Assembly (NCBI GenBank): GCA_963814875.1
Contig: CAWFFJ010000026.1
Coordinates: 82,184-146,183 of the forward strand
Length of the DNA: 64,000 nucleotides
Direction of reading: 5' to 3'
Origin: an uncultured Acidobacteriota bacterium
Lineage (GTDB): Bacteria > Acidobacteriota > Thermoanaerobaculia > Thermoanaerobaculales > Sulfomarinibacteraceae
In this document: piece after piece, positions 1 to 64,000 of the stretch
How positions within the stretch are numbered: position 1 is the first letter of the stretch
Layout of the letters: each line of letters opens with the position of its first letter
The notes under the pieces: model-generated
Told to the model about the DNA's origin: nothing
Database searches by the model: none
The model's input: only the letters and a program-made list of their open reading frames with translations
Program-made: the position numbers and the translations under genes

Positions 1-1
1 C

Positions 2-812
2 GGCTTCGTCGACGTCATCTACTTCGGCACCACCAACGGCTACATCTACAAGCTCGACCTCACCGACGAGGCTGTTCTCACCGATGACGGGACCAACGTG
101 CCGACGGGCATGCGGGTCAGCAACTGGACTTTGCAGCCGATGTACTCCTTCGGAGCCGACATCAAGTTCTACACGAGGCCCGTCCTCGTCCCGTTACGCT
201 TCGACGTCAACGGTTACCAATACGCCCTCGCGATGGGATCCGGCGACCGCGACAACATCGACCAGGAGAGCGCCATGGTCGAGAATTTCTACTTCGTGCT
301 CGAGAATACTCCGGAGGGCAGAGGTAACGAGGCCAACCTCCAGGGTGTCGCCTACGATGCCGACCCGGCGACCGCTGGAACGAACTACTTCAATCCCAAC
401 GGCGACGGCGGGGTGGACCCGACCTTCGGGTGGTACCTCATCCTGCGCGCCGGCGAGAAAGTCTCGACCGATGCCGTGGTGGTGGGTCAGACCGTGGTCT
501 TCCCGACCTTCGTGCGCACGCCGCTAATCCGGACAACCCGCCGCACCGATGGCGACGGCAACGTCATCTGCCAGGCCTCGGGCCTCGGACGCCTGTACCA
601 GGTCAACTACCTCAACGCCAATCCGATCGGCGATGTGCGCGGTGTGGATACCGACTCGGGCTGATCACCGGTCTCGTGCCGGCCGGCGGTGGCGGCACCT
701 CTGGCAATGGCGACGACACCGACTACATTGCCACCGGCCAGGCGGCCGGGTTCGAGGTAGGCCGCTGCCGAACAACAGCGGAACACGCGTGACGAACTGG
801 CGGCAGGAGTAA
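2..812 (+). pseudogene. pilY1: PilY1-like type IV pilus tip adhesin, C-terminal beta-propeller part. The 5' end lies outside the window. The intact ORF stops at 664, but coding signal appears to continue to TAA 810-812 through two 1-nt frame changes.
   Basis: The translation GFVDVIYFGTTNGYIYKLDL...GRLYQVNYLNANP is typical of PilY1/PilC propeller blades. After TGA 662-664, GC3-rich codons continue in frame 1 (LITGLVPAGGGGTSGNGDDTDYIATGQAAGFEV). From about 765 they continue in frame 0 (LPNNSGTRVTNWRQE, then a stop). Confidence 0.6.
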
Positions 813-815
813 GGC

Positions 816-1621
816 ATGCGGATCACGAAGGTCGTCATTGGACTGCTCAGCGGGCTCCTCGTCGCCGCCGCGGCGCGCGGTCGAGATCCCGCTGAAGAAC
901 GGCCCGACGCTCGATGCTTCGTCCTACACGATCACCGGCTCCTACCTGATGGCAACCCTCACCAATGGGCAGCGGGTCGCTTACGACGTTGCGGATGTCG
1001 ACCTCGAGGCGCTCCAGCGCGCCGAGGCGGCCACCGATGCGCCGGCGGAGATCGCGGCGCAGCCGGAGGAGGCCAGGCCACCATCGATTATGGATGCGCG
1101 CGCTGCCGAGGACCGTCCTCGGTCCGTCGTCACGATCACCGACGACGACGTGGCGCCTGCACGTTCCGAGGAGGAGGCGGGTGCCGCAGGAGAGCCAGCC
1201 GTCGCGGCGGGGCCGCCGGCTGGATATACCGAGGGCAGCGGGGTGGTGGTCGACCGGCTTCGAGTCGATCAGGTCGATGAAGGGATCTGGGACGTCCGCG
1301 GCGTCATCGTCAACCGCGGTTCTGCGCCCGCTCGGGATGTCCGCGTTCGGATCGACCTCACTAACGCGGCGGGCGAGGCGCTGGCCTCGCCGACCCTCGA
1401 GCTGTCGCCAGAGCTCGGCATCGGGGAGACCGCGTCTTTCTCCCACCACGTCGAGGCCCCGGAACAGCCGGCGGCGAAGATCCGGGTGTTCTGGACGCAG
1501 GCATCGACGCCAACACAGGCGAACGAAGGTGCGCGCGATACGGGCCCTGCCGCGGCGAAGCCTCAGGGAACGGGAGATACGCCGCAGCCGGTGCCGCAGC
1601 GCCGCAATTCGAGGCTGACCG
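816..1621 (+). pseudogene. Secreted protein of unknown function with an FxLYD/DUF3426-like beta-sandwich C-terminal part. There is an apparent frameshift inside the signal-peptide coding region, and the 3' end is unresolved.
   Basis: ATG 816 has an AGGAG Shine-Dalgarno 7 nt upstream and encodes the signal peptide MRITKVVIGLLSGLLVAAAA. That frame turns to Arg-rich junk after about 876. The plausible mature protein (AVEIPLKNGPTLDASSYTITG...VRGVIVNRGSAPARDVRVRIDLTNAAGEAL) is in the +1 frame (formal ORF 838-2136). GC3 bias in that frame is lost after about 1620. Confidence 0.45.
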
Positions 1622-2140
1622 GTGCGACGTTTCGGCCGCCTGTCAGCTCTGATTGCGGCAGCCCTCGTGCTGACTGTCGCTGCTGTTGCCGTCGTTCTGC
1701 TGCACCGGCACTGGGCCGGGCGAGTCCAGTCGCCTGCAGGCGGACTGTCGCCATCGCCGAGCCCGTCGAGCGTTTTCCTGTCCACCGTCAAGGTGACGAC
1801 GGACGGTCCTCGGGTCGCTATCGGCAGACTCTACGCGTCTCCCGAGCGGATGGGAACGTGGTGGGAGTTCACTGTCATCTGCAAGGAGATCGAGGGCTGC
1901 CACGACGAGCTCGAGTTCGAAATCGAATACCGAGAGGGCGGCCATGCGGGCCGTGTGACCCATCGAAGGGTCGTCGACCTTCCATCTCTCGGGCAGATGA
2001 AGATCCGCTTCATGGAGCGTCAACAGCACCCGGTCGATGCTGTCGACAGTGTCACCGTGCACTCGCTTCGGAAGATCACCACAGAGCCGGGTCAGCGCGG
2101 GCCGGCGGCAACACCGAGGCCGCGCACCATTCATGATTAG
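1622..2140 (+). CDS. Hypothetical membrane-anchored protein with an N-terminal signal anchor and a roughly 120-aa domain
   Basis: GTG start 3 nt after a frame-2 TGA. The transmembrane segment is MRRFGRLSALIAAALVLTVAAVAVVLL, followed by non-repetitive sequence (TWWEFTVICKEIEGCHDELEFEIEYREGG) with reasonable GC3 bias. Confidence 0.6.
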   Translation: MRRFGRLSALIAAALVLTVAAVAVVLLHRHWAGRVQSPAGGLSPSPSPSSVFLSTVKVTTDGPRVAIGRLYASPERMGTWWEFTVICKEIEGCHDELEFEIEYREGGHAGRVTHRRVVDLPSLGQMKIRFMERQQHPVDAVDSVTVHSLRKITTEPGQRGPAATPRPRTIHD

Positions 2141-2226
2141 GGCGCCTGACGTGGACCTCGCCTCCGCGTGGCGACCTTCTCAGGGCATGCCCCTCGACTC
2201 CCGTGGACTCTCGAAGGGGCGCGGGA

Positions 2227-4122
2227 TTACTTCGACGCCCCGCCCTCCCGGCGGGCCAGGATCGCCTCGATCTCGTCCATGATCCGGTTCATCCGCGACA
2301 GCAGGGCCTGGTAGGGCGCCGGGGTCGCGAGGTCGACCCCTGCGTCCTTGAGGAGCTGGTAGGGGTAGGCCGATCCGCCCGACCTGAGCACGCTCAGGTA
2401 GCGCTCCCTGGCGCCCGGCTGGCCGGCGAGGACCTCGTCGGCGAACAGCGATGAAGCGGCCAGCGAGGTGGCGTACTGGTAGACGTAGAAGTTGTAGTAG
2501 AAGTGGGGGATGTAGGCCCACTCTACGGTGTAGGCGTCGTCCACGGTGAGCACGCCCTGGTCCTGGCCGTGATAGCGGCGCAGGAGCTCGCCGTACTCCT
2601 TGGTCAGGCGTTGGCCCGACAGCGCCTCGCCCTTTTCGACCAGCTCGTGGATCCGGAGCTCGAACTCGGCGAACATCGCCTGCCGGAAGAAGGTCCCGCG
2701 CAGGCCCTCGAGCGCCGAGCCCAGGTAGTACAGACGCTCGGTATCGTCCTTCGCGGTCGCCAGCATGTGGTCGAGCAGCAGCGCCTCGTTGAACGTCGAG
2801 GCGACCTCGGCGACGAAGATCGAGTAGTCGGAGGTCGCAAACGGCTGCGCCGCGTTCGCGAGGAAGGAGTGCATGGCGTGGCCCCACTCGTGGGCCATCG
2901 TGCTCACCGACTCGTAGTCGTCGTTGTAGTTCAACAGGACGTAGGGGTGGACGTCGTAGACGGAGCCGTTGGAGTAGGCCCCGGAGCGCTTGCCGGGCTG
3001 CGGGAAGACGTCCATCCAGCGCTGTCCGAAGCCGCGACGGACGGTGTCGACGTAGTCCTTGCCGAGCGGGGCGAGCGCGTCGAGCACGACCTTCTCGCCG
3101 GTTGCGACCGGAAACGTGAGGTCGGCGGAGACCAGCGGCGGGTAGATGTCGTAGTAGCGCAGGTCCGCGATGCCGAGCATTCGACCGCGCAGCTTGAAGT
3201 AGCGGTACAGGGTCGGCAGGCCGTCGTTGGTCGCCGCGATGAGTGTTCGGTAGACCGCCTCGGGCACGTTAGTGCGGTCGAGGGCGGCGGCGAGCGCGTT
3301 CGGGTAGTTGCGCGCCTTGGCGTAGAACATGTCGCGCTTGACCTGGGAGTAGAGGGTGACGCCGCAGGTCCGCTCCCACTCCTTCCAGGTCTTCCAGAAG
3401 GTGTCGAAGACCAGCTTGCGGTCGGCCCGGTTCTCCGTCGCGCGCCAGCGGGTGTAGCCGGACTGGTCGAGGCGTGCAGAGGTGCCGTCGGACAGCGTGA
3501 CCGTCGGCCACGGCATGTCGGCGTTGGCCAGGATCGAGTAGATCGAGTAGGGCGCATCGGACATCAGGGAGGCGTCGGCGATCACACCCTCGGCCTCCTC
3601 GCCGAGGGTGTGGGGCTTGCGCCGCAAGGTGTCCTCGAGGGCGTGGCGGTAGAGCTCGAGGCTCGGGTCGGCGGCGAGCAGCTCGTTGATGCGAGCCTCA
3701 CCGGCGGCGAGCAGCTCGGGCTCGATGAAGCTGGTCACGGAAGCGAAGTGGGAGCCGAGCAGGGAGGCTTCCTGGCGCAGCTCCAGGGGTCGCGCCGCAC
3801 GGGTGTCCTCGTCGGACAGCATCGAGGCGTAGGACTCGACGCGCTGCATCTCCTTGAGTGCGCCGTAGAGGCTGTCGAAGCACCCCTTGAGGCGCGCTGC
3901 GCTCTCGGTCAGGTGTCCCTGGCACTCGGCGAGGGGGACCAGCCGACTCTCGATGTCCTGCCGGGCCTGCTGCCAGGCCGCCTCATCGGGGTAGATGTCG
4001 GCCAGGTTCCAACGGTAGGCCTGAGCGTCGTCCATGCTGGAGTCCTCCTGCGCCGGCACGGCCGGCGCCACGAGCGCGAGCGCGAGCGCGGCGGGGATGA
4101 TCGACCGTCCGAAGAGCGTCAT
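2227..4122 (-). CDS. pepF: M3-family oligoendopeptidase F with a signal peptide
   Basis: 631 aa with the HEXXH zinc motif in MAHEWGHAMHS. Length and overall similarity pattern fit M3B PepF. The N-terminal signal peptide is MTLFGRSIIPAALALALVAPAVPAQ. Confidence 0.9.
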   Translation of the reverse strand: MTLFGRSIIPAALALALVAPAVPAQEDSSMDDAQAYRWNLADIYPDEAAWQQARQDIESRLVPLAECQGHLTESAARLKGCFDSLYGALKEMQRVESYASMLSDEDTRAARPLELRQEASLLGSHFASVTSFIEPELLAAGEARINELLAADPSLELYRHALEDTLRRKPHTLGEEAEGVIADASLMSDAPYSIYSILANADMPWPTVTLSDGTSARLDQSGYTRWRATENRADRKLVFDTFWKTWKEWERTCGVTLYSQVKRDMFYAKARNYPNALAAALDRTNVPEAVYRTLIAATNDGLPTLYRYFKLRGRMLGIADLRYYDIYPPLVSADLTFPVATGEKVVLDALAPLGKDYVDTVRRGFGQRWMDVFPQPGKRSGAYSNGSVYDVHPYVLLNYNDDYESVSTMAHEWGHAMHSFLANAAQPFATSDYSIFVAEVASTFNEALLLDHMLATAKDDTERLYYLGSALEGLRGTFFRQAMFAEFELRIHELVEKGEALSGQRLTKEYGELLRRYHGQDQGVLTVDDAYTVEWAYIPHFYYNFYVYQYATSLAASSLFADEVLAGQPGARERYLSVLRSGGSAYPYQLLKDAGVDLATPAPYQALLSRMNRIMDEIEAILARREGGASK

Positions 4123-4167
4123 CGCGAACCTCCCGGGCGCGGCGGTGCGGTCCGCCGCGAGCGGCCT

Positions 4168-4196
4168 ATCTTAGTGATCGCAACGGTCGGCGGCAA
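4168..4196 (-). promoter_or_regulatory. Candidate sigma70-type promoter of pepF
   Basis: On the minus strand: TTGCCG (4196-4191), 17-nt spacer, TAAGAT (4173-4168). It lies about 45 nt upstream of ATG 4122, which is preceded by GGGAGG. Confidence 0.4.
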
Positions 4197-4228
4197 GGTC
4201 GTTTCCGCTACGACGTCGTCCGTCCGGG

Positions 4229-4234
4229 TAGAAT
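4229..4234 (+). promoter_or_regulatory. Candidate -10 box (TAGAAT) for the M16 peptidase gene
   Basis: TAGAAT lies 18 nt upstream of ATG 4253. A G-rich Shine-Dalgarno (GGGGGGAG) sits between them. Confidence 0.35.
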
Positions 4235-4252
4235 GGCGCTCCCGGGGGGAGC

Positions 4253-6859
4253 ATGGCCCACGACTTCGAGCTCACCGACAGTGTCGACTCCGTTCGCGAG
4301 TGGCGTCATCGTGCCAATCGGCTGCGGGTACTGGTGTCCCCGACACCGGTGGCGCCCGTGGTCAGCTTCGGCGTCGTCTACGCCGTCGGCTCACGCCACG
4401 AGGGCGCCGGCCACACCGGCGCCACTCACCTCCTCGAGCACCTCATGTTCAAGGGGACGGAGCGCTTCAACCGCGACCGCGGGACCGAGATCGCGCGCGT
4501 CCTGCAGCGGGTCGGCGCGGCGTTCAACGCCACCACCTGGCTCGACCGGACCAACTACTACGAGACCGTGCCGATCGAGCACCTCGAGCTCGCGATCGAC
4601 ATCGAGGCCGACCGGATGCGCGGCGCGAGGGTCCGTCCCGAGGACCTCGAGAGCGAGCGCACGGTTGTCCTCAACGAGCTCGAGCGCGGCGAGAACGAGC
4701 CCTTCGACGTGCTCATGAAGGCCTCCTTCGCGCATGCCTTCCTCGAGCACCCCTACCATCACCCGACTATCGGGTGGCGCTCGGACGTCGAGAGCATCAG
4801 CGCCGAGGTCCTGCGCCGCTTCTACGACACCTACTACCACCCGGACAACGCCACCGTCATCGTCACCGGTGAGATCGACGAGGCGGCCGCGCTGGAGCAG
4901 GTGGAACGCCGTTTCGGTGCGATTCCCCCGGCTCCGGCTCCGGTGCCCGAGGTGCGCGCCCGCGAGGGCGTTCAGCGCGGCGAGCGCCGGTTCGTCCTCC
5001 ACCGGGCGGCGGAGGTCGGCGCCCTGGCGATGACCTGGCACATTCCGGCGGGGCTCCACCCCGACCTGCCCGCGCTGTCGGTGCTCAGCCAGGTGCTCTC
5101 CGAGGGCGTCACCTCGCGGCTCTACCAGCGCCTGGTCGAGACCAACCGCTGCCTCGGCGTGCACGCGTTCCCGATGGAGCTGCACGACCCGGGCGCGGTG
5201 CTCGTGTTCGCGACCCTCGCGCCGGGCGTACCCCACGCCGAGATCGAGGCGGTCCTGCGGGAGGAGATCACCGCGCTGGCGCACGTTCGTCCGCAGGAGG
5301 ACGAGATGGCGCGGGCCAAGATCCAGGTCCGCACCGACCTCGCGTTCCACCGCGAGTCGCCGGCGCAGATTCTCGCCGGCCTCACGGAGGCGGTGGCGAT
5401 GGGTGACTGGAGGAGGTTCCTGGGCGAGCTGGAGGCGGTCTCGGCGGTCACCGCAGACGACGTCTCCCGGGTTGCCGCCGAGCACCTCCACGAGCGCAAC
5501 CTGACCGTCGGATGGCTGGTGCCCGAGGACGGCAACGGCACGATGGCAGCCGATCCCGACCCGGGGCCGCGGCCGTGCTTCTTGAGCCGGCCCCTGGCCG
5601 ATCGGGTTGCGCTCAAGGACCTGCCGAGCGGCGGTCGGGTGGCGGTGCTGTCGAACCCGCACGCTCCCACGGTGACCATCGCCGGCAGTTTACGGGCGGG
5701 CCGGGCGATGGTCGAGGACCAACGGTTCGGCGTCGCAGGGTTAACGGCGGCGATGCTCGACCGCGGCACGGCGCACCACGACCGGCTCTCCTTCGCCCGC
5801 GAGATCGAGGACCACGGTCTACAGCTCGGGGTCGACACCTCCGGCAGCCTGCCGACCGTGGTGACGCTGTCGGTCCAGGGGCTCGCAGAGGAGCTTCCCC
5901 GGATGGCCGGCCTGCTGGCAGAGGTGCTGCGCGAGCCGTCCTTTGCCGCCGACCAGCTCGAGATCCTGCGCGAGCAGATCCTCGGCAGCCTCGCTCGCGA
6001 GCGCGAGGACACGTTTTCTCAGGGCTTCGCCGCCCTGACCCGTCTGCTCTACCCGGCGGGTCACCCGCACCATCGGCGATGCGTTGCGGCGCGCCGCGAG
6101 GAGGTGCTCGGCATCGCGCGTGAGGACCTGGTCGCCTTCCACGCCCGCGCCTACTCGCCGGCGTCGCTGATGCTGGCGGTGGTGGGGGCGGTCGAGGCCG
6201 GCGAGGTTCACGAGCTCCTGGGGGCGGCGTTCGACGGCTGGCTGGTCCCTGCCCCGTCGATCCCGAGCTGGCCGCCGGTCGGCGCGCCCAGCGGAGCGGG
6301 AGAACTGGTGCGGATCGCCGACCGTCCCAACCTCGACGCCTTCCTCGGTCGTGCCGGGAGCCTGCGGCGCGGCGATCCGGACCATCCGGCGGCGATCGTC
6401 GCCAACTCTTGCCTCGGCCAGTCCACCCTCACGTCGCGGCTCGGGGCGGAGGTCCGTGACCGGGCGGGGCTGACCTACGGGATCTACAGTCGCTTCTTCG
6501 GCACCCTCGAGCTGGCCGGGCCGTGGTCGGTCTTTCTCAGCGTGTCGCCGGACAGTCTCGACCGTGCAGTCGAGCTGTGCCGGGAGGTGATCACGCGCTA
6601 CTGGAGCGAAGGCCCGGCCGTCGACGAGCTCGAGGACGAGCGTCAGGCCTTGGCGGGGAGCTACCGCGTGTCGCTCGCGACCAACGCCGGCGTCGCCCGC
6701 GAGCTGGTCACGATGCTCACCGCCGGAGAGTCGGTCGAGAGCGTCGACCGCTACCCGGACGAGCTGCTCGCAGTCAGTCGAGAGCAGGTGATGGAGGCGA
6801 TTCGCACGCACCTGCACCCGGACGGACTTGTGGTCACAGCCGCCGGGAGCGTGCCGTAG
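4253..6859 (+). CDS. M16 (pitrilysin/insulinase) family zinc peptidase with fused active and inactive halves
   Basis: 868 aa with the inverted zinc motif HxxEH in GATHLLEHLMFKGTERF. A second M16-like half follows (about residue 450 onward). Confidence 0.9.
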   Translation: MAHDFELTDSVDSVREWRHRANRLRVLVSPTPVAPVVSFGVVYAVGSRHEGAGHTGATHLLEHLMFKGTERFNRDRGTEIARVLQRVGAAFNATTWLDRTNYYETVPIEHLELAIDIEADRMRGARVRPEDLESERTVVLNELERGENEPFDVLMKASFAHAFLEHPYHHPTIGWRSDVESISAEVLRRFYDTYYHPDNATVIVTGEIDEAAALEQVERRFGAIPPAPAPVPEVRAREGVQRGERRFVLHRAAEVGALAMTWHIPAGLHPDLPALSVLSQVLSEGVTSRLYQRLVETNRCLGVHAFPMELHDPGAVLVFATLAPGVPHAEIEAVLREEITALAHVRPQEDEMARAKIQVRTDLAFHRESPAQILAGLTEAVAMGDWRRFLGELEAVSAVTADDVSRVAAEHLHERNLTVGWLVPEDGNGTMAADPDPGPRPCFLSRPLADRVALKDLPSGGRVAVLSNPHAPTVTIAGSLRAGRAMVEDQRFGVAGLTAAMLDRGTAHHDRLSFAREIEDHGLQLGVDTSGSLPTVVTLSVQGLAEELPRMAGLLAEVLREPSFAADQLEILREQILGSLAREREDTFSQGFAALTRLLYPAGHPHHRRCVAARREEVLGIAREDLVAFHARAYSPASLMLAVVGAVEAGEVHELLGAAFDGWLVPAPSIPSWPPVGAPSGAGELVRIADRPNLDAFLGRAGSLRRGDPDHPAAIVANSCLGQSTLTSRLGAEVRDRAGLTYGIYSRFFGTLELAGPWSVFLSVSPDSLDRAVELCREVITRYWSEGPAVDELEDERQALAGSYRVSLATNAGVARELVTMLTAGESVESVDRYPDELLAVSREQVMEAIRTHLHPDGLVVTAAGSVP

Positions 6860-6867
6860 TAGCGCGA

Positions 6868-6924
6868 ACCGCGCAGCCCCTTGGCAGGCGTCCCTGTCGG
6901 GCAAGCGGGCGGAGGGGCTGCGCG
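6868..6924. terminator. Long-loop hairpin between convergent genes. A second 8-bp hairpin lies at 6938-6956.
   Basis: Perfect 12-bp stem CCGCGCAGCCCC (6868-6879) pairs with GGGGCTGCGCGG (6913-6924). GGATTCGC (6938-6945) pairs with GCGAATCC (6949-6956). There is no strong U-tract. Confidence 0.3.
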
Positions 6925-6981
6925 GCACGCGCTGCTTTGGATTCGCTGCGCGAATCCCGGTCAATGTCCTCGGCACGGGGC

Positions 6982-7056
6982 CTAGAAGCCCGTCGCGAGG
7001 TCGCCGCTTCCGAGGTGGGCGTCGATCCGGTACGGACCGATCTGTGTCCCGAGCAT
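6982..7056 (-). pseudogene. 24-codon mini-ORF resembling the N-terminus of a Ser/Thr kinase. It may be a gene relic or a small leaderless ORF.
   Basis: MLGTQIGPYRIDAHLGSGDLATGF then stop. IGxYRIxxxLGxG is the usual start of Hanks kinases and the Gly-rich loop (compare IGRYEIVRTLGRGAMG in the kinase at 7922-9868). No kinase-like sequence follows in any frame. Confidence 0.25.
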
Positions 7057-7063
7057 GCCGTTG

Positions 7064-7069
7064 ATTCTA
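7064..7069 (-). promoter_or_regulatory. Candidate -10 box (TAGAAT) placed 7 nt before the mini-ORF ATG 7056
   Basis: The minus strand reads GGCTAGAAT-caacggc-ATG. It lies 5 nt downstream of the MBL gene stop. Confidence 0.3.
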
Positions 7070-7073
7070 GCCG

Positions 7074-7925
7074 TCACTCCCAGTCCACCCACAGCGGATG
7101 GACCCGGCAGGAGAACGCGGGTCGGATGCGGCGCTCCAGCTCGCGCTCGACCTCGCGCAAGCGGTGGCGGCGCGAAGGGTGGAGCAGGACCAGGTGACGG
7201 CAGCCGAATCGGGGGGCCGCAGCCAGCAGGTCGTCGACGTGCAGGTGGCCATAGACGGAGGCGCGTTCCCGGTCTCCCTCCCGGTAGAAGGTGCACTCGA
7301 GCAGGACGACCTCGGCGTCGAGCACCTCCGGGTGGCTGGCGAACAGGCCCGGTCCGGTGTCGGCACAGTATGCGAGCAGACGGACCTCGTCCTCGGTGGT
7401 GACTGTCTCGCCGGCCGACGAGCGCATCGCGATCTCGCGCTCGGGGAGGTGGGCGAGCTCGGGTCGCAGGTGGCGGCGAGCCCAGATCAGGCTCGTGCCG
7501 AGGGTGGGGACCCAGTGGTCGGTGGTGAACAGCTCGAGATCGAGGTCTCGCCGCAGGCGGTGGCGGGTGCCGTCGTCGCCCTCGAGGACGGTGACGTCGT
7601 ACGGGCGCCCGCCTTCCAGACGTGCCGTGATCTCGAGCAGGGCGCGGACGTCCGCTGCGATCATCGTCGGGACCACCGCCGTGCCTCCCGGCATGGAGTT
7701 CAGAAAACGCTGGCTGGCCCAGTACGTCAGGCCGCCGATGTGATCCAGGTGGCCGTGGCTGACCATGACGGTCGGCAGCGGCGGAACCGCACGGTGTGGG
7801 CGGCCGGCATCCAGAGCCAGTCCGAGCTGCGGCAGGACCAGCACCGTTCCGTCGCCGGCCCGCGAGCCGCCGACCAGCTGCAGGGACCCCCAGGATGTGC
7901 TGAGCTCGAGATGGCGCAGGCTCAC
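7074..7925 (-). CDS. MBL-fold metallo-hydrolase (RNase Z-like)
   Basis: 283 aa with the HxHxDH motif in VMVSHGHLDHIGG. GTG start overlaps the kinase stop (GTGA). Confidence 0.85.
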   Translation of the reverse strand: MSLRHLELSTSWGSLQLVGGSRAGDGTVLVLPQLGLALDAGRPHRAVPPLPTVMVSHGHLDHIGGLTYWASQRFLNSMPGGTAVVPTMIAADVRALLEITARLEGGRPYDVTVLEGDDGTRHRLRRDLDLELFTTDHWVPTLGTSLIWARRHLRPELAHLPEREIAMRSSAGETVTTEDEVRLLAYCADTGPGLFASHPEVLDAEVVLLECTFYREGDRERASVYGHLHVDDLLAAAPRFGCRHLVLLHPSRRHRLREVERELERRIRPAFSCRVHPLWVDWE

Positions 7926-9868
7926 CGGCCGCTTGCCTTGACCAGGTAAAAGCTCGCGACCGCGGCGCCTTCCGGGAGGTCGGCGCGAAGCGTCCAGTCG
8001 CTGCCCGCTGAGAGATCGACGTGGAAGAGCTGCGAACCGATCGCTCCGCGATCCGCGTCGGTGAGCCTCACTCCGACGGCGTGCTCTCCCGAGGGGGCGA
8101 GCAGGATCCGACGGACCTGACCGGAGCCTCGCCGCTTGAGGCCGAGGAACCCGCTGCGGGTGAAGTCGAACGGGATCAGGCCGAGGGTCTCACTGTCGAG
8201 GGTGACCACGAGGTTGCCGGCGTTGATCGGCGAGCTGAAGTAAACGGTGATCCGGGCAACGCCGGGCGTCGGGCGCGGCGTCGGTATGGCGGACGGGACG
8301 ATCACGAGCTGGGTGCGCTTGGGCACTGTCGCGGCCGGAGCAGTTCTCACCCGCCCGCGCTCGGTGGCGAGCTCGAGGTAGCTGGTCGCGATCTCGTTGT
8401 CCGGTTCGAGCTCGAGCACCGCTCGGAAGCGCTCGCCGGCGGCGCCGTAGCGGCCCTGACGGTAGAGCTGGCGGCCTTCGGAGATCAGGCTTGCGATCCG
8501 CCCACCCACCTCCACACTCGATCTCTCGGCGGCAGCGGCCGCTCGGGTGTCGGCCGCGAGTCGGCGCACCGCCGGCGAGGCGGGGGCCTGGTCGAGGGCG
8601 GCGGCGGCCGAGGCTTGCGCGGCCTGGACATCACCCGCTTGGAGCTGGCTCTCGCCTCTGACCATGGCCTCGAAGGTGAGATGGAGGTTGCGGACGGAGC
8701 CGCTCGAGGGCGCCGGGAACGGACCCTCGTCCCGCATTGCGACGAGTACTCCGGCCACCGCCAGCCACAGGACGGCCCACACCGCCAGGATACGCACAAC
8801 CCACCGCGTCTCGACCTCGCGGCCGAGTGGCTCGGGTAGCCGGTCGATGAGGCGCTGCCGGAGGGGCGTCGCCGGCACCGTGCCGGTCATCGGGGGCGCC
8901 GGAGTACCCGCGGACGGTCCTCCTGCGTCAGGAACCGCCTGGGGCGCCGGCGCCCCGGGCTCGCCGTCGCCGGCGCCGGGCCGAGTGGCGAGATCCGCCT
9001 GGTGGACCTCGGTGCGACCGATGTCCGCCGGATCGCGTCCGACCAGGGCGCGGGCGAGGGCGCCGAGCACGCGGGCCAGCTCGGCACCACGCTGGAACCG
9101 CTTGTCGGGCTCCTTTTCGAGGCACTTGAGAACGATCGGGTTGAACCCGGCGGGCACGCCGGGGGCGACCGTCGACGGGATCGGCGTCGGCGCTTGAACC
9201 ACCTTGAGGGTGACCTCGTGAATCGACTCGCCGGCGAAGGGCCGCTCGCCGGCGAGCAGCTCGAACAGCACCACGCCGAGGGAGAACAGGTCCGAGCGGC
9301 CGTCGACGGGCCGTCCGGTCACCTGCTCCGGCGACATGTAGTTGGGGGTCCCGATGAACTGCCCTTCGGTGGTGAGGTTCGACGACTCCAGGCGAGCGAC
9401 GCCGAAGTCCATGATGCGGATGCGCCCGCTGTCGGTGAGGATGATGTTGGCCGGCTTGACGTCGCGGTGGACCACGCCCATCGAGTGCGCATAGTCGAGC
9501 GCCATCGCGATCTCGGCAACGACCCGCGCCGCCTCGGCTGGGCGGAAGCGATGGCCGGACTGCAGCACCTGCTTGAGATCCCGGCCGCGGGCGAACTCCA
9601 TCGCGATGAACACCAGGCCGGTGGTCGGATCCTCGCCGACGTCGTGGATGGTCACGATACCGGGGTGGCTCAGGCGGCCGGCGGCACGGGCTTCGCGCAT
9701 GAAGCGCTCCCGGAACTCGTCGGCGAAGTCCGAGTCGAGGTCGACGCGGAGCGTCTTGAGCGCCACCTCCCGGTCAATGATCGGGTCGCGGGCGAGGTAG
9801 ACAACACCCATGGCACCCCGGCCCAGGGTGCGGACGATCTCATACCTTCCGATTCGCTCGACAGGCAC
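7922..9868 (-). CDS. Ser/Thr protein kinase with one transmembrane segment, a TPR-like region and a C-terminal beta-rich domain
   Basis: Has the Gly loop LGRGAMGVVY, catalytic loop HRDVKPANIIL, and DFG and SPE motifs. A hydrophobic segment VVRILAVWAVLWLAVAGVLVA follows the kinase domain. Confidence 0.9.
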   Translation of the reverse strand: MPVERIGRYEIVRTLGRGAMGVVYLARDPIIDREVALKTLRVDLDSDFADEFRERFMREARAAGRLSHPGIVTIHDVGEDPTTGLVFIAMEFARGRDLKQVLQSGHRFRPAEAARVVAEIAMALDYAHSMGVVHRDVKPANIILTDSGRIRIMDFGVARLESSNLTTEGQFIGTPNYMSPEQVTGRPVDGRSDLFSLGVVLFELLAGERPFAGESIHEVTLKVVQAPTPIPSTVAPGVPAGFNPIVLKCLEKEPDKRFQRGAELARVLGALARALVGRDPADIGRTEVHQADLATRPGAGDGEPGAPAPQAVPDAGGPSAGTPAPPMTGTVPATPLRQRLIDRLPEPLGREVETRWVVRILAVWAVLWLAVAGVLVAMRDEGPFPAPSSGSVRNLHLTFEAMVRGESQLQAGDVQAAQASAAAALDQAPASPAVRRLAADTRAAAAAERSSVEVGGRIASLISEGRQLYRQGRYGAAGERFRAVLELEPDNEIATSYLELATERGRVRTAPAATVPKRTQLVIVPSAIPTPRPTPGVARITVYFSSPINAGNLVVTLDSETLGLIPFDFTRSGFLGLKRRGSGQVRRILLAPSGEHAVGVRLTDADRGAIGSQLFHVDLSAGSDWTLRADLPEGAAVASFYLVKASGR

Positions 9869-9874
9869 GGGCCT

Positions 9875-9880
9875 ATTCTA
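9875..9880 (-). promoter_or_regulatory. Candidate -10 box (TAGAAT) 6 nt before the kinase GTG start, in a leaderless arrangement
   Basis: The minus strand reads CGGTAGAAT-aggccc-GTG(9868). There is no Shine-Dalgarno sequence. Confidence 0.4.
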
Positions 9881-9984
9881 CCGGGAGACCGCCTGTTCTC
9901 TCCGCCGATGCCGTTCTGGCGGCGCGGGGCCGATTCGACGCGGCAAGCCCGCGGCTGGGTTGGTCGCCAGGCGGGCGCGATCCT

Positions 9985-9993
9985 TGCTAGATG
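9985..9993 (+). promoter_or_regulatory. Candidate extended -10 promoter (TGcTAGATG) of the moxR/bat operon
   Basis: TTGCTAGATG lies in the divergent intergenic region, 31 nt upstream of ATG 10025, with GGGGGAGG as the Shine-Dalgarno. Confidence 0.35.
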
Positions 9994-10024
9994 TCACCCA
10001 GGCCAACTGGCCGTTGGGGGAGGC

Positions 10025-11008
10025 ATGGAGAACTCTCAGGTCGAGATGCAGGTTGATCGTGCGGCGGCGCGGCTCGGCGAGATCCAGCGCGCGGTGAGCG
10101 ATGTCGTGGTCGGTCAGGAGCGCCTGGTGGAGTCGGTCCTGGTCGCACTGCTGTGCCGTGGCCACGTGCTTCTGGAGGGCGTCCCAGGGCTGGCCAAGAC
10201 GCTCACCGTGCGCACCGTCGCCCGGGTCGTCGGTGGGCACTTCCAGCGGCTCCAGTTCACTCCGGACCTGCTGCCGGCCGACGTCACCGGCACCCAGGTC
10301 TTCGATCCCAGCAGCGGGCAGTTCGTGCCCCATAGGGGCCCGGTGTTCTCCAACCTGGTCCTGGCGGACGAGGTGAACCGCGCGCCGGCCAAGGTCCAGT
10401 CGGCTCTGCTCGAGGCCATGGAGGAACGCCAGGTCACGATTGGCGGAACGACGTTCCCGCTCCCGGACCCGTTTGTGGTGCTCGCCACTCAGAACCCGAT
10501 CGAGCAGGAAGGAACCTACCCTCTTCCCGAAGCGCAGCTCGACCGCTTCCTGCTCAAGATCGTGGTCGGATACCCGGAGGCCGAGGACGAGCGGCGGGTG
10601 CTCGACTTTCACCTCGCGCAGAGCTTCCCGACCCCGCGTCCCACCGCGACCCTCGAGGAGCTTCGCGGGCTCGAGGGTGTCACCGCCCAGGTCTACGTCG
10701 ACGAGAGGATCAAGAGCTACATTCTCGGGCTCGTTGCTGCGACCCGCCGGCCCGCCGAGGTTGGCCTCGGCGACCTGGTGCCGCTGATCGCCTTTGGCGC
10801 TTCGCCGCGGGCGTCGATCGCTCTCGCCGTCACCAGCCGCGCGCTCGCGTTGGTTCGCGGCCGCGCCTTCGTCACCCCGGAGGACATCAAGGAGCTCGCT
10901 CCGGCAGTGCTGCGCCATCGTCTGGTGCTGACCTACGAGGCCGAGGCCGAAGGCACCACGGTCGAGGAGATCATCGAGCGGGTGCTGCTCGCGGTGGAGG
11001 TGCCGTGA
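10025..11008 (+). CDS. moxR: MoxR-family AAA+ ATPase
   Basis: Has the Walker A-like LLEGVPGLAKT, DEVNRAPAKVQSALLEAMEE, and the typical MoxR length from the MENSQ start. The formal ORF extends upstream to 9002 as antisense of the kinase gene. Confidence 0.9.
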   Translation: MENSQVEMQVDRAAARLGEIQRAVSDVVVGQERLVESVLVALLCRGHVLLEGVPGLAKTLTVRTVARVVGGHFQRLQFTPDLLPADVTGTQVFDPSSGQFVPHRGPVFSNLVLADEVNRAPAKVQSALLEAMEERQVTIGGTTFPLPDPFVVLATQNPIEQEGTYPLPEAQLDRFLLKIVVGYPEAEDERRVLDFHLAQSFPTPRPTATLEELRGLEGVTAQVYVDERIKSYILGLVAATRRPAEVGLGDLVPLIAFGASPRASIALAVTSRALALVRGRAFVTPEDIKELAPAVLRHRLVLTYEAEAEGTTVEEIIERVLLAVEVP

Positions 11009-11892
11009 CAGCTAGCCTGCGACGCTACCTGGGCCGGCCGGAGCCGCTCGATCCGTCAGTGGACGCCGGACCGGACCTGCGGGCGGACGTCCGCAGGCTG
11101 GAGATCCGTGCGCGTCAGGCGATGCAGTCCGGCCTTTCCGGCCAGTACCAGAGCGCGTTCCGCGGTCTCGGGCTCGAGTTCGAGGAGGTCCGCGAGTACC
11201 GGCCGGGCGACGACGTCCGCACGATCGACTGGAACGTCACGGCGCGCAGCGGCACTCTCCACGTCAAGCGCTATCGCGAGGAACGCGACATCACGGTCCT
11301 GCTGCTGGTCGACCTGTCGGCCTCGACCCGGTTCGGTTCCGGCGTGATGACGGTTCACGACCTCATCGCGGAGGTGGCCGGACTGTTCGCCCTGGCGGCC
11401 GCCCGACGCGACCGGGTCGGCGCGGTCCTCTTCGACGACGGCGTGCGGTCGGTCATTCCGCCGCGTTCGGGTTGGAGGCACGGCCTGCGGGTGGTCCGCG
11501 AAATCCTCGCCGCCCAGCCGGCGGGACGGGGCACGGCGATTGCCCCCGCCTTGCGGGCGGCAGGGCGGATCCTCCACCGCCGCGGCATCGTCGTGGCCCT
11601 GGTCGACCGCGCCTGCCCGTTGCCGCGACGTGACCTCGCCGCCCTCGGTGGACGCCACGAGCTGGTCGTGCTGCGGGTCGGCGATCCGCTGCTGGACCAT
11701 CATCCGCGCGGGCTCGCGCTCCCGGTGGTGGACGCCGAAGGCGATCGCCGGGACGACGTGATCGACCGCGTTCGACTCCCTCCGGGCGACCTCCCTCCCA
11801 AGGTGGACTGCGTCGATCTCGACACCGACAGCGACTACCTGCCCGTGGTGCGGTCCCTGCTCGAGCGGAGGGAGCGCCGCCGTGCGCGCTAG
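11005..11892 (+). CDS. DUF58 (vWA-like) protein, the usual MoxR partner
   Basis: Contains FEEVREYRPGDDVRTIDWNVTAR and VLLLVDLSASTRFGS. GTGA overlap with moxR. Confidence 0.85.
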   Translation: MTASLRRYLGRPEPLDPSVDAGPDLRADVRRLEIRARQAMQSGLSGQYQSAFRGLGLEFEEVREYRPGDDVRTIDWNVTARSGTLHVKRYREERDITVLLLVDLSASTRFGSGVMTVHDLIAEVAGLFALAAARRDRVGAVLFDDGVRSVIPPRSGWRHGLRVVREILAAQPAGRGTAIAPALRAAGRILHRRGIVVALVDRACPLPRRDLAALGGRHELVVLRVGDPLLDHHPRGLALPVVDAEGDRRDDVIDRVRLPPGDLPPKVDCVDLDTDSDYLPVVRSLLERRERRRAR

Positions 11893-12796
11893 GGCGACTA
11901 CCGCGACGCTGGCGGTCTGCCTCGCCGCGGTCGTCGTCTGCGCCGCAGAGCCGCCGCGCCTCGAAGCGAAGGTGCCCGCAGCGGCCGTATCGGTCGGCGA
12001 CCGGGTGAGCGTTCAGGTCACCGCAGTCGGGAGCCTCGACGCGATGTGGGGCGAGCTCAGCGTCGATCCTTCGCAGCAGTGGGCCGTGGTAGTGGGCCCG
12101 CGGGCGGTGGCTGCTGCCGAGCCGCCGGCGTGGACCGTCGTCCTCGCGCCCCTCGCGACCGGCAAGCTCGAGCTGCCGGCGATGAGCGCGAGCGTTCGCA
12201 GCGCCGACGGCACGTCGCAGGCCGCCACCCTCGCCGAGCGGCCCGAGCTGACCGTCGCTTCGGTGCTGCCGCCGGGCCAAGATCCCAAGCCCGCGGCGCT
12301 GCGCGCGCCGATCGGCGTGCACGGGATGCCGTGGGAGTGGATCCTGCCCGGCCTGCTGGCCGCGTTGCCGGTCATCGGCGTCGTCGCGTGGGCCCTGCAC
12401 CGCCGACGCCCGGTGGTACCCGCGCGTGCACAGCTGCTGACGCCGATGGCCGAGCTCGAAGCGGAGCTCGCCGGTGTTGCGGAGGCGCTCGGCGGCGAAC
12501 CTGCAACGGTCACCTGCGACCGGATGGCAACCGCACTCCGGCGCTACCTGGAGCGCCGTTCGGGAGAGCCGGCGCTCGAGATGACCTCCTTCGAGCTTCG
12601 GCTTGCGGCACGCCGCCTGAGCTGGCCGGAGCCGGTTCAGCGGACGATCCAGCGGGTCATGGCGATCGTCGACGGGATCCGCTTCGGACGTCGGCAGGCG
12701 TCCGGAGAGGACCTGCGGCGCGCACTCACCGACGCGCTCGAGCTCGGTCGGGCGCTCGAGGCCCACCTTGTCGTGCCCGAGGAGGCCGCGTCGTGA
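11882..12796 (+). CDS. Bat-operon membrane protein: signal peptide, BatD-like N-terminal part, and one transmembrane segment
   Basis: Signal peptide MRARATTATLAVCLAAVVVCAAEP and internal transmembrane segment WEWILPGLLAALPVIGVVAWAL. Its position between DUF58 and batA is typical of aerotolerance-type operons. Confidence 0.7.
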   Translation: MRARATTATLAVCLAAVVVCAAEPPRLEAKVPAAAVSVGDRVSVQVTAVGSLDAMWGELSVDPSQQWAVVVGPRAVAAAEPPAWTVVLAPLATGKLELPAMSASVRSADGTSQAATLAERPELTVASVLPPGQDPKPAALRAPIGVHGMPWEWILPGLLAALPVIGVVAWALHRRRPVVPARAQLLTPMAELEAELAGVAEALGGEPATVTCDRMATALRRYLERRSGEPALEMTSFELRLAARRLSWPEPVQRTIQRVMAIVDGIRFGRRQASGEDLRRALTDALELGRALEAHLVVPEEAAS

Positions 12797-13791
12797 TGCG
12801 CCTCGCGGAGCCTGCATGGCTCGCTGCCGCCGGCCTCGCGCTGATCGCTGGCGTGATGTGGTGGTTGCGCAGGCGATGGCAGCGCTATCCGTTTCCGGTG
12901 GTGGGCACGCGTCGGACGGGGGTGCCGATCGCGTCGATCGCCACGCTGACGGCGGGCTTGCTCGCCGCAGTTGCCCTGGTCCCCCTCGCGGTCGCCGCCG
13001 CGCGACCGCAGGAGGTGCTGGCTCGGCAGCAAGAGCATGCCGAAGGCGTTGACCTGGTGGTGGTTCTCGACGTCTCCGGGTCGATGGCTGCGCTTGACTT
13101 TCGTCCCAGCAACCGTCTTGCCGTGGCCAAGCAGGTCATCTCCGACTTCATCGAGGGCCGTCCCTATGACCGCATCGGCCTGGTCGCCTTCGCCGGCGCG
13201 GCGGTGACCCTGTGCCCGCTGACCCTCGACCACCACGTGGCGCTCGAGCTGCTCGACAAGGCCGGGCTGCGGACGTTGCCGGACGGAACTGCGATCGGCC
13301 TCGGTCTGGGGACGGCCGTGAACCGACTGCGCCACTCGAGCGCCCGCTCGAAGGTCATTGTGCTGGTGACCGACGGCGCCTCCAATGCGGGCCAGCTCGA
13401 CCCGATGTCGGCGGCCACTCTGGCGGCCTCGGAGGGCATCACCGTGCACACCGTGCTGGTCGGCTCGGGCGGGACTGTCCCGATCCCGATGGTCGAGCGC
13501 GACCCGCGTACCGGGGAGGAGCGGCAGCGGATTGTAGAGATGGAGGTCGAGACCAACCCCGAGCTGCTCGCGCAGATCGCTCGCACCTGCGGAGGTCAGT
13601 CGTTTCTGGCCCGTGATGCGAACTCCCTGGCTGCCGTGTTCCGGGAGATCGACGGGATGGAGAAGACTGAGTTCACCTCCACCCGTCTGGTGCGCTACAG
13701 CGAGCGCTTCGAGCCGTGGGCTCTGGCCGCACTCGGGCTGCTCGCCGCCGCACTGCTGATCGAGGGGGTTGGCGGGAGGACCCCGTGGTGA
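12796..13791 (+). CDS. batA: BatA-like vWA-domain membrane protein
   Basis: Has N- and C-terminal transmembrane segments and the vWA MIDAS motif VDLVVVLDVSGSM. ATG 12796 (or GTG 12793) overlaps the upstream stop. Confidence 0.85.
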   Translation: MRLAEPAWLAAAGLALIAGVMWWLRRRWQRYPFPVVGTRRTGVPIASIATLTAGLLAAVALVPLAVAAARPQEVLARQQEHAEGVDLVVVLDVSGSMAALDFRPSNRLAVAKQVISDFIEGRPYDRIGLVAFAGAAVTLCPLTLDHHVALELLDKAGLRTLPDGTAIGLGLGTAVNRLRHSSARSKVIVLVTDGASNAGQLDPMSAATLAASEGITVHTVLVGSGGTVPIPMVERDPRTGEERQRIVEMEVETNPELLAQIARTCGGQSFLARDANSLAAVFREIDGMEKTEFTSTRLVRYSERFEPWALAALGLLAAALLIEGVGGRTPW

Positions 13792-15566
13792 GCTTCGCCG
13801 ACCCCGGGCGCCTGTGGCTGCTGGTGCTCCCGGCGGTTGCGGCCGTGGCGGCGCTGTGGCGACACACCGTTCGCCGCCGCGAGCAGCGCCAGCTGGCGAG
13901 CCCGTCGGTGTGGCTGCGGGTGATGGGCGGGACACCGGCGACCGGCCTCGTCCGCCTGCTGGCATGGGTCGCCGCGGCGACCTGTCTCGTCCTCGCCCTC
14001 GCCCGTCCCCAGTGGGGCGAGGTCCAGGGGGAGAGGTCGGTGCGCAGCCGCGACCTGGTCGTCGCCGTCGATGTCTCCGACTCCATGCGCTGCGCCGACA
14101 TTCGTCCGTCTCGACTCGTCCGGTCCCTGCAGGTGCTCAGCCGGGCTTTGCCCGAGCTTGAGGGTAACCGGGTCGGCGTGCTCGTCTTCGCTGGCGATGC
14201 CTACCCACTGGTCCCGCTCACCACAGATTTGGAGGCGGTGGCGACCTTCCTCGACGGAGTCGAGCCGGGAATGGTCGGCCTTCCGGGCTCGAACCTCGAG
14301 CGGGCCGTCAACGGTGCGGTGGATCTCCTGCCCGACGAGGGCGAGGGGCGGGTGCTGGTCCTGGTCACCGACGGCGAGAACCTCCAGGGCGACGTCGACG
14401 CGGCGAAACAGAGGCTCGCTGACGCCGGTGTTGGCCTGATCGCCATGGTCGCCGGCACCGAGCCGGGAGGTCCGATCCCGATGACCGATGACGACGGGCG
14501 GGTGCACTACAAGCGTGACGGCTCCGGCGAGACGGTGATCACGAGGGCGCGGCCCGAAGTGATGGCAGGCCTCGTCCGCGACACCGAAGGCGAGGTCATC
14601 GCCGTCGGCGACCGTGATGCGGCCCGAGAGCTCGCGAGCGCCGTCGAGCGGCTGCGCACCCGCGAGGTTGCCTCGACCCACCGGGTGGAACGGGTCGAAC
14701 GGTTCCCGATTTTTCTCGCGCTCGCGATGCTCGGGTTGGTGGTCGGCTTTGCCGCCTCGCCGTGGCGCCGCCTGACCGCGGTCGCAGCGGTGGTCGTGCT
14801 CCTCACCGCCGGGACGACGGGTGCGCAACCGGCGAACCCAGCGGCGCCGCCGGCAGCGGGTGGCGCGCCGGCGGCGATCAATGCAGGCGGGACCTCGGCG
14901 CAGGCGCCGCCGAATGCGGCCGAGGTACCGATCCCGTGGTGGCAGCGCCTGATCCCCGGCGGCAGCCGTCGGCTCGCTCGCAAGGGGGTCACCCAGTACA
15001 ACGCCGGCAAGCCGGATGCGGCCGCGTCGGATTTCGCAGGCGCCGCCCGCTTGGCACCCGGGAACCCGACCCGGCTCTATGACCTCGGGACGGCGCTGGC
15101 GGCCGGCGGGCAGGTCGATGCGGCCAGCGGACCGTTGAGTGAGGCCGAGAGGTCCGGTGTTCCGGGCGCGGCTTACAACCTGGGGACAGCCGCACTCGCC
15201 GAAGGCCAGGCGGAGCCCGCCCTCCGCTGGCTTCGCAGCGCGCTGCTCGCGAACCCTGACGACCCCGATGTCAAACGGAACTACGAGCTCGCGCTCAATC
15301 TGAAAGAACAGCAGGAGCAGCAACAACAGCAGCAGCAGGACCGGCAGCCGACCCCGGCTCCGACACCGACCGCCGGGCAGCCGACCCCGAGCCCAGGCTC
15401 CGCGACGCCGACGCCTTCCGCCGGCGGTGTCGCCGAGCCGACCCCGACACCGACCCCCGATCCGCGCAATGCGCTCTACTCCGCGCTCGAGCGCGCCGAG
15501 GCCGAGGCCCGGCAGAAGATGCAGCGACCGACCCCGCAGCCGGTGAAGGTGGAGAAGGACTGGTGA
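13785..15566 (+). CDS. batB: BatB-like vWA + TPR protein with a poly-Gln and Pro/Thr-rich tail
   Basis: Has the vWA motif RDLVVAVDVSDSM and TPR-like repeats (AAYNLGTAALAEGQAEPALRWLRSALLANPDDP). The QQEQQQQQQQ run is at 15309-15338. Confidence 0.85.
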   Translation: MVSFADPGRLWLLVLPAVAAVAALWRHTVRRREQRQLASPSVWLRVMGGTPATGLVRLLAWVAAATCLVLALARPQWGEVQGERSVRSRDLVVAVDVSDSMRCADIRPSRLVRSLQVLSRALPELEGNRVGVLVFAGDAYPLVPLTTDLEAVATFLDGVEPGMVGLPGSNLERAVNGAVDLLPDEGEGRVLVLVTDGENLQGDVDAAKQRLADAGVGLIAMVAGTEPGGPIPMTDDDGRVHYKRDGSGETVITRARPEVMAGLVRDTEGEVIAVGDRDAARELASAVERLRTREVASTHRVERVERFPIFLALAMLGLVVGFAASPWRRLTAVAAVVVLLTAGTTGAQPANPAAPPAAGGAPAAINAGGTSAQAPPNAAEVPIPWWQRLIPGGSRRLARKGVTQYNAGKPDAAASDFAGAARLAPGNPTRLYDLGTALAAGGQVDAASGPLSEAERSGVPGAAYNLGTAALAEGQAEPALRWLRSALLANPDDPDVKRNYELALNLKEQQEQQQQQQQDRQPTPAPTPTAGQPTPSPGSATPTPSAGGVAEPTPTPTPDPRNALYSALERAEAEARQKMQRPTPQPVKVEKDW

Positions 15567-17236
15567 GTCCGGCTGCGCCGATGCGCCCGAGTGTGATCGT
15601 GTTCGCTGTCGCCACCCTGGTCGTGGTCGTGGTCGGGGGCGTGACGACGGTGTCAGCGGCCGGTCCGACGCTGGAGGTGCAGGTCGAGCCCCGACGGGTG
15701 GGGGTCGAGGACTACGCCCGGCTGATCGTCAGCGTTCGTGATGCCCAGGGGGACCTCTCGCAGCCTCGGCTGGGCGAGCTCGACAACCTCCAGGTGGTCT
15801 CGGGTCCCTCGCGTGAGCAGCAGTTCAACTGGATCAACGGCGTCAGCTCGTCGATGGTGCGGTTCGTCTACGTCGTGCAGCCTCTCGGCGTCGGACGCGC
15901 CACGGTCGAGCCGATCACGGTCATGCTGGCCGGGAAGCAGCTGAGCTCGAAGCCGATCGAGATCGAGGTCGTGTCGGGAAGCCTGCGCGCCTTGCCTCAA
16001 CAGCGTCACCTGCCGGCCAACCCATTTGATCCGTTTCCGGACATCATGGGCCGCCGCGACCTTCCCGAACCTCAGGTCGTGCTGCGCCAGCTGGTCGGCC
16101 ATCGCTCCCTGGTGCTGGGCGAGCCGGTGGTGGTCGTGGTGGCGCTCGACACCACGGTGGCGGGCATCGAGCGCTTCGAGTGGCGGACCCCCCCTGCCTA
16201 CCCCGGATGGTGGGCGCAGCGGATCGAGCTTCCCGATCCGGTGACGCCGGAGGCGGTCACGGTCGACGCCGTTCCCTTCCAGCGGTATCTGGTCTCACGC
16301 TCGGTGCTGATTCCCCTCAAGGTCGGAGAGCTCGCGATCCCGTCGGTGGCGGTCCGCATCGGTGTTCGCGGACGCGGCGCCTTCGCGCCCCTGCAGGCGG
16401 TGGAGCGATCGACCGAGCCGGTCGAGGTTGAGGTCCGAGACCGACCACCTGCGCCGGCAGGGTTCTCCGGCGCCGTCGGACGGCTACGCTACCGCGCCGC
16501 ACTGTCACCGGATCACATCGACCTCGGAGGGTCGTCGACCCTGACGATCTCCCTCGAGGGATCCGGCAATCTGCCGCTGGTGGAGGCGCCCGTGAGATGG
16601 CCGACCTCGCCAGACGTCGAGACCTACCCGCCCGAGGAGGACCAGAAGCTGAAGGTGGACGAGCGCGGCATCCAGGGCAGCAGGACCTGGAGGACGACCG
16701 TCGTGCCGCGGCGCTCAGGTAGGATCGAGCTCGCGCCGGTGACGCTGGCCGTCTTCGATCCGGCGGCCGGAACCTACACTGGTCAGACTCTGGGACCGCT
16801 CGAGCTCGAGGTGACCGCTCCGCCCGCGACCCCGACGCCGATCCCGCCCACGGTCGAGGAGGGTGCGGCACCCGCCGCCGTGTCCCCGACGACGGCGCCA
16901 AAGGGTTCGAACCGGCGTGCCTGGGTGCCGATTGCGGCGGCGCTTGCCGCCGGCCTCCTCGCCGGAGGACTCGTGACTGCGCTGCTCGTGCGCCGACGCA
17001 CGGGCGGTGTGCCGCCTCGCCGACCCGGCCAGAGCCCGGCGGACCGCGCGCGCGAGCTCCAGATCGTGCTCGAGCGGTGGTGGCACGCCGCCGGCGAGAA
17101 GACCGACCTGCGGGACGATATGGACGAGCTGCGCCGGGCACTCGAAGCGGTGCGGTTCGCGCCGGGCCGGGCCGACCATTCCCAGACTGTGGAGGACCTG
17201 GAGCAGGACCTGCGTCGCCTGATGCGGCGTGCGTGA
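15563..17236 (+). CDS. batD: BatD-like (oxygen-tolerance family) membrane protein
   Basis: Has a signal peptide, repeated beta-rich segments and a C-terminal transmembrane segment (WVPIAAALAAGLLAGGLVTALLV). It sits in the last position of a bat operon. GTGA overlap with batB. Confidence 0.8.
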   Translation: MSPAAPMRPSVIVFAVATLVVVVVGGVTTVSAAGPTLEVQVEPRRVGVEDYARLIVSVRDAQGDLSQPRLGELDNLQVVSGPSREQQFNWINGVSSSMVRFVYVVQPLGVGRATVEPITVMLAGKQLSSKPIEIEVVSGSLRALPQQRHLPANPFDPFPDIMGRRDLPEPQVVLRQLVGHRSLVLGEPVVVVVALDTTVAGIERFEWRTPPAYPGWWAQRIELPDPVTPEAVTVDAVPFQRYLVSRSVLIPLKVGELAIPSVAVRIGVRGRGAFAPLQAVERSTEPVEVEVRDRPPAPAGFSGAVGRLRYRAALSPDHIDLGGSSTLTISLEGSGNLPLVEAPVRWPTSPDVETYPPEEDQKLKVDERGIQGSRTWRTTVVPRRSGRIELAPVTLAVFDPAAGTYTGQTLGPLELEVTAPPATPTPIPPTVEEGAAPAAVSPTTAPKGSNRRAWVPIAAALAAGLLAGGLVTALLVRRRTGGVPPRRPGQSPADRARELQIVLERWWHAAGEKTDLRDDMDELRRALEAVRFAPGRADHSQTVEDLEQDLRRLMRRA

Positions 17237-17242
17237 TACAGT
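17234..17242 (+). promoter_or_regulatory. Candidate extended -10 (TGaTACAGT) 6 nt before ATG 17249, in a leaderless arrangement
   Basis: Reads TGATACAGT-gagctg-ATG. It overlaps the batD stop codon, and there is no Shine-Dalgarno. Confidence 0.35.
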
Positions 17243-17248
17243 GAGCTG

Positions 17249-18376
17249 ATGTCCGCTCCGGAGGTGCGCAGCCTACCGGTCGAGGACCTCGACCCCTTCC
17301 TCGACCGTCACCGATATGCAGCCTTTGCTCCGGCCCGCCTCCAGGTCGATGTGTTCCTTCGCGAAATCCTGCTCAAAGCCAATGATTTCGTTCCGTCAGC
17401 CGCGGGGTCGATTCTGCTCGATCGTCCGAGCGAGCGCGGGCTGACGCCTTCCGAAACTCCGCTCTACTTCGCCGCCACCTTTGGTCCGGCGGGGCCGGAT
17501 CTGCTCGGAAAGAGCCTGGCGGCGGACTGCGGCGTGGTCGGTCGCGTCTATCGCACCGGCGAGCCCTACCTGATGGACGACCCAGACCGGGACCCGAACT
17601 TCTACACCTACTTCGATGAGAGCCAGGGCTTCACGACTACCACACTGATCGCGGTGCCGATTCGGATCGAGCGCACGGTCTGCGGTGTGCTCGAGCTGGT
17701 CAACCGCGCCGACGGCCAGGCCTACACCACGCGGGACCTCGCCCTGCTGGAGATCTTCGCGCGCTACACCTCGGTTTCCATCGAGAACCTGCTCGATGCC
17801 CAACGGGCGGCTGAGATGGCCCGTCGAGACGATCTCACGGGTCTGTACAACGATCGCTTCTTCAACCACCGTTTGACCGAAGAGCTGGTCCGCGCGGACG
17901 TGACCTCGTCCTCGGTCGCGCTCCTGTTCCTTGACCTCGACGACTTCAAGAGCGTCAATGATACCCATGGCCACCTCGCCGGGTCACAGGTCCTCAAGGA
18001 GTTTGGCCTGCTCCTGCGCCAGGTCGTGCCGCAAGACTTCGGCGTCTCGGCCCGCTACGGCGGCGACGAGTTCGTCGTGATCCTCCCCGACCACGACTTG
18101 GTCGCCGCACTCGCAGTTGCGGACAACGTGAGCAAGGCACTCGCCGCGGCCCGGTTCCTGCGCGGGAGCTTCTCTTGGGCGGACGGCCCGGTCCACTGGC
18201 AACGCGCCCTGACCTGCTCGATCGGGGTCGCCGTGTATCCCGATCACGTCGGACGGGACGGCACCACCGATCAGCGCAAGAACATGCTTCTCCGAGAGGC
18301 GGACCAGGCCATGTACCGCGCGAAGGCGTCTGGCAAAGACCAGATCTGCGCCGCGTGTGGGGACCCTCTCGTCTGA
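17249..18376 (+). CDS. GAF-domain diguanylate cyclase (GGDEF)
   Basis: Has an N-terminal GAF-like region, then RDDLTGLYNDRFF...LLFLDLDDFKSVNDTHGHLAG...RYGGDEFVVIL. Confidence 0.9.
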   Translation: MSAPEVRSLPVEDLDPFLDRHRYAAFAPARLQVDVFLREILLKANDFVPSAAGSILLDRPSERGLTPSETPLYFAATFGPAGPDLLGKSLAADCGVVGRVYRTGEPYLMDDPDRDPNFYTYFDESQGFTTTTLIAVPIRIERTVCGVLELVNRADGQAYTTRDLALLEIFARYTSVSIENLLDAQRAAEMARRDDLTGLYNDRFFNHRLTEELVRADVTSSSVALLFLDLDDFKSVNDTHGHLAGSQVLKEFGLLLRQVVPQDFGVSARYGGDEFVVILPDHDLVAALAVADNVSKALAAARFLRGSFSWADGPVHWQRALTCSIGVAVYPDHVGRDGTTDQRKNMLLREADQAMYRAKASGKDQICAACGDPLV

Positions 18377-18387
18377 CGGACGCCGCA

Positions 18388-18403
18388 TGGTGCCAAAATG
18401 GCA
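18388..18403 (+). promoter_or_regulatory. Candidate sigma54 (-24/-12) promoter upstream of htrA
   Basis: TGGTGCCAAAATGGCA has GG and GC at the canonical 10-nt spacing of TGGCACG-N4-TTGCW. It lies about 120 nt upstream of ATG 18525. Confidence 0.25.
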
Positions 18404-18524
18404 TCTCTCTTCGTGAGCTCATTCATTTACCGGGATGGAAATCTGGCAGGCGAATTGCTGTTGAAGGAAGTGCTCGGTCCGGGCCGCTGCGCGGCTGACG
18501 GGCCGCTGCCTCGGAGGTTTCCCA

Positions 18525-20045
18525 ATGCAGAAAGAGACCCAGCGCTTGTTCTCGCTGGCGGCCATTGTCGTGGCCGCCGTCCTTTTCGGTATGGTCATTG
18601 CCGGCGGCCTCGACATGACGCCGCGGGCGGTGGCGGATCGTTCTGAAGCGAATGCGTCGTCGGCTCCGGCGGCCGTCGCCTCGACCCCGTCCGGGACCTT
18701 CGCCGCGCCGGACTTTGCGAGCCTCGCGGAGCGCGTGGTTCCATCGGTGGTGTCGGTGTACTCCAAGGAGATCCAGCAGCCCGGCGAACGCGGTCGCGAA
18801 ATGCCGATGGACCCGTTCCACTTCTTCTTCGGGCCCCGCGGTGGTGACCAGGGCGACCAGGAGCCGACGGTGCGCCAGTCGGCCGGATCGGGCTTCTTCA
18901 TCTCCTCGTCGGGTGAGGTCCTGACCAACAACCACGTGGTGGAGGACGCTGACGAGCTCGAGATCGAGCTTGACGACGGGACCCGCTACCAGGTCACCGT
19001 GGTCGGCCGCGATCCGGCCACGGACGTCGCGCTGGTCAAGGTCGTCAAGCCGGACCGCGAGTTTCCGGTCCTGCCCCTCGGCGACTCCGATGCCACCCGC
19101 GTCGGCGAGTGGGTGATGGCGGTCGGCAACCCGCTCAACATGGACCACACGGTCACCGTCGGCGTTGTCTCCGCCAAGGGCCGTCGCCTTGGGCTGTCCA
19201 CGGACTCCTCGTTCGAAAACTACATCCAGACCGACGCCGCGATCAACTTCGGCAACTCCGGTGGGCCGCTCGTCAACCTGCGCGGCGAAGCGATCGGCAT
19301 GAACACCGCGATCAACGCCCGCGGTCAGAACCTCGGCTTTGCGGTTCCGAGCAACATTGCCAAATCGGTGCTGCCGCAGCTGCGCGAGCGCGGCAAGGTG
19401 GTGCGCGGGTACCTCGGTGTAAGTGTGGCCGCGGTCGATCAGAAGAAACAGGAGGCCTTCGGTCTGCCGAACCGTGACGGTGCCTTCGTGGAGTCGGTCC
19501 TGCCCGGCCACGCGGCCGAGAAGGCCGGGATCCAGAAGGGCGACGTCATCGTCTCCGTCGACGGGGTGAAGGTGGGCGAGACTCGCGACCTGATTGACTA
19601 CGTGTCGTCGAAGTCCCCTGACAGCAAGGTGTCGATCGTCGTCCTCCGCGACGGTAAGCAGAAGACCCTCACCGCCACGCTCGAGCAGCGTGAGATCGAG
19701 GGCGACACCGAGTCCGAGCAGGGCCAGCAGGAGGGCAATGGTGATGCCGCCGAGCGCGTCGGCATCAGCGTGATGGAGCTGACGCCCCGCCTGCGGGAGA
19801 TGTACCGCGTTGGCGACGACATCTCGGGCGTGCTCATCACCCAGGTCAAGGCGGTCTCCGCGGCTGCCGACGAGGGTCTGCTGCGCGGAGATGTGATCAC
19901 CGAGGCCGGCGGCGAGCCGGTGCACACTCCGGAGGAGCTGTTCGCCCAGATCAACAAGGTCGCCAAGGGCGAGTACCTCAAGCTCTACGTCTATCGGCCG
20001 CGCGCCGACAGCTCGTTCTTCGCCCTGTTGAAGCTCGACAAGTAA
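18525..20045 (+). CDS. htrA: HtrA/DegP-family periplasmic serine protease with two PDZ domains
   Basis: Contains GSGFFISSSGEVLTNNHVV, the catalytic GNSGGPLVNLRGEAIGMNTAI, and two PDZ-like segments. GGAGG lies 8 nt upstream of the start. Confidence 0.9.
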   Translation: MQKETQRLFSLAAIVVAAVLFGMVIAGGLDMTPRAVADRSEANASSAPAAVASTPSGTFAAPDFASLAERVVPSVVSVYSKEIQQPGERGREMPMDPFHFFFGPRGGDQGDQEPTVRQSAGSGFFISSSGEVLTNNHVVEDADELEIELDDGTRYQVTVVGRDPATDVALVKVVKPDREFPVLPLGDSDATRVGEWVMAVGNPLNMDHTVTVGVVSAKGRRLGLSTDSSFENYIQTDAAINFGNSGGPLVNLRGEAIGMNTAINARGQNLGFAVPSNIAKSVLPQLRERGKVVRGYLGVSVAAVDQKKQEAFGLPNRDGAFVESVLPGHAAEKAGIQKGDVIVSVDGVKVGETRDLIDYVSSKSPDSKVSIVVLRDGKQKTLTATLEQREIEGDTESEQGQQEGNGDAAERVGISVMELTPRLREMYRVGDDISGVLITQVKAVSAAADEGLLRGDVITEAGGEPVHTPEELFAQINKVAKGEYLKLYVYRPRADSSFFALLKLDK

Positions 20046-20072
20046 CGTCGTCCCGAGCGACGTGGAACCGTC

Positions 20073-20100
20073 GGGGCGCGCCGAAAGGCGCGCCCCGTTT
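20073..20100. terminator. Intrinsic terminator hairpin between the convergent htrA and DUF3467 genes
   Basis: GGGGCGCGCC-GAAA-GGCGCGCCCC is a perfect 10-bp stem, followed by GTTT. Confidence 0.65.
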
Positions 20101-20171
20101 CGATGAGTGCGCCAGTCAGACCGGTTGCGACCGGGGAGGGAAACCGAGTTGGGAAGATGATGACGGTTGGG

Positions 20172-20477
20172 TCAATTCGCGGTTCCAGGGGGTGCGGGAG
20201 TCGTCGGGCCGGCCGGGGGTTCGCCGATCGCGCCATACGTCTTCTCGTACATCTGGAGGTTGTGGCCGAGGGCGCGCAGCAGCTGCTTCGCCTGGAACGG
20301 GCTCATGATCAGGCGTGCCACCACGGGGATGTCGGAACGCCCCGGAAGGGTACGGCCGAAGTCGAGCAGCACCTCGGTGTAATTGTGGGCGATGCTGACG
20401 AAGTTGGCGTACTGGCCGAGAGCGATCTCGGGGCTGACCGAGAGCTTCGGAGCGGCGGCTCCCTTGACGTCGTCCAT
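20172..20477 (-). CDS. DUF3467-family small protein
   Basis: 101 aa. EIALGQYANFVSIAHNYTEVLLDFGRTLPG...ARLIMSPFQAKQLLRAL matches the DUF3467 pattern. GGAGG lies 6 nt upstream of the start. Confidence 0.8.
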   Translation of the reverse strand: MDDVKGAAAPKLSVSPEIALGQYANFVSIAHNYTEVLLDFGRTLPGRSDIPVVARLIMSPFQAKQLLRALGHNLQMYEKTYGAIGEPPAGPTTPAPPGTAN

Positions 20478-20495
20478 GGTGGGCCTCCAGCCGCC

Positions 20496-20501
20496 ATTCT
20501 A
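20496..20501 (-). promoter_or_regulatory. Candidate -10 box (TAGAAT) for the DUF3467 gene
   Basis: The minus strand reads GATAGAAT, 18 nt upstream of ATG 20477, with GGAGG in between. Confidence 0.35.
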
Positions 20502-20621
20502 TCGTCCGCGACCGCCCGCTTCGGCGCAAATCCCTTCTCACGACGTCCCGACTGCAGGCGCCCCTCCGGGCAGCGTGGTCTTACCAGGCAGGACTGCAGG
20601 CTCAGGACCCGGCCAGGGTCG

Positions 20622-21383
20622 ATGGGGCTCTATGCTAGAGTACGCGCCGTGTCGAAGTCGCGCTTGCCCCAGCTGTTGCTCGGCCTTTTCGTGCTCGCGC
20701 AAGGCGTTGCCTGGTCTGCCGACGCGACGGTTCCGGCCCCATCACAGGCCGTCGACGCACTCGAGGGCGGCGACAAGCTGCGCGCGTTGATCAACGCCGT
20801 GGTCGAGGCTCAGCGTGCTCTCACTTCGATGCGAGCCGACTTCGCTCAGACCAAGCGCAGCGAGCTCCTGCTCCAGCCCGTGACTTCACGCGGCGATTTC
20901 CTGTTCCGGGCACCCGACTCTGTCCGATGGGACTATGTTGAGCCGGACGCGATGGTGGTCCTGTTCGTGGACGGAGAGCTCACGACCTACCACCCGGACC
21001 TCCGCACCGCGCAGCGGATCACGACATCGCGGCGCCAGCGGAGGCTGCTCAACGTGCTCGCCGGGACGCAGCCGCTCGACGAGCTCACGACCCACTTCGC
21101 GGTCTCCCTCGCGGACCCGGGAGCGCCGAAACCGTACCGGTTGACGTTGACCGCGACCGACCGCCTGCTCAAGCGCAAGCTCTCCTCGGTGGTCCTCGAC
21201 ATCGACCGTACGCTGATGCTCCCAGTCGTGGTCGAGTACCACGAGGCCGACGGGGACTCGACCCGTTACGAGTTCTCGCACATCGTGCTCAACCCGCCGC
21301 TGGACGACGCCGCCTTCCGCCTCGCGCTCGAACCGGACGTGAAGGTCGAAACGGTCAACGCGTCGTCCGCCGCGGGCGAGTGA
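20622..21383 (+). CDS. LolA-like outer-membrane lipoprotein carrier family protein
   Basis: Signal peptide SKSRLPQLLLGLFVLAQGVAWSA, then LTSMRADFAQTKRSELLLQPVTSRGDFLFRAPDSVRWDY, which fits the LolA fold family. The start is ambiguous: ATG 20622, or GTG 20649, which the promoter geometry favours. Confidence 0.75.
   Translation: MGLYARVRAVSKSRLPQLLLGLFVLAQGVAWSADATVPAPSQAVDALEGGDKLRALINAVVEAQRALTSMRADFAQTKRSELLLQPVTSRGDFLFRAPDSVRWDYVEPDAMVVLFVDGELTTYHPDLRTAQRITTSRRQRRLLNVLAGTQPLDELTTHFAVSLADPGAPKPYRLTLTATDRLLKRKLSSVVLDIDRTLMLPVVVEYHEADGDSTRYEFSHIVLNPPLDDAAFRLALEPDVKVETVNASSAAGE
20633..20641 (+). promoter_or_regulatory. Candidate extended -10 (TGcTAGAGT) 7 nt before GTG 20649
   Basis: Reads TGCTAGAGT-acgcgcc-GTG. 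This would make the lolA-like/tgt/yajC/secDF transcript leaderless if GTG 20649 is the start. Confidence 0.3.
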
Positions 21384-22546
21384 TGCTGTCGTTCACCGTC
21401 ACGCTTCTCGATCCGGGCACCGACGCACGCGCGTGTGAGCTCGTCACGCCGCACGGGACGGTTCGGACGCCGGCCTTCATGCCCGTGGGCACCGCCGGAA
21501 CCGTCAAGGGCATCGCCGCCTGGGAGCTTGACCGGCTGGCGCCGGAGATGGTGCTCGCCAACACCTACCACCTGCTCTTGCGCCCTGGTGAGGAGCGTAT
21601 CGAGCGGCTCGGCGGGCTCCACAAGCTGATGGCGTGGCCGGGGCCGATCCTGACCGACTCTGGCGGCTATCAGGTCTTCTCCCTCGCCGCGCGGCGACAG
21701 GTCGACGACGACAGCGTGACCTTCCGTTCGCACATCGACGGCAGCGAGTACCGTCTCACCCCCGAAGCCGTGGTGAGCAGCCAGGCCCGGTTCGGCGTCG
21801 ACGTCGCCATGCAGCTCGACGAGTGCGTGGCATCGACGTCGTCGTTGGCCGAGGTCGCAACTTCCATGCGGCGGTCGGCGGTGTGGGCCGCGCGGACGCT
21901 CGCGGAGGCTCGCCGGATCCGGGAACGGGCGACGTGGGGTGGCGGTCTCTTCGCCATTCAGCACGGGGGCCTCGACCCAGGGCTGCGCGCCGAGTCGACC
22001 GAACGCCTCGGTTCGGAGCCGTTCGACGGGTTCGCGATCGGCGGTCTGGCGGTCGGTGAGTCTCGACAGAGTCTGCATGGGGCAGTTGCCGCCTCGGCTC
22101 CGTTGCTGCCGGCAGAGCGGCCGCGCTACCTGATGGGGGTCGGGTACCCGGAGGATCTCTTGCACGCGGTCGCCTGCGGCGTCGATCTTTTCGACTGCGT
22201 CCTGCCGACGCGTTCGGCCCGTACCGGGAAGTTGTTCACATCCCGCGGCGAGCTGGTGATCAAGCACGCTCGGTTCGCAGACGACCCCGGGCCGCTCGAT
22301 CCCGCCTGTGCGTGCCCGACCTGTCAGCGCTACTCGAGGGCGGCGTTGCGTCACCTCTTCATCTCCCGAGAGGCGACTTCGGTGGTCCTTCTCACGGTTC
22401 ACAATCTCACCTACTTCCTCAACTTGATGCGGGGCGCCCGGGAAGCTATCATGGCGGGCCGCTACAGCCGCTTCCGAGCGGCGACCGAGGCCGCCCGACT
22501 CAACGGCGCGGACGAATCCGCTCCGAGCGGGAGAGGAGACTCGTAG
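21380..22546 (+). CDS. tgt: Queuine tRNA-ribosyltransferase
   Basis: Contains TPAFMPVGTAGTVKG, LTDSGGYQVFSL and the zinc site CxCxxC (CACPTC). The start overlaps the upstream stop. Confidence 0.92.
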   Translation: MMLSFTVTLLDPGTDARACELVTPHGTVRTPAFMPVGTAGTVKGIAAWELDRLAPEMVLANTYHLLLRPGEERIERLGGLHKLMAWPGPILTDSGGYQVFSLAARRQVDDDSVTFRSHIDGSEYRLTPEAVVSSQARFGVDVAMQLDECVASTSSLAEVATSMRRSAVWAARTLAEARRIRERATWGGGLFAIQHGGLDPGLRAESTERLGSEPFDGFAIGGLAVGESRQSLHGAVAASAPLLPAERPRYLMGVGYPEDLLHAVACGVDLFDCVLPTRSARTGKLFTSRGELVIKHARFADDPGPLDPACACPTCQRYSRAALRHLFISREATSVVLLTVHNLTYFLNLMRGAREAIMAGRYSRFRAATEAARLNGADESAPSGRGDS

Positions 22547-22548
22547 GT

Positions 22549-22845
22549 ATGCAAGGTGGAGCCCAAAGCCCGATCGCGATGCTGCTGCCCTTCGTGCTCA
22601 TCTTCGCGGTGTTCTACTTCATCGTCATCCTTCCTGCGCGCAAGCAGCAGAAGAAGAAGGATGCGATGATCGCCGCGCTCAAGAAGGGTGACCGGGTCGT
22701 GACGTCGGGCGGAATCTACGGCACCGTGGCCGCCGTCGAGGACCAGTCACTGCTCCTCAAGGTGGCCGAAAACGTCAAGATCCGCATCGCGAAGAGCGCC
22801 ATCGGGGGGACCGTCGCCGGCGACGGGAGCCCGTCGGCCGAGTAG
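22549..22845 (+). CDS. yajC: Preprotein translocase subunit YajC
   Basis: Contains LLPFVLIFAVFYFIVILPARKQQKK...GDRVVTSGGIYGTV. Sits in the conserved tgt-yajC-secDF order. Confidence 0.9.
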   Translation: MQGGAQSPIAMLLPFVLIFAVFYFIVILPARKQQKKKDAMIAALKKGDRVVTSGGIYGTVAAVEDQSLLLKVAENVKIRIAKSAIGGTVAGDGSPSAE

Positions 22846-22856
22846 CGGAGGCCCTC

Positions 22857-24416
22857 GTGGACAAGAAGGTTCTGTGGCGCGTCGTGCTGATCGTGGTGGT
22901 GGTCGGGCTCGCCGCCTGGTCGCTGTACCGCAAGCCCATCAAGTACGGTCTCGATCTGTCGGGCGGCATTCACCTGGTGCTCCAGGTCAACACCGACGAC
23001 GCGATCAAGGCAGAGCTGGACGACGCCGCGCAACGGATCGTCGCCCAGGCCAAGGAGAAGGGGATCCAGCTCGGCGCAGTCGAGGTCGAGCCGTCTCAGC
23101 TGCGTTTCAAGGTCGGGGTTCCGGGAGAGTTCGACCGTGCCGCCCTGCGCGACCTTGCGGAGACATACCTGAGCGACTACCAGATTACTCAGGGCGCAGA
23201 CTCGTGGACGTTCCGTTTCCCGCCGAATCTCGAGAAGACCGTTCGTGACCAGGCGGTGCGCAAGGGTCTGGAGACGATCCGGAACCGGGTCGACCAGTTC
23301 GGCGTCTCGGAGCCGGTCATCCAGCGCCAGGGCTCCGAAGGCGACCGTATCCTGGTCCAGCTGCCCGGTGTCGACGACCCTGCCCGGGTCAAGGAGATCA
23401 TCTCGTCGACCGCCTTCCTCGAGTTCAAGGAGGTCGCCGCCGGTCCCGCCGCCGACCGTCAGAGCCTGCTCGCCGCGACCGGCGGCCAGGTTCCGCCGGA
23501 CGACGAGCTCCTCCAGGGCACCCGTCGCGGGGTCGAGGGCCAGGCCGTGGGCAAGGAGTACTACCTCCTCAAGAAGGCCTCGATCATCGCGGGTCGCGAG
23601 CTGCGCATGGCGCGGCGAAGCCAGGACGAGTACGGCCAGCCTGTCGTCCGCTTCGACCTGGTGCCGTCGGCGGCCGACAAGTTCGGCCAGTACACCGGCT
23701 CGCACGTCGGGACCTTCATGGCGATCGTCCTCGACGGTAAGGTGATGTCGGCGCCGCGGATCAACGCGCGCATCACCGACTCGGGGATCATCGAGGGCAA
23801 CTTCTCGATCCAGGAAGCCGAGGACCTCGCGCTGGTGCTGCGCGCCGGAGCCCTGCCGGCGTCGATCACCTACCTCGAGGAGCGCACGGTTGGGCCGTCG
23901 CTCGGTCGCGACTCAGTCGTCCGCGGCGTGCGCTCCGCCATCGCCGGGCTGATCATCGTGATGCTGTTCATGGTGGTCTACTACAAGAAGTCTGGGCTCA
24001 ACGCGAACGTCGCGCTGATGCTGAACCTGGTGTTGCTGCTCGGTGCGATGGCCTACTTCGGGGCCACCCTCACCCTGCCGGGTATTGCGGGCGTGATCCT
24101 GACGATCGGCATGGCGGTCGATGCCAACGTGCTCATCTTCGAACGAATCCGTGAGGAGCTCGCGGTCGGCAAGACCGTCCGCGCTGCCGTCGACACTGGC
24201 TTTTCTCGAGCATTCGGCACCATTCTGGACGCCAACCTGACCACGCTCATCGCCGCACTCTTCCTGTTCCAGTTCGGTACCGGGCCGATCAAGGGGTTCG
24301 CAGTGACGCTCAGCGTGGGCATTCTCGCCAGCGTCTTCACCGCCGTCTTCGTGTCGCGGACCCTGTACATGATCGCCCTGGGCGGCAGGGACCGGGTCGA
24401 GAGCCTGAGCGTCTGA
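22857..24416 (+). CDS. secD: Protein translocase subunit SecD
   Basis: 519 aa. Has LDLSGGIHLVLQV, a periplasmic domain, and C-terminal 6-TM RND-like motifs. Confidence 0.92.
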   Translation: MDKKVLWRVVLIVVVVGLAAWSLYRKPIKYGLDLSGGIHLVLQVNTDDAIKAELDDAAQRIVAQAKEKGIQLGAVEVEPSQLRFKVGVPGEFDRAALRDLAETYLSDYQITQGADSWTFRFPPNLEKTVRDQAVRKGLETIRNRVDQFGVSEPVIQRQGSEGDRILVQLPGVDDPARVKEIISSTAFLEFKEVAAGPAADRQSLLAATGGQVPPDDELLQGTRRGVEGQAVGKEYYLLKKASIIAGRELRMARRSQDEYGQPVVRFDLVPSAADKFGQYTGSHVGTFMAIVLDGKVMSAPRINARITDSGIIEGNFSIQEAEDLALVLRAGALPASITYLEERTVGPSLGRDSVVRGVRSAIAGLIIVMLFMVVYYKKSGLNANVALMLNLVLLLGAMAYFGATLTLPGIAGVILTIGMAVDANVLIFERIREELAVGKTVRAAVDTGFSRAFGTILDANLTTLIAALFLFQFGTGPIKGFAVTLSVGILASVFTAVFVSRTLYMIALGGRDRVESLSV

Positions 24417-24428
24417 GCGAGGTGGACC

Positions 24429-25601
24429 ATGCGCATCATCGGTGAAACCCATTTTCCGTTTCTGAGCTACCGACGGATCGCCCTCGGCCTGTCGCTGCTC
24501 GTCATCCTCGCGGGTCTCGGTTACGAGGCGTTCGGTCCCGGGCTCAACCTCGGCATCGACTTCCTCGGCGGCACCCAGGTGACGGTCAAGTTCAAGGAGG
24601 CACCGGACCTCGGCGAGCTGCGCACCTCGGTGACCGGCCTCGGCGGCGGCGAGCCCATGATCCAGCGCTTCGACGAGCCGGAGAAACACGAGGTCCTGAT
24701 CCGAGTCCAGAACCCGGCCGGGACCGAGGGCGACTTCACCAAGCCGATCCTGGACCATCTCCAGAAGACCTACAACGGCGACCTGGGCGATCATTTCGAC
24801 CTCAACACCCAGGGGTCGAAGGAGCTCACTGACATGCTCATCGCCGCCGATCCTGACAAGGTCGGCGGGGACCAGGAAGGTCGTCGCCTGCACTACAGCC
24901 CGATGGCCGACGCCGTTCTCGCCTTCCGTAAGGCCAACGGCATCTTCGACTCGGTCGACCAGGTCGACCAGGTCGAGGGTCTCTCGGACGCAGCCCGTAC
25001 GGAGTTGAAGACACGGTCCGTCGCCGGCGCCTACTCGCTGCTCGGCGCGGAGAGCGTCGGGCCCTCGGTCGGCGCGGACCTTCGTAAGAAGGCCCAGCTC
25101 GCGATCGCGTTCTCTCTGGTCGGCATGCTGGTCTACATCTGGGTGCGGTTCCAGCTCCCATATGGCATCGGCGCGGTGGTGGCATTGTTCCACGACGTGT
25201 TGATCACGCTCTCAGCGCTGTCGCTGACGCACCGCGAGATCAACCTGCCGACCATTGCCGCGTTGCTCACTCTGGTCGGATACTCGGTCAACGACACCGT
25301 CGTGGTCTTCGACCGCGTGCGCGAGAACCTCAAGCTGCACCGCGGCGAGGACCTCGAGAAGACGATGGACTTGTCGATTAACCAGACCCTCTCGCGGACC
25401 CTGATAACGTCGGGGACCACGCTGATGGTGGTGATCTGCCTCTACCTCTTCGGCGGCGACGTCATCAACACGTTCGCCTTCGTGCTCCTGGTCGGAATCA
25501 TCGTCGGAACCTACTCGTCGGTCTTCGTGGCCTCTCCGGTCGCCTTGTGGATGAGCCGCATCCTCCAGCACCGACGGGAGCGCCGCCGCGCCCGTCGCTG
25601 A
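24429..25601 (+). CDS. secF: Protein translocase subunit SecF
   Basis: 390 aa. Contains GIDFLGGTQV and GYSVNDTVVVFDRVREN. Confidence 0.92.
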   Translation: MRIIGETHFPFLSYRRIALGLSLLVILAGLGYEAFGPGLNLGIDFLGGTQVTVKFKEAPDLGELRTSVTGLGGGEPMIQRFDEPEKHEVLIRVQNPAGTEGDFTKPILDHLQKTYNGDLGDHFDLNTQGSKELTDMLIAADPDKVGGDQEGRRLHYSPMADAVLAFRKANGIFDSVDQVDQVEGLSDAARTELKTRSVAGAYSLLGAESVGPSVGADLRKKAQLAIAFSLVGMLVYIWVRFQLPYGIGAVVALFHDVLITLSALSLTHREINLPTIAALLTLVGYSVNDTVVVFDRVRENLKLHRGEDLEKTMDLSINQTLSRTLITSGTTLMVVICLYLFGGDVINTFAFVLLVGIIVGTYSSVFVASPVALWMSRILQHRRERRRARR

Positions 25602-25623
25602 AAGTCGTCTCTTCACGGTCCTT

Positions 25624-25654
25624 GCGCCGCCGCAACCGTACGGTGCGGCGGCGC
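25624..25654 (+). terminator. Hairpin terminator after secF
   Basis: Perfect 11-bp stem GCGCCGCCGCA / TGCGGCGGCGC with a 9-nt loop, followed by TTGCTT. Confidence 0.5.
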
Positions 25655-25672
25655 TTGCTTGACCGCGCCCAG

Positions 25673-25678
25673 TAGAAT
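25673..25678 (+). promoter_or_regulatory. Candidate -10 box (TAGAAT) 3 or 6 nt before the tandem ATGs of relA
   Basis: Reads CAGTAGAAT-gaa-ATG-ATG. There is no Shine-Dalgarno, so the arrangement is leaderless. Confidence 0.4.
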
Positions 25679-25681
25679 GAA

Positions 25682-27883
25682 ATGATGAGCGGCGCGGTGA
25701 AGGTCCGCTTCGAGGACATCCTCAACTCCGTCGAGTCCTACCGGCACGACATGAATGAGGATCTGCTTCGCCACGCCTACGTCTTCGCCGCCAACCGCCA
25801 CCAGGGACAGGTCCGGCGTTCGGGCGAGGCGTACATGGTGCACCCGCTGGCCGTGGCCCTGAGTCTCGCCGAGATGGAGCTCGACGAGGTCGCCATCGCC
25901 GCTGGGCTGCTCCACGACATCCTCGAGGACACAGCCTGCACCGTCGACGAGCTGGCGGTCGAGTTCGGACCGGAGGTGACGCGGCTGGTCGTTGCCCTGA
26001 CCAAGATCTCCGGCTATGAGTCCAGCTTCTCGAGCCGCGAAGCGACCGAGGCGGAGAACTTCCGTCGCCTGCTGCTGGCCTCGATGGACGACGTGCGGGT
26101 GATCTTGATCAAGCTTGCCGACCGGCTCCACAACATGCGAACGCTCGAGTTCCTGCGCCGCGAGCGTCAGGTCTCGATCGCACGCGAGACACTCGAGATC
26201 TATGCGCCGATCGCCAACCGGCTCGGTATCGGTGCGATCAAGGGCGAGCTCGAGGATCTCTGTTTCCGCTATCTCCACCCCAAGGAGGCCGAGCGCCTCG
26301 AGCAGGAGGTGGAGGGCCGCGCGAACGCCGCTCAGCGCTGGTTCACCGAGATCCGAACCGAGATCGAGCAGATGCTCGCGGAGCACGGTATCCACCCGAT
26401 GGTGAAGGGCCGGGTCAAGCACCTGTACTCGATCTTCCTCAAGCTGCGCCAGCAGGGAATCGACGTCTCGAATGTGTTCGACTTTCTTGCCTTCCGTGTG
26501 ATCGTCGACACCGTCGCAGAGTGCTACGCGACCCTGGGGCTGATCCACCAGAAGTGGTCGCCGCTTCCTGGTCGGATCAAGGACCACATCGCAATTCCAA
26601 AGCCGAACGCGTACCAGTCATTGCACACCACGGTAATCGGGCCTGAGGGGCATCCGTTCGAGATCCAGATCCGCACCTGGGACATGCACAAGATCGCGGA
26701 GTTCGGGATCGCCGCGCACTGGAACTACAAGGAGAAGGGCTCGGGCACGATCTCGAACGACTCGCGCATCTCGTGGCTGCGCAGCCTGATGACCGACATC
26801 GAGGGGTCGACGCCGCGCGAGTTTCTCGACTCGCTCAAAGTCGATCTCTACCCCGACGAGGTCTACTGCTTCACACCGAGGGGCGACGTCTTCTCATTTC
26901 CGCGCGGTTCGACGATTCTCGATTTTGCCTATCGTGTCCACACCGAGGTCGGCCACCATTGCGTCGGCGGCCGGATTAACGGCCGGTGGGTACCGATCAA
27001 GACCGAGCTCACCAACGGCGACATCATCGAGATCACGACCTCACCCCAGCAGAACCCTCACCACGACTGGCTCAACCACGTCGTCACCAACCGCGCGCGG
27101 TCGAAGATCCGCGCCTGGCTCAAGCGCGAGGAGAAGGCGCGCGCGGTCGAGGTCGGGCGCAAGCTGCTCGAGCGCGAGCTGCGAAAGGGAGGCGTCGGGC
27201 TCCGCAAGGCGACGAGCGCCGAAGCCCTGCAGAAGGTCCTCACCACCCACGGTCTCGCCGCCGAGGAGGACATGCTGGCGGCGATTGGCTTCGGCCGCCT
27301 GGCGGCGTCCACGATCGCCGCCGAGCTGTGCCTTGAAGAGGCGCCGGCCGGCGGTGTCGAATCGGGCATTCCGCGCAGCGAACGGGTCGTGCCGCTTGGA
27401 CGCGAGCCGGCTGTGCTCGAGGTCACCGGTGACGCCGACTTCCTGGTCTACGTGGCCAAGTGCTGCAGTCCGTTGCCGGGCGAGGAGATTGTGGGCTTCG
27501 TCACACGAGGCAAGGGGGTCGCGGTCCACTCCCGCCAGTGTCCGAACGTGAAGAACCTGCTCTACCACCCGGAGCGGGAGATCGAGGTCCGGTGGGCGTC
27601 GTCCGCCGGCAGCGCGCGGTCGCAGGCGACCCGGGTCGACCTCGACATGGTGTTCGAGGACCAGCCTGGGATGCTCGCGGCGATCTCCCACCAGATCTCG
27701 TCGGAAGGGTGCAACATCCTCAGCGGGCAGCTGCGCACGGACGGCGACCACACCGGATTCGCCGCCATGACGATCGCGGTGCGAGACGCAGCCCAGCTCA
27801 ATCGGGTGCTGGAGAAACTGTTGGAGCTGAACGGGATGCAGCAGGTCGAGAGGCGAGGAGCCCCTACGCGAGCGCGGGCTTGA
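25682..27883 (+). CDS. relA: Bifunctional (p)ppGpp synthetase/hydrolase (RelA/SpoT homologue)
   Basis: 733 aa. Has the HD hydrolase motif (MVHPLAVA...LHDILEDT), a synthetase domain, TGS (YCFTPRGDVFSFPRGST) and a C-terminal ACT-like domain. Confidence 0.92.
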   Translation: MMSGAVKVRFEDILNSVESYRHDMNEDLLRHAYVFAANRHQGQVRRSGEAYMVHPLAVALSLAEMELDEVAIAAGLLHDILEDTACTVDELAVEFGPEVTRLVVALTKISGYESSFSSREATEAENFRRLLLASMDDVRVILIKLADRLHNMRTLEFLRRERQVSIARETLEIYAPIANRLGIGAIKGELEDLCFRYLHPKEAERLEQEVEGRANAAQRWFTEIRTEIEQMLAEHGIHPMVKGRVKHLYSIFLKLRQQGIDVSNVFDFLAFRVIVDTVAECYATLGLIHQKWSPLPGRIKDHIAIPKPNAYQSLHTTVIGPEGHPFEIQIRTWDMHKIAEFGIAAHWNYKEKGSGTISNDSRISWLRSLMTDIEGSTPREFLDSLKVDLYPDEVYCFTPRGDVFSFPRGSTILDFAYRVHTEVGHHCVGGRINGRWVPIKTELTNGDIIEITTSPQQNPHHDWLNHVVTNRARSKIRAWLKREEKARAVEVGRKLLERELRKGGVGLRKATSAEALQKVLTTHGLAAEEDMLAAIGFGRLAASTIAAELCLEEAPAGGVESGIPRSERVVPLGREPAVLEVTGDADFLVYVAKCCSPLPGEEIVGFVTRGKGVAVHSRQCPNVKNLLYHPEREIEVRWASSAGSARSQATRVDLDMVFEDQPGMLAAISHQISSEGCNILSGQLRTDGDHTGFAAMTIAVRDAAQLNRVLEKLLELNGMQQVERRGAPTRARA

Positions 27884-28061
27884 CCACCTTGCCGGAGCGG
27901 ATGCAGCGGGTGCACACCCGCACCGTCTTGGTCGATCCGTCAACCACCGCGCGGACGCGCTGCAGGTTGGGCAACCAGCGCCGCTTGGAGACGTTGTGGG
28001 CGTGAGAGATCGTATGTCCAGTCATCGGGCCCTTGCCGCAGATTTCACATCGCTGCGCCAT
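27864..28061 (-). CDS. rpmB: 50S ribosomal protein L28
   Basis: MAQRCEICGKGPMTGHTISHAHNVSKRRWLPNLQRVRAVV. GGAGG lies 7 nt upstream of the start. Confidence 0.92.
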   Translation of the reverse strand: MAQRCEICGKGPMTGHTISHAHNVSKRRWLPNLQRVRAVVDGSTKTVRVCTRCIRSGKVVKPALA

Positions 28062-28106
28062 CGCTGATCCTCCTCAGGAGTCTCCCCAGGCGCGGGGAGG
28101 CCAATT

Positions 28107-28135
28107 GTGATACCACAACCCGTGGCGGAAGGCAA
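28107..28135 (-). promoter_or_regulatory. Candidate sigma70-type promoter of rpmB
   Basis: On the minus strand: TTGCCT (28135-28130), 17-nt spacer, TATCAC (28112-28107). Confidence 0.35.
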
Positions 28136-28177
28136 GATCCAGCGTCCCGAGGCCGCTATTTGTTGGCGTCTATGTTC

Positions 28178-28207
28178 TTGACAGTTCGCCTCGCCGTTTG
28201 CTAGCCT
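28178..28207 (+). promoter_or_regulatory. Candidate promoter of the pil operon
   Basis: TTGACA (28178-28183), 18-nt spacer, TAGCCT preceded by TGc (TGCTAGCCT 28199-28207). It lies about 60 nt upstream of GTG 28266. Confidence 0.35.
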
Positions 28208-28265
28208 GCGACATAGAGGGGTTATGAATCATTCTGCGAAAACTTCGGGGAACAAGGTGTGAGCC

Positions 28266-29315
28266 GTGTTTGGAAAGAGTAAGAAGCAGGTCGTCGGCTG
28301 CGATATCGGTTCCTCGTCGATCAAGCTGGTGGAACTTAAGGCGTTGAAAAACGGCGAGTTCCAACTCCAGCACGCGGCGGTCTCCGAGCTCAGCCCGGAG
28401 GCCATCGTGGATGGCGCCATCATGGACTCGTCCCTCGTCGTCGACGCCTTGTCACGGCTGATTTCCGAGAGCAACGTCCGGAATCCCAACTTCGGAACGT
28501 CGCTTTCGGGGCACTCGGTAATCATCAAGAAAATCCAGCTTCCGTCGATGACCGAGGCCGAGCTGGCCGAGTCGATCCAATGGGAAGCGGAACAGTACAT
28601 TCCCTTTGACATCAACGATGTGAATTTGGACTACGTTGTTCTCGGCCAGACCGGTGGCGACACCATGGACGTGCTGCTGGTTGCGGTCAAGAAAGACCGC
28701 ATCGCCGACTACACCTCGGTCGTCGTACAGGGCGGAAAGGAGCCCGTGCTGGTCGATGTTGACGTGTTCGCTCTGCAGAACGCCTACGAGACGAACTACG
28801 GTATCGGCGACGAGACCGTGGCCCTCGTCAACGTGGGTGCTTCTGTGATGAACATCAACATAATCCACCACGGAGCGTCGATTTTTTGGCGAGACGTGGC
28901 GTTCGGCGGCAACCAGTTCACGGAGGCGATTCAGCGAGAGCTCAATCTACCGCGCGAAGACGCCGAGCGCGTCAAGCTCGGTGACCGGGTCGCAGAGCAC
29001 TCTATCCAGCAGGTACTCGGAGTTCTCAACAGTGTGTCCGAGGACCTCGCTGCGGAGCTCCAGAAAACTATCGACTTCTTCGTGGCGACCTCGTCGGTCG
29101 ATCGACTCGACAAGATCGTCCTCGCCGGCGGGTGCGCTCAGGTGCTCAACCTCGACGAGGTGCTCAAGGAGCGATTCCAGGTCGCCGTCGAAGTGATGAA
29201 CCCGTTCCGCAACATCCGGTACAGCGAGTCGGACTTCGATCCCGAGTGGATCAATCGGCACGCGCCGTCGATGGCGGTGGCGGTCGGCCTGGCCGTGCGC
29301 ACGCTCGGAGAATGA
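28266..29315 (+). CDS. pilM: Type IV pilus assembly protein PilM (actin-like ATPase fold)
   Basis: Begins MFGKSKKQVVGCDIGSSSIKLVELK. The length and the downstream pilNOPQ genes support the call. AAGGTG lies 6 nt upstream of the start. Confidence 0.9.
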   Translation: MFGKSKKQVVGCDIGSSSIKLVELKALKNGEFQLQHAAVSELSPEAIVDGAIMDSSLVVDALSRLISESNVRNPNFGTSLSGHSVIIKKIQLPSMTEAELAESIQWEAEQYIPFDINDVNLDYVVLGQTGGDTMDVLLVAVKKDRIADYTSVVVQGGKEPVLVDVDVFALQNAYETNYGIGDETVALVNVGASVMNINIIHHGASIFWRDVAFGGNQFTEAIQRELNLPREDAERVKLGDRVAEHSIQQVLGVLNSVSEDLAAELQKTIDFFVATSSVDRLDKIVLAGGCAQVLNLDEVLKERFQVAVEVMNPFRNIRYSESDFDPEWINRHAPSMAVAVGLAVRTLGE

Positions 29316-29319
29316 CGCG

Positions 29320-29922
29320 ATGATCAAGATCAACCTTGTCGCTGAGGCACCACAGGCCGCGGCCTCCCGTCGCCAGCGCCCCCAGGTCTCGCTCGGCGCG
29401 CGACAGGGAGACGTCATCCTGCTCGGCATTCTCGTGCTGGCCGCCGCGATCACCGGCGGCCACTACTATCTTCTGCACTCGAAGCAGGAGCACGTGAAGC
29501 AGATCGAGAGAGCCCGCAAGCAGGAGCGCGACGAGCTGCAGGTATTCATTCTGAAGGTGCAGGAGTTGGAAAAGAAGCGCACCATCCTCAAGCACAAGAT
29601 CGACGTCATCAACAACCTCAAGGACAGCCAGCAGGGTCCGGTGCGGATCATGGACGAGGTCTCCCGCGCGCTTCCCGACCTCGTATGGCTTGAGCGCCTC
29701 AACCTGAGCGGCGACCTCCTGACTCTCGTGGGTCGCGCCGTGGACGAGAACAACGTCGCGAACTACATCTCGAACCTTGACGCGTCGCCCTTCTTCCAGG
29801 AGCCCACACTCAAGGACCTCGCCCGCGCGGACACGGACACCTTCCGGTTCACGCTGACGTGCGTCTTCACCTATGCGCCGAAGGAGATCGCCGGGGCCAG
29901 CGGCGAGCGCTCCGGGACGTGA
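29320..29922 (+). CDS. pilN: Type IV pilus assembly protein PilN
   Basis: Begins MIKINLV, followed by a single transmembrane segment, a coiled coil, and VWLERLNLSGDLLTLVGRAVDENNVANYISNL. Confidence 0.85.
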   Translation: MIKINLVAEAPQAAASRRQRPQVSLGARQGDVILLGILVLAAAITGGHYYLLHSKQEHVKQIERARKQERDELQVFILKVQELEKKRTILKHKIDVINNLKDSQQGPVRIMDEVSRALPDLVWLERLNLSGDLLTLVGRAVDENNVANYISNLDASPFFQEPTLKDLARADTDTFRFTLTCVFTYAPKEIAGASGERSGT

Positions 29923-29941
29923 GCAGGGGAGGAGCGAAGCC

Positions 29942-30538
29942 ATGGCGCTCGACCTGAACGACAAACCCTGGTACGTGGCGCTGATCGTCGGCCTCGTCCT
30001 CGGTGGCGCGCTGTATGCCGCGATGCACTTCTACGTTTTCGAGGACATCCGTGCGGACATCGCGAGCCGCGAGACGAACATCGCCAAGCTCGAGCGCGAG
30101 ATCGAGAAGGGACGCGCGGCCCAGCGCGACCTGCCCAAGCTCGAGGAGGAGATTCGCAACGATGAGCTCGAGCTCGACCGGCTGAAGCAGATCCTGCCGA
30201 CGCGGCGCGAAACCGACCGGCTGATCAAGAAGGTTCGCCAGCTCACCGAGGCCGGTCACTTCACGCTCGTCCGCTTCACGCCTCAGCCCTTCGTCGAGAA
30301 AGACTTCTACTACGAGTGGCCGATCGCAGTGAACCTGGAGGGTACCTATCACGAGCTCGGACTTCTGTTTGACCGTCTGAGCCGCTTCTCACGAATCATC
30401 AACGTCACCGAGCTCACGATCCTGCCCGCCCGAGCGAAGGGCACGGACGCGACCATCACTGCGACATTCACCGCGCGCACCTTCATCTACAAGGACGAGA
30501 ACGCCGGAAGCCCCAAGGCGGCGGGAGGTGCCCGATGA
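29942..30538 (+). CDS. pilO: Type IV pilus assembly protein PilO
   Basis: Has a transmembrane segment, a coiled coil, and EWPIAVNLEGTYHELGLLFDRLSRFSRIINV. AGGGGAGGAG lies upstream of the start. Confidence 0.85.
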   Translation: MALDLNDKPWYVALIVGLVLGGALYAAMHFYVFEDIRADIASRETNIAKLEREIEKGRAAQRDLPKLEEEIRNDELELDRLKQILPTRRETDRLIKKVRQLTEAGHFTLVRFTPQPFVEKDFYYEWPIAVNLEGTYHELGLLFDRLSRFSRIINVTELTILPARAKGTDATITATFTARTFIYKDENAGSPKAAGGAR

Positions 30539-31056
30539 GCGTGCGGACCCTGCCACTGGCGGCCCTCGTCGCGGTCGCCGCATGGAGCGGCCCGGCGTTC
30601 GCCCAGGCGCCCGCCTCGCCGACTCCGGCGATGGCCGAGCAGCCGTTCGATGACGAGGACCTCGACGTGTCGCGCATCGACCAGATCCTGCGCGGCGAGC
30701 AGCAGGTTCTCCAGGGCGATATGTTCACCTACGATCCGGCCGGACGGCGCGACCCGTTTCAGTCCCTGCTCAATACCCGGCCCGGTGAGAAGGAGCCTGA
30801 AGTCGCGCGTCCTCCAGGCCTTGCCGGGATGTTGATCGAGGAAGTCCGGGTACAGGGCATCGTGTCGACCACGAGCGGTATACTGGCCTTCGTCCAAGGG
30901 CGCGACAAGCTCAGCTACATCATTCGGCCCGGGACCAAGCTGTTCAACGGCGAGGTCGAGCGGATTACGCCGTCCGAGGTCGTGTTCAAGCAGCAGGTGA
31001 GCGATCCGAAGCAGCTGAAACCCTACGAAGAGGTCGTCCGCAGGCTGTCGGATTAG
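30535..31056 (+). CDS. pilP: PilP-like pilus assembly protein
   Basis: Has a signal peptide. Its size and its position between pilO and pilQ fit PilP. It has a C-terminal beta-domain (GIVSTTSGILAFVQGRDKLSYIIRPGTKLFNGEV). ATGA overlap with pilO. Confidence 0.7.
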   Translation: MSVRTLPLAALVAVAAWSGPAFAQAPASPTPAMAEQPFDDEDLDVSRIDQILRGEQQVLQGDMFTYDPAGRRDPFQSLLNTRPGEKEPEVARPPGLAGMLIEEVRVQGIVSTTSGILAFVQGRDKLSYIIRPGTKLFNGEVERITPSEVVFKQQVSDPKQLKPYEEVVRRLSD

Positions 31057-31078
31057 CGTGAGGGTGAAGGAAGTTCGG

Positions 31079-33570
31079 ATGAAAGTGGGGGATGGCATGA
31101 TGATCAAGAACGCCCGCATCCTGGTCGTAGCGGCGGCTTCCTTCGTGCTGCTGGGATCTGGCATCGCGGACGCGGCCACGAGCGCCGTTCCCGTTCTCGA
31201 GGGCTTGGCCACCGAGTCCGGGCCCGACGGGCCGGTGATCCGACTGCGGACGAGCGGCGACCTCGATACCGTGCACTACAGCCCGCAGCCCGGCGTGTGG
31301 ATCGTGGAGATGCCCGAGGCGACGTGGGCCGAGGCAGCGGGAGTGGTCAGCGACCCGGCCATAGGTCTCGATCGCGCGGAGCTCGCCCATGTTGAGGAGT
31401 TTGGCAAGCGGGTGACCCGCCTCACGGTCTGGCTGGCCGAACCGGCCCAGCTCGACGTCGAGCGAGCGGCGGATGGTCTCGAGCTCCGCTTCCAGCCCCT
31501 GCAGGGCCCGCGGGCGGTGGTGCCGCCTAAGGTTGAGAATGACGGCGTAGAGGTCGCGTCGGCACGTGCGCCTGCGGAACCCGCAGCAGACGAGATCGTT
31601 CCCAGTGAGCGTCCGGCACTGCCTCCCGTAGTGATCGCCTCTGCCGATCAACCGGCGCCCGCCGATTCCAGGACCACCAGCGCCGCCTCCGGAGAGAGCC
31701 TCCTCGAGGTCCTCCCCGTCGCGGTCGGCGACGGCGTCCGGATCGAGCTTCGAGCCGACGGCGAGCTCGTCGGTCAGGCATTCACGCTGCCGGAGCCCGA
31801 CCGGATCGTGGTCGACCTGCCGGGGGTCGTCAACCGGGTCTCCCAGAGTGTGGTCTCGGTTGCCTCGCCTCTGGTCCGCCGAGTGCGCGTGGCCCAGTTC
31901 CGCTCTGCTCCCAACCCGGTGACTCGGGTGGTGATCGATCTCACGAGCAAGGCCGCCCACCAGCTCGTCGAAACGCCCAACGGGGCGGTTCTCATCGTTG
32001 GCGACGCCACCTCTTCCGGAGCTGGCGCCGTCGCTGTGGCGGCCGCGAGCGGCGACACCGCCGTTCGGAAGGGTGCCGGGACCATCGAGATGCACCGCTC
32101 GGCTCCGGTGGAGCCGGATCCGGCAGTCGCCGATCCGGCGACCGCCGCCCAGCCTGCAGGCCTGCCTGCCGAGCTGTTTGAGGTGCCCGAGCGCCAGGCC
32201 GCGGCCCCTGAGGCTCCGGCGCCCGACCGCAACCCGTTCGTCGCCGACCCTTCGCAGCTGATCGAATCGGCGACTCCGGGGAGGGTGCTCGATCTCCCCA
32301 CGACCACGGCGGAAACCTACAGCAGCACTGAAGTTGCCAGCCAGGAGCAGCAGTTCACCGGGGAGCCGATCACGCTCACGCTGAAGGACGCTGACATCGC
32401 CGATGTGCTCAAGACCTTCTCTGCGCTGACCAACCTCAACATCGTTCTCGACCCGGGTGTGCGCGGCTCGGTCACGGTCGAGCTGCACGACGTGCCCTGG
32501 GACCAGGCGCTCGACCTCATCCTCAAGATCAACAATCTCGACTATGTCCTCGAGAACAACGTCCTGCGCGTCGCCCCGACCAGCAAGCTTGCCAAAGAGA
32601 AGGCCGACGCGGTGAACTTCCTCAAGCAGCAGGAGTCGGCGCGACCGCTGAAGACGGTCATCAAGCCGGTCTCCTATGCCAAGGCCCAGGACATCAAACA
32701 GATCCTCACCCAGGACTCGACCCTGCTGTCCGACCGCGGCACGGTCACCATCGACGCGCGGACCAACACGCTCATCCTTCGCGACACCGTGGACCGCGTC
32801 GAAGGCGTGCTGCGACTCGTCGACATCCTCGACCAGCCGACACCGCAGGTGGTCATCGAGGGCCGGATCGTCGAGACGACCCGTGACTTTTCCTACAGCC
32901 TCGGCGTCAACTGGGGGTTCAGCGGAGTCAAGGACGCCGCCCACGGCAACGACACCGGGCTCGACTTCCCGAACAGCGCCACCGCCGACGGCAGGGTGGG
33001 GCTCGAGACCGCGGGCAACGGCACCCTGTCCTTGACCTTCGGCGACATCCTCAACACCTTCAACCTCGACTTCCTGCTCTCGGCGGCGGAGTCGGACGGC
33101 GTTGTCAAGATCGTCTCCACGCCGCGGGTGACCACCCAGAACCTGCAGCGTGCATCGATCCGCTCGGGCCTTCAGCTCCCGGTCCAGACGGTCGCCAACA
33201 ACACCGTCACCGTGCAGTACGTCGACGCGACGCTGCGCCTCGACGTGCTGCCCCAGATCACGGCCGAGGGCACCGTGATGCTGGACATCAACATCCGCAA
33301 GCAGGAGGCTCGCAGGCCCTCGGAGCAGCGGTGGCAGGCGGGAACAACGTCCCGATCTTCACCCGCGACGCCCAGACGTCGCTGCTGGTGCGGGACGGCG
33401 GCACCACGGTCATCGCCGGGATCTACCAGATCAACGATCAGAACTCCCAGGACCGAGTCCCAGGACTGTGGAAGGTTCCGATTCTCGGGCATCTCTTCAA
33501 GAACAAGACAGTCTTCAATCGGCACGACGAGCTGCTGATCTTCATCACCCCGAGAATCGTCAAGTATTAG
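31079..33570 (+). pseudogene. pilQ: Type IV pilus secretin PilQ, interrupted by one apparent 1-nt frame change near 33300-33330. This is either a genuine disruption or a sequence error.
   Basis: Has a signal peptide, two AMIN-like segments (RIVVDLPGVV...TRVVIDLT), secretin N domains, and VVIEGRIVETTRDFSYSLGVNWGF. Homology in frame 2 stops after DINIRKQEA. The secretin C-terminus GGNNVPIFTRDAQTSLLVRDGGTTVIAGI...ELLIFITPRIVKY is in frame 1 (ORF 33331-33570). Confidence 0.85.
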
Positions 33571-33583
33571 GTGGAGGCAGACG

Positions 33584-34207
33584 ATGAAACCCTTCGTCCA
33601 GGTGAGCGTCATCGCGGTCGTCGCCGCTCTCGCTGTGTCGTGTGGCGGCAACAGCACGCTCAACGACACCCAGGCGGTGGTCGTGCTTTCGGTGAACATC
33701 GACAAGTACACGCCCGACGTCCCCGTCTGCTTCCCGATCGACCTCGTGATCGAGAACATGAGCGTCAACTCCCAGGCCAAGGACCCGACGACCGGGCTCA
33801 CCAGCAACCAGGACGTCGTCCTGTCACGGTGGGTCGTGACGCCCTACCGTACCGACGGCGGGACCGCGGTCTCGCCGGCGTGGAGCCACGACCTCGACGT
33901 CTACGTCCCTGCTGGCGGCACTGCGACCCTCAACAACTACCGGGTCTATCCGGCGGAGTACCTGACCCAGGCGCCGCTGATCTATCTGCTGCCGGAGAAC
34001 GGCGGCTTCGACCCCGAAACCGGCAACCGCAACATCCGGGAGACCCTCAAGGTCGAGATCTTCGGCCAGACCGTGTCCGGCAAGAGTGTCTCCGTCGTCT
34101 TCCACGTCGCCTTCAACTTCTCGTGCGATGGAGGCGGGACGCCCACCGGACCGACGCCCACGCCTCAGGCCACGCCGAAGGCGATGCTGGGCGACGGGCA
34201 GAACTAG
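33584..34207 (+). CDS. Lipoprotein of unknown function directly downstream of pilQ
   Basis: Has a lipobox (VVAALAVS-C-GGN) and the Shine-Dalgarno GGTGGAGG. It is beta-rich, with a Pro/Thr tail. I recognised no known family. Confidence 0.75.
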   Translation: MKPFVQVSVIAVVAALAVSCGGNSTLNDTQAVVVLSVNIDKYTPDVPVCFPIDLVIENMSVNSQAKDPTTGLTSNQDVVLSRWVVTPYRTDGGTAVSPAWSHDLDVYVPAGGTATLNNYRVYPAEYLTQAPLIYLLPENGGFDPETGNRNIRETLKVEIFGQTVSGKSVSVVFHVAFNFSCDGGGTPTGPTPTPQATPKAMLGDGQN

Positions 34208-34224
34208 GGCGGGGGGCAGGCACC

Positions 34225-37200
34225 ATGAAAAGAGCTCTCACCTGCATCGCAATTCTCGGGCTGATCGTGCTCGCCTCGTGCTCTGGCGACAGCCCGTCGC
34301 CGCCACCGGTGCCGACCCCGGCGAGCACGACCTGGGCGATCACCTCGCTCACCGTGTCGGACTCGACGCTCTACGTCGGCTCGACGGTCACCGTGACCGC
34401 GACGGTGACCAAGGACGGTTCCCCGGCGCCCGACGGGACCGCCGTCGAGTTTTCGATTGGCGGTGTTGTGCTGGCCAATGTCGCGACCAGCGGCGGTAGG
34501 GCAACGGCCGATTTCGTGGCGACAGCCAAAGGCATATACACGATCCAGGCCCGGGTCGTCGGCGTCACCCGCACGGTAGACGTGAGCTACGTCCTCCCCG
34601 AACCGGACGGCACCCTGCTGATCTACAACGTGAACCCCACCGAGGGCGCGATCGCGGGCGGCGAGCAGGTCACGCTCACCGGCAACGGTATCCGCGGCCC
34701 GGTCGAGGTCACCTTCACGGTCAACGGGACGGCGTTCCCGGCACGGGTACTGAGCGTGGTGCCGTCCACCTCGAGCTCGCCCGGCACGATCACCGTCGAG
34801 ACCCCGCGGGTCACGGTCGCCGACCCGACCATTGACAACCTTGCAACCATCACCGTCAAGACCGCGGTCGGGACGGGCAAGGACCAGAGTCAGGTCCTCA
34901 CCGATGCCTTCACCTTCCTGCGCGAGATCTTCACCCCGGTGATCTACAGCGTGTACCCGGACCAGGGCACCGCGCGCGGCGGTGACCAGGTGACGATCCT
35001 CGGCGCCAACCTCGTCGGCGTGACACGGGTGACCTTCGGCGGGCGCGAGGCCCAGGTGGTCAGCGAAAGCGCTGACGGCCACCAGGTGACGGTCATTACC
35101 CCGCCCTACGGCGCGACTCCGCTGCAAGACAACACTCCCGTGACGGTCGTGGTCGAGACTCCCGGCGGCAACGCCAGCAAGGACGACGCGTTCATCTACC
35201 TGGCCGACCAGCCGCAGCCGAGCATTGCGGGGCTCGCCCCCGCGGCCGGCCCGATCGACGGCGGCACCCGGGTCACCATCTTCGGCTCCGGCTTCCAGTT
35301 CCCGGCGCAGGTCTTCTTCACCGCTGGCGGGGTCGCCAAGGAGGCCTCGGTCATCAGCGTCAACGACGACACCTCACCGGCCGACAACGACGAGATCGTG
35401 TGCGTGACGCCGGACTTCTCGGACAGCACTCAGACGACCCCGTTCACGGCCGACGTCCGGGTGCTCAACGTCGAGACCGGCCGCGAGGGCAGCAAGAGCG
35501 CTGCCTTCACCTACGGCGACCGCCTCTTCGTCAGCGGCAACGATCCGGCCGACGGCGGCGAGGGCACCGAGGTGACGATCTTCGGCTCCGGCTTCGTCAG
35601 CCCGCTCCAGGTGGACTACCTCGGCTTCGGTAGCCCGCTGCGGGTCGATCCCACGTCCATCTCGGGTTCTCAGATGGTGGTCCGGATGCCGGCGCCGACG
35701 AACCCGAGCTGCGCGGCCGTGACCGGCGCATTCCGTGTGCGCCTGCTCGAGAGCCCCAACAACCCGGTCGAAGGCGGCTCCTTCACCTACTTCGGCAACA
35801 CGCCGACGCTCAGCTCCATCACGCCCTCCACGGTCGACGAGATTGCCGACGGTGTCGGAGTTGATCCGTCCTCCGCTGTGCTCACCGGAAAGAACTTCTC
35901 GACCTCGGTGCAGGTCGCGATCAACGACATCCTGCTGAACTCCGGCGCCGTCCAGGCGGTCAACGACACCACCATCAACATCACTCAGCTGCCGGCGCCC
36001 AACGACCTCGGTCTGGTGTTCGACACCGTCGCCTGTGTCAATGGCGACGGCGTGGCCGGCTTCCGTAAGGTGCCCACTTCGGTCGACGTCACCGTCACCA
36101 ACACCAACGCCAACTGCAGCGACACGCTGACCAACGGGCTGACCTACCAGCCCCAGAACACGGACTGCGTGGTCGAGCCCAACATCGTGCTCGTGCCGGG
36201 CGCCGGATCGACCCTGACCCTGCCCGCCACCGGCGCGGGGAGCTGCTCGACCTTCGAGCAGGTCACCGTGCGCAACACCGGAGGGTCGACCCTCGACTGG
36301 ACGGCCGCGATCACTGGACCGTTCTCGTTCAGCGGCAGCTCGGGCGACCTGAACCGAAGCGGCTCCCTCGTGCCGGGCACGTCGAGCACCCTCGAGGTTC
36401 ACTTCTGTCCGACAGTCGACGACAACTCCAACCAGTTCGGCCAGGTCCAGTTCCTCTCGAACGACCCGAACGACAATCCGGTGACCCTCACGCTCCAGGG
36501 CCAGGAGGCCGCCGGTCAGCTCGAGCTGACGCCGGGCAACCTCAACTTCCCGTCCACCGCTGGCGGCTCGTGCAGTGCCGCGAAGCAGGCAACCATCCGC
36601 AACACCGGGCTCGACGACCTGTCGTACAACTCGACGCTGACCGGACGGTTCTTCTTCGACGCTGGCGCGAGCCAGCAGGGACCGGTGGCCGGCAGCCTGC
36701 CGCCGGGGACCGATACCCTGGTCGACATCTACTTCTGTCCGAACCTCGGTGCCAGCGGGACACTGACCGGTCAGCTCAGCGTCGACAGCGACGACCCGGT
36801 GAACCCGGTGCGAACCATCGACCTCAGCGGCGACGCCGGTGCTCCGGACATCTCCGTAACACCCAACCCGCTGATCTTCACGGAGGCCATCCCGGCGGTG
36901 GGCCCGGGACCGACCTGCTCGAGCGCCAAGCAGCTCACGATCGCGAACTCTGCTGGTGCGAGCGACGACCTCGACTTCGGGCTCACACTCGTCGGCGACT
37001 TCTACCTCAACAGCAACGCGACCGGACAGGGTCCGCAGATCGGCTCGCTGGTGCCGGGCGCGAGCCAGCCGGTCAACATCTACTTCTGCCCGGCGATGGG
37101 CTCGGTGGGTCTTGTCACCGGGACCGCCCGCGTGACCAGCAACGATCCGGATCAGCCGCTGGTAGTCAACGACCTCCAGGGAACGGCCACCGGCCCCGAG

Positions 37201-37872
37201 ATCGATGTCCTGCCCGCCTCGCTCGAGATCGAGTTCACTCCCGACGTTCCCGCCGGGAGCTGCTCCGCCACCGCCAAGACGGTGACCATCCGCAACCTCC
37301 AACCGCCCGCCTCCCTGGTGCTCGACTACTCGGTCACCATTACCGGGCCGTACTTCCTGAACTCCAACGGCACCGGTCAGGCGACTGCGGGTCAGGTCTC
37401 GATCGGCGGCTCCAAGCCTATCGACGTCTACTTCTGCCCGACGGTCGACGACAACAACGTTCAGACCGGCGTCTTCCGGATCGACTCGAACGATTTCGAC
37501 GAGTCGACCGTCAACGTGCAGCTCACCGGCAAGGAGGCCGAGCCGGACATCGCAACCACTCCGGCCGACGGCGGCACGCTGACGCTTCCGACAACCGCCT
37601 TCGGCGTGTGCTCGGCGTACAGCGACATCACCGTTGACAACAACGGGCTCGCGGACCTCGTGTTCTCGGCCACTCTGTCGGGTGCCGCCTTCGAGCTCGA
37701 AACGACCTACACCAACATTGTGGTGCCGCCGAGCGGGAGTACCACTGTCAGGGCTCGGTTCTGCCCCACTGCGGACGACGGACAGCTCTACACCGGCTCC
37801 GTGAGCATCACCAGCAACGACGTCACGAACCCGACCGTGACCATCAACCTCGAAGGTCAGGAAACTCCCTGA
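34225..37872 (+). CDS. 1215-aa surface lipoprotein: a Big-like Ig domain, about six IPT/TIG-like domains, and five tandem choice-of-anchor-D / ASH-like modules
   Basis: Has a lipobox (IVLAS-C-SGD) and an invasin-like Ig segment (VGSTVTVTATVTKDGSPAPDGTAVEF). IPT/TIG signatures repeat (P.I.S..P..G...GG..VTI.G.GF). It ends with five modules of about 110 aa. Confidence 0.85.
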   Translation: MKRALTCIAILGLIVLASCSGDSPSPPPVPTPASTTWAITSLTVSDSTLYVGSTVTVTATVTKDGSPAPDGTAVEFSIGGVVLANVATSGGRATADFVATAKGIYTIQARVVGVTRTVDVSYVLPEPDGTLLIYNVNPTEGAIAGGEQVTLTGNGIRGPVEVTFTVNGTAFPARVLSVVPSTSSSPGTITVETPRVTVADPTIDNLATITVKTAVGTGKDQSQVLTDAFTFLREIFTPVIYSVYPDQGTARGGDQVTILGANLVGVTRVTFGGREAQVVSESADGHQVTVITPPYGATPLQDNTPVTVVVETPGGNASKDDAFIYLADQPQPSIAGLAPAAGPIDGGTRVTIFGSGFQFPAQVFFTAGGVAKEASVISVNDDTSPADNDEIVCVTPDFSDSTQTTPFTADVRVLNVETGREGSKSAAFTYGDRLFVSGNDPADGGEGTEVTIFGSGFVSPLQVDYLGFGSPLRVDPTSISGSQMVVRMPAPTNPSCAAVTGAFRVRLLESPNNPVEGGSFTYFGNTPTLSSITPSTVDEIADGVGVDPSSAVLTGKNFSTSVQVAINDILLNSGAVQAVNDTTINITQLPAPNDLGLVFDTVACVNGDGVAGFRKVPTSVDVTVTNTNANCSDTLTNGLTYQPQNTDCVVEPNIVLVPGAGSTLTLPATGAGSCSTFEQVTVRNTGGSTLDWTAAITGPFSFSGSSGDLNRSGSLVPGTSSTLEVHFCPTVDDNSNQFGQVQFLSNDPNDNPVTLTLQGQEAAGQLELTPGNLNFPSTAGGSCSAAKQATIRNTGLDDLSYNSTLTGRFFFDAGASQQGPVAGSLPPGTDTLVDIYFCPNLGASGTLTGQLSVDSDDPVNPVRTIDLSGDAGAPDISVTPNPLIFTEAIPAVGPGPTCSSAKQLTIANSAGASDDLDFGLTLVGDFYLNSNATGQGPQIGSLVPGASQPVNIYFCPAMGSVGLVTGTARVTSNDPDQPLVVNDLQGTATGPEIDVLPASLEIEFTPDVPAGSCSATAKTVTIRNLQPPASLVLDYSVTITGPYFLNSNGTGQATAGQVSIGGSKPIDVYFCPTVDDNNVQTGVFRIDSNDFDESTVNVQLTGKEAEPDIATTPADGGTLTLPTTAFGVCSAYSDITVDNNGLADLVFSATLSGAAFELETTYTNIVVPPSGSTTVRARFCPTADDGQLYTGSVSITSNDVTNPTVTINLEGQETP
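36169..37869 (+). repeat. Five tandem, diverged coding repeats of about 330-350 nt inside the large lipoprotein
   Basis: Module starts are at 36169, 36511, 36838, 37189 and 37540. Each has an N-proximal Cys (GSCS, TCS or VCS) and a distal (V/I/R)(H/Y/F)FCP motif, then an SNDP-like segment ending L.G.E/A. Confidence 0.75.
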
Positions 37873-37885
37873 CGACGAAGGAACC

Positions 37886-37912
37886 CGCCCCGGCCCTTCA
37901 AGGGCCGGGGCG
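37886..37912 (+). terminator. Hairpin terminator after the large lipoprotein gene
   Basis: CGCCCCGGCCC-TTCAA-GGGCCGGGGCG is a perfect 11-bp stem, followed by the pyrimidine/T-containing TCCTCATCTCT. Confidence 0.55.
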
Positions 37913-37924
37913 TCCTCATCTCTG

Positions 37925-39352
37925 ATGGACGAACGCATCGCCGAACTTCGTGCCGAGCTGCGGGAGGATCCGACCTCCCGCCTGTTCTATCAGCTCGGTG
38001 AGCTGCTGCGCCGCGAGGAGGCGCATGAGGAGGCGGTGCGCGTGCTGCGCGGCGGCCTCGAGCACAACCCGCGCTACGTCGCCGCCTGGGTCGCGCTCGG
38101 GCGCTCGCTGGCCGCGCTCGAGCGCCACGAGGAGGCCGAGAAGGCCGGCGCGAGGGCCCTCGAGCTCGACCCCGAGAACGCGGTCGCCGCGCGGATGATC
38201 GGCGAGAGTGCAGCCGCCCGCGGTGACCTCGTGCGCGCGATCAAGGGGCTCAAGCTCGCCCGCGTGCTCTCGCCGCGCGACCAGGACCTCGAGGACCGCA
38301 TTGCCGAGGTCGAGGCCGGGCTGGCCAAGCGCGGTCTGCTCGAGGCCCCGGCCCACCGGCATGAGCACTCGGGACCCGTGCCCCGGCTCGGGGCGGATCT
38401 CAGGCCGGGCCCCGGCGGACTGACGACGGTTTCCGTCCGTCGCCTCGAGCTGCCGCCGCTCGAGATGGCCCAGGTCGGGGACGGCGATCCGTTCCTCCTC
38501 GGGCGTACCGGCGACAGCGGGATCTGGCTGCTCGGCGACGACGTCTTCGAGGCGCCCGAGCCGGAACCGGAGCCCGAGGCATTCGGTCCGTCGGACGAGC
38601 CCGTCGAGCCGGACGTGGTCGATCTGCCGGACTGGGAGATTGGCGAGGCGCCGGCCGCCGCCAAGCGGTTCGAGAGTCCGTCCGCAGTCGACGAGCCCCC
38701 GCCAGACTGGGAGGTTGACGACTTCGAACAGCCCGAAGTGCCGATCCCCGACGAGACCGGTGGCTGGGAGGTCGCGACCCCGGTGGCGTGGGCAACGGCT
38801 CCAGAGGCAACCTGGCGACCACAGGAGGTCGTCGGTGAGCTCGAAGCGGCCGGGGAGACTGTCTTCCCAGGAGCCGACCAGCGTGATCTCTCCGGCGAGC
38901 CGGAGCTTCTCGAGGCCGGGCTGGAAACCGCATCGGAGCTTGTCGAGGTTGAGAGCGCCCAGGGCCGCTACGAGGTCGATCCCGGACACGAACTGGAGTC
39001 GGAGTCCGAGCCGCTGTCGGAGAGTGACGAGGAGGAGTGGTCCGAGTTCGAGGAGATCCCTCTGCCGACGTTGACCCTCGCCCGCTTGGCCTACGAGCAG
39101 GGCGATCTTCGGCTCGCGGAGCGCACGTTGCTCGGGGTGCTCGAACGCCAACCGCACTCTGCGGAGGCTCGCGCCCTGCTGGAGCAGATCCGCAGCGAGC
39201 GTTCGCCGGTCCCCACGACGGCTCCCGCGACGGATGAGGCTGCCGCCGCCGCTGAGGCGCAGGAGGTGGCGAGCCCTGCGATCGCGAAGATCGCTGCGTT
39301 GCGTGCGTGGGCGGACACGATTAGACTGGCTGCGGAGCAGCGGCACCCGTGA
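37925..39352 (+). CDS. TPR-repeat protein with a long acidic Pro/Glu/Asp-rich central region
   Basis: Has N-terminal TPRs (AVRVLRGGLEHNPRYVAAWVALGRSLAALERHEEAEKAGARALELDPEN). The acidic middle carries PDWE repeats. A C-terminal TPR is present (LARLAYEQGDLRLAERTLLGVLERQPHSAEA). There is no obvious Shine-Dalgarno. Confidence 0.8.
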   Translation: MDERIAELRAELREDPTSRLFYQLGELLRREEAHEEAVRVLRGGLEHNPRYVAAWVALGRSLAALERHEEAEKAGARALELDPENAVAARMIGESAAARGDLVRAIKGLKLARVLSPRDQDLEDRIAEVEAGLAKRGLLEAPAHRHEHSGPVPRLGADLRPGPGGLTTVSVRRLELPPLEMAQVGDGDPFLLGRTGDSGIWLLGDDVFEAPEPEPEPEAFGPSDEPVEPDVVDLPDWEIGEAPAAAKRFESPSAVDEPPPDWEVDDFEQPEVPIPDETGGWEVATPVAWATAPEATWRPQEVVGELEAAGETVFPGADQRDLSGEPELLEAGLETASELVEVESAQGRYEVDPGHELESESEPLSESDEEEWSEFEEIPLPTLTLARLAYEQGDLRLAERTLLGVLERQPHSAEARALLEQIRSERSPVPTTAPATDEAAAAAEAQEVASPAIAKIAALRAWADTIRLAAEQRHP

Positions 39353-39705
39353 ACTTCGAGAACACCCTGTCGGACCTCGTGGTCGCCTGCCCGGGAGCGC
39401 TGGGTGCGGCGATCGTGGACCCGGACGGCATCCCGTTGGCCTTCGCGCCCGACAAGGATCCAGCGCTTGAGGTCCTCGGGGCCGAGTTGAGCTCGATCCT
39501 GCGGGACATCGACCAGGCCGGCCGCGAGCTCGATCATGGTCCGCTGCACCAGCTCAGTGTCACCGCCGAGAGCGCAACCGTGGTCGTCACAACCACGGGC
39601 GGCGGCTACTTCATCGTCCTCGTTCTCTCGCCCGACGGAGTAGCCGGAAGGGCCCGATTCCTCTCCAGGCTGACCGGCGAGCGGCTCTACTCCGAGTTCA
39701 TCTGA
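39349..39705 (+). CDS. Roadblock/LC7 (MglB-like) domain protein
   Basis: 118 aa. LSDLVVACPGALGAAIVDPDGIPLAF...LHQLSVTAESATVVVTTTGGGYFIVLVLSPD fits the Roadblock/LC7 pattern. GTGA overlap with the TPR gene. Confidence 0.8.
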   Translation: MNFENTLSDLVVACPGALGAAIVDPDGIPLAFAPDKDPALEVLGAELSSILRDIDQAGRELDHGPLHQLSVTAESATVVVTTTGGGYFIVLVLSPDGVAGRARFLSRLTGERLYSEFI

Positions 39706-39716
39706 GGGATCGCTTC

Positions 39717-40223
<507 letters not shown>

Positions 40224-40227
40224 CGCC

Positions 40228-41574
<1,347 letters not shown>

Positions 41575-41604
41575 CGGCTGTCGCCGGAACGGACCCGTGC
41601 CCGG

Positions 41605-41613
41605 TGCTACCAT
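41605..41613 (+). promoter_or_regulatory. Candidate extended -10 (TGcTACCAT) 7 nt before ATG 41621
   Basis: Reads TGCTACCAT-gaggggg-ATG. It lies in the 46-nt accC-aroK spacer. Confidence 0.3.
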
Positions 41614-41620
41614 GAGGGGG

Positions 41621-42130
41621 ATGGCCAACAGCTTCCTGGTGGGCTTCATGGGAGCGGGCAAGACCGCGGTCGGGCAGGAGCTTGCGCGGATCCTCTGCTT
41701 CCGCTTCGTCGATCTCGACGACGCCCTCGTCGAGAGGTTTGGCGCCTCCATCCGTGAGGTCTTCGAGAGCCGCGGAGAGGCCACCTTCCGGCGCGAAGAG
41801 AGTCTCCTGCTCGAGCGGGTCGCCTGCTCGCCCCGATCGGTGGTCGCCACTGGAGGCGGTACTTTCTGCTCAGCTCGCAACCGTCACGTGATCAACTCAG
41901 CGGGCGGGTACTCGGTCTTTCTCGACGTGCCGTGGTCGGTCATTTTCCGCCGTCTTCCCGGCAAGAACTTCGACCGGCCAAAGTTCGTCGATCCTGAGCA
42001 GGCGAGGCAGCTGTACGAGTCCCGGCGGGCCGCCTACCTGCTCGCCGACACCAGCCTTTCCCTCGACGGCGACGAGCCTCCGGACCAGGTCGCACAGCGG
42101 ATCGCGTCCCTCCTTCCGGAGGTGGCGTGA
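41621..42130 (+). CDS. aroK: Shikimate kinase
   Basis: Has a P-loop (LVGFMGAGKTAVG) and DLDDALVERFGASIREVFESRGEATFRREE. An alternative ATG is at 41612. Confidence 0.88.
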   Translation: MANSFLVGFMGAGKTAVGQELARILCFRFVDLDDALVERFGASIREVFESRGEATFRREESLLLERVACSPRSVVATGGGTFCSARNRHVINSAGGYSVFLDVPWSVIFRRLPGKNFDRPKFVDPEQARQLYESRRAAYLLADTSLSLDGDEPPDQVAQRIASLLPEVA

Positions 42131-42882
42131 GGTATCTGATCCTGAGTGACATCCACGCCAACTGGGAGGCGCTGCACGCGGTGCTCAGCCACGTACGGCG
42201 CAAGCGTTGGGACCATGTTCTGTTCCTCGGCGACGCCGTCGGATACGGTGCGTCGCCGAATCAGGTCCTGGCGTGGCTGCGTGCGGTGCAGCCCCAGGCA
42301 ACCATGGTTCGCGGGAATCACGACCGGGTGTGCGCTGGCCTCGACAGCGGCGAGTACTTCAACCGCTACGCACTCGAGGCCGCCACCTGGACCTACGATC
42401 ATCTCGAGCCGCGCAACCTCGAGCTGCTCAGAGAGCTGCCTGAGGGACCGATCGCGGTCTCCGAGCGGGTCGCCGTGTGCCACGGCTCGCCGGTCGATGA
42501 GGACGCCTACGTGTTCTCGGCCTACGACGCCCAGGCCGCGTTCGACGCTGCGCCACAGCCAGTGATTTTCTTTGGCCACACCCACATTCCGTCGGTGTTC
42601 GTACTGCGACGGGTCAACGGCCGGACCACCCTCCACGCCCGCCTGCTCGCCGGATCGCGCCAGGTGATCGATCTCGACCCTAACAACCGCTACCTCATCA
42701 ACCCCGGCTCGGTCGGCCAACCGCGAGACCGGGACCCGAAGGCCGCTTATGCGATCTACGATGCCGAGCAGCGACGTCTGTTCGCCTACCGGGTGGGCTA
42801 TCGCGTGGGGAACGCCCGACGACGCATCCTCCAGGCGGGCCTGCCCCCCGTCCTCGGGGACCGGCTCCTCTATGGCGCGTGA
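42127..42882 (+). CDS. Metallophosphoesterase (YfcE/MJ0936-like)
   Basis: Contains MRYLILSDIHANWEAL, LFLGDAVGYG, GNHD and GHTH. GTGA overlap with aroK. Confidence 0.85.
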   Translation: MRYLILSDIHANWEALHAVLSHVRRKRWDHVLFLGDAVGYGASPNQVLAWLRAVQPQATMVRGNHDRVCAGLDSGEYFNRYALEAATWTYDHLEPRNLELLRELPEGPIAVSERVAVCHGSPVDEDAYVFSAYDAQAAFDAAPQPVIFFGHTHIPSVFVLRRVNGRTTLHARLLAGSRQVIDLDPNNRYLINPGSVGQPRDRDPKAAYAIYDAEQRRLFAYRVGYRVGNARRRILQAGLPPVLGDRLLYGA

Positions 42883-42895
42883 ACCCAGGGGGTGG

Positions 42896-45295
42896 ATGAT
42901 GACGTCTTGTGTGCGGGCAGTCCTTGGCGCCGCGCTCGCGCTCACAGTCGCTTCTGGAGCAGCGGCACAGGAGGGACGCGCCCTGCTGCGGGCCACCCTG
43001 CTCGAGGCTCTCGACCGTGGTGCCGTCCCCGACGCCCTGTGGGGCGGGCTGCTCCTCGACCCCGAGTCCCAGGTCCGTGTCCTGGCCGTCCGTGTGCTGG
43101 CCTCAAACCCCGGGCACGGCACGGTCCTGCGGCTGGCGATGCTCGCCCAGGATCGCGATCCCCGGGTCCGCGAGGTTGTGATGCTCACGGCGGGTCGGTT
43201 CGGGTCTCCAGCCGTGGAGCTGGCCGGCGCCGCGCTGCACGATCCCTCGCCGCTGGTGCGGCGGGCGGCGGTGTGGGCCTGCACCGAGATCGGAGAGCCG
43301 TGTGCCGACGCGGTCCTCGCTCACATGGCCGTCGAGCGCGACTCGAGCGTCCTTGAGATGGGGTTGGCGAACCTGTGGCGGCTGCCGTCGGGCCGGTGGG
43401 AAGGGACCGCGGGCGGCTTCACGGGACATCGGGACCCCCTGCTGCGTCGCGCTGCGGCGTACGGGCTGTCACGAGGGCGCTCCGAGCTGCGATTGGCGCC
43501 GCTTCGCCGCCTGGCAGCCGACCCGGAGCCGGTCATCCGGCTCACGGCCCTGCGGGGTCTCGGCGGCGACCCGCCGGACCCGTCGGACCTGAAGCGTCTC
43601 GTCGCTGCCCTCGACGATCCCGACTGGCGGGTGCGCGCTGCGGCCTGCCTGGTGCTGGCTGCAACTCCGGCGGAGGTTCCGGAAGGGGCGGATGTCCGGC
43701 TCAGCGAGCTCGCCGCTGATGCTCGAGCGCAGCTCGCGGTACCTGCGGCGCGGGCGCTCGGCGCGAGCCCCGCCCGCGGCGGGGGGAAGGTGCTCACCCT
43801 GCTGGCGCGAGAGGGTGATCCGTGGCCGGCTGCCGAAGCCCTGATCGCGCTCGCGCGCCAGGGCGGAGAGGCCGCCGGCGCCGTGGCCGCCGAGTGGATC
43901 ACGAGTCCGGAGGCGTGGCGCCGCCGAGCTGCCGTCCGCGCGTCCGTTGCTTCCGGCGGGGTCGAGACCAAAGTGGTCGTACGGGCGCTCGAGGACCCCG
44001 ACCCGAGCGTTCGGCTCGCGTTCCTCGATGCCCTGCCCCCGGGCGCTTCGGGCATCGACCGTACGCTTGCCGATCGGCTCGCCCGCGACCAGGATCCGGC
44101 GGTGCGGGCGAGCCTCATCGACCGGCTCGCGGGCGACGGCGCGCTGCCGGCCGAGCGGTTGCTCGGGCTCGCCGCCTCGTGGCACGAGGACGGCGCAGGG
44201 GATGCCCGGGCCGCGGCCCTTCTTGCGGCGTGGAAAGACGGTGACGCGACCGTGCGCGCTAAGGTCCTCAAGGCCGCCCTCGACGACCCGGATCGCGCGG
44301 TGTCGGCACAGGTGGTGGCTGCGGCGCGGGCGGCGGGGGCCGCCGTGGAGCTGCCACCGCGAGCGGCGCCTCACGACCTCTCGTGGTACCGGGGTCTGGT
44401 CACATGGTCCGAACGCGAGCACTGGCTGGACCTGGTGACGGTGCGCGGGACCGTCCGTCTTCGCCTCGAGTCGGCACGCGCTCCCCTGACGGCGCGCGCG
44501 ATCTGGGATCTCGCCGAGAAGGGCTTCTACAACGGGCTCACTTTTCACCGGGTGGTGCCGAACTTCGTGGTCCAGGGCGGCGACCCCCGCGGCGACGGGT
44601 GGGGGGGGCCGGGATTCACCCTCGTCGATGAACCGTCGCTCGAGCCGTTCGACTCGTGGCGGGTCGGGGTTGCGACCTCCGGTCCCAACACCGGCGGCTG
44701 CCAGCTCTTCGCGACCCTGACCCCGGCCGACCACCTCACCGGTCACTATACGAACGTCGCCGAGGTCACCCATGGACGGGATGTTCTGGAGCGGATCGAG
44801 GTCGGCGACGCGATCGTGCGGGTCGAGACCGTGGAGGGGGCCGAGCCGCCGCCCCCGGCGCCGACGCTGCTCGGAGCACTGGCGTGGTCGGATCTTGCAG
44901 GTATCGACGGTTGGGAAACGGAGCGTACGAACTACGTCCCAGACCCGGAGGTGGTGGACCGGCTGCGCACGGCCATAGGCCGCTACCGGATCGTGGTGGT
45001 GCTCGGCTCCTGGTGCGAGGACTCGAAGCGAGAGGTGCCTCGCCTGGAGAAGGTGGTGGATTCGGTCGGGGGCGGCGTCTTCACGGTCGAGCTCGAGGGT
45101 GTCGACAGAAGCAAACGCGTCTCGCCCACCAACCCGGTCGCCGGCCTGCTCCCGGGTCGCACTGCGGACCGGGTGCCGACCCTGGTCGTCCTCGACGCCA
45201 ACGGGCAGGAGCTCGGGCGCGTTGTGGAAACCGCACCGGAGCCGCTCGAGCACCTGCTCGTCGAGCTGATCGGTCCGGCGGAGGGCTGGAGATGA
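42896..45295 (+). CDS. Secreted fusion protein: HEAT repeats + cyclophilin-type peptidyl-prolyl isomerase + thioredoxin-like domain
   Basis: Has a signal peptide (MMTSCVRAVLGAALALTVASGAAAQ) and many DP.P.VR.AA HEAT-like repeats. The cyclophilin core is FYNGLTFHRVVPNFVVQGGDPRGDGWGGPGF. The C-terminal Trx-like segment has WCEDS (45011-45025). Confidence 0.8.
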   Translation: MMTSCVRAVLGAALALTVASGAAAQEGRALLRATLLEALDRGAVPDALWGGLLLDPESQVRVLAVRVLASNPGHGTVLRLAMLAQDRDPRVREVVMLTAGRFGSPAVELAGAALHDPSPLVRRAAVWACTEIGEPCADAVLAHMAVERDSSVLEMGLANLWRLPSGRWEGTAGGFTGHRDPLLRRAAAYGLSRGRSELRLAPLRRLAADPEPVIRLTALRGLGGDPPDPSDLKRLVAALDDPDWRVRAAACLVLAATPAEVPEGADVRLSELAADARAQLAVPAARALGASPARGGGKVLTLLAREGDPWPAAEALIALARQGGEAAGAVAAEWITSPEAWRRRAAVRASVASGGVETKVVVRALEDPDPSVRLAFLDALPPGASGIDRTLADRLARDQDPAVRASLIDRLAGDGALPAERLLGLAASWHEDGAGDARAAALLAAWKDGDATVRAKVLKAALDDPDRAVSAQVVAAARAAGAAVELPPRAAPHDLSWYRGLVTWSEREHWLDLVTVRGTVRLRLESARAPLTARAIWDLAEKGFYNGLTFHRVVPNFVVQGGDPRGDGWGGPGFTLVDEPSLEPFDSWRVGVATSGPNTGGCQLFATLTPADHLTGHYTNVAEVTHGRDVLERIEVGDAIVRVETVEGAEPPPPAPTLLGALAWSDLAGIDGWETERTNYVPDPEVVDRLRTAIGRYRIVVVLGSWCEDSKREVPRLEKVVDSVGGGVFTVELEGVDRSKRVSPTNPVAGLLPGRTADRVPTLVVLDANGQELGRVVETAPEPLEHLLVELIGPAEGWR

Positions 45296-46263
45296 CCCAA
45301 CGCCGCGAGGTCGCCGTGACCTCGCCGCTGCCGGGCCGTGCGGTTGAGCGCCTCGAGGCCTCGCACAGGGTCCGGCTCCACGAGGGGTCGCCCCTCGTCG
45401 ATCCCGGCGACCTCGCCGAGTTCATCGGCGGGGCGCAGGGCGTGGTGACCTTGCTCGCCAACCCGGTCACCGAAGCCGTGCTCTCGGCCTGCCCGTACCT
45501 CGAGGTGGTCGGGAACTGCGCCGTCGGCTACGACAACGTCGACATCGACGCTGCCTGCCGCCGCGGGGTGTGGGTGACCAACACCCCCAACGTCCTGACC
45601 GAGGCCACGGCCGACCTCACCTGGGCACTGATCCTGGCCGTGACACGGCGCATCGTCGAGGCCGATGGTCTGGTGCGTGCTGGGCGCTTCATGGGCTGGC
45701 GACTGGACCTGCTCCTCGGCCGCGGACTGCAGGGCCAGACCCTCGGGGTCGTCGGGTGGGGACGCATCGGCCGCGCGGTCGCCAGACGAGCGCTCGTCTT
45801 CGGCATGAAGGTGGTCTTCGCGACTCCATCCCCACCTCCGGAGCCCGAGCCGCCGGCCCGCGCGGTGGCCCTCGACGAGCTGCTCGCCGCGAGCACCGTG
45901 GTCTCCCTGCACTGCCCGCTGACGCCCGCGACCCGCCATCTGCTCGACCATACCCGGCTCGCGCAGATGCGGCCTGGCGCCGTGCTCGTGAACACCTCGC
46001 GGGGACCACTGGTGGACGAGGATGCCCTCGTTGCAGCCCTCGCCTCGGGCCACCTCGGTGGCGCCGGCCTCGACGTCTACGAGCACGAGCCGACGGTGCA
46101 TCCCGGGCTCCTGGGTCGAGCCGACGTCGTCCTCCTGCCCCACATCGGCTCGGCGACCTCCGAAACCCGCGCCGCCATGGCTGAGCTCGCCGCCGACAAT
46201 GTTCGCGCCGTGCTCGCTGGAGAAGAGCCGCCGACACCGGTGGTCCGAGGACGCATGGCGTGA
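45292..46263 (+). CDS. D-isomer-specific 2-hydroxyacid dehydrogenase (glyoxylate/hydroxypyruvate reductase-like)
   Basis: Has the NAD motif LGVVGWGRIGRAVARRA and LVNTSRGPLVDEDALVAAL...LDVYEHEP, plus HIGSAT. ATGA overlap with the upstream gene. Confidence 0.88.
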   Translation: MTQRREVAVTSPLPGRAVERLEASHRVRLHEGSPLVDPGDLAEFIGGAQGVVTLLANPVTEAVLSACPYLEVVGNCAVGYDNVDIDAACRRGVWVTNTPNVLTEATADLTWALILAVTRRIVEADGLVRAGRFMGWRLDLLLGRGLQGQTLGVVGWGRIGRAVARRALVFGMKVVFATPSPPPEPEPPARAVALDELLAASTVVSLHCPLTPATRHLLDHTRLAQMRPGAVLVNTSRGPLVDEDALVAALASGHLGGAGLDVYEHEPTVHPGLLGRADVVLLPHIGSATSETRAAMAELAADNVRAVLAGEEPPTPVVRGRMA

Positions 46264-46269
46264 CCCCTG

Positions 46270-46432
46270 GAGGCCCGGCCGGGAACCCCCCGCGAAGCGA
46301 GAATCGCGAGGAGGCGTGAGATGTGGCGCCGGAAGGGCGCAGATGTAGTCCTTCTACTTCAAGAACTTCCGGCGCCGCAGATTGCACCTCATTCGCGATT
46401 CGCAGCCGTGAGGAGGTTTCCGGCCGGGCCTC
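46270..46432. repeat. 163-nt intergenic nested inverted repeat: a candidate structured RNA or MITE-like element
   Basis: Three perfect complementary blocks in nested order. 46270-46282 pairs with 46420-46432 (13 bp), 46301-46309 with 46393-46401 (9 bp), and 46325-46335 with 46366-46376 (11 bp). They are separated by size-matched internal loops (18/18 and 15/16 nt), with a 30-nt AT-richer apical loop. Confidence 0.55.
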
Positions 46433-46538
46433 TGGGAGCGCGTACCGCAGAGCCCCATGAAGGGGATCCAGAAGGCGGCCGCATTGCACGGGCTCAACGG
46501 TACGTGCTGCTTGGGATGCGCCTGGATTGCCGACTCTT

Positions 46539-46547
46539 TGCTAGAAT
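46539..46547 (+). promoter_or_regulatory. Candidate extended -10 (TGcTAGAAT) 6 nt before ATG 46554, in a leaderless arrangement
   Basis: Reads TTTGCTAGAAT-ctgcac-ATG. There is no Shine-Dalgarno. Confidence 0.4.
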
Positions 46548-46553
46548 CTGCAC

Positions 46554-47327
46554 ATGGAGCAAGAGTTGGCTGATGCCCCGCCCGCAGCCGCTGCGATGAC
46601 CGCCCCCGATGAGCTCACAGTGCCCCCCCCGGCGACGCGCCCGATCCGCGAGCTGTCGGTAGTGATGCCGGCCCACAACGAGCAGGAGATTCTGCCGGAG
46701 TCGCTGGCGGAGGCGGTCGCGGCGCTGGACGCTCTGTGCGACACCTGGGAGTTGATCGTGGTCGACGACGGATCGACCGACCGCACGCCGGAGATCCTCG
46801 AGGAGTGGAGTCGCCGCGATCCGCGCGTGCGCGCGCTGCCCCTTCGGCCCCAGAAAGGCTACTCCAAAGCGATCGTGGCCGGCGTCGAGGCGACGCGCTA
46901 CCTCACGGTCTTCTACACCGACGCGGATGCCCAGTTCGACCTCCGCGAGATCATCGAGCTCTATCCGTGGCTGCGCGATGTCGACATGGTCGCCGGCTAC
47001 CGGCTCGATCGCCGGGACCCCTGGACCCGGCGTTTCGCGTCCGGCGTTTACAACCGAATCCAGGCCTGGGCGCTCGGGCTGCGGGGGGTGCGTGACGTCA
47101 ATTGCGCCTTCAAGCTGTTCCGCCGCTCGTTCTTCGAGCTTGTCACCCTGACCAGCGGTGGCTTCCTGATCGACGCCGAGATGTTCGCGCGCGCCTCTCG
47201 CGCCGGCCTTCGCTGGACGCAGGTCGGAGTGACCCACCGTCCGCGCACCCGTGGCAGCTCGACGGTGAGAGCTCGCACTGTCTCCGAGACCCTGCGCGAG
47301 CTACGCAGCCTCCGCCGCAGCCTGTAA
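46554..47327 (+). CDS. Family 2 glycosyltransferase (polyprenyl-phosphate sugar synthase-like)
   Basis: Contains LSVVMPAHNEQEIL...LIVVDDGSTDRT and a DAD motif (FYTDADAQFD). Confidence 0.88.
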   Translation: MEQELADAPPAAAAMTAPDELTVPPPATRPIRELSVVMPAHNEQEILPESLAEAVAALDALCDTWELIVVDDGSTDRTPEILEEWSRRDPRVRALPLRPQKGYSKAIVAGVEATRYLTVFYTDADAQFDLREIIELYPWLRDVDMVAGYRLDRRDPWTRRFASGVYNRIQAWALGLRGVRDVNCAFKLFRRSFFELVTLTSGGFLIDAEMFARASRAGLRWTQVGVTHRPRTRGSSTVRARTVSETLRELRSLRRSL

Positions 47328-47344
47328 CACCCGAAGCCGCCGCA

Positions 47345-48847
47345 ATGACACTGCACCGCGAGACCGCCTCCGATCGCTGGTTGTTCGCGGCCGTCGTGGT
47401 GGTCAGCGTTGCACTGCATGCGTGGCTCGCCGCCGCGTTGCCGCTGTCGGGCGATGAAGCCTACTACTGGGACTGCGCTCGGCACCTTGACTGGGCCTAC
47501 TTCGACCAGCCGGGTCTGGTGATCTGGCCGATCCAGCTCGCCCGTGCGCTGCTCGGAGACACCGCGCTTGCGGTGCGCTCGCCGGCGGTTCTCGCGAGCC
47601 TACTGTCCGCGCTCTTCCTGCTGCCGTTGGTGCGGCGCCTGGGCGGTGGCGCCCGCCAGGCGGCGGCTGCCGTCATGCTGCTGCACGTGATGCCGGCCTA
47701 CTTCTTCGGTGCCTTCTACGAGTCGACCGATGCCGGAATGATGGCGGCCTGGATCGGGGCGACGTGGGCGGCGGTGGCCCTGGCACAGGGCGAGCGACGG
47801 GCGTGGTGGGGGTTCGGCCTCGCGATCGGCCTCGGTTTCCTGGCGAAGTTCCCGATCGTCCTCGTGCTGCCGGCGCTGGTCCCGGCGCTGTGGGTGCCGG
47901 CGGTGCGCCGCCAGCTGGCGACGGTGACGCCGTGGCTCGCGGCGGCGATGTCCGTCGTGCTCACCGCTCCGGTGTGGATATGGGCGGAGCTCCACAGCTG
48001 GGACAACATCCGCTTCCAGCTCTCCGGGCGCCACGAGACCCACGCCTTCACTCTCCGCTTCCTGGGCGAGTTTGTCGCCGCCAACCTCGCCCTCGCGACG
48101 CCCTTTCTCGTGGCGGCTCTGGCGGTGGCCTGGTGGCGCGGCTGGCGGCGGTGCGACCCCGGATGGCGGGTGTTCCTGGTCGCCTCGGCATCGCCGCTGG
48201 TCGTCTTCGGCCTGGTGTCGCTGCGCGAGCGGGTCGGTGGGCACTGGGGCGTGCCCGGGCTGGTGGTGGCGGTGGCAGCGCTGGTGCTGGTCGAGTTCCG
48301 CGGCCGCCGGACACTGGTCGCCCTCGGCGCGGCGTTCGGACTTGTGCTGTCGCTGGCGCTGGTCGTGGCCGCCCTCCATCCGGAGCGACTGCTCGGGCTC
48401 CAGGTGCACCTTGCCGGCCGGACTCTCGAGGTGCCCGAGCGGCCGGTCGCGATGGCCTTCGGCTACCGCGAGGTGGCGGCGGACCTCGAGACCCGCCTGG
48501 CCCCTGGAGAGTGGGTCGCCTGCGAGAGCTACACCACGGTCCACCTCCTCGCGTTCCGCTCCGGCGGCCGCCTCCCGGTTCTGCTCGCGCGGCTGACTGG
48601 CGGCCGCCACGGGCTCGCGGCGCTGTACTGGCACCGGCCCGAGGCGCTTGAAGGCCGTGACGTGCTCTTCGTCACCGAGCGCGAGGGACTCGAAGACCGG
48701 CTCGCCGGTCTGTTCGCATCGGTCGAGGAGGAGGCGCCGATCGAGGTGCGCGTCGGCGGCCGGGTGATCCGGACCTTTCGGGTGCTGCGCTGCCGTGACC
48801 TCCTGCACCCGGAGGGTGTCTTCACCCTCCTGCCCAAGAGCGCCTGA
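47345..48847 (+). CDS. Family 39 (ArnT/PMT-like) membrane glycosyltransferase
   Basis: Polytopic membrane protein with the first-loop motif LSGDEAYYWDCARHLDWAYFDQPG. It is paired with the upstream GT2. Confidence 0.85.
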   Translation: MTLHRETASDRWLFAAVVVVSVALHAWLAAALPLSGDEAYYWDCARHLDWAYFDQPGLVIWPIQLARALLGDTALAVRSPAVLASLLSALFLLPLVRRLGGGARQAAAAVMLLHVMPAYFFGAFYESTDAGMMAAWIGATWAAVALAQGERRAWWGFGLAIGLGFLAKFPIVLVLPALVPALWVPAVRRQLATVTPWLAAAMSVVLTAPVWIWAELHSWDNIRFQLSGRHETHAFTLRFLGEFVAANLALATPFLVAALAVAWWRGWRRCDPGWRVFLVASASPLVVFGLVSLRERVGGHWGVPGLVVAVAALVLVEFRGRRTLVALGAAFGLVLSLALVVAALHPERLLGLQVHLAGRTLEVPERPVAMAFGYREVAADLETRLAPGEWVACESYTTVHLLAFRSGGRLPVLLARLTGGRHGLAALYWHRPEALEGRDVLFVTEREGLEDRLAGLFASVEEEAPIEVRVGGRVIRTFRVLRCRDLLHPEGVFTLLPKSA

Positions 48848-48888
48848 CTTTCGGTGGTGCTCCCCACCGCCATTGCGGTGAGAGAACC

Positions 48889-50115
48889 TCAGCCGGGCGG
48901 CGCAGGTCGGACGTGGAGTCGGGTGACGCGTCCCCCGTCGATCTCGCGAACCTCGAGCGCCAGACCTTCCCAGTGCACGACGTCGCCGACGGCGACCTCA
49001 GTCTCGACCAGCGAGCCGACGAGGCCCCCCACGGAGTCGATGTCCTCGGGTGGCGGCAGCCTGCGGTGGAGGATGCGCTCCAGCCGGCGCAGGGCGAGGT
49101 AGCCGGGCACGAGCCAGCCGTTCCCCTCAGCCACCACGGTCGTGCCGAGCTCGCGGTCGAACTCGTCCTCGATCTCCCCGAAGACCAGCTCGAGGATGTC
49201 CTCCATGCAGACGATGCCCGAGGAGCCGCCAAACTCGTCGAGCACGATGGCCAGGTGCTGGCCGCCGTGTCGCATGTCCTGGAGCAGGTCCGGGAGCGGC
49301 TTGGACTCGGGGATCAAGATCGGGTCAACGACGGTATCGGTCCAGCGGCTCCCAGGGGCGAGCCGGAGCAGATGTCGGGCGTGCAGTACGCCGACGATGC
49401 GGTCCGGCGAACCGTCCACGACCGGGAACCGGCTGTGCGGAGACTGCCCGACCACCGCGCGCAGCCTGGCGTCATCCCACGAAGAATCGACGGTCTCGAC
49501 TCGTGGCCTTGGGACCATGATCTGGCGTGCCGTCGCCTGCTGGAAGCGCAGCACCGACTCGATCACATGGCGCGCCTCGCGCGGCAGCTGGGCGTGCCGG
49601 TGGGCCAATCGGAGCATGAAGAGGAGATCCTCCTCGGTCACCGGCACCTCCTGCGGGGTGCGGGGCGACAGCGCCCGGGCGAGCAGTCCAAGCACCGCGT
49701 TGACCGGGCGCAGCACGACGTCGAGCAGGTACAGAACCGGAGCGACCCGGGCGACGACCCACTGTGCGTGGCGCTGGGCCAGGGTTTTCGGTGTGATCTC
49801 GCCGAAGACCAGGATGAACAGGGTGATGACGCCGACCGCAACGGCGACCGCCGAGCTCTGCACCAACTGATAGGCGAGAGTGGTGGCGAGGGAGGACGCG
49901 AGCACGTTGACCAGGTTGTTGCCGACCAGGATCGTGATCAGCAGCTCCTGGGGCGCGTGCGCCCACCGGTCGAGAGCGGCCCGGGTGAGCCGACCACTCT
50001 TCTCGCGCAACGCCTCCCGACGGGTGACAGGAAGCGACGTGAGTGCGGTCTCCGAGGCAGAGAAGAATGCCGAGCCGGCAAGGCAGAGGACGACCGCTAC
50101 GAGCTCAGCGTTCAT
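48889..50115 (-). CDS. CNNM/HlyC-CorC family transporter (DUF21 + CBS pair + CorC_HlyC)
   Basis: Contains MNAELVAVVLCLAGSAFFSASETALTSL, a CBS region and the C-terminal CorC domain. ATG 50115 was chosen over the longer formal ORF (50163). Confidence 0.88.
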   Translation of the reverse strand: MNAELVAVVLCLAGSAFFSASETALTSLPVTRREALREKSGRLTRAALDRWAHAPQELLITILVGNNLVNVLASSLATTLAYQLVQSSAVAVAVGVITLFILVFGEITPKTLAQRHAQWVVARVAPVLYLLDVVLRPVNAVLGLLARALSPRTPQEVPVTEEDLLFMLRLAHRHAQLPREARHVIESVLRFQQATARQIMVPRPRVETVDSSWDDARLRAVVGQSPHSRFPVVDGSPDRIVGVLHARHLLRLAPGSRWTDTVVDPILIPESKPLPDLLQDMRHGGQHLAIVLDEFGGSSGIVCMEDILELVFGEIEDEFDRELGTTVVAEGNGWLVPGYLALRRLERILHRRLPPPEDIDSVGGLVGSLVETEVAVGDVVHWEGLALEVREIDGGRVTRLHVRPAPPG

Positions 50116-50258
50116 GGCGTCCGGGTTCGGGGTCGGGATCCTCCATCGCGGCCATGCTACCACGGGACCGGGACCCGACCCGCCGTGCTATCCTGGCCGC
50201 GCTTTTCAACCTGACAGCGACAGGACGGTGTGACCGTCGACGAACAAGGAGGCGGGTT

Positions 50259-51014
50259 ATGGCGAACGGCGACGCGGCGCAAGGAAAGAAGGGGCTGCCG
50301 GCCCTGGCGTGGATCGGGATCGGGTGCGGCGTGATCGTCCTGATCGGTGCGATCGCCCTGGTCGCGGGTGGCGTTTTCGTGGCGAAGAAGGTCAAGGACG
50401 TGGCGGGCGACTTCGAGAAGAACCCCACTCTGGCCGGCGCCCGCATGATCGTCAAGCTCAACCCGGAGTGGGAGGAGGTCTCGGTCGACGAGAGGGCCGG
50501 TACCATCACGGTGCGGGAGAAGAAGACCGGTAAGGAGATGACGGTCGGCCTCGACGACCTCGCGAAGGGCCGCGTCACCTTCTCGTCAGAGGGCAAGTCG
50601 TACACGGTGGAGGCCCAGGGAGACCATGAGACAGGCCAGCTCAAGGTCACCGATGAGGGCGGGAAGACGGTTTTCTCCGCCGGCGGCGCCGGCGGAGCGA
50701 AGGCGCCCGACTGGGTACCGGCCTACCCCGGCACCAGCGCCAAGGGCGGGTTGGTGATGCAGAACGGGGCCAGCGTCAGCGGCAGCTTCCAGGTTGCGAC
50801 CGACGACGCGCCCGAGAAGGTCGTCGACTACTACCGCAAGACGCTCAGCGACGCCGGTTTCAAGGTCCGGGTCAACACCTACTCCGACGGCGAGGGCCCG
50901 TCAGGAGGTGTCGTCTACGGCGAGAACGAGGCGGCGAAGCGCACCGTAACCGTCATGATCAGCGTCGACGACGACCGCACCACGGCGGCCGTGAGCTACT
51001 CGCAGGGCGAGTAG
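50259..51014 (+). CDS. Hypothetical membrane-anchored protein
   Basis: AAGGAGG lies 7 nt upstream of the start. The transmembrane segment is LPALAWIGIGCGVIVLIGAIALVAGGVFVA, followed by a soluble beta-rich domain. I recognised no family. Confidence 0.7.
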   Translation: MANGDAAQGKKGLPALAWIGIGCGVIVLIGAIALVAGGVFVAKKVKDVAGDFEKNPTLAGARMIVKLNPEWEEVSVDERAGTITVREKKTGKEMTVGLDDLAKGRVTFSSEGKSYTVEAQGDHETGQLKVTDEGGKTVFSAGGAGGAKAPDWVPAYPGTSAKGGLVMQNGASVSGSFQVATDDAPEKVVDYYRKTLSDAGFKVRVNTYSDGEGPSGGVVYGENEAAKRTVTVMISVDDDRTTAAVSYSQGE

Positions 51015-51024
51015 GCGACCACCA

Positions 51025-52089
51025 TCACACCGTGTCCATGACGGCGCGGTCCACTGCGGTGGCGACCTCGAGGAAACCCCTGGCGGCCGCTGATTCGGGC
51101 CGGTCGGCGACCACCGGCCGGCCTGTGTCACCCGCGACCACGACCGCAGGGTCGAGCGGAATCGCACCGAGGAACGGTATCTCGAGCTGCTCCGCGGTGC
51201 GGCGTCCGCCGCCGGAGCCGAAGATGTGCTCGGTGTGGCCGCATGCCGGGCACTGGTAGTAGGCCATGTTCTCGACAATGCCGAGCACCGGCACGCCGAG
51301 CTTGACGAACATGTGCAGGGCCTTGCGCGCGTCGATCAGCGCGATGTCCTGAGGGGTGGTCACGATCACCGCGCCGGCGAACGGCAGGTTCTGGCATAAG
51401 GTAAGAGCCACGTCCCCGGTACCCGGCGGCAGGTCGACCACCAGGTAGTCCAAATCGCCCCACTCGACGTCGCCGACGAACTGCTCGAGGGCCTTGACCA
51501 GCATCGGGCCGCGCCAGATCACCGGCTGGTCGACGTCGATCATGAACCCGAGCGACATCACCCGGACTCCTCCGGGCACGATCACCGGGCTGATGCGACC
51601 GTCGGCACCTCCGCTCGGCTCCTGGGTGGCGCCCATCATCATCTGTTGGGACGGTCCGTAGATGTCGGCGTCGAGCAGCCCCACCGAGCGCCCGGACCTT
51701 GCCAGAGAGAGGGCCAGGTTGGCGGACACCGTGGACTTGCCGACCCCACCCTTACCGGAGGCGACCGCGACGATGTGGCGGACGCCACGGATCCGGTCGG
51801 CCCAGGTGGGGGCGGGCTCCGGACGGTCGCCGCCGACAGTGGCGAGCAGCGCCTGGACCCGGACCTCGGCCCTTTCAATGCCGGGCAGCGCGATCAGTGC
51901 CTTCTCCGTGGCGATTCGCAGGGTTTCGGTGTCGTTGGGTTGGCCGGCCTGGATGGCGAGCATGACCCGCACCGCGTTCCCCTCGACCTCGACGTGGCGC
52001 ACCGCACCGCTGTCGATCACGTTCGCAGACGTCCCCGGCAGTGTGATCCTGCGCAGGCAGTCAACGATCTCCTGTTCGGTCACTGGCAT
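51025..52089 (-). CDS. mrp: Mrp/ApbC-type Fe-S cluster carrier ATPase with an N-terminal DUF59 domain
   Basis: Has the deviant Walker A VASGKGGVGKSTVSANLA and the CxxC (CPACGH). ATG 52089 is preceded by GAGG. Confidence 0.9.
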   Translation of the reverse strand: MPVTEQEIVDCLRRITLPGTSANVIDSGAVRHVEVEGNAVRVMLAIQAGQPNDTETLRIATEKALIALPGIERAEVRVQALLATVGGDRPEPAPTWADRIRGVRHIVAVASGKGGVGKSTVSANLALSLARSGRSVGLLDADIYGPSQQMMMGATQEPSGGADGRISPVIVPGGVRVMSLGFMIDVDQPVIWRGPMLVKALEQFVGDVEWGDLDYLVVDLPPGTGDVALTLCQNLPFAGAVIVTTPQDIALIDARKALHMFVKLGVPVLGIVENMAYYQCPACGHTEHIFGSGGGRRTAEQLEIPFLGAIPLDPAVVVAGDTGRPVVADRPESAAARGFLEVATAVDRAVMDTV

Positions 52090-52186
52090 CTCGGGACCTC
52101 CCGCCCGCGGTCGCGGGCCGTTCATTGTAACGCTGCTGGCCGGCGGCCCCTGTTGGCCGGCGTACAATTCCGGGCGAGGAGGAGCC

Positions 52187-52984
52187 ATGCCCGAGACACG
52201 TTCCGAGGGAGTCCGTATCGCCTACCGCGACGAGGGCTCCGACCACCCGGTATTGCTGTTGCACGGCCACACCATGGACGGCCGCGCATGGGACGGCCTG
52301 GTCGAGCCGCTGACCAGAGCTGGGATGCGGCTGTTGCGGCCGGATCTGCGGGGTCATGGCGCCAGCGAGCGGCCGCCCGGGGGCTACCACTGGAGCCACC
52401 ACGGTACCGACATGGCTGCCGTTCTCGATGCCGCCGGCGTTGCGCGCGCGATCGTGGTCGGCTTCTCGCTCGGCGGAGGGGTAGCCCTCGAGCTCGCGCT
52501 GACTCGACCCGAGCGCGTCGAAGCGCTGGTTCTGATCGACCCCGTGATGCCCGATCGACCGTTCGAGGCTGCCTTCATGGACAACCTCCGGCAGGTGGCG
52601 CGGACGGCGCGCACGGAGGGCATCCGCGCGGCGATGGCCGGTCCCTGGATGGCGAGCCCGCTGTTTGCGGCATCGTTCGAGGCACCTGGGGTACGTGAGG
52701 CGACACAGGCGATCGTCGCCGACTTCCCGGGTGCGGAGTACCTCGCGAGCGAGCGCGACACGGTCGAACGCGGGTGGCGGACGCCGGACCGGCTGGCGGA
52801 GATCACGGTGCCGACCCTGGTCCTGGTCGGAGAGCGGGACATGCCCGGGTTCCGCGCGTTCGCGGAGGAGGCCGCTGCCGGCATTCCGGGGGCTTGCCTG
52901 GAGGTCGTGCCGGGGGCCGGTCACCTGGTCCCCCTCGAGCGGCCCGACCTCGTCGCCGAGCGCATTCTGACCATCGCGGAATGA
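52187..52984 (+). CDS. Alpha/beta-fold hydrolase
   Basis: Contains PVLLLHGHTMDGRAW and the nucleophile elbow GFSLGG. The C-terminal GAGHLVPLERP carries the catalytic His. Confidence 0.88.
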   Translation: MPETRSEGVRIAYRDEGSDHPVLLLHGHTMDGRAWDGLVEPLTRAGMRLLRPDLRGHGASERPPGGYHWSHHGTDMAAVLDAAGVARAIVVGFSLGGGVALELALTRPERVEALVLIDPVMPDRPFEAAFMDNLRQVARTARTEGIRAAMAGPWMASPLFAASFEAPGVREATQAIVADFPGAEYLASERDTVERGWRTPDRLAEITVPTLVLVGERDMPGFRAFAEEAAAGIPGACLEVVPGAGHLVPLERPDLVAERILTIAE

Positions 52985-53121
52985 ACCACAGAGGCACAGA
53001 GACACAGAGAAACACAGAGGGCTCCCGTCCGATGCCTCGCCGTGTGCCCGTGCCCCAGCACGGGCACACGGCGAGGCGTCTCGGGTGGGAGGGGGTTCTG
53101 TGCCTCTGTGCCTCTGTGGTT
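52984..53121. repeat. 138-nt near-perfect palindrome with CACAGAG heptad repeats: a REP/MITE-like element or bidirectional terminator
   Basis: The outer arms are AACCACAGAGGCACAGAG (52984-53001) and CTCTGTGCCTCTGTGGTT (53104-53121), an 18-bp perfect pairing. The inner stem, 53034-53052 with 53059-53077, is a 19-bp perfect pairing with loop CCCCAG. CACAGAG occurs 4 times on the left arm, and CTCTGTG occurs twice on the right arm with a variant TTCTGTG. Confidence 0.8.
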
Positions 53122-53131
53122 TGCCTGTCCG

Positions 53132-54463
53132 TCAGGCGAGGGCTCGGCGCAGGCTGTCCGCCAGGCGGGCCGCGAGGATCTCGATCTCGAGCGCGTCCTC
53201 ACCCTCGATCATCACCCGGGCAAGAGCCTCCGTGCCCGAGTAGCGCAGCAGGATCCGGCCGCGGCCCTCGAGCCTGCTCTGCCCGCCGACGAGCTCGGCT
53301 CGGACCTCCGGCAGCTGGTCGAACGGGGTCTTGCGCGCGACCGGGACGTTGACCAGCACCTGCGGCATCCGTTCGAGGTCGGACAGAGTGCCGAGGCTGC
53401 GCCCAGTGGCCGCCGCGAGGGCGAGCATGTGGGTGGCGGTGACGAGCCCGTCCCCGGTGACCGAGTGGTGCGCGCAGATCACGTGGCCCGACTGCTCGCC
53501 GCCGAGGGCGACGCCGTGCTCACGCATCGCGAGCCACACCGAGCGGTCGCCAACGGGACAGCGCTCGACGGCGATGCCGTCACGGGCGAGCGCCCGCTCG
53601 AGACCGAAGTTGCTCATCACGGTTGCTACCAGCCGGCGGCCTGGAAGTCTCTCCGCGGCGAGCAGGTGGCGGCCCCATGCGAGCAGGATGTCGTCACCGT
53701 CGAGGGTTTGCCCGTCGGCATCGACCAGAATCGCCCTATCCGCGTCTCCGTCCAGGGCGACGCCAGCATCAGTCCGGTAGTGGTGCACGGCGGCGGCGAC
53801 GTGTTCCGGGCAGGTTGCGCCGCAGCCGTTGTTGATGTTGGTGCCGTCAGGCTTCGAGGCGACCGTGACGACGCGGGCTCCGAGCCGTTCGAAGAGCGTT
53901 TCTGCCAGGCCGGAGGCAGCGCCGTGAGCGGCATCGACTGCAACCGTCAGGCCTTCGAGCGGCCGGTGTCGGTGGTGACTGGCCATCACCAGGTCGAGGT
54001 AACGCTCGGCGAGGTCGCTGTCCCGGGGCGGGAGGTCACGACCGTCGAGTACGGGGGTCTCGTCGAGGCGCTGCTCGAGTCGGCGCTCGACAGCGTCGGC
54101 AATCTTCTCGCCCGACGGCGCGAGGACCTTGATCCCGTTGTCTTGGGAGGGGTTGTGCGACGCCGAGATGACGACTCCAGCGGCCCACGATCCAGTGCGC
54201 AGCAGCTGGGAGACTGCGGGAGTGGGCAGGACACCGCCCCACGTCAGGCGACCGCCAGCCGCTTGGAAGCTGCCTCCGAGCCATGTCGCGAGGGTCTCGG
54301 TGGAGGCGCGGGTGTCGCCGGCGAGCAGCAGGTGTGGCTGATCACGGTTCGAGCCGAGCTCGGCCGCGAGAGCGGCGCCCAGGCGCCGCACCGTCGCCTC
54401 GTCGAGGGGCGGAGCGTACGCAGGCCCGCGGATGCCGTCGGTTCCGAAAAGTCTCAACTTCAT
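53132..54463 (-). CDS. glmM: Phosphoglucosamine mutase
   Basis: Begins MKLRLFGTDGIRG and has the active-site motif ISASHNPSQDNGIK. Confidence 0.92.
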   Translation of the reverse strand: MKLRLFGTDGIRGPAYAPPLDEATVRRLGAALAAELGSNRDQPHLLLAGDTRASTETLATWLGGSFQAAGGRLTWGGVLPTPAVSQLLRTGSWAAGVVISASHNPSQDNGIKVLAPSGEKIADAVERRLEQRLDETPVLDGRDLPPRDSDLAERYLDLVMASHHRHRPLEGLTVAVDAAHGAASGLAETLFERLGARVVTVASKPDGTNINNGCGATCPEHVAAAVHHYRTDAGVALDGDADRAILVDADGQTLDGDDILLAWGRHLLAAERLPGRRLVATVMSNFGLERALARDGIAVERCPVGDRSVWLAMREHGVALGGEQSGHVICAHHSVTGDGLVTATHMLALAAATGRSLGTLSDLERMPQVLVNVPVARKTPFDQLPEVRAELVGGQSRLEGRGRILLRYSGTEALARVMIEGEDALEIEILAARLADSLRRALA

Positions 54464-54694
54464 GGGCGCTTCCGTACTCGGACCCGTCGCGGGTATTTAC
54501 CCGCATCCGGTGAACTCGCTGCCTGCACGACCGGTCTCCGCGGGGCCGGTCGGTCTCGCGTCGCCGGATCGGGCGCGGGTGCCCGCGCAGCGTGGCACAG
54601 GCTGCTGAGACCGTCAAGTGCCGGGATTCCGTGGTCCATTAGATCCCGTGCGATCGTCCGTCGCCGGGCTTCCCCTCGTCCGTGCCGGCGCAGG

Positions 54695-55390
54695 CTAACG
54701 CGCGCGGCGGCGCGGGGGCGGGGTTGGAGCAGGCGTCGGCGTCAGGACCGGCGAGATCTCGACCACGACCAGCAGCGGGACTGCCGTCAGAGAGCGCAGC
54801 AGAGGATGGGGCAGCCTCGGCTGGACCGCGGCCTCGACCGCTCCAGTGGCACCGTCGATCGAGACCGGAGTGGTCTCGATCTCCTCGAGTGCGCCGACCA
54901 GGCTCGCGGGGCCTTGGACGTTGAGCCGGGCCGGAGCGACCCGGACCTCCGTGACCTCGTAACCCGGCGCCGGGGTTCCCTCCACGGTCGGTTTGACAGG
55001 CAGGCTGGTTCGCCGCAGCCGCTCGAGCTCGACCATCACGGCCGGGGGGTCGACGCTGACCACCGAGACCTCCGGCGGGAGCTGCATGTCCGACGTGTTG
55101 ATCGGGAAGTCAAAGATCCCGGGACGGGCGTTGGAGAGATCAAGGAGTACCTCGAGCGGTGAGGTCGGGTCGAGGGTTCGCGAAAGCGGACCCTGGAGCT
55201 GGACCGACACCGACTCGGGCACGTTCGACGTGATCACAAGGTCGCGCGGCACGTTGACCAGGGTGAGCGGGACCTTGACGCCGCGGACCGACATCTCCTC
55301 GCGGCTCCGCCGTGCGGGTCCGTACCAGAGCACGAACGCGACCACGACGGCAATCAGAAACAGGACAGGATGCCGAGGGCGCAGCCTCAC
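54695..55390 (-). CDS. cdaR: YbbR-domain protein (CdaR-like regulator of the diadenylate cyclase)
   Basis: Has an N-terminal transmembrane segment, then YbbR-like repeats (VKVPLTLVNVPRDLVITSNVPESVSVQLQGP). GTGA overlap with cdaA. Confidence 0.8.
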   Translation of the reverse strand: MRLRPRHPVLFLIAVVVAFVLWYGPARRSREEMSVRGVKVPLTLVNVPRDLVITSNVPESVSVQLQGPLSRTLDPTSPLEVLLDLSNARPGIFDFPINTSDMQLPPEVSVVSVDPPAVMVELERLRRTSLPVKPTVEGTPAPGYEVTEVRVAPARLNVQGPASLVGALEEIETTPVSIDGATGAVEAAVQPRLPHPLLRSLTAVPLLVVVEISPVLTPTPAPTPPPRRRAR

Positions 55391-56190
55391 GCCGCCTCCT
55401 CGCCCGCCGGACGAAGCTGGTAGAGCTGCTCGGCGAGGGCGTTGCGCAGGGTCGTGTCGTCCAGCGGCCGCAGCAGCTGGCCGTCGACGGCGAGCGAGAT
55501 CGTGCCGGTCTCCTCGGAAACGACGATGACGAGGGCGTCGGTCTCCTCGGACAGCCCGAGTGCAGCGCGGTGGCGGGTACCGAGCTCAGTGGAGAGCTCG
55601 TGCCGCGTGGTCAGCGGCAGGAAACAGGACGCCGCGACGATGGTCTCGCCGCGCAGGATCACCGCGCCGTCGTGAAGAGGCGTCCCGGGGATGAAGATGT
55701 TGAGTAGCAGGTCGTAGGAGAACCGCGCGTCGAGCGGGATACCGGTGTCGGCCCATGTCGCGAGGGTGTCGCGGCGCTCGATGGCGATCAGCGCCCCGGT
55801 GCGTTGTGAGGCCAGGGCCTGAGCCGCGAGGGCGAGCTCGTTGAGCAGGACCGAGCCCGCGCCGGAGCCACCGAGACGGAACCGGGCGGTCGAGCCGAAG
55901 ACCGTGAGCATACGCCGGATCTCCTGCTGAAAGAGCACGATGATTGCGATCGGCAGGAACCCGAGCAGGTAGTTGAGGATACGCGCGAGGGTCGCGAGCT
56001 TGAGCGCCGCGGCTGCCGCCGTCACCACGACCACGATCAAGAGGCCCCACAACATCTGCATCGCGCGGGTGTGTCGCAGCAGGACCAGCAGGGCATAGAT
56101 CAGGAGGGCGACTGTGAAGATGTCGATCGCGTCGGTGATTCGGAAGTCGAGCGCAGTGATCTCTCGCAGCAGTCCGAGGAGTGAGCTCAT
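55387..56190 (-). CDS. cdaA: Membrane diadenylate cyclase CdaA (DisA_N/DAC domain)
   Basis: Has three N-terminal transmembrane segments and the DAC motifs GALIAIER, PLHDGAVIL, GTRHRAALGLSEETDALVIVVSEETG. Confidence 0.9.
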   Translation of the reverse strand: MSSLLGLLREITALDFRITDAIDIFTVALLIYALLVLLRHTRAMQMLWGLLIVVVVTAAAAALKLATLARILNYLLGFLPIAIIVLFQQEIRRMLTVFGSTARFRLGGSGAGSVLLNELALAAQALASQRTGALIAIERRDTLATWADTGIPLDARFSYDLLLNIFIPGTPLHDGAVILRGETIVAASCFLPLTTRHELSTELGTRHRAALGLSEETDALVIVVSEETGTISLAVDGQLLRPLDDTTLRNALAEQLYQLRPAGEEAA

Positions 56191-57046
56191 CGACCCGACT
56201 CCAACAGCCGTTGCGCAACCGCCAGGAACTGGACAACCGCGGCAACGTCGTGTACCCGGACCACGGCTCGCTCGAGGCCGAGGCTCGGCAGGAGGGCGGC
56301 GAGAGTGCCCGGGATTCTCTCCGTGGTGGGCGCCCCGGTGATCCGACCGATGAACGACTTGCGCGAGGGCCCGACGACGACGGGATGGCCGAGTGCCGCG
56401 AGGTCGGGCAGCGCCGCGAGGAGGGCAAGGTTGCCGTCAAGGTCCTTGCCGAAACCGATGCCCGGGTCGAGCCAGATCCGCTCCGGGGAGATCCCGGCAG
56501 CGAGTGCGTCGGCAGCCCGGCCGGCCAGCTCGCCGTGAACCTCGGCGACGACGTCGCGGTAGTGCGTGTCGCGCTGCATGGTGCGCGGGTTGCCTCGCAT
56601 GTGCATGAGCACGATTGCGGCCCCTGCCGCCGCAACCGTGGGCAGCATCGCGGGATCCGAGGCGGCCGTCACGTCATTGACGAGATCGGCGCCGGCGGCG
56701 AGGGCGGCGCCGGCGACATCCGCCTTGGAGGTATCGACCGAAATCGTGAGCTCGGGGTGCCGGGAGCGAAGCGCCGCAATCACCGGTTGTACGCGAGCGG
56801 TCTCGACCTCGGCCGGTACGTCCTTGGCCCCGGGCCGCGTCGACTCGCCTCCGACGTCGAGAAGGTCGGCGCCGGCCGCCACCAGGACGTCGCCGTACGC
56901 AACGGCAGCGTCCGCAGCAAGATAGGGCCCGCCGTCGGAGAACGAGTCGGGTGTGCAGTTGACGATGCCCATGACGGCCGGCCGACGTCGTCGCCAGATC
57001 GCCGCGAGGCGGTCGGCCCGGACAGCAGCCGGAGAGGGACAGGTGC

Positions 57047-57050
<4 letters not shown>
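56187..57050 (-). CDS. folP: Dihydropteroate synthase
   Basis: Contains [16 protein letters not shown] and [11 protein letters not shown]. Confidence 0.92.
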
Positions 57051-58939
<1,889 letters not shown>

Positions 58940-59024
58940 GCCCTGTGTCCCTTCTGGGACCGCCAACCCCTGGCGCCCCTCGGCAAAACCCCAATGCAGG
59001 AGGGGTTGTTCCCCGGCCGGTGCG

Positions 59025-59549
59025 TTACGGAGCCTCTTCGAGAACGCATAGGTCGGGGCGGTTCGCGAACTGATTCCGACTGATGCCCAGGCCGTACCCG
59101 ACGAGGAACCCCTCGGGGACCTGAGTGAACAGTGCGTAGCGCGCAATCAGGTTCACGCTGCGCAGCTGGGGCTTGTCGACCAGCGCGAGAACCTCGATCG
59201 ACGCCGGGCGCTGCTGGCTGAGGTGAGTGATGAGGTAGTTTTCTGTGACACCCGAATGGAGGACATCCTTGAGAATCAGGACGTGTCGGTCCTTGACGTT
59301 GAAGTTGGTGGCGTAGGTCAGCAGGACGACCTCTCCACGTTCGCCGACTGTCGTCGTGACATCGACGAACTCGAAGTCGATCGGAATCTTCAAGGCACGG
59401 GCGAGATCGGGGAGCAGGAAGGCGATGCCTTTCAGGATTCCGACCAGTACCAACGGCGTGCCATGGTAGTCAGCCGCGATCTGCTCGGCTACTTCGGAGA
59501 CCCGGCGCCGGATCTCCTCCTCGGAGTGAACGACCCGCAGCCCGGTCAT
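59025..59549 (-). CDS. hpt: Hypoxanthine phosphoribosyltransferase
   Basis: Has the PRPP motif [13 protein letters not shown] and the usual tilS-hpt-ftsH order. GGAGGTGG lies upstream of ATG 59549. Confidence 0.9.
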
Positions 59550-60847
59550 GTGCAGTCCACCTCCATGGGAAACGTGCCGGGGCCGAGACGGCTCACGGCA
59601 GCCCATACTCCTGGAATCCAGGTAATTCTAGCATCCACGACGACCACGGGCCATGCGCCGCGCAGATGTCGGGGCAGCGCCTCCGCCATTCTCCGTCTGG
59701 CCGCAACCGGACCCTTCGATGTCTCGAGCACGTCATCCGGTCGGGGAGAGCGAACCAGTACTCTTTCGGTCGCGGGGAGTAGCGTGTGCCAGGCACTTGC
59801 GCCGGTGCAGCCAGTGCCGAGGCGGGCTTCCAGGCCGGGCACGGCGAGCGGAGCGCACTGGCCGGCGGTCAGCTCCTGACGCCATTCGGGCAAGGGGGCG
59901 GGAGGCTCCAGCCACACGCGGCCGCGGGCCAGGCGCAAGCGCCAGCGGCCGGCCAGAGCCAGCCCCCGCGGGGTTCCATTTTCGATCAACCCGTGGAGGA
60001 GCTCGATCTGGCGCCGGGTCACGGAGCCGATTCCCCACCGGAGCGCCTCGGCGTGGAGCCAGCGGGTCCGCAGTGCCCGCGGTGCGGCCGCGAGGTCGGC
60101 CGACGGCACGCCGCCCTGGGGGTGCCATGGGTCGAGCCGGCCGATCAAAGGCGCGGCGGCGGCGGCGAGGCAGGCGTCGTCCTCGGCCAGGGCCGCGGCG
60201 AGGGCGACCAGGTGATCGCGGACGCGTGGCGATGCGGCTTCGAGAGCCGGAAGGAGGTGGTGGCGCACCCGGTTGCGCGGATGGCGCAGGTCGCGGTTCG
60301 AGCTGTCCTCCCTCCAACTCAGCCCTTTCGCCTCGAGCCAGACAGTAATCTCGACGCGTCCCCACGGCAGCAGCGGGCGCACGATTCGGCCGTCTTGGCT
60401 GCGGGAAGCGATGCCGGCCAGGGCCCGCGGGCCCCCACCGCGGAGCAGCTGGACGAGAACGCCCTCGGCAACGTCATCGCGGTGGTGAGCAGTGGCCACC
60501 GCAGCCGCGCCGGTGCGCGACGCGAGCTCGAGCAGAGCCCGATAGCGCAGGCGCCGCCAACCGGCCTCACGTCCCTCGGCCGGGCTGCGCTCGGGCTCCA
60601 GGTGGACGACGTGAAAGCGCAACCCGAGATCATCGGCGAGCCTGCGGCAGAAGGCCTCGTCGCCGTCCGCCTCCGCACCGCGGGTGTGGTGGTGGACGTG
60701 AGCCACTTCGAGCTCGAACCCGGCGTCGGCCAGCAGGTGGAGCAGGGCGACCGAGTCCCGACCACCCGAGACGGCGACCATCAGCCGCCGCCCGACGAGG
60801 TCGGGAAACGCGCGCTCGATATGGCGGGGAAACCCGTCCAGAGACAT
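59546..60847 (-). CDS. tilS: tRNA(Ile)-lysidine synthetase
   Basis: Has the PP-loop VAVSGGRDSVALLHLL. The length is 433 aa. ATGA overlap with hpt. Confidence 0.9.
   Translation of the reverse strand: MSLDGFPRHIERAFPDLVGRRLMVAVSGGRDSVALLHLLADAGFELEVAHVHHHTRGAEADGDEAFCRRLADDLGLRFHVVHLEPERSPAEGREAGWRRLRYRALLELASRTGAAAVATAHHRDDVAEGVLVQLLRGGGPRALAGIASRSQDGRIVRPLLPWGRVEITVWLEAKGLSWREDSSNRDLRHPRNRVRHHLLPALEAASPRVRDHLVALAAALAEDDACLAAAAAPLIGRLDPWHPQGGVPSADLAAAPRALRTRWLHAEALRWGIGSVTRRQIELLHGLIENGTPRGLALAGRWRLRLARGRVWLEPPAPLPEWRQELTAGQCAPLAVPGLEARLGTGCTGASAWHTLLPATERVLVRSPRPDDVLETSKGPVAARRRMAEALPRHLRGAWPVVVVDARITWIPGVWAAVSRLGPGTFPMEVDCT
59625..59633 (-). promoter_or_regulatory. Candidate extended -10 (TGcTAGAAT) inside the tilS 3' end, serving hpt-ftsH
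   Basis: The minus strand reads GGATGCTAGAATTACC, about 75 nt upstream of ATG 59549. Confidence 0.35.
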
Positions 60848-60854
60848 CGGGGAG

Positions 60855-60929
60855 TGGTGGCGGTGGGTGGAATTGAACCACCGACACGGGGCTTATGAGA
60901 CCCCTGCTCTGCCGCTGAGCTACACCGCC
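60855..60929 (-). tRNA. tRNA with anticodon CAU, either elongator Met or the Ile2 lysidine substrate. CCA is encoded.
   Basis: The reverse complement is GGCGGTGTAGCTCAGCGGCAGAGCAGGGGTCTCATAAGCCCCGTGTCGGTGGTTCAATTCCACCCACCGCCACCA. It folds as a cloverleaf with a 7-bp acceptor stem, GTTCAAT T-loop and CTCATAA anticodon loop. The G1-C72 pair argues against an initiator. Confidence 0.88.
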
Positions 60930-60939
60930 GGGCCGCGGT

Positions 60940-60969
60940 ACTTTAACGCCGGGGTACGCGCCACGTCAA
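60940..60969 (-). promoter_or_regulatory. Candidate sigma70-type promoter of the tRNA(CAU)-tilS unit
   Basis: On the minus strand: TTGACG (60969-60964), 18-nt spacer, TAAAGT (60945-60940). It lies 10 nt upstream of the tRNA 5' end. Confidence 0.45.
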
Positions 60970-61002
60970 GGTGCTCCCGGCGGGGCGTGAGCGTCATCGC
61001 GG

Positions 61003-61008
61003 TATACT
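61003..61008 (+). promoter_or_regulatory. Candidate -10 box (TATACT) 7 nt before ATG 61016, in a leaderless arrangement
   Basis: Reads GGTATACT-ggcgtgc-ATG. There is no Shine-Dalgarno. Confidence 0.35.
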
Positions 61009-61015
61009 GGCGTGC

Positions 61016-61222
61016 ATGGCCGAGACGGAGCCTGAGGAGATTACAGCGTGCGGCAGGTGCGGTGTGGCGGTGTCGGAAGACTCGTTGCAAGCCTGCGCGA
61101 TCTGTCGTAGGCTATGCTGCCAACGTTGCGTCGTGGCTGGGTACGGTAGGATTTTCTGTTCAGTGAGTTGTCGCAACGTTTTCTTTTTCGGTGACGACGA
61201 TCTCGAGGACGTGGAGCCCTAG
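61016..61222 (+). CDS. Small (68-aa) Cys-rich, zinc-ribbon-like protein
   Basis: The sequence is MAETEPEEITACGRCGVAVSEDSLQACAICRRLCCQRCVVAGYGRIFCSVSCRNVFFFGDDDLEDVEP. It has nine Cys, including CxxC pairs. The local GC content is lower than its surroundings. Confidence 0.55.
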   Translation: MAETEPEEITACGRCGVAVSEDSLQACAICRRLCCQRCVVAGYGRIFCSVSCRNVFFFGDDDLEDVEP

Positions 61223-61245
61223 CGCCGCCGCGGTGGGTGAATTGA

Positions 61246-62457
61246 ATGGGTCAGAGACGTGACGAACTGCTGGAACGTGCCCGGGCACTGCCCGAGCTGC
61301 TGTTCCGCGCCGACCGTCAGCCGGTCGCGCTCAAGGCGCTTGGGGCGCGTATCTACGACGTCGACAACTTCGGCTACATCGACTACACGGGTGCCGGGGG
61401 TGCGGCGATCGTCGGGTACGCCAACCAGTTCATTCTCGACGCTGTGCGCAAGGTGCTCGGGAGCGGCCTGCCGGATGGGCTTCACGTCCCCCAGGAGGTC
61501 GAGCTCGCGGAGTCGCTGCAGCAGTTCCTGCCGTGGGCGTCGAGCTTGTGGCTGAGCCGGAACCAGGAAGAGGCGCTTCGCCGTGCCCTGCAGTGGGTTC
61601 GACGGCGCACCGGTCGCGACGGGATCCTGGTCCTCGATGGCGGCGCTCGGCTGCCGGTGGACGTCGTCGGAGGCGCTACGGAACGTGAGCGCGCACCGGT
61701 ACGTGAAGTGCCCGGGTGGGACCTGGCACGCATCGAGGCCTCCCTCACCGCGGGCGCATCCAAGATCGGCGCGCTGGTGGTGGACCCATTGATGACCCGT
61801 TTCGGCGTCATCCCGCCGCCCGAGGGCGTGGTGCGCCAGCTCGCTGAGCTGTGCCGGCGGATCGGCGTGCTCGTGGTGCTCGACGAGCGCGTCTCGGGCT
61901 TTCGGGTCGATCGTGGGGGCGCCGCGGCCTGGCTCGACGTGGTGCCTGATCTTGCGGTCTACGGCGGCGCGCTCGGCGGCGGGTTCCCGATCGGGGTGGT
62001 CGCCTTCCGTGAGCCGGCCGAGGTCGTCATGGATGTCGACAACGGTCCAGTGCCGGCGCCGCATCCGGTGTCGTTGGCAGCTGCCGACGCGGTCCTGTCG
62101 ATCCTCAAGAACAATACTATCTATGGCCGCCTCGAGGAACGCACCGAACAGCTCTCGAGCGGCATCTCGGCGCTCGCGGCGCGGTTCCAGAGGCCGATGA
62201 TGGTCAACCGCATCGGTTCAGTCTTTGCCCTCTTCATGAGTCGCGAGCCGGTGTGCAATGCCACTGCGGTAGAAGCAGCCGATCCGGCGGCCTACCGTCG
62301 GCTGGCGGATGCGCTCCAGGGGGAGGGCGTGCTGCTGCCGCATGAGCCAGGCGGGACGGCGTTCGTGTCCTCCGCGCACGGCGCCAAGGACATCGAGGAG
62401 ACCCTTGCGGTCTTCGAGCGTGTCCTGATGCGGCTGCACAAGGAGGACCTCCCGTAG
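61246..62457 (+). CDS. Class-III aminotransferase fold protein related to glutamate-1-semialdehyde 2,1-aminomutase, but lacking the PLP-binding lysine
   Basis: Contains RIYDVDNFGYIDYTGAGGAAIVGY, VVLDERVSGFRV and PDLAVYGGALGGGFPIG, the last aligning with HemL PDLTCLGKIIGGGMPVG. Confidence 0.8.
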   Translation: MGQRRDELLERARALPELLFRADRQPVALKALGARIYDVDNFGYIDYTGAGGAAIVGYANQFILDAVRKVLGSGLPDGLHVPQEVELAESLQQFLPWASSLWLSRNQEEALRRALQWVRRRTGRDGILVLDGGARLPVDVVGGATERERAPVREVPGWDLARIEASLTAGASKIGALVVDPLMTRFGVIPPPEGVVRQLAELCRRIGVLVVLDERVSGFRVDRGGAAAWLDVVPDLAVYGGALGGGFPIGVVAFREPAEVVMDVDNGPVPAPHPVSLAAADAVLSILKNNTIYGRLEERTEQLSSGISALAARFQRPMMVNRIGSVFALFMSREPVCNATAVEAADPAAYRRLADALQGEGVLLPHEPGGTAFVSSAHGAKDIEETLAVFERVLMRLHKEDLP

Positions 62458-62598
62458 TCCGCATGCCGAGCTCGCCGAAAGCGCGCGTCCGAAACCGTCT
62501 CAGCTCGCGCCGCGACGGGCCGCGTCTGCGTGCATCGTTGGGCCGCACGCCGTGGGCGGACTGCACCGGCGCGTCGTGCCGGGCGAGGAGGTGAGGTC

Positions 62599-63891
62599 GT
62601 GGCAACGCTCTCTGCCGAGGTCGAGCGAGCAGCGATCGTCGGGCTTGCCGTCGGCGGTTTGCCGCGATCCCTTGTCGAAGAGCACTTGGACGAGCTGGAG
62701 CGGCTCGTCGAGACCGCCGGTGGGCAGGTCGTCGAGCGCTTCGTGCAGGAGCGGTCGGCGCCCGACCCCGCGACGGTGGTCGGCTCGGGCTTCCTGTCGG
62801 ACCTGGCCGAACGCTGCCGGGAGCTCGACGTCCGCTCGCTGGTCTTCGATGATGACCTCACCGGATCCCAGCTCCGCAACATCGAGCGGGTCCTCCCCGA
62901 CGACGTGAAGGTGCTCGATCGCGCCGCAGTGATCCTCGACATCTTCGCCCAGCGGGCGCGCTCGCGCGAGGCGCAGACCCAGGTTGAGCTCGCCCAACTG
63001 AGCTACCTGCTGCCGCGCCTGACACGTCGCTGGCGACACCTCGGTCGCCAGGCCGGCGGTATCGGCACCCGCGGCGTTGGCGAGACCCAGCTCGAGATCG
63101 ACCGCCGGCTGATCGGTGCCCGCATCAGCCACCTGAAGCGCAAGCTGGCCACCATCGAGCGCGACCGGAGGCTCCGACGCGAGCGGCGGACGGAGCTCGC
63201 GACAGTGGCGCTTGTCGGCTACACCAATGCCGGCAAGTCGTCGCTCTTCCGCCGCCTCACGAGTCAGGAGGTGTTGGTCGAGGACCGGCTGTTCGCAACC
63301 CTCGACCCTCGCACCCGACGCTTCGCGCTCGGTGACGGGGTGGTTGCGGTGGTGACCGATACGGTCGGGTTCATCCGCAAGCTGCCCCACGATCTCGTCG
63401 CCCCGTTCCGCTCCACTCTCGAGGAAGCGGCCAGCGCCGACATCCTGCTCCACGTCGTCGATGTCAGCCATCCCGGATGGCGCGACCATCTCGTCGTCGG
63501 GAGCAGCGTTCTCGACGGGCTCGAAGTCGACCCCGCGCGAGTCCTCGTTGTGCTGAACAAGATTGACCTGCTTCCCGGCGGGACCCGACCCGAGGCGCCG
63601 GACGGAGAGCCTGCGGCACGGGTGTCCGCAGCGACGGGGGCCGGGGTCGACTCCCTCCTCGTTGAGCTGCGTCGGCGGCTGCTCAATGCCGACGGCGTGA
63701 CCACGGTCAGGGTCCCCATTGATCAACCCGAGATGGTGGAGCGCGCTCTCGCGCTACCGCACCAGGTGGCGCGACGTTTCGATGACCAGGCGGTTTCGGT
63801 GGCCGCCAGGGTCGATGCGGCAGGTCTCGCCACGCTCGGCCTCGACCGCTATTGTGTCCCCAGCTGGACGGCCGCAGACGGCCACTGCTGA
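62599..63891 (+). CDS. hflX: GTPase HflX
   Basis: Has the HflX N-domain and the G1 motif LVGYTNAGKSSLFRRLT, plus DTVGFIRKLPHDLV and LNKIDL. GTG 62599 is preceded by GAGGAGGTGAGG. Confidence 0.88.
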   Translation: MATLSAEVERAAIVGLAVGGLPRSLVEEHLDELERLVETAGGQVVERFVQERSAPDPATVVGSGFLSDLAERCRELDVRSLVFDDDLTGSQLRNIERVLPDDVKVLDRAAVILDIFAQRARSREAQTQVELAQLSYLLPRLTRRWRHLGRQAGGIGTRGVGETQLEIDRRLIGARISHLKRKLATIERDRRLRRERRTELATVALVGYTNAGKSSLFRRLTSQEVLVEDRLFATLDPRTRRFALGDGVVAVVTDTVGFIRKLPHDLVAPFRSTLEEAASADILLHVVDVSHPGWRDHLVVGSSVLDGLEVDPARVLVVLNKIDLLPGGTRPEAPDGEPAARVSAATGAGVDSLLVELRRRLLNADGVTTVRVPIDQPEMVERALALPHQVARRFDDQAVSVAARVDAAGLATLGLDRYCVPSWTAADGHC

Positions 63892-63914
63892 GCAGGCCGC
63901 CACGGGAGGCTGCG

Positions 63915-64000
63915 ATGCCGATCTACGAGTTCCTCTGCAGTCGTTGCAACCGGATCTATAGCTTCCATTCCTTCCGGGTCGACACCGACAAGGTGCCGGT
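63915..64000 (+). CDS. FmdB-family zinc-ribbon protein, 5' part only (runs off the window)
   Basis: Begins MPIYEFLCSRCNRIYSFHSF. The MPIYEY.C..C start is typical of the FmdB/CxxC_CxxC_SSSS family. GGGAGG lies 5 nt upstream of the start. Confidence 0.7.
   Translation, partial: MPIYEFLCSRCNRIYSFHSFRVDTDKVP

Follow-up and report, generated by a model that had tools for sequence, protein, structure and literature searches.

Gene content and reading frames at the pilY1-like locus

The window (the whole 64,000-nt stretch analyzed here) begins inside a PilY1-like gene, whose codons start at positions equal to 2 modulo 3, and the 3′ part of this gene is followed by gene 2, encoding a secreted FxLYD protein, and gene 3, encoding a small membrane protein. 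The pilus-linked gene pilQ lies further downstream. The features of both regions are collected in Table 1.

Table 1. Features of the pilY1-like locus and of pilQ in the window, with the reading frame of each segment
Feature	Coordinates	Strand	Basis
PilY1-like gene, 3′ part (pilus tip protein, beta-propeller end), frame 2	2..525	+	tblastn L003, L007, L044
Out-of-frame patch in PilY1-like ORF	526..543	+	Alignment to alleles A and B, and translations
PilY1-like gene, frame 2 regained	544..654	+	Nucleotide alignment to alleles A and B
PilY1-like gene, frame 1 (LGLITG...GFEVG)	655..762	+	Nucleotide alignment to alleles A and B
PilY1-like gene, last codons (...LPNNSGTRVTNWRQE), frame 0	763..812	+	TAA 810-812; ending kept in orthologues
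Gene 2, start and signal peptide, frame 0	816..875	+	ATG 816; AGGAG 803-807
Gene 2, mature part, secreted, FxLYD domain ~1285-1455, frame 1	877..1605	+	NCBIfam NF038353
Gene 2, true end, frame 2	1606..1618	+	Extra A 1606, then ATT CGA GGC TGA (...QRRIRG-stop)
Gene 3, 172 aa, one N-terminal membrane helix, intact, frame 2	1622..2140	+	GTG 1622; conserved
pilQ secretin gene, frame 2 (AMIN, STN, Secretin_N, first half of Secretin)	31058..33310	+	Pfam
5-nt insertion CGCAG breaking pilQ	33311..33315	+	Alignment to L086, 95% nt identity
pilQ, last ~84 codons, frame 1 (second half of Secretin), stop 33568-33570	33316..33570	+	PF00263

The PilY1-like open reading frame stops at TGA 662-664, and the coding signal carries on in frame 1 and then in frame 0. 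This reading of the gene tail, made in an earlier note on the same DNA, is confirmed by the orthologues, which share the frame-0 ending: R[VI]TNWRQE-stop is the C-terminal end in L001, L003, L007 and L044 as well as in two close alleles, A and B, and it matches the end of the window's frame 0 rather than position 664, so the reconstruction stands. Shift sites were placed by nucleotide alignment to the two close alleles instead of by distant orthologues alone, with which the first placement (e.g. between DSG and LITG) was a few nucleotides off; the exact sites lie within, or a few nucleotides from, the ranges estimated earlier. Six frame-shifting indels were identified within 1.1 kb (525/526, 543, 654/655, 762/763, 875/876, and 1606). 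One base is absent from the window at 654/655 (−1), where allele A has T and allele B has C, and another at 762/763 (−1). The first two indels, which the earlier note does not mention, form a compensated pair, with a base missing at 525/526 (−1) and an extra G at 543 (+1), and leave six codons out of frame within an apparently intact open reading frame. In frame 1 this patch reads NPDNPP, corresponding to a conserved DPD[DN]PP motif also found in L003, whereas the open frame 2 gives LIRTTRR. After each shift the coding signal and the conserved motifs are intact, with no in-frame stops and a GC3 of ~0.8-0.9 in the corrected frames.

The three-frame reconstruction of the tail comprises 271 residues, with which L003, L007, and L044 align throughout in a single frame. 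The alignment of L001 falls into two pieces because this relative has a frameshift of its own, a 1-nt insertion in pilY1, which we counted against an assembly origin of the window's breaks. A Pfam search with the 271-aa tail alone gave no match, the tail being the last quarter of proteins that match PF05567 (T4P_PilY1), as the full-length orthologues do (L003, 73 bits; L044, 83 bits) and, in precomputed matches, alleles A and B. It is through the C-terminal beta-propeller of these orthologues and alleles that the window gene can be assigned to the PilY1/PilC tip-protein family. In L003 the orthologue is preceded by genes for a PilW-like protein (N-terminus KGFTLIELLV), a PilX-like protein, and a vWA/PA14 protein, and in L084 a PA14 protein is encoded upstream of pilY1 together with a 180-aa product; judged on these two, pilY1 would belong to a minor-pilin cluster. 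A protein search with the reconstructed tail returned nothing at an E value of 1e-3 or better, and a JGI metagenome scan with it found no relative.

Gene 2 begins at an ATG with AGGAG 8 nt upstream, 3 nt after the TAA that ends pilY1. Its signal peptide in frame 0 and mature part in frame 1 had been noticed before, and the split is borne out by the orthologues (P0001-P0007, 257-265 aa), in which signal peptide and mature protein share one frame; the product of allele B, P0002, has the N-terminus MRITKVVIGLLSGLLVAAAAAAVEIPLKNG. At the junction 875/876 the window is +1 relative to allele A and −2 relative to allele B. The mature part matches NF038353 over residues 158-214 with 25.4 bits against a cutoff of 23. 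Its frame stays open until 2136, past the true end of the gene, and the earlier proposal that a separate gene nevertheless starts at GTG 1622 was correct: gene 3 is real and conserved, with 172-aa genes at the equivalent position in L082, L084, and L085. The proposed end of gene 2 at TGA 1616-1618 likewise agrees with the close alleles, in which the products end in QRRLRG (P0001) and PRIRD (P0002) at an equivalent TGA 3 nt before gene 3. The window reaches this stop through an extra A at 1606 (+1), where the spelling is CGC-CTTCGAGGCTGA in allele A and CGA-ATTCGAGACTGA in allele B. Pfam searches with the three window proteins (PilY1 tail, gene 2, and gene 3) gave no match. The trio formed by the PilY1-like protein, the predicted secreted FxLYD protein, and the predicted one-helix membrane protein is conserved in Thermoanaerobaculia-like Acidobacteriota.

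The pilQ break and the extent of frame disruption

The gene downstream of pilMNOP carries the AMIN, STN/N0, Secretin_N, and Secretin domains of PilQ. Its disruption, suspected in the earlier note, is real in the contig and consists of a 5-nt insertion, which splits the Secretin domain (PF00263) over two frames (profile positions 1-82 and 94-169, the latter with E = 3e-23). P0014 crosses the junction in frame, and the loop at the insertion site is of constant length in all 22 of the relatives read. The closest pilQ relative, L086, comes from another sample than the window, and no polymorphism is demonstrable at the insertion site.

Six-frame codon-usage segmentation of the 64 kb and tblastn of orthologous loci (~36 kb) revealed no further frame breaks. 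The indels thus number seven, all in pilus-linked genes as the earlier note had asserted of the breaks it found, and none was detected in ~50 other genes. In simulations, at least four of five breaks fell inside 960 nt of the ~58 kb of coding DNA with P ~1e-4. Three other candidate frame changes were rejected as disruptions: the one at ~22516 is yajC with its own start, that at 33566-34236 two separate lipoprotein genes, and that at 59996-60826 an intact 434-aa tilS open reading frame with a tRNA-Met upstream. The longer homopolymers of the window (G8, C8, and C7) sit in intact open reading frames, and the sequence is therefore not noisy in general. No silent cassettes or paralogous copies, looked for as a test of gene-conversion variation, occur in the window. 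In exact-product look-ups, gene 3, pepF, PilM, the lipoprotein downstream of pilQ, and the 79-aa pilQ C-terminal open reading frame were not on record.

Two in-frame alleles and the composition of the window sequence

A search for the locus in other assemblies turned up only in-frame alleles. Allele A (L082, ENA ERZ25039495; L083, Logan ERR11571143; 2 mismatches in 1468 nt) and allele B (L084, ENA ERZ25039500; L085, Logan ERR11523667; 1 mismatch in 2310 nt) were each assembled twice independently, and both are in frame throughout, with intact pilY1 (1274 and 1141 aa, respectively), gene 2 (265 aa), and gene 3 (172 aa) separated by 3-nt spacers. The PilY1 region of the window is ~82-90% identical in nucleotides to allele A (L082) and allele B (L084). 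The alternative contigs, of 6.4 and 9.2 kb, are short and span only the variable locus. A further contig from run ERR11571143 (L081) is 99.8% identical to window positions 30169-31266 and encodes an identical PilP; since L081 and allele A both occur in this run, the window population and allele A were sampled together. No paper on the run and assembly accessions was found in the literature.

The flanks of the locus are 95-100% identical between haplotypes, and internal blocks drop to 45-50%. Judged from these assemblies, the locus (3′ pilY1 and the two downstream genes) is hypervariable, with allele blocks that differ by up to ~50% between near-identical flanks. Allelic diversity of the pilY1 and minor-pilin clusters is a feature of Pseudomonas aeruginosa, and the arrangement here resembles that system in its tip adhesin, which combines a vWA-like region with a C-terminal PF05567 propeller and is encoded downstream of PilW/PilX-like minor pilins (L003 and L084), and in its highly divergent alleles between conserved flanks. 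It differs in belonging to Acidobacteriota and in having two extra conserved downstream genes that co-vary with the pilY1 tail.

Relative to the two alleles, the window has remarkably few bases of its own: 34 private substitutions versus 180 in allele A and 346 in allele B, and at third codon positions 11 versus 87 and 133 (relative-rate P of 1e-15 or lower). From 673 to 774, apart from 3 private substitutions, it has the allele A base at all 53 sites at which A and B differ; this pure A block is followed by a pure B block (785-850) and by site-by-site switching between 855 and 1465. With such a composition, the window has the look of a "hub" or mosaic and not of an ordinary third lineage. Given its 34 private substitutions, of which a cluster is found at 635-637, the window must be a real haplotype or else draw on a third one. 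A test of base-wise A/B mixing within codons (19/363) was dropped because its outcome cannot tell a consensus from a third lineage.

The indels follow the same polymorphism. All six at the locus fall on columns where A and B differ, although such columns make up 30% (P ~8e-4), and at two of the six A and B also differ in length. The length of the window at 875/876 is intermediate between A (n) and B (n+3), and at 1606 its spelling is a blend of those of A and B. Between 500 and 1610 there are ~21 substitution sites common to neither allele versus 6 indels; natural mutation is normally far less indel-rich than this.

Origin of the frame breaks

Taken together, the intact alleles, the hub-like mosaic, the position of the indels on polymorphic columns, and their confinement to the locus make it likely that the frame breaks arose in the assembly, as consensus artefacts at a locus with several divergent strain haplotypes. 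The long contig would have been assembled across the variable locus out of reads from two or more haplotypes; its consensus would pick the commoner base site by site and, wherever these haplotypes diverge in sequence or length, could be left with one base too many or too few. We infer mixed-read polishing as the mechanism, and likewise the sequencing technology, the "contig_N" names presumably pointing to a long-read assembler. At least two divergent haplotypes with shared flanks are present in the same sample set, and the window has a mosaic character, with the six indels of the locus on polymorphic columns. At the level of assemblies, the case resembles collapsed-haplotype consensus errors in its divergent haplotypes within the sample, in the short alternative contigs over the variable locus only, in the long mosaic contig with few private bases that is clean elsewhere, and in indels on polymorphic positions, including intermediate lengths. 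It may differ from them in the 5-nt pilQ insertion, at which no polymorphism was found. Another assembly from the ENA series of the alleles (L087, ERZ25039514, a 488-kb contig) has pilQ in three frames plus a compensated patch, and assemblies of this series therefore do carry such indels. The pilQ insertion and the breaks of the pilY1 locus may share a cause. Of the three explanations offered in the earlier note, locally poor sequence is thus the one favored by the intact alleles and their blending in the window.

The principal rival, which we consider unlikely, is genuine recent inactivation, that is, a real haplotype without type IV pili and with true indels in pilY1, gene 2, and pilQ. In other bacteria pili are commonly lost under pressure from phages or culture, and the confinement of seven of seven indels to pilus-linked genes, with none in ~50 others, would also be expected from selection for pilus loss and was counted against a consensus artefact. 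So was the pilQ lesion, whose 5 nt in a loop of fixed length are unlike a one-base consensus slip; some of the substitutions are, moreover, private to the window. Against inactivation, six independent 1-nt indels are crowded into 1.1 kb, with the 5′ part of pilY1 untouched and gene 3 intact on either side, although after one knockout there would be no selection for six more, and two of them form a compensated pair 18 nt apart, which nothing in a dead gene would favor. The hub-like branch is also at odds with a molecular clock, and the indels sit on A/B polymorphic columns, one with an intermediate length. Decay of the pilus system, as the earlier note had suggested, leaves no signature here besides the indels themselves: the coding signature is kept, codon bias is not lost, stops have not accumulated, and private substitutions are fewer than in A or B rather than in excess. 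The more specific proposal of a naturally pilus-defective lineage with seven indels, living beside piliated relatives in the same sample (e.g. as a phage-escape or non-adhesive variant), seems to us somewhat more doubtful still.

Slipped-strand phase variation of the Neisseria pilC type, in which repeat tracts at the shift sites would toggle the genes, is very improbable. PilC and PilY1 form one protein family, the affected genes encode surface components of the pilus, and one shift, like that of pilC, lies in a signal-peptide region, here at a short (GC)3 / (CGC)3 stretch; that shift, however, is in the downstream FxLYD gene and not in pilY1. A tandem-repeat and homopolymer search found no tract, G3 being the longest run and (GC)3 / (CGC)3 the longest repeat at the shift sites, and none occurs there in the orthologues or in either close allele, nor are the breaks common to relatives. 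The G8 and C8 runs in other parts of the window are unshifted. The analogy drawn in the earlier note is thus not supported: phase-variable genes in Neisseria carry G runs of at least 9 or dinucleotide repeats of at least 6 units, and the tract of pilC itself is G9-G20 (PMC5953494).

Programmed recoding, by which ribosomal frameshifting or transcriptional slippage would read through the breaks, accords with the coding signal continuing beyond each of them but deserves practically no credence, as it would require four to six events in two genes at sites with no X XXY YYZ heptamer and no homopolymer, and is already refuted by the orthologues: neither they nor the two close alleles change frame at these sites, so that no break is conserved.

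Under the reading as consensus artefacts, the frame breaks are most likely not a real biological feature, and the organisms would have a working operon of pilY1, gene 2, and gene 3. Annotating the contig unchanged would turn pilY1, gene 2, and pilQ into pseudogenes and hint at type IV pilus loss or phase variation, while the comparison with the alleles points to genes that are intact in the underlying cells. The main value of the case is one of caution, since hypervariable multi-allelic loci are where collapsed consensus sequences deserve distrust. The comparison also flags the trio of pilY1, FxLYD, and membrane-protein genes as a hypervariable, multi-allelic surface locus in these Acidobacteriota, and its variability is consistent with diversifying pressure on the pilus tip.

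Reading frames and gene content of the pilY1 locus

Two methods, a plot of GC3 by frame and codon-usage segmentation in all six frames, trace coding in the window (68% G+C) through frame 2 (codons starting at 2 mod 3) as far as ~660, through frame 1 to ~760 and then through frame 0 to TAA 810-812; from ATG 816 it is in frame 0 again, from ~876 in frame 1 and from ~1630 in frame 2. The ORF list is in accord with the frame plot: the first ORF stops at TGA 662-664, and the ORF 838-2136 has no stop, yet a well-formed gene begins at GTG 1622, directly past the frame-2 TGA 1616-1618. Because plot, segmentation and ORF list all show them, the four frame-change observations of the earlier note, made from the sequence alone, are literally true.

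The 271-residue tail in the window has no Pfam match on its own. A three-frame reconstruction of the first ORF aligns to the large gene of a neighbourhood (peptidase, gene 3, gene 2, large gene) whose order is kept in four contigs, L003, L001, L007 and L044. In L003 and L044 the product of the large gene contains PF05567 (PilY1 beta-propeller), and PilW-like and PilX-like minor pilin genes precede the large gene in L003. The M3 peptidase has relatives in Acidobacteriota / Thermoanaerobaculia MAGs, the best, in L003, at 78% identity. The gene 2 product is secreted and contains an FxLYD domain (25.4 bits vs a cutoff of 23); that of gene 3 has a single hydrophobic helix at its N-terminus and matches no known domain.

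A protein search with genes 2 and 3 gave gene-2 orthologues of 69-86% identity, all of 257-265 residues. The contigs that encode them carry the locus in two forms, allele A in ENA ERZ25039495 (6357 nt) and a Logan assembly of run ERR11571143, and allele B in ENA ERZ25039500 (9168 nt) and a Logan assembly of ERR11523667. The two copies mismatch at 2 bases in A and 1 in B. Both alleles have all three genes intact and 3 nt apart: pilY1 (1274 aa in A, 1141 aa in B, PF05567 in each), a 265-aa gene 2 and a 172-aa gene 3. The exact PilP of the window was found in run ERR11571143, the same run as allele A, on a contig with 99.8% identity to window 30169-31266, so the population behind the window was sampled along with allele A.

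All four pilY1 orthologues end in R[VI]TNWRQE and a stop, matching the window's frame-0 coding before TAA 810, and none stops at the position corresponding to 664. The start of gene 2 lies 3 nt past the pilY1 stop in L003, both alleles and the window, and the signal peptide and mature part of its product share one frame in L003, A and B. These orthologue ends and gene-2 frames bear out the frame reconstruction proposed earlier.

We also noticed that in A, B and L003 the genes for the FxLYD protein and the one-helix membrane protein come right after pilY1, with 3 nt between neighbours (window 816-2140), and that the same pair lies near PilY1 clusters of more distant relatives, with an intervening histidine kinase in L004 and L005. 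The pair is conserved and pilus-linked, and varies jointly with the pilY1 tail. The two proteins share similar short C-terminal tails (...TPLPY/H and ...ATPLPW in L001, L007 and L044; ...GSAY and ...RSAY in L003), a resemblance that hints at a shared C-terminal signal.

Frame-breaking differences and the mosaic character of the window

A three-way alignment (window 1-2260, allele A, allele B) gives the exact lesions, which amount to six single-site indels in 1.1 kb.

Frame-breaking differences and other features, in window coordinates
Position	Strand	Feature	Comparison or detail
525/526		missing base	hidden compensated pair with 543, inside seemingly intact pilY1 ORF
543		extra G	hidden compensated pair with 525/526
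654/655		missing base	A has T, B has C
762/763		missing base	A has T, B has A
875/876		length difference	window = A plus one base, B minus two; A and B differ by one Ala codon
1606		extra A	A reads CGC-CTTCGAGG, B reads CGA-ATTCGAGA, window reads CGCAATTCGAGG
2227-4122	-	M3 peptidase gene	
6982-7056	-	24-residue ORF, then stop	MLGTQIGPYRIDAHLGSGDLATGF; like N-terminus of Ser/Thr protein kinase
33311-33315		five extra bases in pilQ	CGCAG
34237-37872	+	large lipoprotein gene	repeated IPT/TIG and HYDIN/VesB-like Ig domains
60855-60929	-	tRNA-Met (CAT)	just upstream of tilS

Owing to the compensated pair, the conserved DPD[DN]PP motif at 526-543 stands in frame 1 (NPDNPP), and the open frame gives LIRTTRR. 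With the extra A at 1606 removed, gene 2 ends QRRIRG at TGA 1616-1618; compare QRRLRG in its orthologue P0001.

At the variable sites of this alignment the window shares its base with A in 346 cases and with B in 180, and stands alone in only 34 (133, 87 and 11, respectively, at third codon positions); equal branch lengths are rejected by a relative-rate test (P of 1e-15 or lower). The window has the A state at every A/B-variable site of 673-774, is a pure B block at 785-850, switches between A and B every one to five variable sites at 855-1465, and is 93-100% A at 1466-2240. Six private indels alongside almost no private substitutions give the window the look of a majority consensus taken site by site, not of a lineage. 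Columns differing between A and B carry all six indels, vs 30% of all columns (P ~8e-4, gap placement being somewhat free), and A/B length polymorphisms underlie two of the six. A mixed pile-up would be expected to yield a length in between (n+1, against n and n+3) and a blend out of register; homologous recombination would not.

pilQ and the remainder of the window

The Secretin domain of pilQ is split: frame 2 covers positions 1-82 of the profile, and frame 1 covers positions 94-169. The closest relative, L086 (JGI sample 3300062818; 95% DNA and 97% protein identity), crosses the junction in frame, and the loop from KQE to GG.N.PIF has a constant length in the 22 relatives read. No same-population sequence was found for the insertion site. 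ERZ25039514 contig_1965, a 488-kb sequence from the same ENA series, has its pilQ (1028-2931) spread over three frames, and this pilQ has a hidden compensated patch as well (HGNDTGLDFPNS in the +1 frame at ~2312). This is a hint in favour of a consensus artefact; as the contig was found via pilQ, it shows that such indels occur in the series, not that pilQ is special. In the window, pilQ and a small lipoprotein gene are followed directly by the large lipoprotein gene.

Six-frame segmentation revealed no other broken gene among ~55 genes, and there was no split match across the ~36 kb covered by orthologous loci. The longest homopolymers (G8 at 44601, C8 at 46623, C7 at 16188) are not tied to a frame break. 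The problem is therefore confined to the variable locus and pilQ; in simulation, the chance that at least four of five breaks fall inside 960 nt of 58 kb is P ~1e-4. Three candidate breaks were rejected: yajC, which has a start of its own, accounts for ~22516, two separate genes occupy 33566-34236, and 59996-60826 is an intact tilS ORF (434 aa, despite a poor score in the codon-usage model) adjoining tRNA-Met. The kinase-like ORF may be left over from a gene or be due to chance.

Origin of the frame changes

We hold with reasonable confidence that the frame changes most likely stem from haplotypes collapsed into one consensus at a hypervariable pilus-tip locus. The main rival, genuine recent inactivation, we consider rather unlikely. 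The window does have a few private substitutions (e.g., 635-637), pilQ is broken by a 5-nt insertion, and breaks would likewise be restricted to pilus genes under selection for pilus loss; in L001, a MAG of an unrelated member of the Acidobacteriota, pilY1 has a split of its own, made by a single inserted A (GTC-A-GTGGAC, ~13890-13900). But codon bias and motifs are intact, and the compensated pair, the paucity of private substitutions and the clustering of breaks all speak against decay. Slipped-strand phase variation, raised in the earlier note, requires a repeat tract such as the G9-20 of Neisseria pilC (PMC5953494), whereas the sites here reach at most G3 or three repeat units; no gene-conversion cassettes were found within the window. 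Programmed frameshifting is excluded, since no break is common to any relative.

The frame changes are confirmed and more sharply placed, but as a biological feature they are probably not real. The multi-allelic pilY1 / FxLYD / membrane-protein module is real and of mild interest.

Follow-up and report, generated by a model that had tools for sequence, protein, structure and literature searches.

Distribution of TAGAAT-type hexamers

The window, a 64-kb stretch of a Thermoanaerobaculia (Acidobacteriota) genome with a GC content of 69%, includes genes for a Ser/Thr kinase, a GAF-GGDEF protein, a LolA-like protein, RelA/SpoT, AroK, a GT2 glycosyltransferase and a small Cys-rich protein, each preceded at short distance by a TANNNT hexamer. 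We curated the gene starts in the window from Pfam hits and alignments (n = 40 curated starts) and compared each upstream region with its equivalents in related genomes (in the locus comparisons, L102, L103, L104, L108, L109, L110, L111 and L112) that share 58-94% protein identity.

A sequence-only reading of this DNA had reported seven exact TAGAAT hexamers, and all lie where it placed them: 4229(+), 7069(-), 9880(-), 20501(-), 25673(+), 46542(+) and 59630(-). Seven compares with 2.04 expected, a count reached in the window by only one of 100 shuffles. Six of the seven fall in non-coding DNA, which makes up 4.5% of the annotated window (binomial P = 5e-8). The claim that every copy sits just upstream of a start codon in the correct orientation has exceptions: the hexamer at 59630 is inside the tilS coding sequence, those at 4229 and 20501 are 18 nt from ATGs led by a Shine-Dalgarno (SD) sequence, and the one at 7069 precedes a 24-codon ORF missing in relatives. 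That TAGAAT occurs near starts is nonetheless confirmed.

The longer core TGCTAGA is present at all four positions given for it, 9985, 20633, 46539 and 59633(-), and is not significantly enriched in the window (4 versus 1.56 expected; nine of 100 shuffles reach 4). CTAG is as rare as that reading proposed, with 11 sites in the window against 75 expected. Conserved upstream elements account for six of the 11: four sites are in putative sigma-70 -10 regions that have a gene downstream, one is in a relic promoter at 7067 and one in a sigma-54-type element at 9987.

Hexamers in fixed register with start codons

Eight -10-like hexamers had been singled out for their proximity to a start codon, and once the relA start is corrected their distances stand, at 6-7 nt. 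Within the window, TANNNT occurs at this distance from 7 of the 40 curated starts and from 13 of 3248 other ATG or GTG codons (0.4%; P = 2.7e-10). The histogram of TANNNT-to-start distances has its sole peak at 6-7 nt, with a minor peak at 18, and start-agnostic histograms in the relatives peak again at 6-7. Start codons at these leaderless positions are ATG or GTG only.

The kinase gene, in a kinase-MBL hydrolase operon, has TAGAAT at 9875..9880 (-), 6 nt from GTG 9868. No other start is possible: the first three letters of the hexamer, TAG, stop translation in frame, and the Pkinase domain already begins at residue 9. L109 and L110 have TAGAAT-6-GTG/ATG, and L111 has TACAAT-7-ATG (four genomes in the footprint). 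For the GAF-GGDEF gene, TACAGT at 17237..17242 (+) adjoins the batD stop codon and lies 6 nt from ATG 17249; 11 genomes have TA[CG]A[CGT]T-6-ATG/GTG, and conservation of the protein begins at residue 1. Upstream of relA/spoT, TAGAAT occupies 25673..25678 (+). Two adjacent start codons had been offered, 25682 and 25685; conserved N-terminal length supports ATG 25685, 6 nt from the box, and ATG 25682 is rejected, being only 3 nt away. All 14 genomes compared have TA[CGA]AAT-6-ATG, with spacer letters that vary freely. Since the N-termini of both the RelA and GGDEF proteins are conserved in length, their starts are fixed. All 14 relA promoters, and no other promoter, also carry a CTTGACC element (25658..25664, +); its conserved TTGACC is 7-8 bp upstream of the box, the wrong spacing for a canonical -35.

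Three further genes have an extended -10. The lolA-like gene, first of lolA-tgt-secDF, has TGcTAGAGT at 20633..20641 (+), with TAGAGT 7 nt from GTG 20649, and tgTGCTAGAGT-7-GTG is kept in all six genomes that have the gene. At aroK the element is TGcTACCAT (41605..41613, +), with TACCAT 7 nt from ATG 41621; the gap is 7, 7, 8 and 7 nt in the window, L102, L103 and L112, and the ATG chosen by the gene caller in L112 falls within the -10 hexamer. The aroK spacer is G-rich (gaggggg or gaggagg) and could serve as a very close SD. The GT2 gene, in a GT2-PMT_2 operon, has TGcTAGAAT at 46539..46547 (+), 6 nt from ATG 46554. L102 (89%) and L103 (72%) also have TAGAAT-6-ATG, despite diverged spacers and N-termini (three genomes in the footprint), and the arrangement is absent in L112 (67% identity). 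Finally, the Cys-rich ORF (68 aa, 61016-61222) has TATACT at 61003..61008 (+), 7 nt from ATG 61016. Homologues are exactly 68 aa long (79-87% identity; three genomes in the footprint), and L104 and L108 both carry TATACTggcgtgcATG unchanged, in contrast to the diverging DNA further upstream. The relatives that support this ORF are all close ones.

Across the seven genes, T1, A2 and T6 of the hexamer are invariant, and positions 3-5, the spacer letters and the upstream DNA diverge. Spacer length is fixed at 6-7 nt, the exception being the 8 nt of aroK in L103. What is directly observed is a motif placed non-randomly and held in register with conserved starts.

The same box at leadered and tRNA genes

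TAGAAT-type boxes also precede genes with conventional ribosome-binding sites. The M16 peptidase gene has TAGAAT at 4229..4234 (+), 18 nt from ATG 4253, with the SD GGGGGGAG and a predicted leader of ~12 nt; L109 is the same, L110 has TAGAAT 9 nt from the ATG without an SD, and L111 has TATCAT ~29 nt away. The DUF3467 gene has TAGAAT at 20496..20501 (-), 18 nt from ATG 20477, and a GGAGG SD; relatives keep TA[GC]AAT and GGAGG with leaders of 18-35 nt. TACAAT precedes the alpha/beta hydrolase gene (52163..52168, +; 18 nt from ATG 52187, GAGGAGG SD), where the hexamer is kept in relatives with leaders of 17-40 nt, and mrp/apbC (52124..52129, -; 34 nt from ATG 52089, with a hairpin and a GGGAGG SD). 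Two loci have a -35 element as well: a tRNA(CAT) gene (60929-60855) has the canonical promoter TTGACG-18-TAAAGT at 60940..60969 (-), and pilM has TTGACA-18-(TGc)TAGCCT at 28178..28207 (+) with a leader of ~50 nt, its promoter TTGCTAGCCTGC being conserved in 14 genomes.

The box is absent before internal operon genes, whose starts have GGAGG or a stop/start overlap. The predicted leaderless promoters mostly have no recognisable -35, and 13 of 15 promoters have a G at -14 in place of a full TGn. Since the same box serves a tRNA gene, with TTGACG 18 bp upstream, and lies 18-40 nt before SD-led genes, it is a promoter element rather than a ribosome site.

Sites that are better explained otherwise

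The hexamer at 7064..7069 (-) lies 7 nt from ATG 7056, which opens a 24-codon ORF (7056-6982) with a kinase-like N-terminus. It had been counted as a leaderless case, and the hexamer and 7-nt gap are indeed present; the ORF, however, is not conserved, and the corresponding MBL/M16 spacers of L109, L110 and L111 contain neither the element nor the ORF. This mini-ORF is a non-conserved, lineage-specific relic of the 5' end of the kinase gene.

The TAGAAT at 59630, part of TGcTAGAAT at 59625..59633 (-), had been placed just upstream of a start codon. It lies inside the 3' end of tilS, and the true hpt start is ATG 59549 (GGAGGTG SD), ~75 nt downstream. We considered ATG 59606, 18 nt past the hexamer, as the hpt start and rejected it: relatives call a 174-aa Hpt, and 59606-59550 evolves in the tilS frame. 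The hexamer is at best a promoter internal to tilS, a candidate for hpt-ftsH.

Likewise, TGCTAGA at 9985 had been taken for an extended -10, and a conserved sigma-54-type -24/-12 element fits better. This element, GGGCGCgatccTTGCT (9973..9988, +), lies upstream of moxR (ATG 10025), and four genomes retain its GG-N10-GC, which in L111 reads GGCATgaaatTTGCC. The would-be -10 hexamer is not kept (TAGATG, TAAGAG, TATCTT or none). A second sigma-54-type promoter, TGGCAGgcgaaTTGCT at 18444..18459 (+), precedes htrA (ATG 18525, GGAGG SD), where TGGCA[CG]-N5-TTGCT is conserved in nine genomes.

A putative leaderless ORF overlapping corC

On the minus strand, TAGCAT preceded by TGg (50154..50159) lies 7 nt from the ATG of a putative leaderless ORF. 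L102, L103 and L112 share this arrangement with the window, as TGgTA[GC][CG]AT-7-ATG. The ORF, MEDPDPEPGRHER (50105..50146, -), is Pro-rich and has 13 codons; the corC/CNNM start that it overlaps, ATG 50115, lacks an SD. All four genomes have 13 codons (MEDPDPEPGRHER twice, MDDPPGRPRWTLT and MDDPAPWNGADER) and the same overlap with the corC ATG, and conservation of the peptide is limited to its first four residues and its length. We looked for alternative stem-loops or a terminator at this ORF and found neither. Salmonella mgtL/mgtA offers a parallel for this ORF only: there, Mg2+ transporter genes have proline-codon leader peptides (PMC6460261), and here a short Pro-containing ORF lies in the leader of a gene related to Mg2+ transport (CNNM/CorC). 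Unlike mgtL, the corC upstream ORF is predicted to be leaderless and overlaps the start codon of the downstream gene.

Probable leaderless transcription from housekeeping promoters

We consider it probable (about 0.85) that the TAnnnT hexamers are housekeeping sigma-70-type -10 elements giving leaderless transcripts at about 8 of about 20 transcription units. The core of the sequence-only reading, sigma-70-type -10 boxes at start codons in a mixture of leaderless and SD-led genes, is supported by footprints in 3-14 related genomes. The consensus, about G-n-TA[GC]AAT and usually lacking a -35, would be the -10 of a housekeeping sigma-70-type RNA polymerase. At about 8 of about 20 units (~40%) the hexamer ends 6-7 nt before an ATG or GTG. 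From this spacing we infer both the transcription start site and the mode of translation: presuming the usual 7-8 nt from -10 to +1, transcription would begin with the start codon itself or with the base just before it. The resulting mRNA would have neither a 5' UTR nor an SD, and may be translated by direct ribosome binding to its 5'-terminal AUG or GUG, as seen experimentally in mycobacteria and Deinococcus. In the remaining units the box would lie 18-40 nt from a start that has GGAGG, or the promoter would be of sigma-54 type, and operon-internal genes would rely on SD sites or stop/start overlap.

One alternative accepts the boxes as real -10s and holds that expression comes mainly from leadered transcripts, through an upstream promoter, read-through or a downstream start codon, leaving the abutting promoter secondary or unproductive. 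Co-directional genes end 12 and 46 nt before the GGDEF gene and aroK, so read-through transcripts with internal starts are likely to coexist there; hpt shows how an apparent TAGAAT-18-ATG can mislead, since the gene really begins 57 nt beyond that ATG; and in L111 (kinase) and L112 (aroK) gene callers settled on different start codons. Those starts, however, sit within the -10 hexamer and disrupt the N-terminal alignment. Moreover, relA, the kinase gene, lolA, GT2 and the Cys-rich ORF follow divergent or convergent genes or long spacers and have no SD, and a 6-7 nt spacer constant over 58-94% identity would be unexplained if the position of the transcription start were irrelevant. We regard mainly leadered expression as improbable.

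Less probable still is that the hexamer acts in the mRNA, as a non-SD ribosome-binding or unstructured "standby" site of the Bacteroidota type within a leadered transcript. An AT-rich patch before the start would reduce local structure in a 69% GC genome, and non-SD motifs are known in GeneMarkS-2 group B genomes (PMC6028130). Such a site would not account for the sigma-70 -10 signature (invariant T1, A2 and T6, a variable middle and G at -14), for a box preceding a tRNA gene with a canonical -35 or lying 18-40 nt before genes with their own GGAGG, or for its absence before internal operon genes.

Chance or an artefact of ORF definition, in which the TAG of TAGAAT is a stop that automatically brings the next start close, as the in-frame TAG bounding the kinase ORF and the non-significant enrichment of TGCTAGA might suggest, is effectively refuted by conservation in up to 14 genomes, by P values of 5e-8 and 2.7e-10 and by the like behaviour of hexamers that have no TAG (TACAAT, TACAGT, TACCAT and TATACT).

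Comparison with known systems

The placement of -10 boxes against start codons is real and conserved in this window, but the architecture has been described before. "TA-led" leaderless genes are marked by a TANNNT that begins ~12 nt upstream of the start codon, and such genes were predicted in three of three Acidobacteria, where they make up 9.7-19.4% of the genes (Zheng et al., 2011, BMC Genomics 12:361, PMC3160421). Those three genomes, which are not named, were the ones available by 2011, and the parts of that study consulted make no mention of the class Thermoanaerobaculia. Whereas that work relied on genome-wide statistics, ours compares footprints gene by gene across genomes. The window resembles TA-led genomes in its 6-nt gap, high GC, weakly informative middle three positions and mixture with SD-led genes, and in orthologues that alternate between leadered and leaderless forms (here the M16 peptidase gene, tgt and a TPR gene). 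It differs in its prominent G at -14 and in carrying more information at those middle positions (TA[GC]AAT).

[quoted passage not shown] The window is similar, with the box before first genes in operons, at about 8 of about 20 transcription units, and SD sites for the rest; this likeness is drawn from 64 kb of one genome, and that paper's main text makes no mention of Acidobacteria.

For leaderless translation, mycobacteria need a 5' ATG or GTG, and this codon suffices; leaderless status there is conserved in 73% of orthologues (Shell et al., 2015, PMC4633059). For Deinococcus deserti, a leaderless transcriptome is cited as experimentally mapped (de Groot et al., 2014, cited in PMC6028130). 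Our window differs from both in belonging to another phylum, the Gram-negative-type Acidobacteriota, and in being known from sequence alone. It shares with them predicted 5'-terminal ATG or GTG codons, never TTG, and promoters that mostly have no -35 and would depend on a TANNNT -10. With Mycobacterium it also shares conservation of the putative leaderless arrangement among orthologues, and a predicted leaderless short ORF upstream of a gene (PMC4633059; bioRxiv 10.1101/834739).

Syntenic relatives and the gene map

Retrieval with RelA placed the window, 64 kb with a GC content of ~69%, in the Acidobacteriota, class Thermoanaerobaculia. RelA identity is 94% to the nearest MAG and 70-74% to a dozen others, labeled Thermoanaerobaculia, Thermoanaerobaculales, or Holophagae. 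Sediment samples of the JGI Ga0315540 and Ga0315535 series contain near-identical contigs. Synteny with these relatives is kept, which allowed upstream regions of orthologues to be compared over the full window. We used relatives' contigs (L numbers) covering the loci around relA (L001-L012 and L040), mrp (L058-L065), the GT2 gene (L102, L103, and L112), the Cys-rich ORF (L104-L108), and the Ser/Thr kinase gene (L109-L111). Two distant GT2 homologues (L115 and L116) lie in another gene context and are uninformative about the GT2 promoter.

The gene map was built from GC3 frame analysis, Pfam scans of competing ORFs, ARAGORN, and the gene calls of syntenic relatives; Rfam found nothing in the window except a tRNA. 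One gene, pilQ (31058-33570, plus strand), is frameshifted at ~33330: the C-terminus of the secretin (...NVPIFTRDAQTSLL...LLIFITPRIVKY*) is found in a different frame, which runs to 33570. In L004, pilQ is one intact ORF. The frameshift is either an assembly error or the mark of a pseudogene. The GTG of a large Ig-domain gene, at 33571, abuts the pilQ stop codon.

A TANNNT hexamer is concentrated next to start codons

The sequence-only reading held that seven TAGAAT hexamers each lie just upstream of a start codon, and gave all seven coordinates and strands exactly. The count exceeds the ~2.0 expected in the window, and 1 of 100 dinucleotide shuffles gives seven. Non-coding DNA makes up 4.5% of our gene map and contains six of the seven (P = 5e-8) as well as 8 of 10 TANAAT sites (P = 6e-10). 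The seventh TAGAAT is at 59630. Comparison with relatives and the substitution pattern place the true hpt start at ATG 59549, preceded by GGAGGTG and overlapping the tilS stop codon, so this TAGAAT lies inside tilS; it is at most a putative internal promoter, which would give hpt a leader of ~70 nt.

For the broader TANNNT hexamer, a distance of 6 or 7 nt between its end and the start codon was found at 7 of 40 curated starts against 13 of the 3248 other ATG or GTG triplets in the window (binomial P = 2.7e-10). Two of the latter, at the 7056 mini-ORF and the corC upstream ORF, are discussed below; the others are weak hexamers, nearly all antisense within coding sequence. Plotted as a histogram, the distances at curated starts peak only at 6-7 nt (seven genes) and 18 nt (three genes). 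We rejected a fixed 18-nt short-leader class: the distance is not kept in relatives (18-35 nt for DUF3467, 9-29 nt for the M16 peptidase, and 17-40 nt for the hydrolase), and the membership of hpt was an artefact of its wrong start.

CTAG is indeed rare, as had been noticed, with 11 copies against 75 expected in the window (~7-fold under-represented). Six of the 11 lie in upstream elements: a sigma-54-type element at 9987 accounts for one, and putative sigma-70 -10 regions for five, including that of a relic at 7067. Three further copies overlap stop codons. The proposed shared core TGCTAGA is present at all four sites claimed for it, but its count is unremarkable (4 versus 1.56 expected). We discarded it as a distinct motif, as the enrichment is not significant and the copy at 9985 was reassigned to the sigma-54-type element.

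The hexamer as a probable sigma-70 -10 element

In all 15 window promoters and every orthologous copy, T-12, A-11, and T-7 are invariant, while positions 3-5 vary. G occupies -14 in 13 of the 15, suggesting promoters of the extended -10 type that would not depend on a -35. A TTGACA-like -35 at 17 ± 1 bp is absent from the predicted leaderless promoters (best score 3/6). Among window promoters, canonical -35 elements precede only the tRNA gene (TAAAGT, 10 nt upstream of the tRNA and 18 bp downstream of TTGACG), rpmB, and pilM. The pilM promoter reads TTGACA-18-TGcTAGCCT, which accounts for an upstream element, TTGCTAGCC, that had been considered as sigma-54.

The same box stands 18-40 nt ahead of the M16 peptidase, DUF3467, hydrolase, and mrp genes, which are led by a Shine-Dalgarno (SD) sequence; there the hexamer is kept and the leader length is not. 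Because it serves a tRNA gene and SD-led genes at varying leader lengths, the hexamer is a promoter element and not a translation signal, and its base pattern identifies the TANNNT box as a putative sigma-70 -10 element. With the hexamer at -12 to -7, +1 would coincide with the initial base of the start codon when the gap is 6 nt, and with that base or the one before it when the gap is 7 nt.

Of the roughly 20 transcription units found in the window, about 8 have a box abutting the start. In keeping with the remark that leadered and leaderless initiation appear to be mixed, and with a dual start model in which leaderless genes coexist with leadered and internal SD-led ones, GGAGG precedes htrA, DUF3467, rpmB, mrp, the hydrolase gene, the M16 peptidase gene, hpt (59549), pilN, and pilP.

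The tRNA (60855-60929, minus strand) has a CAT anticodon and ends 7 nt before the tilS ATG at 60847, with which it shares a promoter; L104 and L105 have the same arrangement. Since it has G1-C72, it is not an initiator, and it could be tRNA-Ile2, the TilS substrate, co-transcribed with its own modifying enzyme.

The arrangement is conserved gene by gene

In the window, the hexamer lies 6-7 nt from the start codon at seven genes and at one upstream ORF, and the arrangement is kept in 3-14 genomes per gene. Among the relatives compared, the spacer varies freely in sequence, and its 6-7 nt leave no room for a functional SD. The start codon is ATG or GTG in every instance, and comparisons of relA and of the GGDEF gene show N-termini conserved from residue 1, which indirectly supports translation from these starts.

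At relA, TA[C/G/A]AAT lies exactly 6 nt from an ATG in 14 of 14 genomes, with almost no agreement among the six spacer bases and an N-terminus of conserved length. Of the two starts proposed earlier, 25685, the second ATG in the window, aligns with the relatives, but 25682 finds no support. For the GGDEF gene, TA[C/G]A[C/G/T]T-6-ATG/GTG recurs in 11 genomes, and the box is kept both where the upstream gene batD ends right at it, which is the case in the window, and where batD ends hundreds of bases away. All six genomes with the lolA-like gene have tgTGCTAGAGT-7-GTG; in two genomes without this gene, a separate TAGAAT sits 5 nt ahead of the conserved ATG of the next gene, tgt.

Kinase orthologues use either GTG or ATG: the window and L109 share TAGAAT-6-GTG, L110 has TAGAAT-6-ATG, and L111 has TACAAT-7-ATG. 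The window start can only be GTG 9868, because the TAG within TAGAAT is in frame and the kinase domain starts at residue 9. For the GT2 gene, TAGAAT-6-ATG is kept in relatives at 89% and 72% identity, in which spacers and N-termini have diverged, and is absent from a relative at 67%.

In four genomes, the distance from TACCAT to the aroK start is 7, 7, 8, and 7 nt. Since the spacer is G-rich here (gaggggg or gaggagg), it is possible that it acts as a very close SD. The Cys-rich ORF has homologues of 68 amino acids. Two close relatives have TATACTggcgtgcATG unchanged, with diverging DNA upstream of it; because divergence is low, this case carries less weight.

An eighth proposed leaderless start, at 7056, fared less well. 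TAGAAT-7-ATG is present and opens an ORF of 24 codons, but the whole element (6982-7069, minus strand) is absent from the corresponding spacer in three relatives. The encoded sequence (MLGTQIGPYRIDAHLGSG...) resembles the N-terminus of a Ser/Thr kinase, and we read it best as a probable relic of the 5′ end of a leaderless Ser/Thr kinase gene. The relic is inserted between convergent M16 peptidase and MBL genes, and a bidirectional terminator hairpin follows it.

Taken on these comparisons, the finding of predicted leaderless genes is correct in substance and unusually well backed by conservation.

Sigma-54-type elements and a relA operator candidate

The TGCTAGA at 9985 had been counted among the extended -10 boxes. 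Its would-be -10, TAGATG, does not end in the invariant T and is not kept among relatives; four genomes conserve a GG-N10-GC sigma-54-type element spanning it. This putative -24/-12 element (GGGCGCgatccTTGCT, 9973-9988, plus strand) precedes the moxR-DUF58-batABCD operon; three genomes have GGGCGC-N5-TTGCT, and L111 has GGCAT-N5-TTGCC. A second one (TGGCAGgcgaaTTGCT, 18444-18459, plus strand) precedes htrA; its TGGCA[C/G]-N5-TTGCT, kept in nine genomes, is a textbook case of the TGGCAC-N5-TTGCW core. The pattern occurs six times in the window against 1.5 expected. Neither rpoN nor a cognate enhancer-binding protein gene lies within the 64 kb.

CTTGACC (25658-25664, plus strand) is present in 14 of 14 relA promoters and in no other promoter in the loci examined. 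We considered its TTGACC as a -35 at 17 bp; the real distance to the relA -10 is only 7-8 bp, so it is not a -35. The pairing TTGACC-16-AATGAT, which emerged from a promoter scan, is not conserved in relatives, since position 2 of the hexamer is not A. CTTGACC, which lies inside the predicted leaderless promoter, may be an operator.

Orthologues switch predicted initiation mode, and gene callers misplace starts

Orthologues could be seen switching between leaderless, short-leader, and coupled initiation. The M16 peptidase gene has TAGAAT-18 with an SD versus TAGAAT-9 without one in L110, and tgt shows stop/start coupling versus a predicted leaderless TAGAAT-5 in L002 and L005. The TPR gene (region 37887-37927, plus strand; ATG 37925, 13 nt past a strong terminator hairpin) has neither SD nor -10 box in the window, L102, L103, and L112, versus TATAGT or TATAAT 6-8 nt before the ATG in L009, L010, and L012, where it is predicted to be leaderless.

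In such genomes, standard gene callers misplace start codons. Automated calls in relatives put the starts of the kinase gene (L111) and aroK (L112) inside the -10 hexamer, the aroK ATG comprising the end of the hexamer plus one further base, and the L109 moxR call is over-extended across the sigma-54-type element. Systematic start-calling errors of this kind are expected in leaderless-rich genomes.

A putative leaderless upstream ORF overlaps the corC start

The relatives' gene calls also missed a short ORF ahead of the corC/CNNM Mg2+-transporter gene (50105-50161 including its TGgTAGCAT -10 box, minus strand). The true corC start is ATG 50115 (MNAELVAV...), not GTG 50163, and it has no SD. 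In four genomes (the window, L102, L103, and L112), TGgTA[G/C][C/G]AT-7-ATG lies upstream, and in all four this ATG opens a 13-codon, Pro-containing ORF that overlaps the corC start codon. The peptides, MEDPDPEPGRHER* in the window and MEDPDPEPGRHER once more, MDDPPGRPRWTLT, and MDDPAPWNGADER among the relatives, follow the pattern M-[E/D]-D-P... In L103 the ORF lies 5 nt closer to corC and still has 13 codons because a different stop codon is used.

Translation of corC looks coupled to the putative leaderless upstream ORF. A further step, which we regard as rather unlikely, is that leaderless initiation in this clade is also regulatory and that corC expression depends on translation of the mini-ORF. 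Such dependence would operate through termination-reinitiation coupling or, alternatively, through Pro/Mg2+-sensitive ribosome pausing in the mini-ORF. If true, this uncultured acidobacterial lineage would have a leader-peptide device of a new kind. Mycobacteria have leaderless short ORFs with regulatory roles (PMC4633059; bioRxiv 10.1101/834739), and leader peptides with proline codons have been described for Mg2+ transporters (PMC6460261). In leaders of the mgtL type, translation of the leader ORF controls alternative RNA structures or termination ahead of the transporter gene. Folding of the corC leader in the four genomes yielded no shared structure, and we do not class the corC ORF with the mgtL type.

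Comparison with known leaderless systems

We found no TSS study of the Thermoanaerobaculia and no experimental report of leaderless genes in Acidobacteria. Zheng et al. (2011) defined leaderless genes in bacteria by a TANNNT whose first T lies ~12 nt ahead of the start codon, and found it in three of three Acidobacteria, at 9.7-19.4% of genes (PMC3160421). GeneMarkS-2 models exactly this layout as group C: the first genes of operons have a Pribnow box 6-8 nt from the start, 25-50% of operons are leaderless, and SD sites are used elsewhere (PMC6028130). For leaderless translation in mycobacteria, a 5′ ATG or GTG is both required and sufficient; 73% of the leaderless genes there have orthologues that are leaderless too (PMC4633059).

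The finding would add, with gene-by-gene comparative support, a Gram-negative-type phylum to the bacteria in which leaderless mRNAs are common, and leaves the present understanding of leaderless translation unchanged. Treating Thermoanaerobaculia as group C-like would improve start calls and promoter prediction across a large uncultured lineage of soils and sediments. The window genes show every sequence-level feature of the TA-led and group C genes: this is a new lineage with a known architecture, and no new mechanism.

Follow-up and report, generated by a model that had tools for sequence, protein, structure and literature searches.

Does the interrupted pilQ gene of an uncultured Thermoanaerobaculia (Acidobacteriota) organism record the loss of a secretin, or an error in the sequence from which the gene is read? 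The window that we analysed is a stretch of 64,000 nucleotides from a public metagenome contig of 226,765 nt; it carries a pilM-pilN-pilO-pilP-pilQ operon on the + strand (28266-33570), in which the genes abut or overlap and pilQ stands last (Table 1). The initial annotation had offered both readings, an inactivated secretin and an assembly or basecalling error. Each retains some probability in our analysis, and the evidence favours the error: most likely the pilMNOPQ operon of the organism is intact, and a local error in the consensus of the public contig is the most probable source of the break at 33311-33315. Searches with orthologues put the window among uncultured Thermoanaerobaculia, close to MAGs labelled 'Sulfomarinibacteraceae'.

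Table 1. Features of the window that bear on the pilQ break, in order of position.
Feature	Position	Strand	Observation
pilY1 C-terminus	650..812	+	breaks at ~655 and ~763; frame 2 to frame 1 to frame 3
Conserved 265-aa secreted protein gene after pilY1	816..1618	+	breaks at ~876 and ~1606; frame 3 to 1 to 2
pilM	28266..29315	+	intact; Pfam PilM_2 positions 1-339 of 340, E=7e-80
pilN	29320..29922	+	intact; Pfam PilN; 200 aa, equal to relatives
pilO	29942..30538	+	intact; Pfam PilO positions 2-145 of 145
pilP	30535..31056	+	intact; Pfam PilP; 173 aa, equal to relatives
pilQ 5' part, frame 2	31079..33310	+	signal peptide to first half of secretin domain, ...DINIRKQEA
Five extra bases CGCAG	33311..33315	+	change the reading frame of the gene from 2 to 1
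Out-of-frame tail of 819-aa product	33311..33538	+	translation RRPSEQRWQAG...TTSC, then stop
pilQ 3' part, frame 1	33316..33570	+	ALGAAVAGGNNVPIFTRD...ELLIFITPRIVKY; second half of secretin domain
Conserved lipoprotein gene directly 3' of pilQ	33584..34207	+	intact; lipoprotein-type N-terminus in ORF

Secretin homology in the window is divided between two frames. The Pfam model Secretin (PF00263) is matched at positions 1-89 by the frame-2 product (aa 676-756; E=1.7e-15) and at positions 93-169 by the frame-1 product (E=5.4e-23), with only three model positions absent between the two matches; the domain is not complete in one polypeptide as the sequence is written, and becomes complete once 33311-33315 are removed. 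The two open reading frames extend over 31058/31079..33538 (frame 2) and 33331..33570 (frame 1), and in a scan of the window the codon-usage signal is lost by frame 2 at 33307 and gained by frame 1 at 33313. Upstream of the secretin domain, frame 2 encodes PF11741 (AMIN), PF07660/PF21305 (STN, type_II_gspD_N0) and PF03958 (Secretin_N); the AMIN, N0 and N1 matches all lie above their gathering scores and follow the expected order. The coordinates fit the intact 828-aa orthologue, in the start at 31079 as well as in the two stops (33538, 33570). The frame break is present at this position, far beyond chance, and the initial description of a secretin frame broken once, with an Arg/Ser-rich stretch in frame 2 up to the stop at 33538 and the true C-terminus in frame 1 up to 33570, is borne out in full.

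The same gene order from pilM to pilQ is found in two close relatives (L162 and L169, described below), and PilM has 349 aa in the window and in both of them. The pilO gene, with its start set as in the 198-aa orthologues, aligns with that of L162 without gaps, and the exact PilN protein of the window is found on the public 226,765-nt contig. The lipoprotein gene that follows pilQ belongs to a 10-member cluster and invariably adjoins pilQ.

The nature of the lesion emerges from a comparison at the DNA level with five independent close relatives from four data sources: a JGI metagenome contig (L081; 3300062818; 95.4% nucleotide identity; intact orthologue P0006), an NCBI MAG (L162; GCA_964588265.1; 95.2% over 8.6 kb; intact orthologue P0167), an ENA contig (L169; ERZ25039500 contig_5949; aligned over 22.4 kb, with 97.9% in the first 13.4 kb and 95.3% in the remainder; intact orthologue P0168), and two Logan contigs (L170 from SRR9700626, 96.6% identity; L171 from ERR11523667, 97.3% identity). 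The loci of P0168, P0167 and P0006 have a gene order in common with the window over more than 20 kb, and the start and stop of these orthologues are identical to those of the window. Where all five relatives read GAGGCC followed directly by GCCCTCGG, the window has GAGGCTCGCAGGCCCTCGG, which makes it longer by a net 5 nt; in the wider context, ...AAGCAGGAGGCC running directly into GCCCTCGGAGCAGCGG... in the five relatives stands against ...AAGCAGGAGGCTCGCAGGCCCTCGGAGCAGCGG... in the window, and the lesion site with its extra bases is GAGGCTCGCAGGCCC. The change can be written as 33311-33315 CGCAG plus C>T, or equivalently as C>TCGCAG, with the placement of the five extra bases ambiguous within 33310-33316. 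Thirteen more distant orthologues also lack the extra bases, their site being as long as in the five close relatives, and a single ORF spans the site in 137 orthologous loci. In the comparison with orthologous pilQ genes that the initial annotation had proposed, the five relatives at 95-98% identity are intact and free of the extra bases. The comparison also corrects the earlier interpretation of a single missing base, which had the change of phase right: the window is 5 nt longer than every close orthologue, not 1 nt shorter.

Removal of 33311-33315 yields a 2487-nt gene, the 828-aa product of which aligns with the L162 orthologue without gaps. The loop between the KQE and PIF motifs has 13 residues in 131 of the 137 orthologues (KQEA-ALGAAVAGG in the closest ones) and 15 residues in the other six, which are distant (65-72% identity) and carry their extra residues elsewhere in the loop. 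The joined product put forward earlier, KQEA-SQALGAAVAGG, fits only in part, since it gives a loop of 15 residues and the five closest relatives all have 13. As a template for the inserted bases we found neither a second copy of the 13-mer, which is unique in the window, nor a nearby direct or inverted repeat that would account for the insert, and the indel lies inside no homopolymer or repeat. A 5-nt indel in such a context is unusual for a basecalling error, an observation that counts against an artefact.

No sign of relaxed selection (raised dN/dS, indels or stops) was seen in the 252 nt after the lesion in comparison with L162: this segment shows four synonymous and one non-synonymous differences and a dN/dS of 0.08, in a comparison of low power, with no further indel or stop. 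The dN/dS before the break is 0.19, and pilM, pilN, pilO and pilP are free of indels, with dN/dS values of 0.04-0.31 (0.04 for pilM). Given this absence of decay, the break in pilQ, as far as can be judged from the sequence, either happened very recently or has no biological origin.

The same lesion, or the same strain, was sought in other data. The truncated 819-aa PilQ, out-of-frame tail included, is the public protein P0169, which occurs solely on the 226,765-nt source contig (NCBI, ENA). A cluster look-up places this protein, the lipoprotein, PilM and the 79-aa fragment on that contig and nowhere else. An exact-pattern scan of metagenome contigs across the break site returned no match, and exact look-ups of the same four products in a contig index were likewise empty; a protein-guided scan of metagenome contigs returned only relatives at no more than 91% identity, every one of them intact. 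The out-of-frame tail, used as a protein query, matched nothing beyond P0169, so that no independent assembly with the lesion came to light. The proteins that hypothetical repairs would give (828 aa; 830 aa with an added Ser-Gln; 266/267 aa for the second broken gene) are absent from a collection of 15 billion proteins.

Four further frame breaks lie at the C-terminus of pilY1 and in the gene that follows it. In tblastn, the PilY1 of a related locus (L165) matches the window at 2-661 in frame 2, at 655-762 in frame 1 (94% identity) and at 765-809 in frame 3 (93%), with one-base gaps at 655 and 763. The breaks in the secreted protein gene are based on DNA alignment with four related loci (L165-L168) together with the tblastn frames: the gene is read in frame 3 at 816-875, in frame 1 at 877-1605 (90% identical to P0121) and in frame 2 over its last codons, whereas the homologues P0121 and P0122 read MRITKVVIGLLSGLLVAAAAAAVEIPLKNG... 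uninterrupted and the homologues end in ...PQRRLRG-stop in one frame. Four single-base frame breaks thus fall within 1 kb, and the shifted segments have 90-94% protein identity, compared with 71% for in-frame PilY1. On the evidence of these alignments the four breaks at 650-1610 appear to be consensus errors, because four recent and real indels in 1 kb without decay do not make a credible history; this would mean that consensus indels do occur in the source contig.

All other genes of the window with a Pfam match have full-length domain matches, as judged by the codon-usage scan and Pfam over about 55 ORFs. Low-scoring tails in tilS (59546-59816) and in a GT2 gene (47195-47327), considered as possible broken genes, were judged ordinary. 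The five frame breaks of the window all fall in type IV pilus genes, which occupy about 11% of it, and about 50 other genes show full-length Pfam matches. Breaks limited to pilus genes also fit a real loss of piliation, and to that extent this distribution counts against an artefact.

Related assemblies carry small indels as well. L169, from an ENA assembly whose contigs are named 'contig_N' in the style of Flye, has at least eight non-triplet indels (1, 1, 1, 2, 1, 1, 2 and net +32 nt) in its TIG and TPR genes, including a run of +1, +1, +1, +2 and +1 within 130 nt; these TIG-repeat and TPR genes, downstream of pilQ, are fragmented in L169 and intact in the window. Over the 22.4 kb aligned between the two, the pilQ indel is the only frame-breaking indel on the side of the window, and surroundings as clean as these count against an artefact. 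Two long-read MAG loci of the Microflora Danica (MFD) project, L048 and L055, have one 1-nt pilQ insertion each. The MFD long-read catalogue was built from nanopore data only, with Flye for assembly and a single round of Medaka for polishing, and its authors checked the MAGs for nanopore-associated errors (PMC12313526). Errors of nanopore-only Flye and Medaka assemblies resemble the breaks described here in being small non-triplet indels, sometimes clustered, that split conserved genes without decay (five sites in the window, at least eight in L169, one each in L048 and L055); they differ in that most are 1-2 nt long, as against 5 nt for the pilQ indel of the window, a contig of presumed nanopore origin. 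Contig names and neighbouring data suggest that the source contig comes from a nanopore project; a literature search did not find the sequencing platform of ERR11571143, ERZ25039495 or ERZ25039500. More than one strain is present in ERR11571143: a Logan contig from this run is 100% identical to window positions 27850-28867, and another contig, from a second strain, is 96-100% identical to positions 1446-2253 and only 75-90% identical upstream. This two-strain pattern suggests strain mixing in the assembly or recombination.

Taken together, these observations lead us to regard the pilQ break as probably an artefact of consensus calling or assembly, a judgement that includes the case of a true +6 insertion with one base missing from the record. 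An artefact is favoured because indel errors occur both in the window contig and in sister assemblies; because pilQ shows no decay and pilMNOP are intact; because all five near relatives, from four data sources, are without the insert; because independent assemblies with the same lesion were not found; and because the strain mixture in ERR11571143 is of the kind in which consensus calling fails. The source contig may derive from an assembly of the nanopore-only Flye plus Medaka type, and the pilQ indel may have arisen when the consensus was called or polished, perhaps because the variable loop is not the same in all coexisting strains. It is possible, although less likely, that pilQ is inactivated in the population by a real insertion of 5 nt (or a C>TCGCAG delins) of very recent date: the indel is 5 nt long, complex and outside a homopolymer, the window has no other frame-breaking indel in 22.4 kb of otherwise clean alignment, and the breaks are confined to pilY1, its neighbour and pilQ, with about 50 other genes intact. 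Frameshifted pseudogenes make up a few percent of the genes in real genomes, a background that we counted in support of a real frameshift. However, a dN/dS of 0.08 downstream and the lack of other lesions in pilMNOPQ speak against it, as do the other four breaks, which resemble errors rather than evolution; the pilus-only pattern may instead reflect strain-variable surface genes that are hard to polish, and the lesion and its tail appear in no independent assembly while the five near relatives are intact. That all the breaks (in pilQ, at the C-terminus of pilY1 and in the gene after it) are real and specific to the pilus, in a population on its way to losing its type IV pili, for instance because pilus-dependent phages select against them, seems to us unlikely.

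Two other explanations concern how the window sequence should be read. As a sub-case of the error, the strain may truly have a 6-nt in-frame insertion (GCC TCG CAG GCC, adding Ser-Gln) and the record lack one C, and the protein would then have 830 aa and a 15-residue loop. It reproduces the window exactly, with zero substitutions, as GAGGCC-GCCCTC plus TCGCAG minus one C, and the 15-residue loops of six among the 137 orthologues indicate that two additional residues are tolerated; but those six are distant (65-72%) and have their extra residues elsewhere in the loop, the loop has 13 residues in each of the five relatives at 95-98% identity, the TCGCAG insertion would have to be private with an 830-aa protein absent from the 15-billion-protein collection, and two events would be needed where one delins suffices. 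We therefore consider this reading improbable. Alternatively, the two frames could be functional, through programmed −1 frameshifting or transcriptional slippage, or as a two-polypeptide secretin whose second part starts at a GTG (33331) behind GGAG (33322-33325). The phase, −1, is the usual one in programmed frameshifting, positions 33303-33308 read AGGAGG, and the arrangement GGAG-N5-GTG precedes the 79-aa ORF. Against this, an XXXYYYZ heptamer is absent in every phase between 33250 and 33345, the only homopolymer of at least four bases in that interval is CCCC at 33251, the site is not conserved and the relatives have a single ORF, the shift would add two residues found in no close relative, and the GGAG and GTG are ordinary coding sequence in intact orthologues. 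We know of no split secretin. With no slippery heptamer at hand, and with the two-frame arrangement found in no relative, we regard both programmed frameshifting and a split secretin as all but excluded.

The choice between an artefact and a real frameshift matters for what is said about the organism. Taken at face value, the record would have it annotated as non-piliated or non-competent, with pilQ counted as a pseudogene; the evidence suggests instead that the operon is intact and that the break is a problem of sequence quality. With at least four other small indels in the pilus-associated genes of the contig, inferences of gene loss from this MAG need checks at the level of reads. If the frameshift were true, the product would consist of 751 native residues and a 68-residue out-of-frame tail; it would keep the periplasmic domains and half of the secretin domain, and lose Secretin positions 93-169 (about residues 815-892 of Myxococcus xanthus PilQ). 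By analogy with known secretin architecture, an outer-membrane channel would not be expected from such a protein, and neither would surface pili or the motility and DNA uptake that depend on them. Selection, for instance by pilus-specific phages, could favour a variant of this kind, which would be a recent loss-of-function mutation of an ordinary type, in a gene that is well known.

Comparison with characterized systems shows nothing new in the gene of the window: both the PilQ secretin and the pilMNOPQ operon that encodes it are of the ordinary kind. The repaired C-terminal 405 aa (query 3-403) match residues 477-892 of M. xanthus PilQ (3JC8/3JC9; E=5e-74 for 3JC8) and residues 287-713 of Pseudomonas aeruginosa PilQ (6VE2; E=4e-64), and the same query range matches 6W6M with E=3e-56. 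Without repair, the gene departs from PilQ at the equivalent of about residue 815 of the M. xanthus protein, its last 77 residues being encoded in another frame. In both M. xanthus and P. aeruginosa, the domain order of PilQ (AMIN, N0/STN, N1, secretin) and the pilMNOPQ operon are as in the window.

Besides the break in pilQ, the window carries four frame breaks, all within positions 650–1618, which interrupt the C-terminus of pilY1 and the conserved gene that follows it (see table). As written, pilY1 ends prematurely at 664. The downstream 265-aa gene can be read either as 154 aa of junk or as a 432-aa run-on ORF, the latter overlapping the next gene (1622–2140). Positions 1446–2253 are 96–100% identical to a second-strain contig (L165/L166; ENA ERZ25039495 contig_84451; Logan ERR11571143), whereas identity to this strain is only 75–90% across the 1.4 kb upstream of 1446, which comprises the end of pilY1 and most of the 265-aa gene; the run with the second-strain contig also holds the window's own strain. 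The jump in identity at 1446–2253 has two candidate explanations: the segment recombined recently, or the consensus is chimeric, with strains collapsed into one sequence.

Indels are also found in related assemblies. Positions 13136–18322 of L169, a relative that is 98% identical (ENA ERZ25039500 contig_5949), correspond to window 34237–39349; here, two genes lie in pieces because of many 1–2-nt indels, five of them within 130 nt: the large TIG/Ig-repeat lipoprotein gene, with fragments of 128, 902 and 81 aa, and the TPR gene, with fragments of 93 and 245 aa. In the window each is one uninterrupted ORF, of 1211 and 476 aa respectively. In two Microflora Danica long-read MAGs, pilQ itself is frameshifted by a single-base insertion, at about 6265 in L048 (CAVPHA010000027.1) and about 6459 in L055 (CAVQQV010000019.1); both positions are unrelated to the pilQ site of the window.

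A GGAG followed, after 5 nt, by GTG at 33331 (window 33322–33333) resembles a translation start, with its ribosome-binding site, for the 79-aa C-terminal fragment of pilQ. The resemblance is probably coincidental, as the same string is present inside intact orthologous genes. P0168, which represents the cluster containing the 95–98% identical full-length PilQ orthologues, was absent from the first homologue search listing, and these orthologues surfaced only through look-ups of ribosomal protein L28 and of the cluster. The word-index search can therefore overlook the closest relatives.

Downstream of pilQ, the mechanically called ORF at 33571–37872 (1433 aa) is inflated: its first ~220 codons are Arg-rich, out of frame and overlap the separate lipoprotein gene directly after pilQ. 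The real TIG/Ig gene begins at 34237; its 1211-aa product opens with a lipoprotein signal, MKRALTCIAILGLIVLASC, and contains TIG/Ig-like repeats. This gene and the TPR and Roadblock/LC7 genes also come after pilQ in relatives.

Coordinates of frame breaks and genes in the window
Feature	Position	Setting
Frame breaks, pilY1 C-terminus	about 655 and about 763	within 650–1618
Frame breaks, conserved 265-aa gene	about 876 and about 1606	within 650–1618; after pilY1
MoxR-type AAA ATPase, DUF58, two VWA proteins (one with TPR repeats), BatD	within 9902–17233	
ORF without Pfam match	11900–12793	inside the 9902–17233 set
GAF-GGDEF diguanylate cyclase	17237–18373	after the 9902–17233 set
TPR protein	37922–39349	downstream of TIG/Ig-repeat gene
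Roadblock/LC7 (MglB-like) protein	39349–39702	downstream of TPR gene

Elsewhere in the window, the gene set at 9902–17233 resembles a Bat/aerotolerance-like operon.

Follow-up and report, generated by a model that had tools for sequence, protein, structure and literature searches.

A 163-bp hairpin between a dehydrogenase gene and a glycosyltransferase pair is very probably a polymorphic MITE with IS1182-type ends

A long inverted repeat between two genes raises the question of whether it is a conserved regulator of its neighbours or a mobile element that has settled beside them. The question arises here in a stretch of 64 kb (the whole of the DNA analysed, referred to below as the window), in which a co-directional gene row runs from a HEAT/cyclophilin protein through a dehydrogenase and a spacer to a family 2 glycosyltransferase (GT2) and a PMT_2 glycosyltransferase. 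An earlier sequence-only reading had put the spacer between the dehydrogenase and GT2 at 290 nt, and this is correct, with the dehydrogenase stop codon ending at 46263 and the GT2 ATG at 46554; a 163-bp hairpin begins ~5-7 nt past the dehydrogenase TGA stop codon. The evidence assembled below makes it very probable that this hairpin is a MITE with IS1182-type ends, i.e., a polymorphic insertion after the dehydrogenase gene and not a conserved regulatory RNA. The features of the locus are as follows:

42749-45295: HEAT/cyclophilin protein, co-directional with the dehydrogenase
45292-46263, plus strand: D-isomer-specific 2-hydroxyacid dehydrogenase, 323 aa (PF02826, 7.7e-57; PF00389, 9.8e-31)
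46268-46269: left copy of the 2-bp target-site duplication, TG, inside CTGG 46267-46270
46270-46432, plus strand: the element, very probably a MITE of family A ("group A") in forward orientation; 163 bp, non-coding, a near-complete hairpin, aligned end to end with 20 other copies
46270-46290, plus strand: left terminal inverted repeat, GAGGCCCGGCCGGGAACCCCC; 21 nt, 90% complementary, the first 13 nt perfectly paired with the right end
46336-46365, plus strand: apical region of the hairpin with a small GTAG/CTAC stem; alignment columns 76-103, mostly invariant among the copies
46412-46432, plus strand: right terminal inverted repeat, GGAGGTTTCCGGCCGGGCCTC; alignment columns 148-170, invariant or nearly so in 21 copies
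46433-46434: right copy of the 2-bp target-site duplication, TG, inside CTGG 46432-46435
46539-46547, plus strand: TGCTAGAAT, a promoter-like motif of the extended -10 type, with its end 6 nt from the GT2 start codon
46554-47327, plus strand: family 2 glycosyltransferase (GT2), downstream of the element
47345-48847: PMT_2 (GT39-like) glycosyltransferase, after GT2

The complementary blocks of the hairpin are just as they had been described. Three nested perfect complementary blocks are present, in which 46270-46282 pairs with 46420-46432 (13 bp), 46301-46309 with 46393-46401 (9 bp) and 46325-46335 with 46366-46376 (11 bp), and the motif GAGGAGG, which was said to lie in both internal-loop regions, occurs on both arms. 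In a repeat finder the outer arms reached 21 nt with 90% complementarity and the inner ones 25 nt with 76%, and with G.U pairs the pairing reaches 46266-46436. The idea of one long imperfect hairpin was borne out by folding: the plus strand of 46264-46440 as RNA gave a single continuous hairpin of -126.9 kcal/mol, compared with a mean of -74.1 for the shuffles (z = -11.0), and none of 200 dinucleotide shuffles was as good, while the minus strand of the hairpin region gave -108.6 kcal/mol (z = -8.7). The structure is real and far beyond chance. The terminal inverted repeats of the 163-bp element read GAGGCCCGGCCGG(G/A)AA, and its apical region is asymmetric, which gives family A a defined orientation. 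The only ORF that starts inside the element (46321-46599) has no Pfam match and an ATG that is not conserved among the copies; as is usual for a MITE, the element is shorter than ~600 bp and has no coding capacity.

Whether the hairpin belongs to this locus was followed in three syntenic loci (L001, L002 and L003), reached through homologues of the GT2 protein. Their dehydrogenase-GT2 spacers measure 111, 49 and 9 nt, respectively, and all three are without the hairpin. L001 (contig_5949 of ERZ25039500) is 96-98% identical to the window at the nucleotide level over ~20 kb, and the alignment of the two breaks at two places only, 46265-46456 and 52987-53132. Where L001 reads GCGTGACCTCTACCAGCGCG, the window reads GCGTGACCCCTG, then the element, then TGGGAGCGCG, so that a close relative holds the empty orthologous site that an insertion would be expected to leave. 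As L001 lacks the element at this level of identity, the element is polymorphic within what is effectively one species. Alternatively, there may have been a precise loss in L001 and not a gain in the window lineage, which would still imply a mobile element. The equal-length internal loops had been taken to mean that the hairpin is conserved at the locus; this does not hold, since the closest relative and two more distant ones are without it.

The same spacers bear on the proposal that the hairpin is a locus-specific structured RNA under selection, either as a cis-regulatory leader of GT2/PMT_2 or as an independent small RNA. The strong fold speaks for such an RNA, as do the compensatory pair changes described further below. 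The orthologous position is, however, empty in three of three relatives, including the one at 96-98% identity, near-identical copies lie beside unrelated genes at unrelated loci, and the element has terminal inverted repeats and a target duplication. Rfam offered no family for it either: at the gathering threshold the only match in the window was a tRNA at 60858-60929, and in the element region a search up to E 10 returned chance microRNA precursor and SRP matches far below threshold. There is no terminator-like site in 45800-47000, the hairpin being followed by TGGGAGCG with no U-tract. The earlier candidate roles of a conserved leader, a small RNA or a 3' UTR element thus fail on the empty orthologous spacers and the lack of an Rfam or terminator match, and a locus-specific RNA is highly improbable.

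The GT2 gene itself appears to have kept its own signals. The candidate promoter at 46539-46547 was correctly placed downstream of the element, and the motif is common to the four loci, as the window and L001-L003 all have the block CTCTTTGCTAGAAT without a change. TGCTAGAAT lies ~105 nt downstream of the element and was left intact by the insertion. A consensus promoter scan found no full sigma-70 site in or beside the element, and a promoter function of TGCTAGAAT is therefore putative. The stretch at 46539-46556 resembles an extended -10 and is the same in four of four syntenic loci, and the gap of 6 nt between the end of TGCTAGAAT and the GT2 ATG suggests a GT2 transcript with no leader or hardly any; in L003 the dehydrogenase coding sequence overlaps the motif with its 3' end. 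Directly downstream of the putative MITE lies another, imperfect hairpin (46437-46455 with 46490-46508, 19-nt arms, 84% complementary), whose 3' arm and loop are common to the window and L001 and in whose 5' arm the window has ~13 extra nt (TACCGCAGAGCCC) compared with L001. The 60-70-nt segment that holds this small hairpin is wholly missing from L002 and L003.

The second break in the alignment with L001, the only other one, coincides with an unrelated nested hairpin of 138 nt (52984-53121), which directly follows the stop codon of an alpha/beta-hydrolase gene. Its outer arms consist of short CACAGAG-type repeats (AACCACAGAGGCACAGAGACACAGA and TCTGTGCCTCTGTGCCTCTGTGGTT) and its 23-bp inner stem is 96% complementary. 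L001 has another sequence in this place, of ~580 nt (L001:16440-17024) and with the repeat ends CACCAAGACACCAAGAC and GTCTTGGTGTCTTGGTG, and similar CACAGAG ends were seen at L002:16764-16841, L009:79-116 and L120:4446-4482. This hairpin looks like a second mobile hairpin family, with ends made of tandem short repeats.

A mobile element should recur, and a search for further copies had been proposed. The 64-kb window yielded no second copy of the element, and end-like partial matches at position 38912 of the window and at L001 2538, with two mismatches and no partner, were taken as chance. Outside the window the search succeeded, with at least 23 further full-length copies of the same family (family A), 73-96% identical, at unrelated loci of Acidobacteriota MAGs and metagenomes. 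GTDB species genomes were scanned for two 12-nt ends separated by 122-152 nt, which gave 29 matches, i.e., 24 hairpin elements and five chance matches in ordinary sequence. Exactly the span of the window element was found in 18 of the 24, and nine belong to family A. One Acidobacteriota MAG carries family A at four loci, 92-96% identical to the window copy; the other hosts are Holophagae, Thermoanaerobaculia and Thermoanaerobaculales MAGs and one MAG labelled Deltaproteobacteria.

In metagenomes, a scan with a single end gave at least 120 matches. Many of the matches listed lie ~100 nt from contig ends, which is expected for a repeat that breaks assemblies. When the arms were clustered, family A was the largest family, with ~27 arms per side among the matches listed, and many further small families with the same ends, of roughly 30, 79, 180, 195, 207 and 272 bp, also appeared among these. 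Other hairpin families with the same ends were found in Planctomycetota (family B), a "delta proteobacterium" MAG (C) and an Actinomycetes MAG (D). Families A-D have identical 16-nt ends and a length of 162-163 bp, and each forms a near-complete hairpin; no homology could be detected between their interiors (z of 2.8 or less, apart from one pair at 4.0). A blastn search of a plasmid collection with the element returned only short matches at chance level, and among viral contigs the end pattern gave only two chance matches, in A+T-rich DNA.

Size variants were seen as well. A second family B copy of 183 nt (L014:682-864) lies 1.3 kb from a 163-nt copy on the same Planctomycetota contig, and there are minimal elements in which the ends stand nearly back to back, at L073:5294-5327 (34 nt), L113:1036-1065 (30 nt) and L043:456-534 (79 nt). 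These minimal elements are still flanked by CTAG, and they are either extreme deletion derivatives or footprints of excision or insertion.

The dispersed copies also bear on a non-mobile origin, in which the hairpin would be a site of recombination or cruciform extrusion, or an inverted duplication that arose locally, in place. Long palindromes can come from template switching and can extrude as cruciforms, and a recombination site was among the candidate roles first listed. Several genomes, however, contain the same sequence at numerous unrelated loci, where its borders are sharp, with the same two end bases and a TA flank, and the same ends bound elements that encode transposases (see below). 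The dispersed copies refute the recombination site, and we regard a non-mobile origin as improbable in the extreme.

The exact borders of the element were read from the flanks of the copies. In nearly all family copies cTA precedes the element and TAg follows it, i.e., TA stands inside CTAG. Beside the AGGCCC core there is a G without exception, with C as its partner in nearly all cases, while the outer flank is sometimes TAA or TAC. Since the terminal G and C are fixed where the outer flank varies, the duplication is TA and the element runs from GAGG to CCTC (163 bp). A 4-bp CTAG duplication of the IS5-like kind was rejected on the same observation, as the core-adjacent base is G or C even beside a TAA or TAC flank. 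The preferred target of the family, to judge from these flanks, is the TA dinucleotide within CTAG. The window copy differs from this usual pattern in having CTGG on both sides and a TG/TG duplication. The arrangement is direct (CTGG...CTGG and not CTGG...CCAG), which identifies it as a duplication and not as an extension of the inverted repeat, so that the window element, too, bears the short direct target-site duplication typical of MITEs.

The TAG stop of an adjacent ORF is, in a number of family A copies, composed of the flanking TA and the element's own terminal G or C, with ORFs called by a crude GC3 rule; examples are L009:5982-5984, L027:2383-2385, L120:7461-7463 and L008:1020-1022. 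The pattern suggests that such copies entered a TAG stop codon at its TA and restored the stop, leaving the gene undamaged.

An element without a transposase has to be moved by another, and candidates for such a partner were found in two metagenome loci. L133:1055-2992 (1938 bp) and L098:610-2595 (1986 bp) have GAGGCCCGGCCGGAAACC at both ends and TA flanks, with one mismatch to GAGGCCCGGCCGGAAACC at the left end of L098, and the first 22 nt of the window element (to 46291) match their ends at 21 of 22 positions. Both elements code for just one protein, of 515 and 516 aa, respectively, with Pfam matches to DUF772, DDE_Tnp_1 and DDE_Tnp_1_6, and the two reach the NCBIfam IS1182 equivalog NF033551 with 271.6 and 284.5 bits against a cut-off of 270. 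Through L133 and L098 the element therefore shares its ends with autonomous, transposase-encoding elements, as a MITE should. At six further loci homologous transposases, ~60% identical to one another, adjoin the same end. This end sequence is thus kept across a diverse transposase clade, which would account for unrelated MITE families in different phyla sharing it. The best plasmid-borne homologues of the partner transposases are annotated as IS1182 family and are at most 34% identical to them, from which we take the partners to form a separate clade.

The partners were found outside the window, and no IS1182-family transposase is encoded within its 64 kb. Among the ~150 loci, no full-length insertion sequence matches the interior of family A beyond ~22 nt; an origin of the interior from a parent insertion sequence by internal deletion was thus not found, a weak negative in a limited sample of ~150 loci. 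Two further candidates for long elements were set aside: the end pairs of L054 and L141, 2.4 kb apart (from a scan for ends 1.6-2.5 kb apart), flank an ordinary gene of 829 aa and do not mark insertion sequences, and L041 is a truncated copy after a glyA-like gene. In the metagenome contig L044:1-2149 a complete 2.06-kb copy of an IS1182-type element stands between the last 52 nt of such an element at the start and the first 34 nt of one at the end, with junctions reading ...CCTC-TA-GGGG..., as would be seen with copies in tandem or abutting, or with a circular form that was assembled.

Among the candidate roles first listed, that of a MITE-like insertion is therefore well supported, by the terminal inverted repeats, the target-site duplication, the dispersed copies, the empty site and the shared ends. 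The element would have inserted by cut-and-paste or copy-in transposition at C-TG-G just past the dehydrogenase stop, and the insertion would have duplicated the central dinucleotide, which is TG here and TA at the usual C-TA-G. Its movement would most likely depend on a DDE transposase of the IS1182 family, supplied in trans and binding to the GAGGCCCGGCCGGAAAC ends, since the insertion sequences of 1.9-2.0 kb share the element's 16-20-bp ends and the CTAG/TA flanks. In the dehydrogenase transcript it would fall within the 3' untranslated region, upstream of the GT2 motif, most likely as a near-neutral passenger that at most may affect mRNA stability or processing.

Why a passenger should keep so complete a hairpin is a question that the copies themselves address. 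An alignment (A3) was made of 21 family A copies from different loci, including that of the window, with 73-96% identity to the window copy and drawn from Acidobacteriota, Holophagae and Thermoanaerobaculia MAGs and from metagenomes. The terminal repeats are invariant or nearly so across all 21. Standard pairs make up 96.4% of the cells, and 12 of 58 pairs are changed on both sides. None of 500 shuffles reached the observed percentage paired or the covariation score, two of 500 reached the number of double-changed pairs, and when the partners were slid by one to three columns only ~40% remained paired. On the strength of these shuffles and slides, the pairing is actively kept among the mobile copies by compensatory changes. 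The covariation that was to be sought in homologous spacers is thus present among the dispersed copies, and it is not found among the orthologous spacers, which lack the element. The hairpin would be kept because it is helpful for transposition or persistence.

Alternatively, the host may have put an element of MITE origin to use as part of the dehydrogenase transcript, in which the hairpin would stabilise the 3' end, be cut by the double-strand RNase RNase III or keep GT2/PMT_2 expression separate from that of the dehydrogenase. With -127 kcal/mol the hairpin is highly stable, and the element stands between genes that in relatives are almost contiguous (spacers of 9-49 nt) and probably co-transcribed. 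Other bacterial MITEs (Correia and ERIC elements) have been reported to alter mRNA processing, which counts in the same direction. In addition, the forward strand folds better, by 10-18 kcal/mol, in 20 of the 21 aligned family A copies, and on this strand G.T appositions outnumber A.C (128 vs 55, or 2.3:1, in an arm-to-arm count), as might be seen if the RNA were under selection. The same count, however, gave no such asymmetry in families B and C, and the orientation of copies relative to neighbouring genes is mixed, by a crude ORF-based estimate. With an asymmetry of 2.3:1 in family A only, and with mixed orientation, selection at the RNA level was not adopted. The insertion is, moreover, polymorphic within effectively one species, no U-tract makes it a terminator, and GT2 retains its own conserved promoter-like motif downstream of the element. 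Host use is therefore considered quite unlikely, and the reading as a near-neutral MITE is preferred.

A further possibility concerns the MITE itself, namely that a fold-back single-stranded form, as DNA or RNA and of defined length, is a required intermediate or cofactor for this IS1182 clade. Families A-D have interiors that cannot be aligned and yet identical 16-nt ends, a length of 162-163 bp and a hairpin each, and with the compensatory changes in family A this suggests that the fold-back form may be required. Such a requirement is rather unlikely; if true, it would be a new mechanistic feature for MITEs of DDE transposases, and the hairpin would be more than a by-product of joined ends.

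For this locus, the outcome is that the hairpin is a false lead as a conserved regulator of the GT2/PMT_2 glycosylation genes. As a recent, strain-specific insertion, it is a useful strain marker and a caution for annotation. The wider picture is of an abundant MITE superfamily in uncultured soil and sediment bacteria, tied by identical ends to one clade of IS1182-family transposases. Specialists in mobile elements may find it of interest for the assembly breaks, for the insertion at CTAG and TAG stops and for a whole-length hairpin that is kept by compensatory change. In the literature searched, the end sequence was not found as a string, and no description of this family was found in the literature on MITEs and IS1182. 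The MITE family and its link to the IS1182 clade are thus apparently undescribed, while the kind of element is well known, and nothing in the findings challenges current understanding.

Bacterial MITEs with a TA duplication and a hairpin over their whole length include Correia in Neisseria, RUP in Streptococcus pneumoniae and Nezha in cyanobacteria. Like these, the window family combines a length of 100-200 bp, terminal inverted repeats, a TA duplication and a long fold-back; it is likewise intergenic, often beside gene ends, present in many copies and polymorphic for presence or absence between strains. It differs from them in its unrelated end sequence (GAGGCCCGGCCGGAAA), in its hosts, which are Acidobacteriota and other high-G+C soil and sediment phyla, and in sharing its ends with IS1182-family and not with IS630/Tc1-mariner-type elements. 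ISMgi3 of Mycolicibacterium gilvum, which is IS1182-like, is also bounded by CTAG, and its inverted repeats start with GGAGAC; unlike the insertion sequences of the IS1182 family, the window element has 163 bp and no transposase. With REP/BIME and ERIC sequences it shares the character of a dispersed intergenic palindrome that is able to fold in mRNA. REP sequences, however, are 20-40 nt long with a GTAG or CGTC head, make no target duplication and are linked to RAYT (Y1) transposases, whereas the window element has 163 bp, terminal inverted repeats of 13-21 bp, a TA/TG duplication, the ends GAGGCC...GGCCTC and partners that encode DDE transposases.
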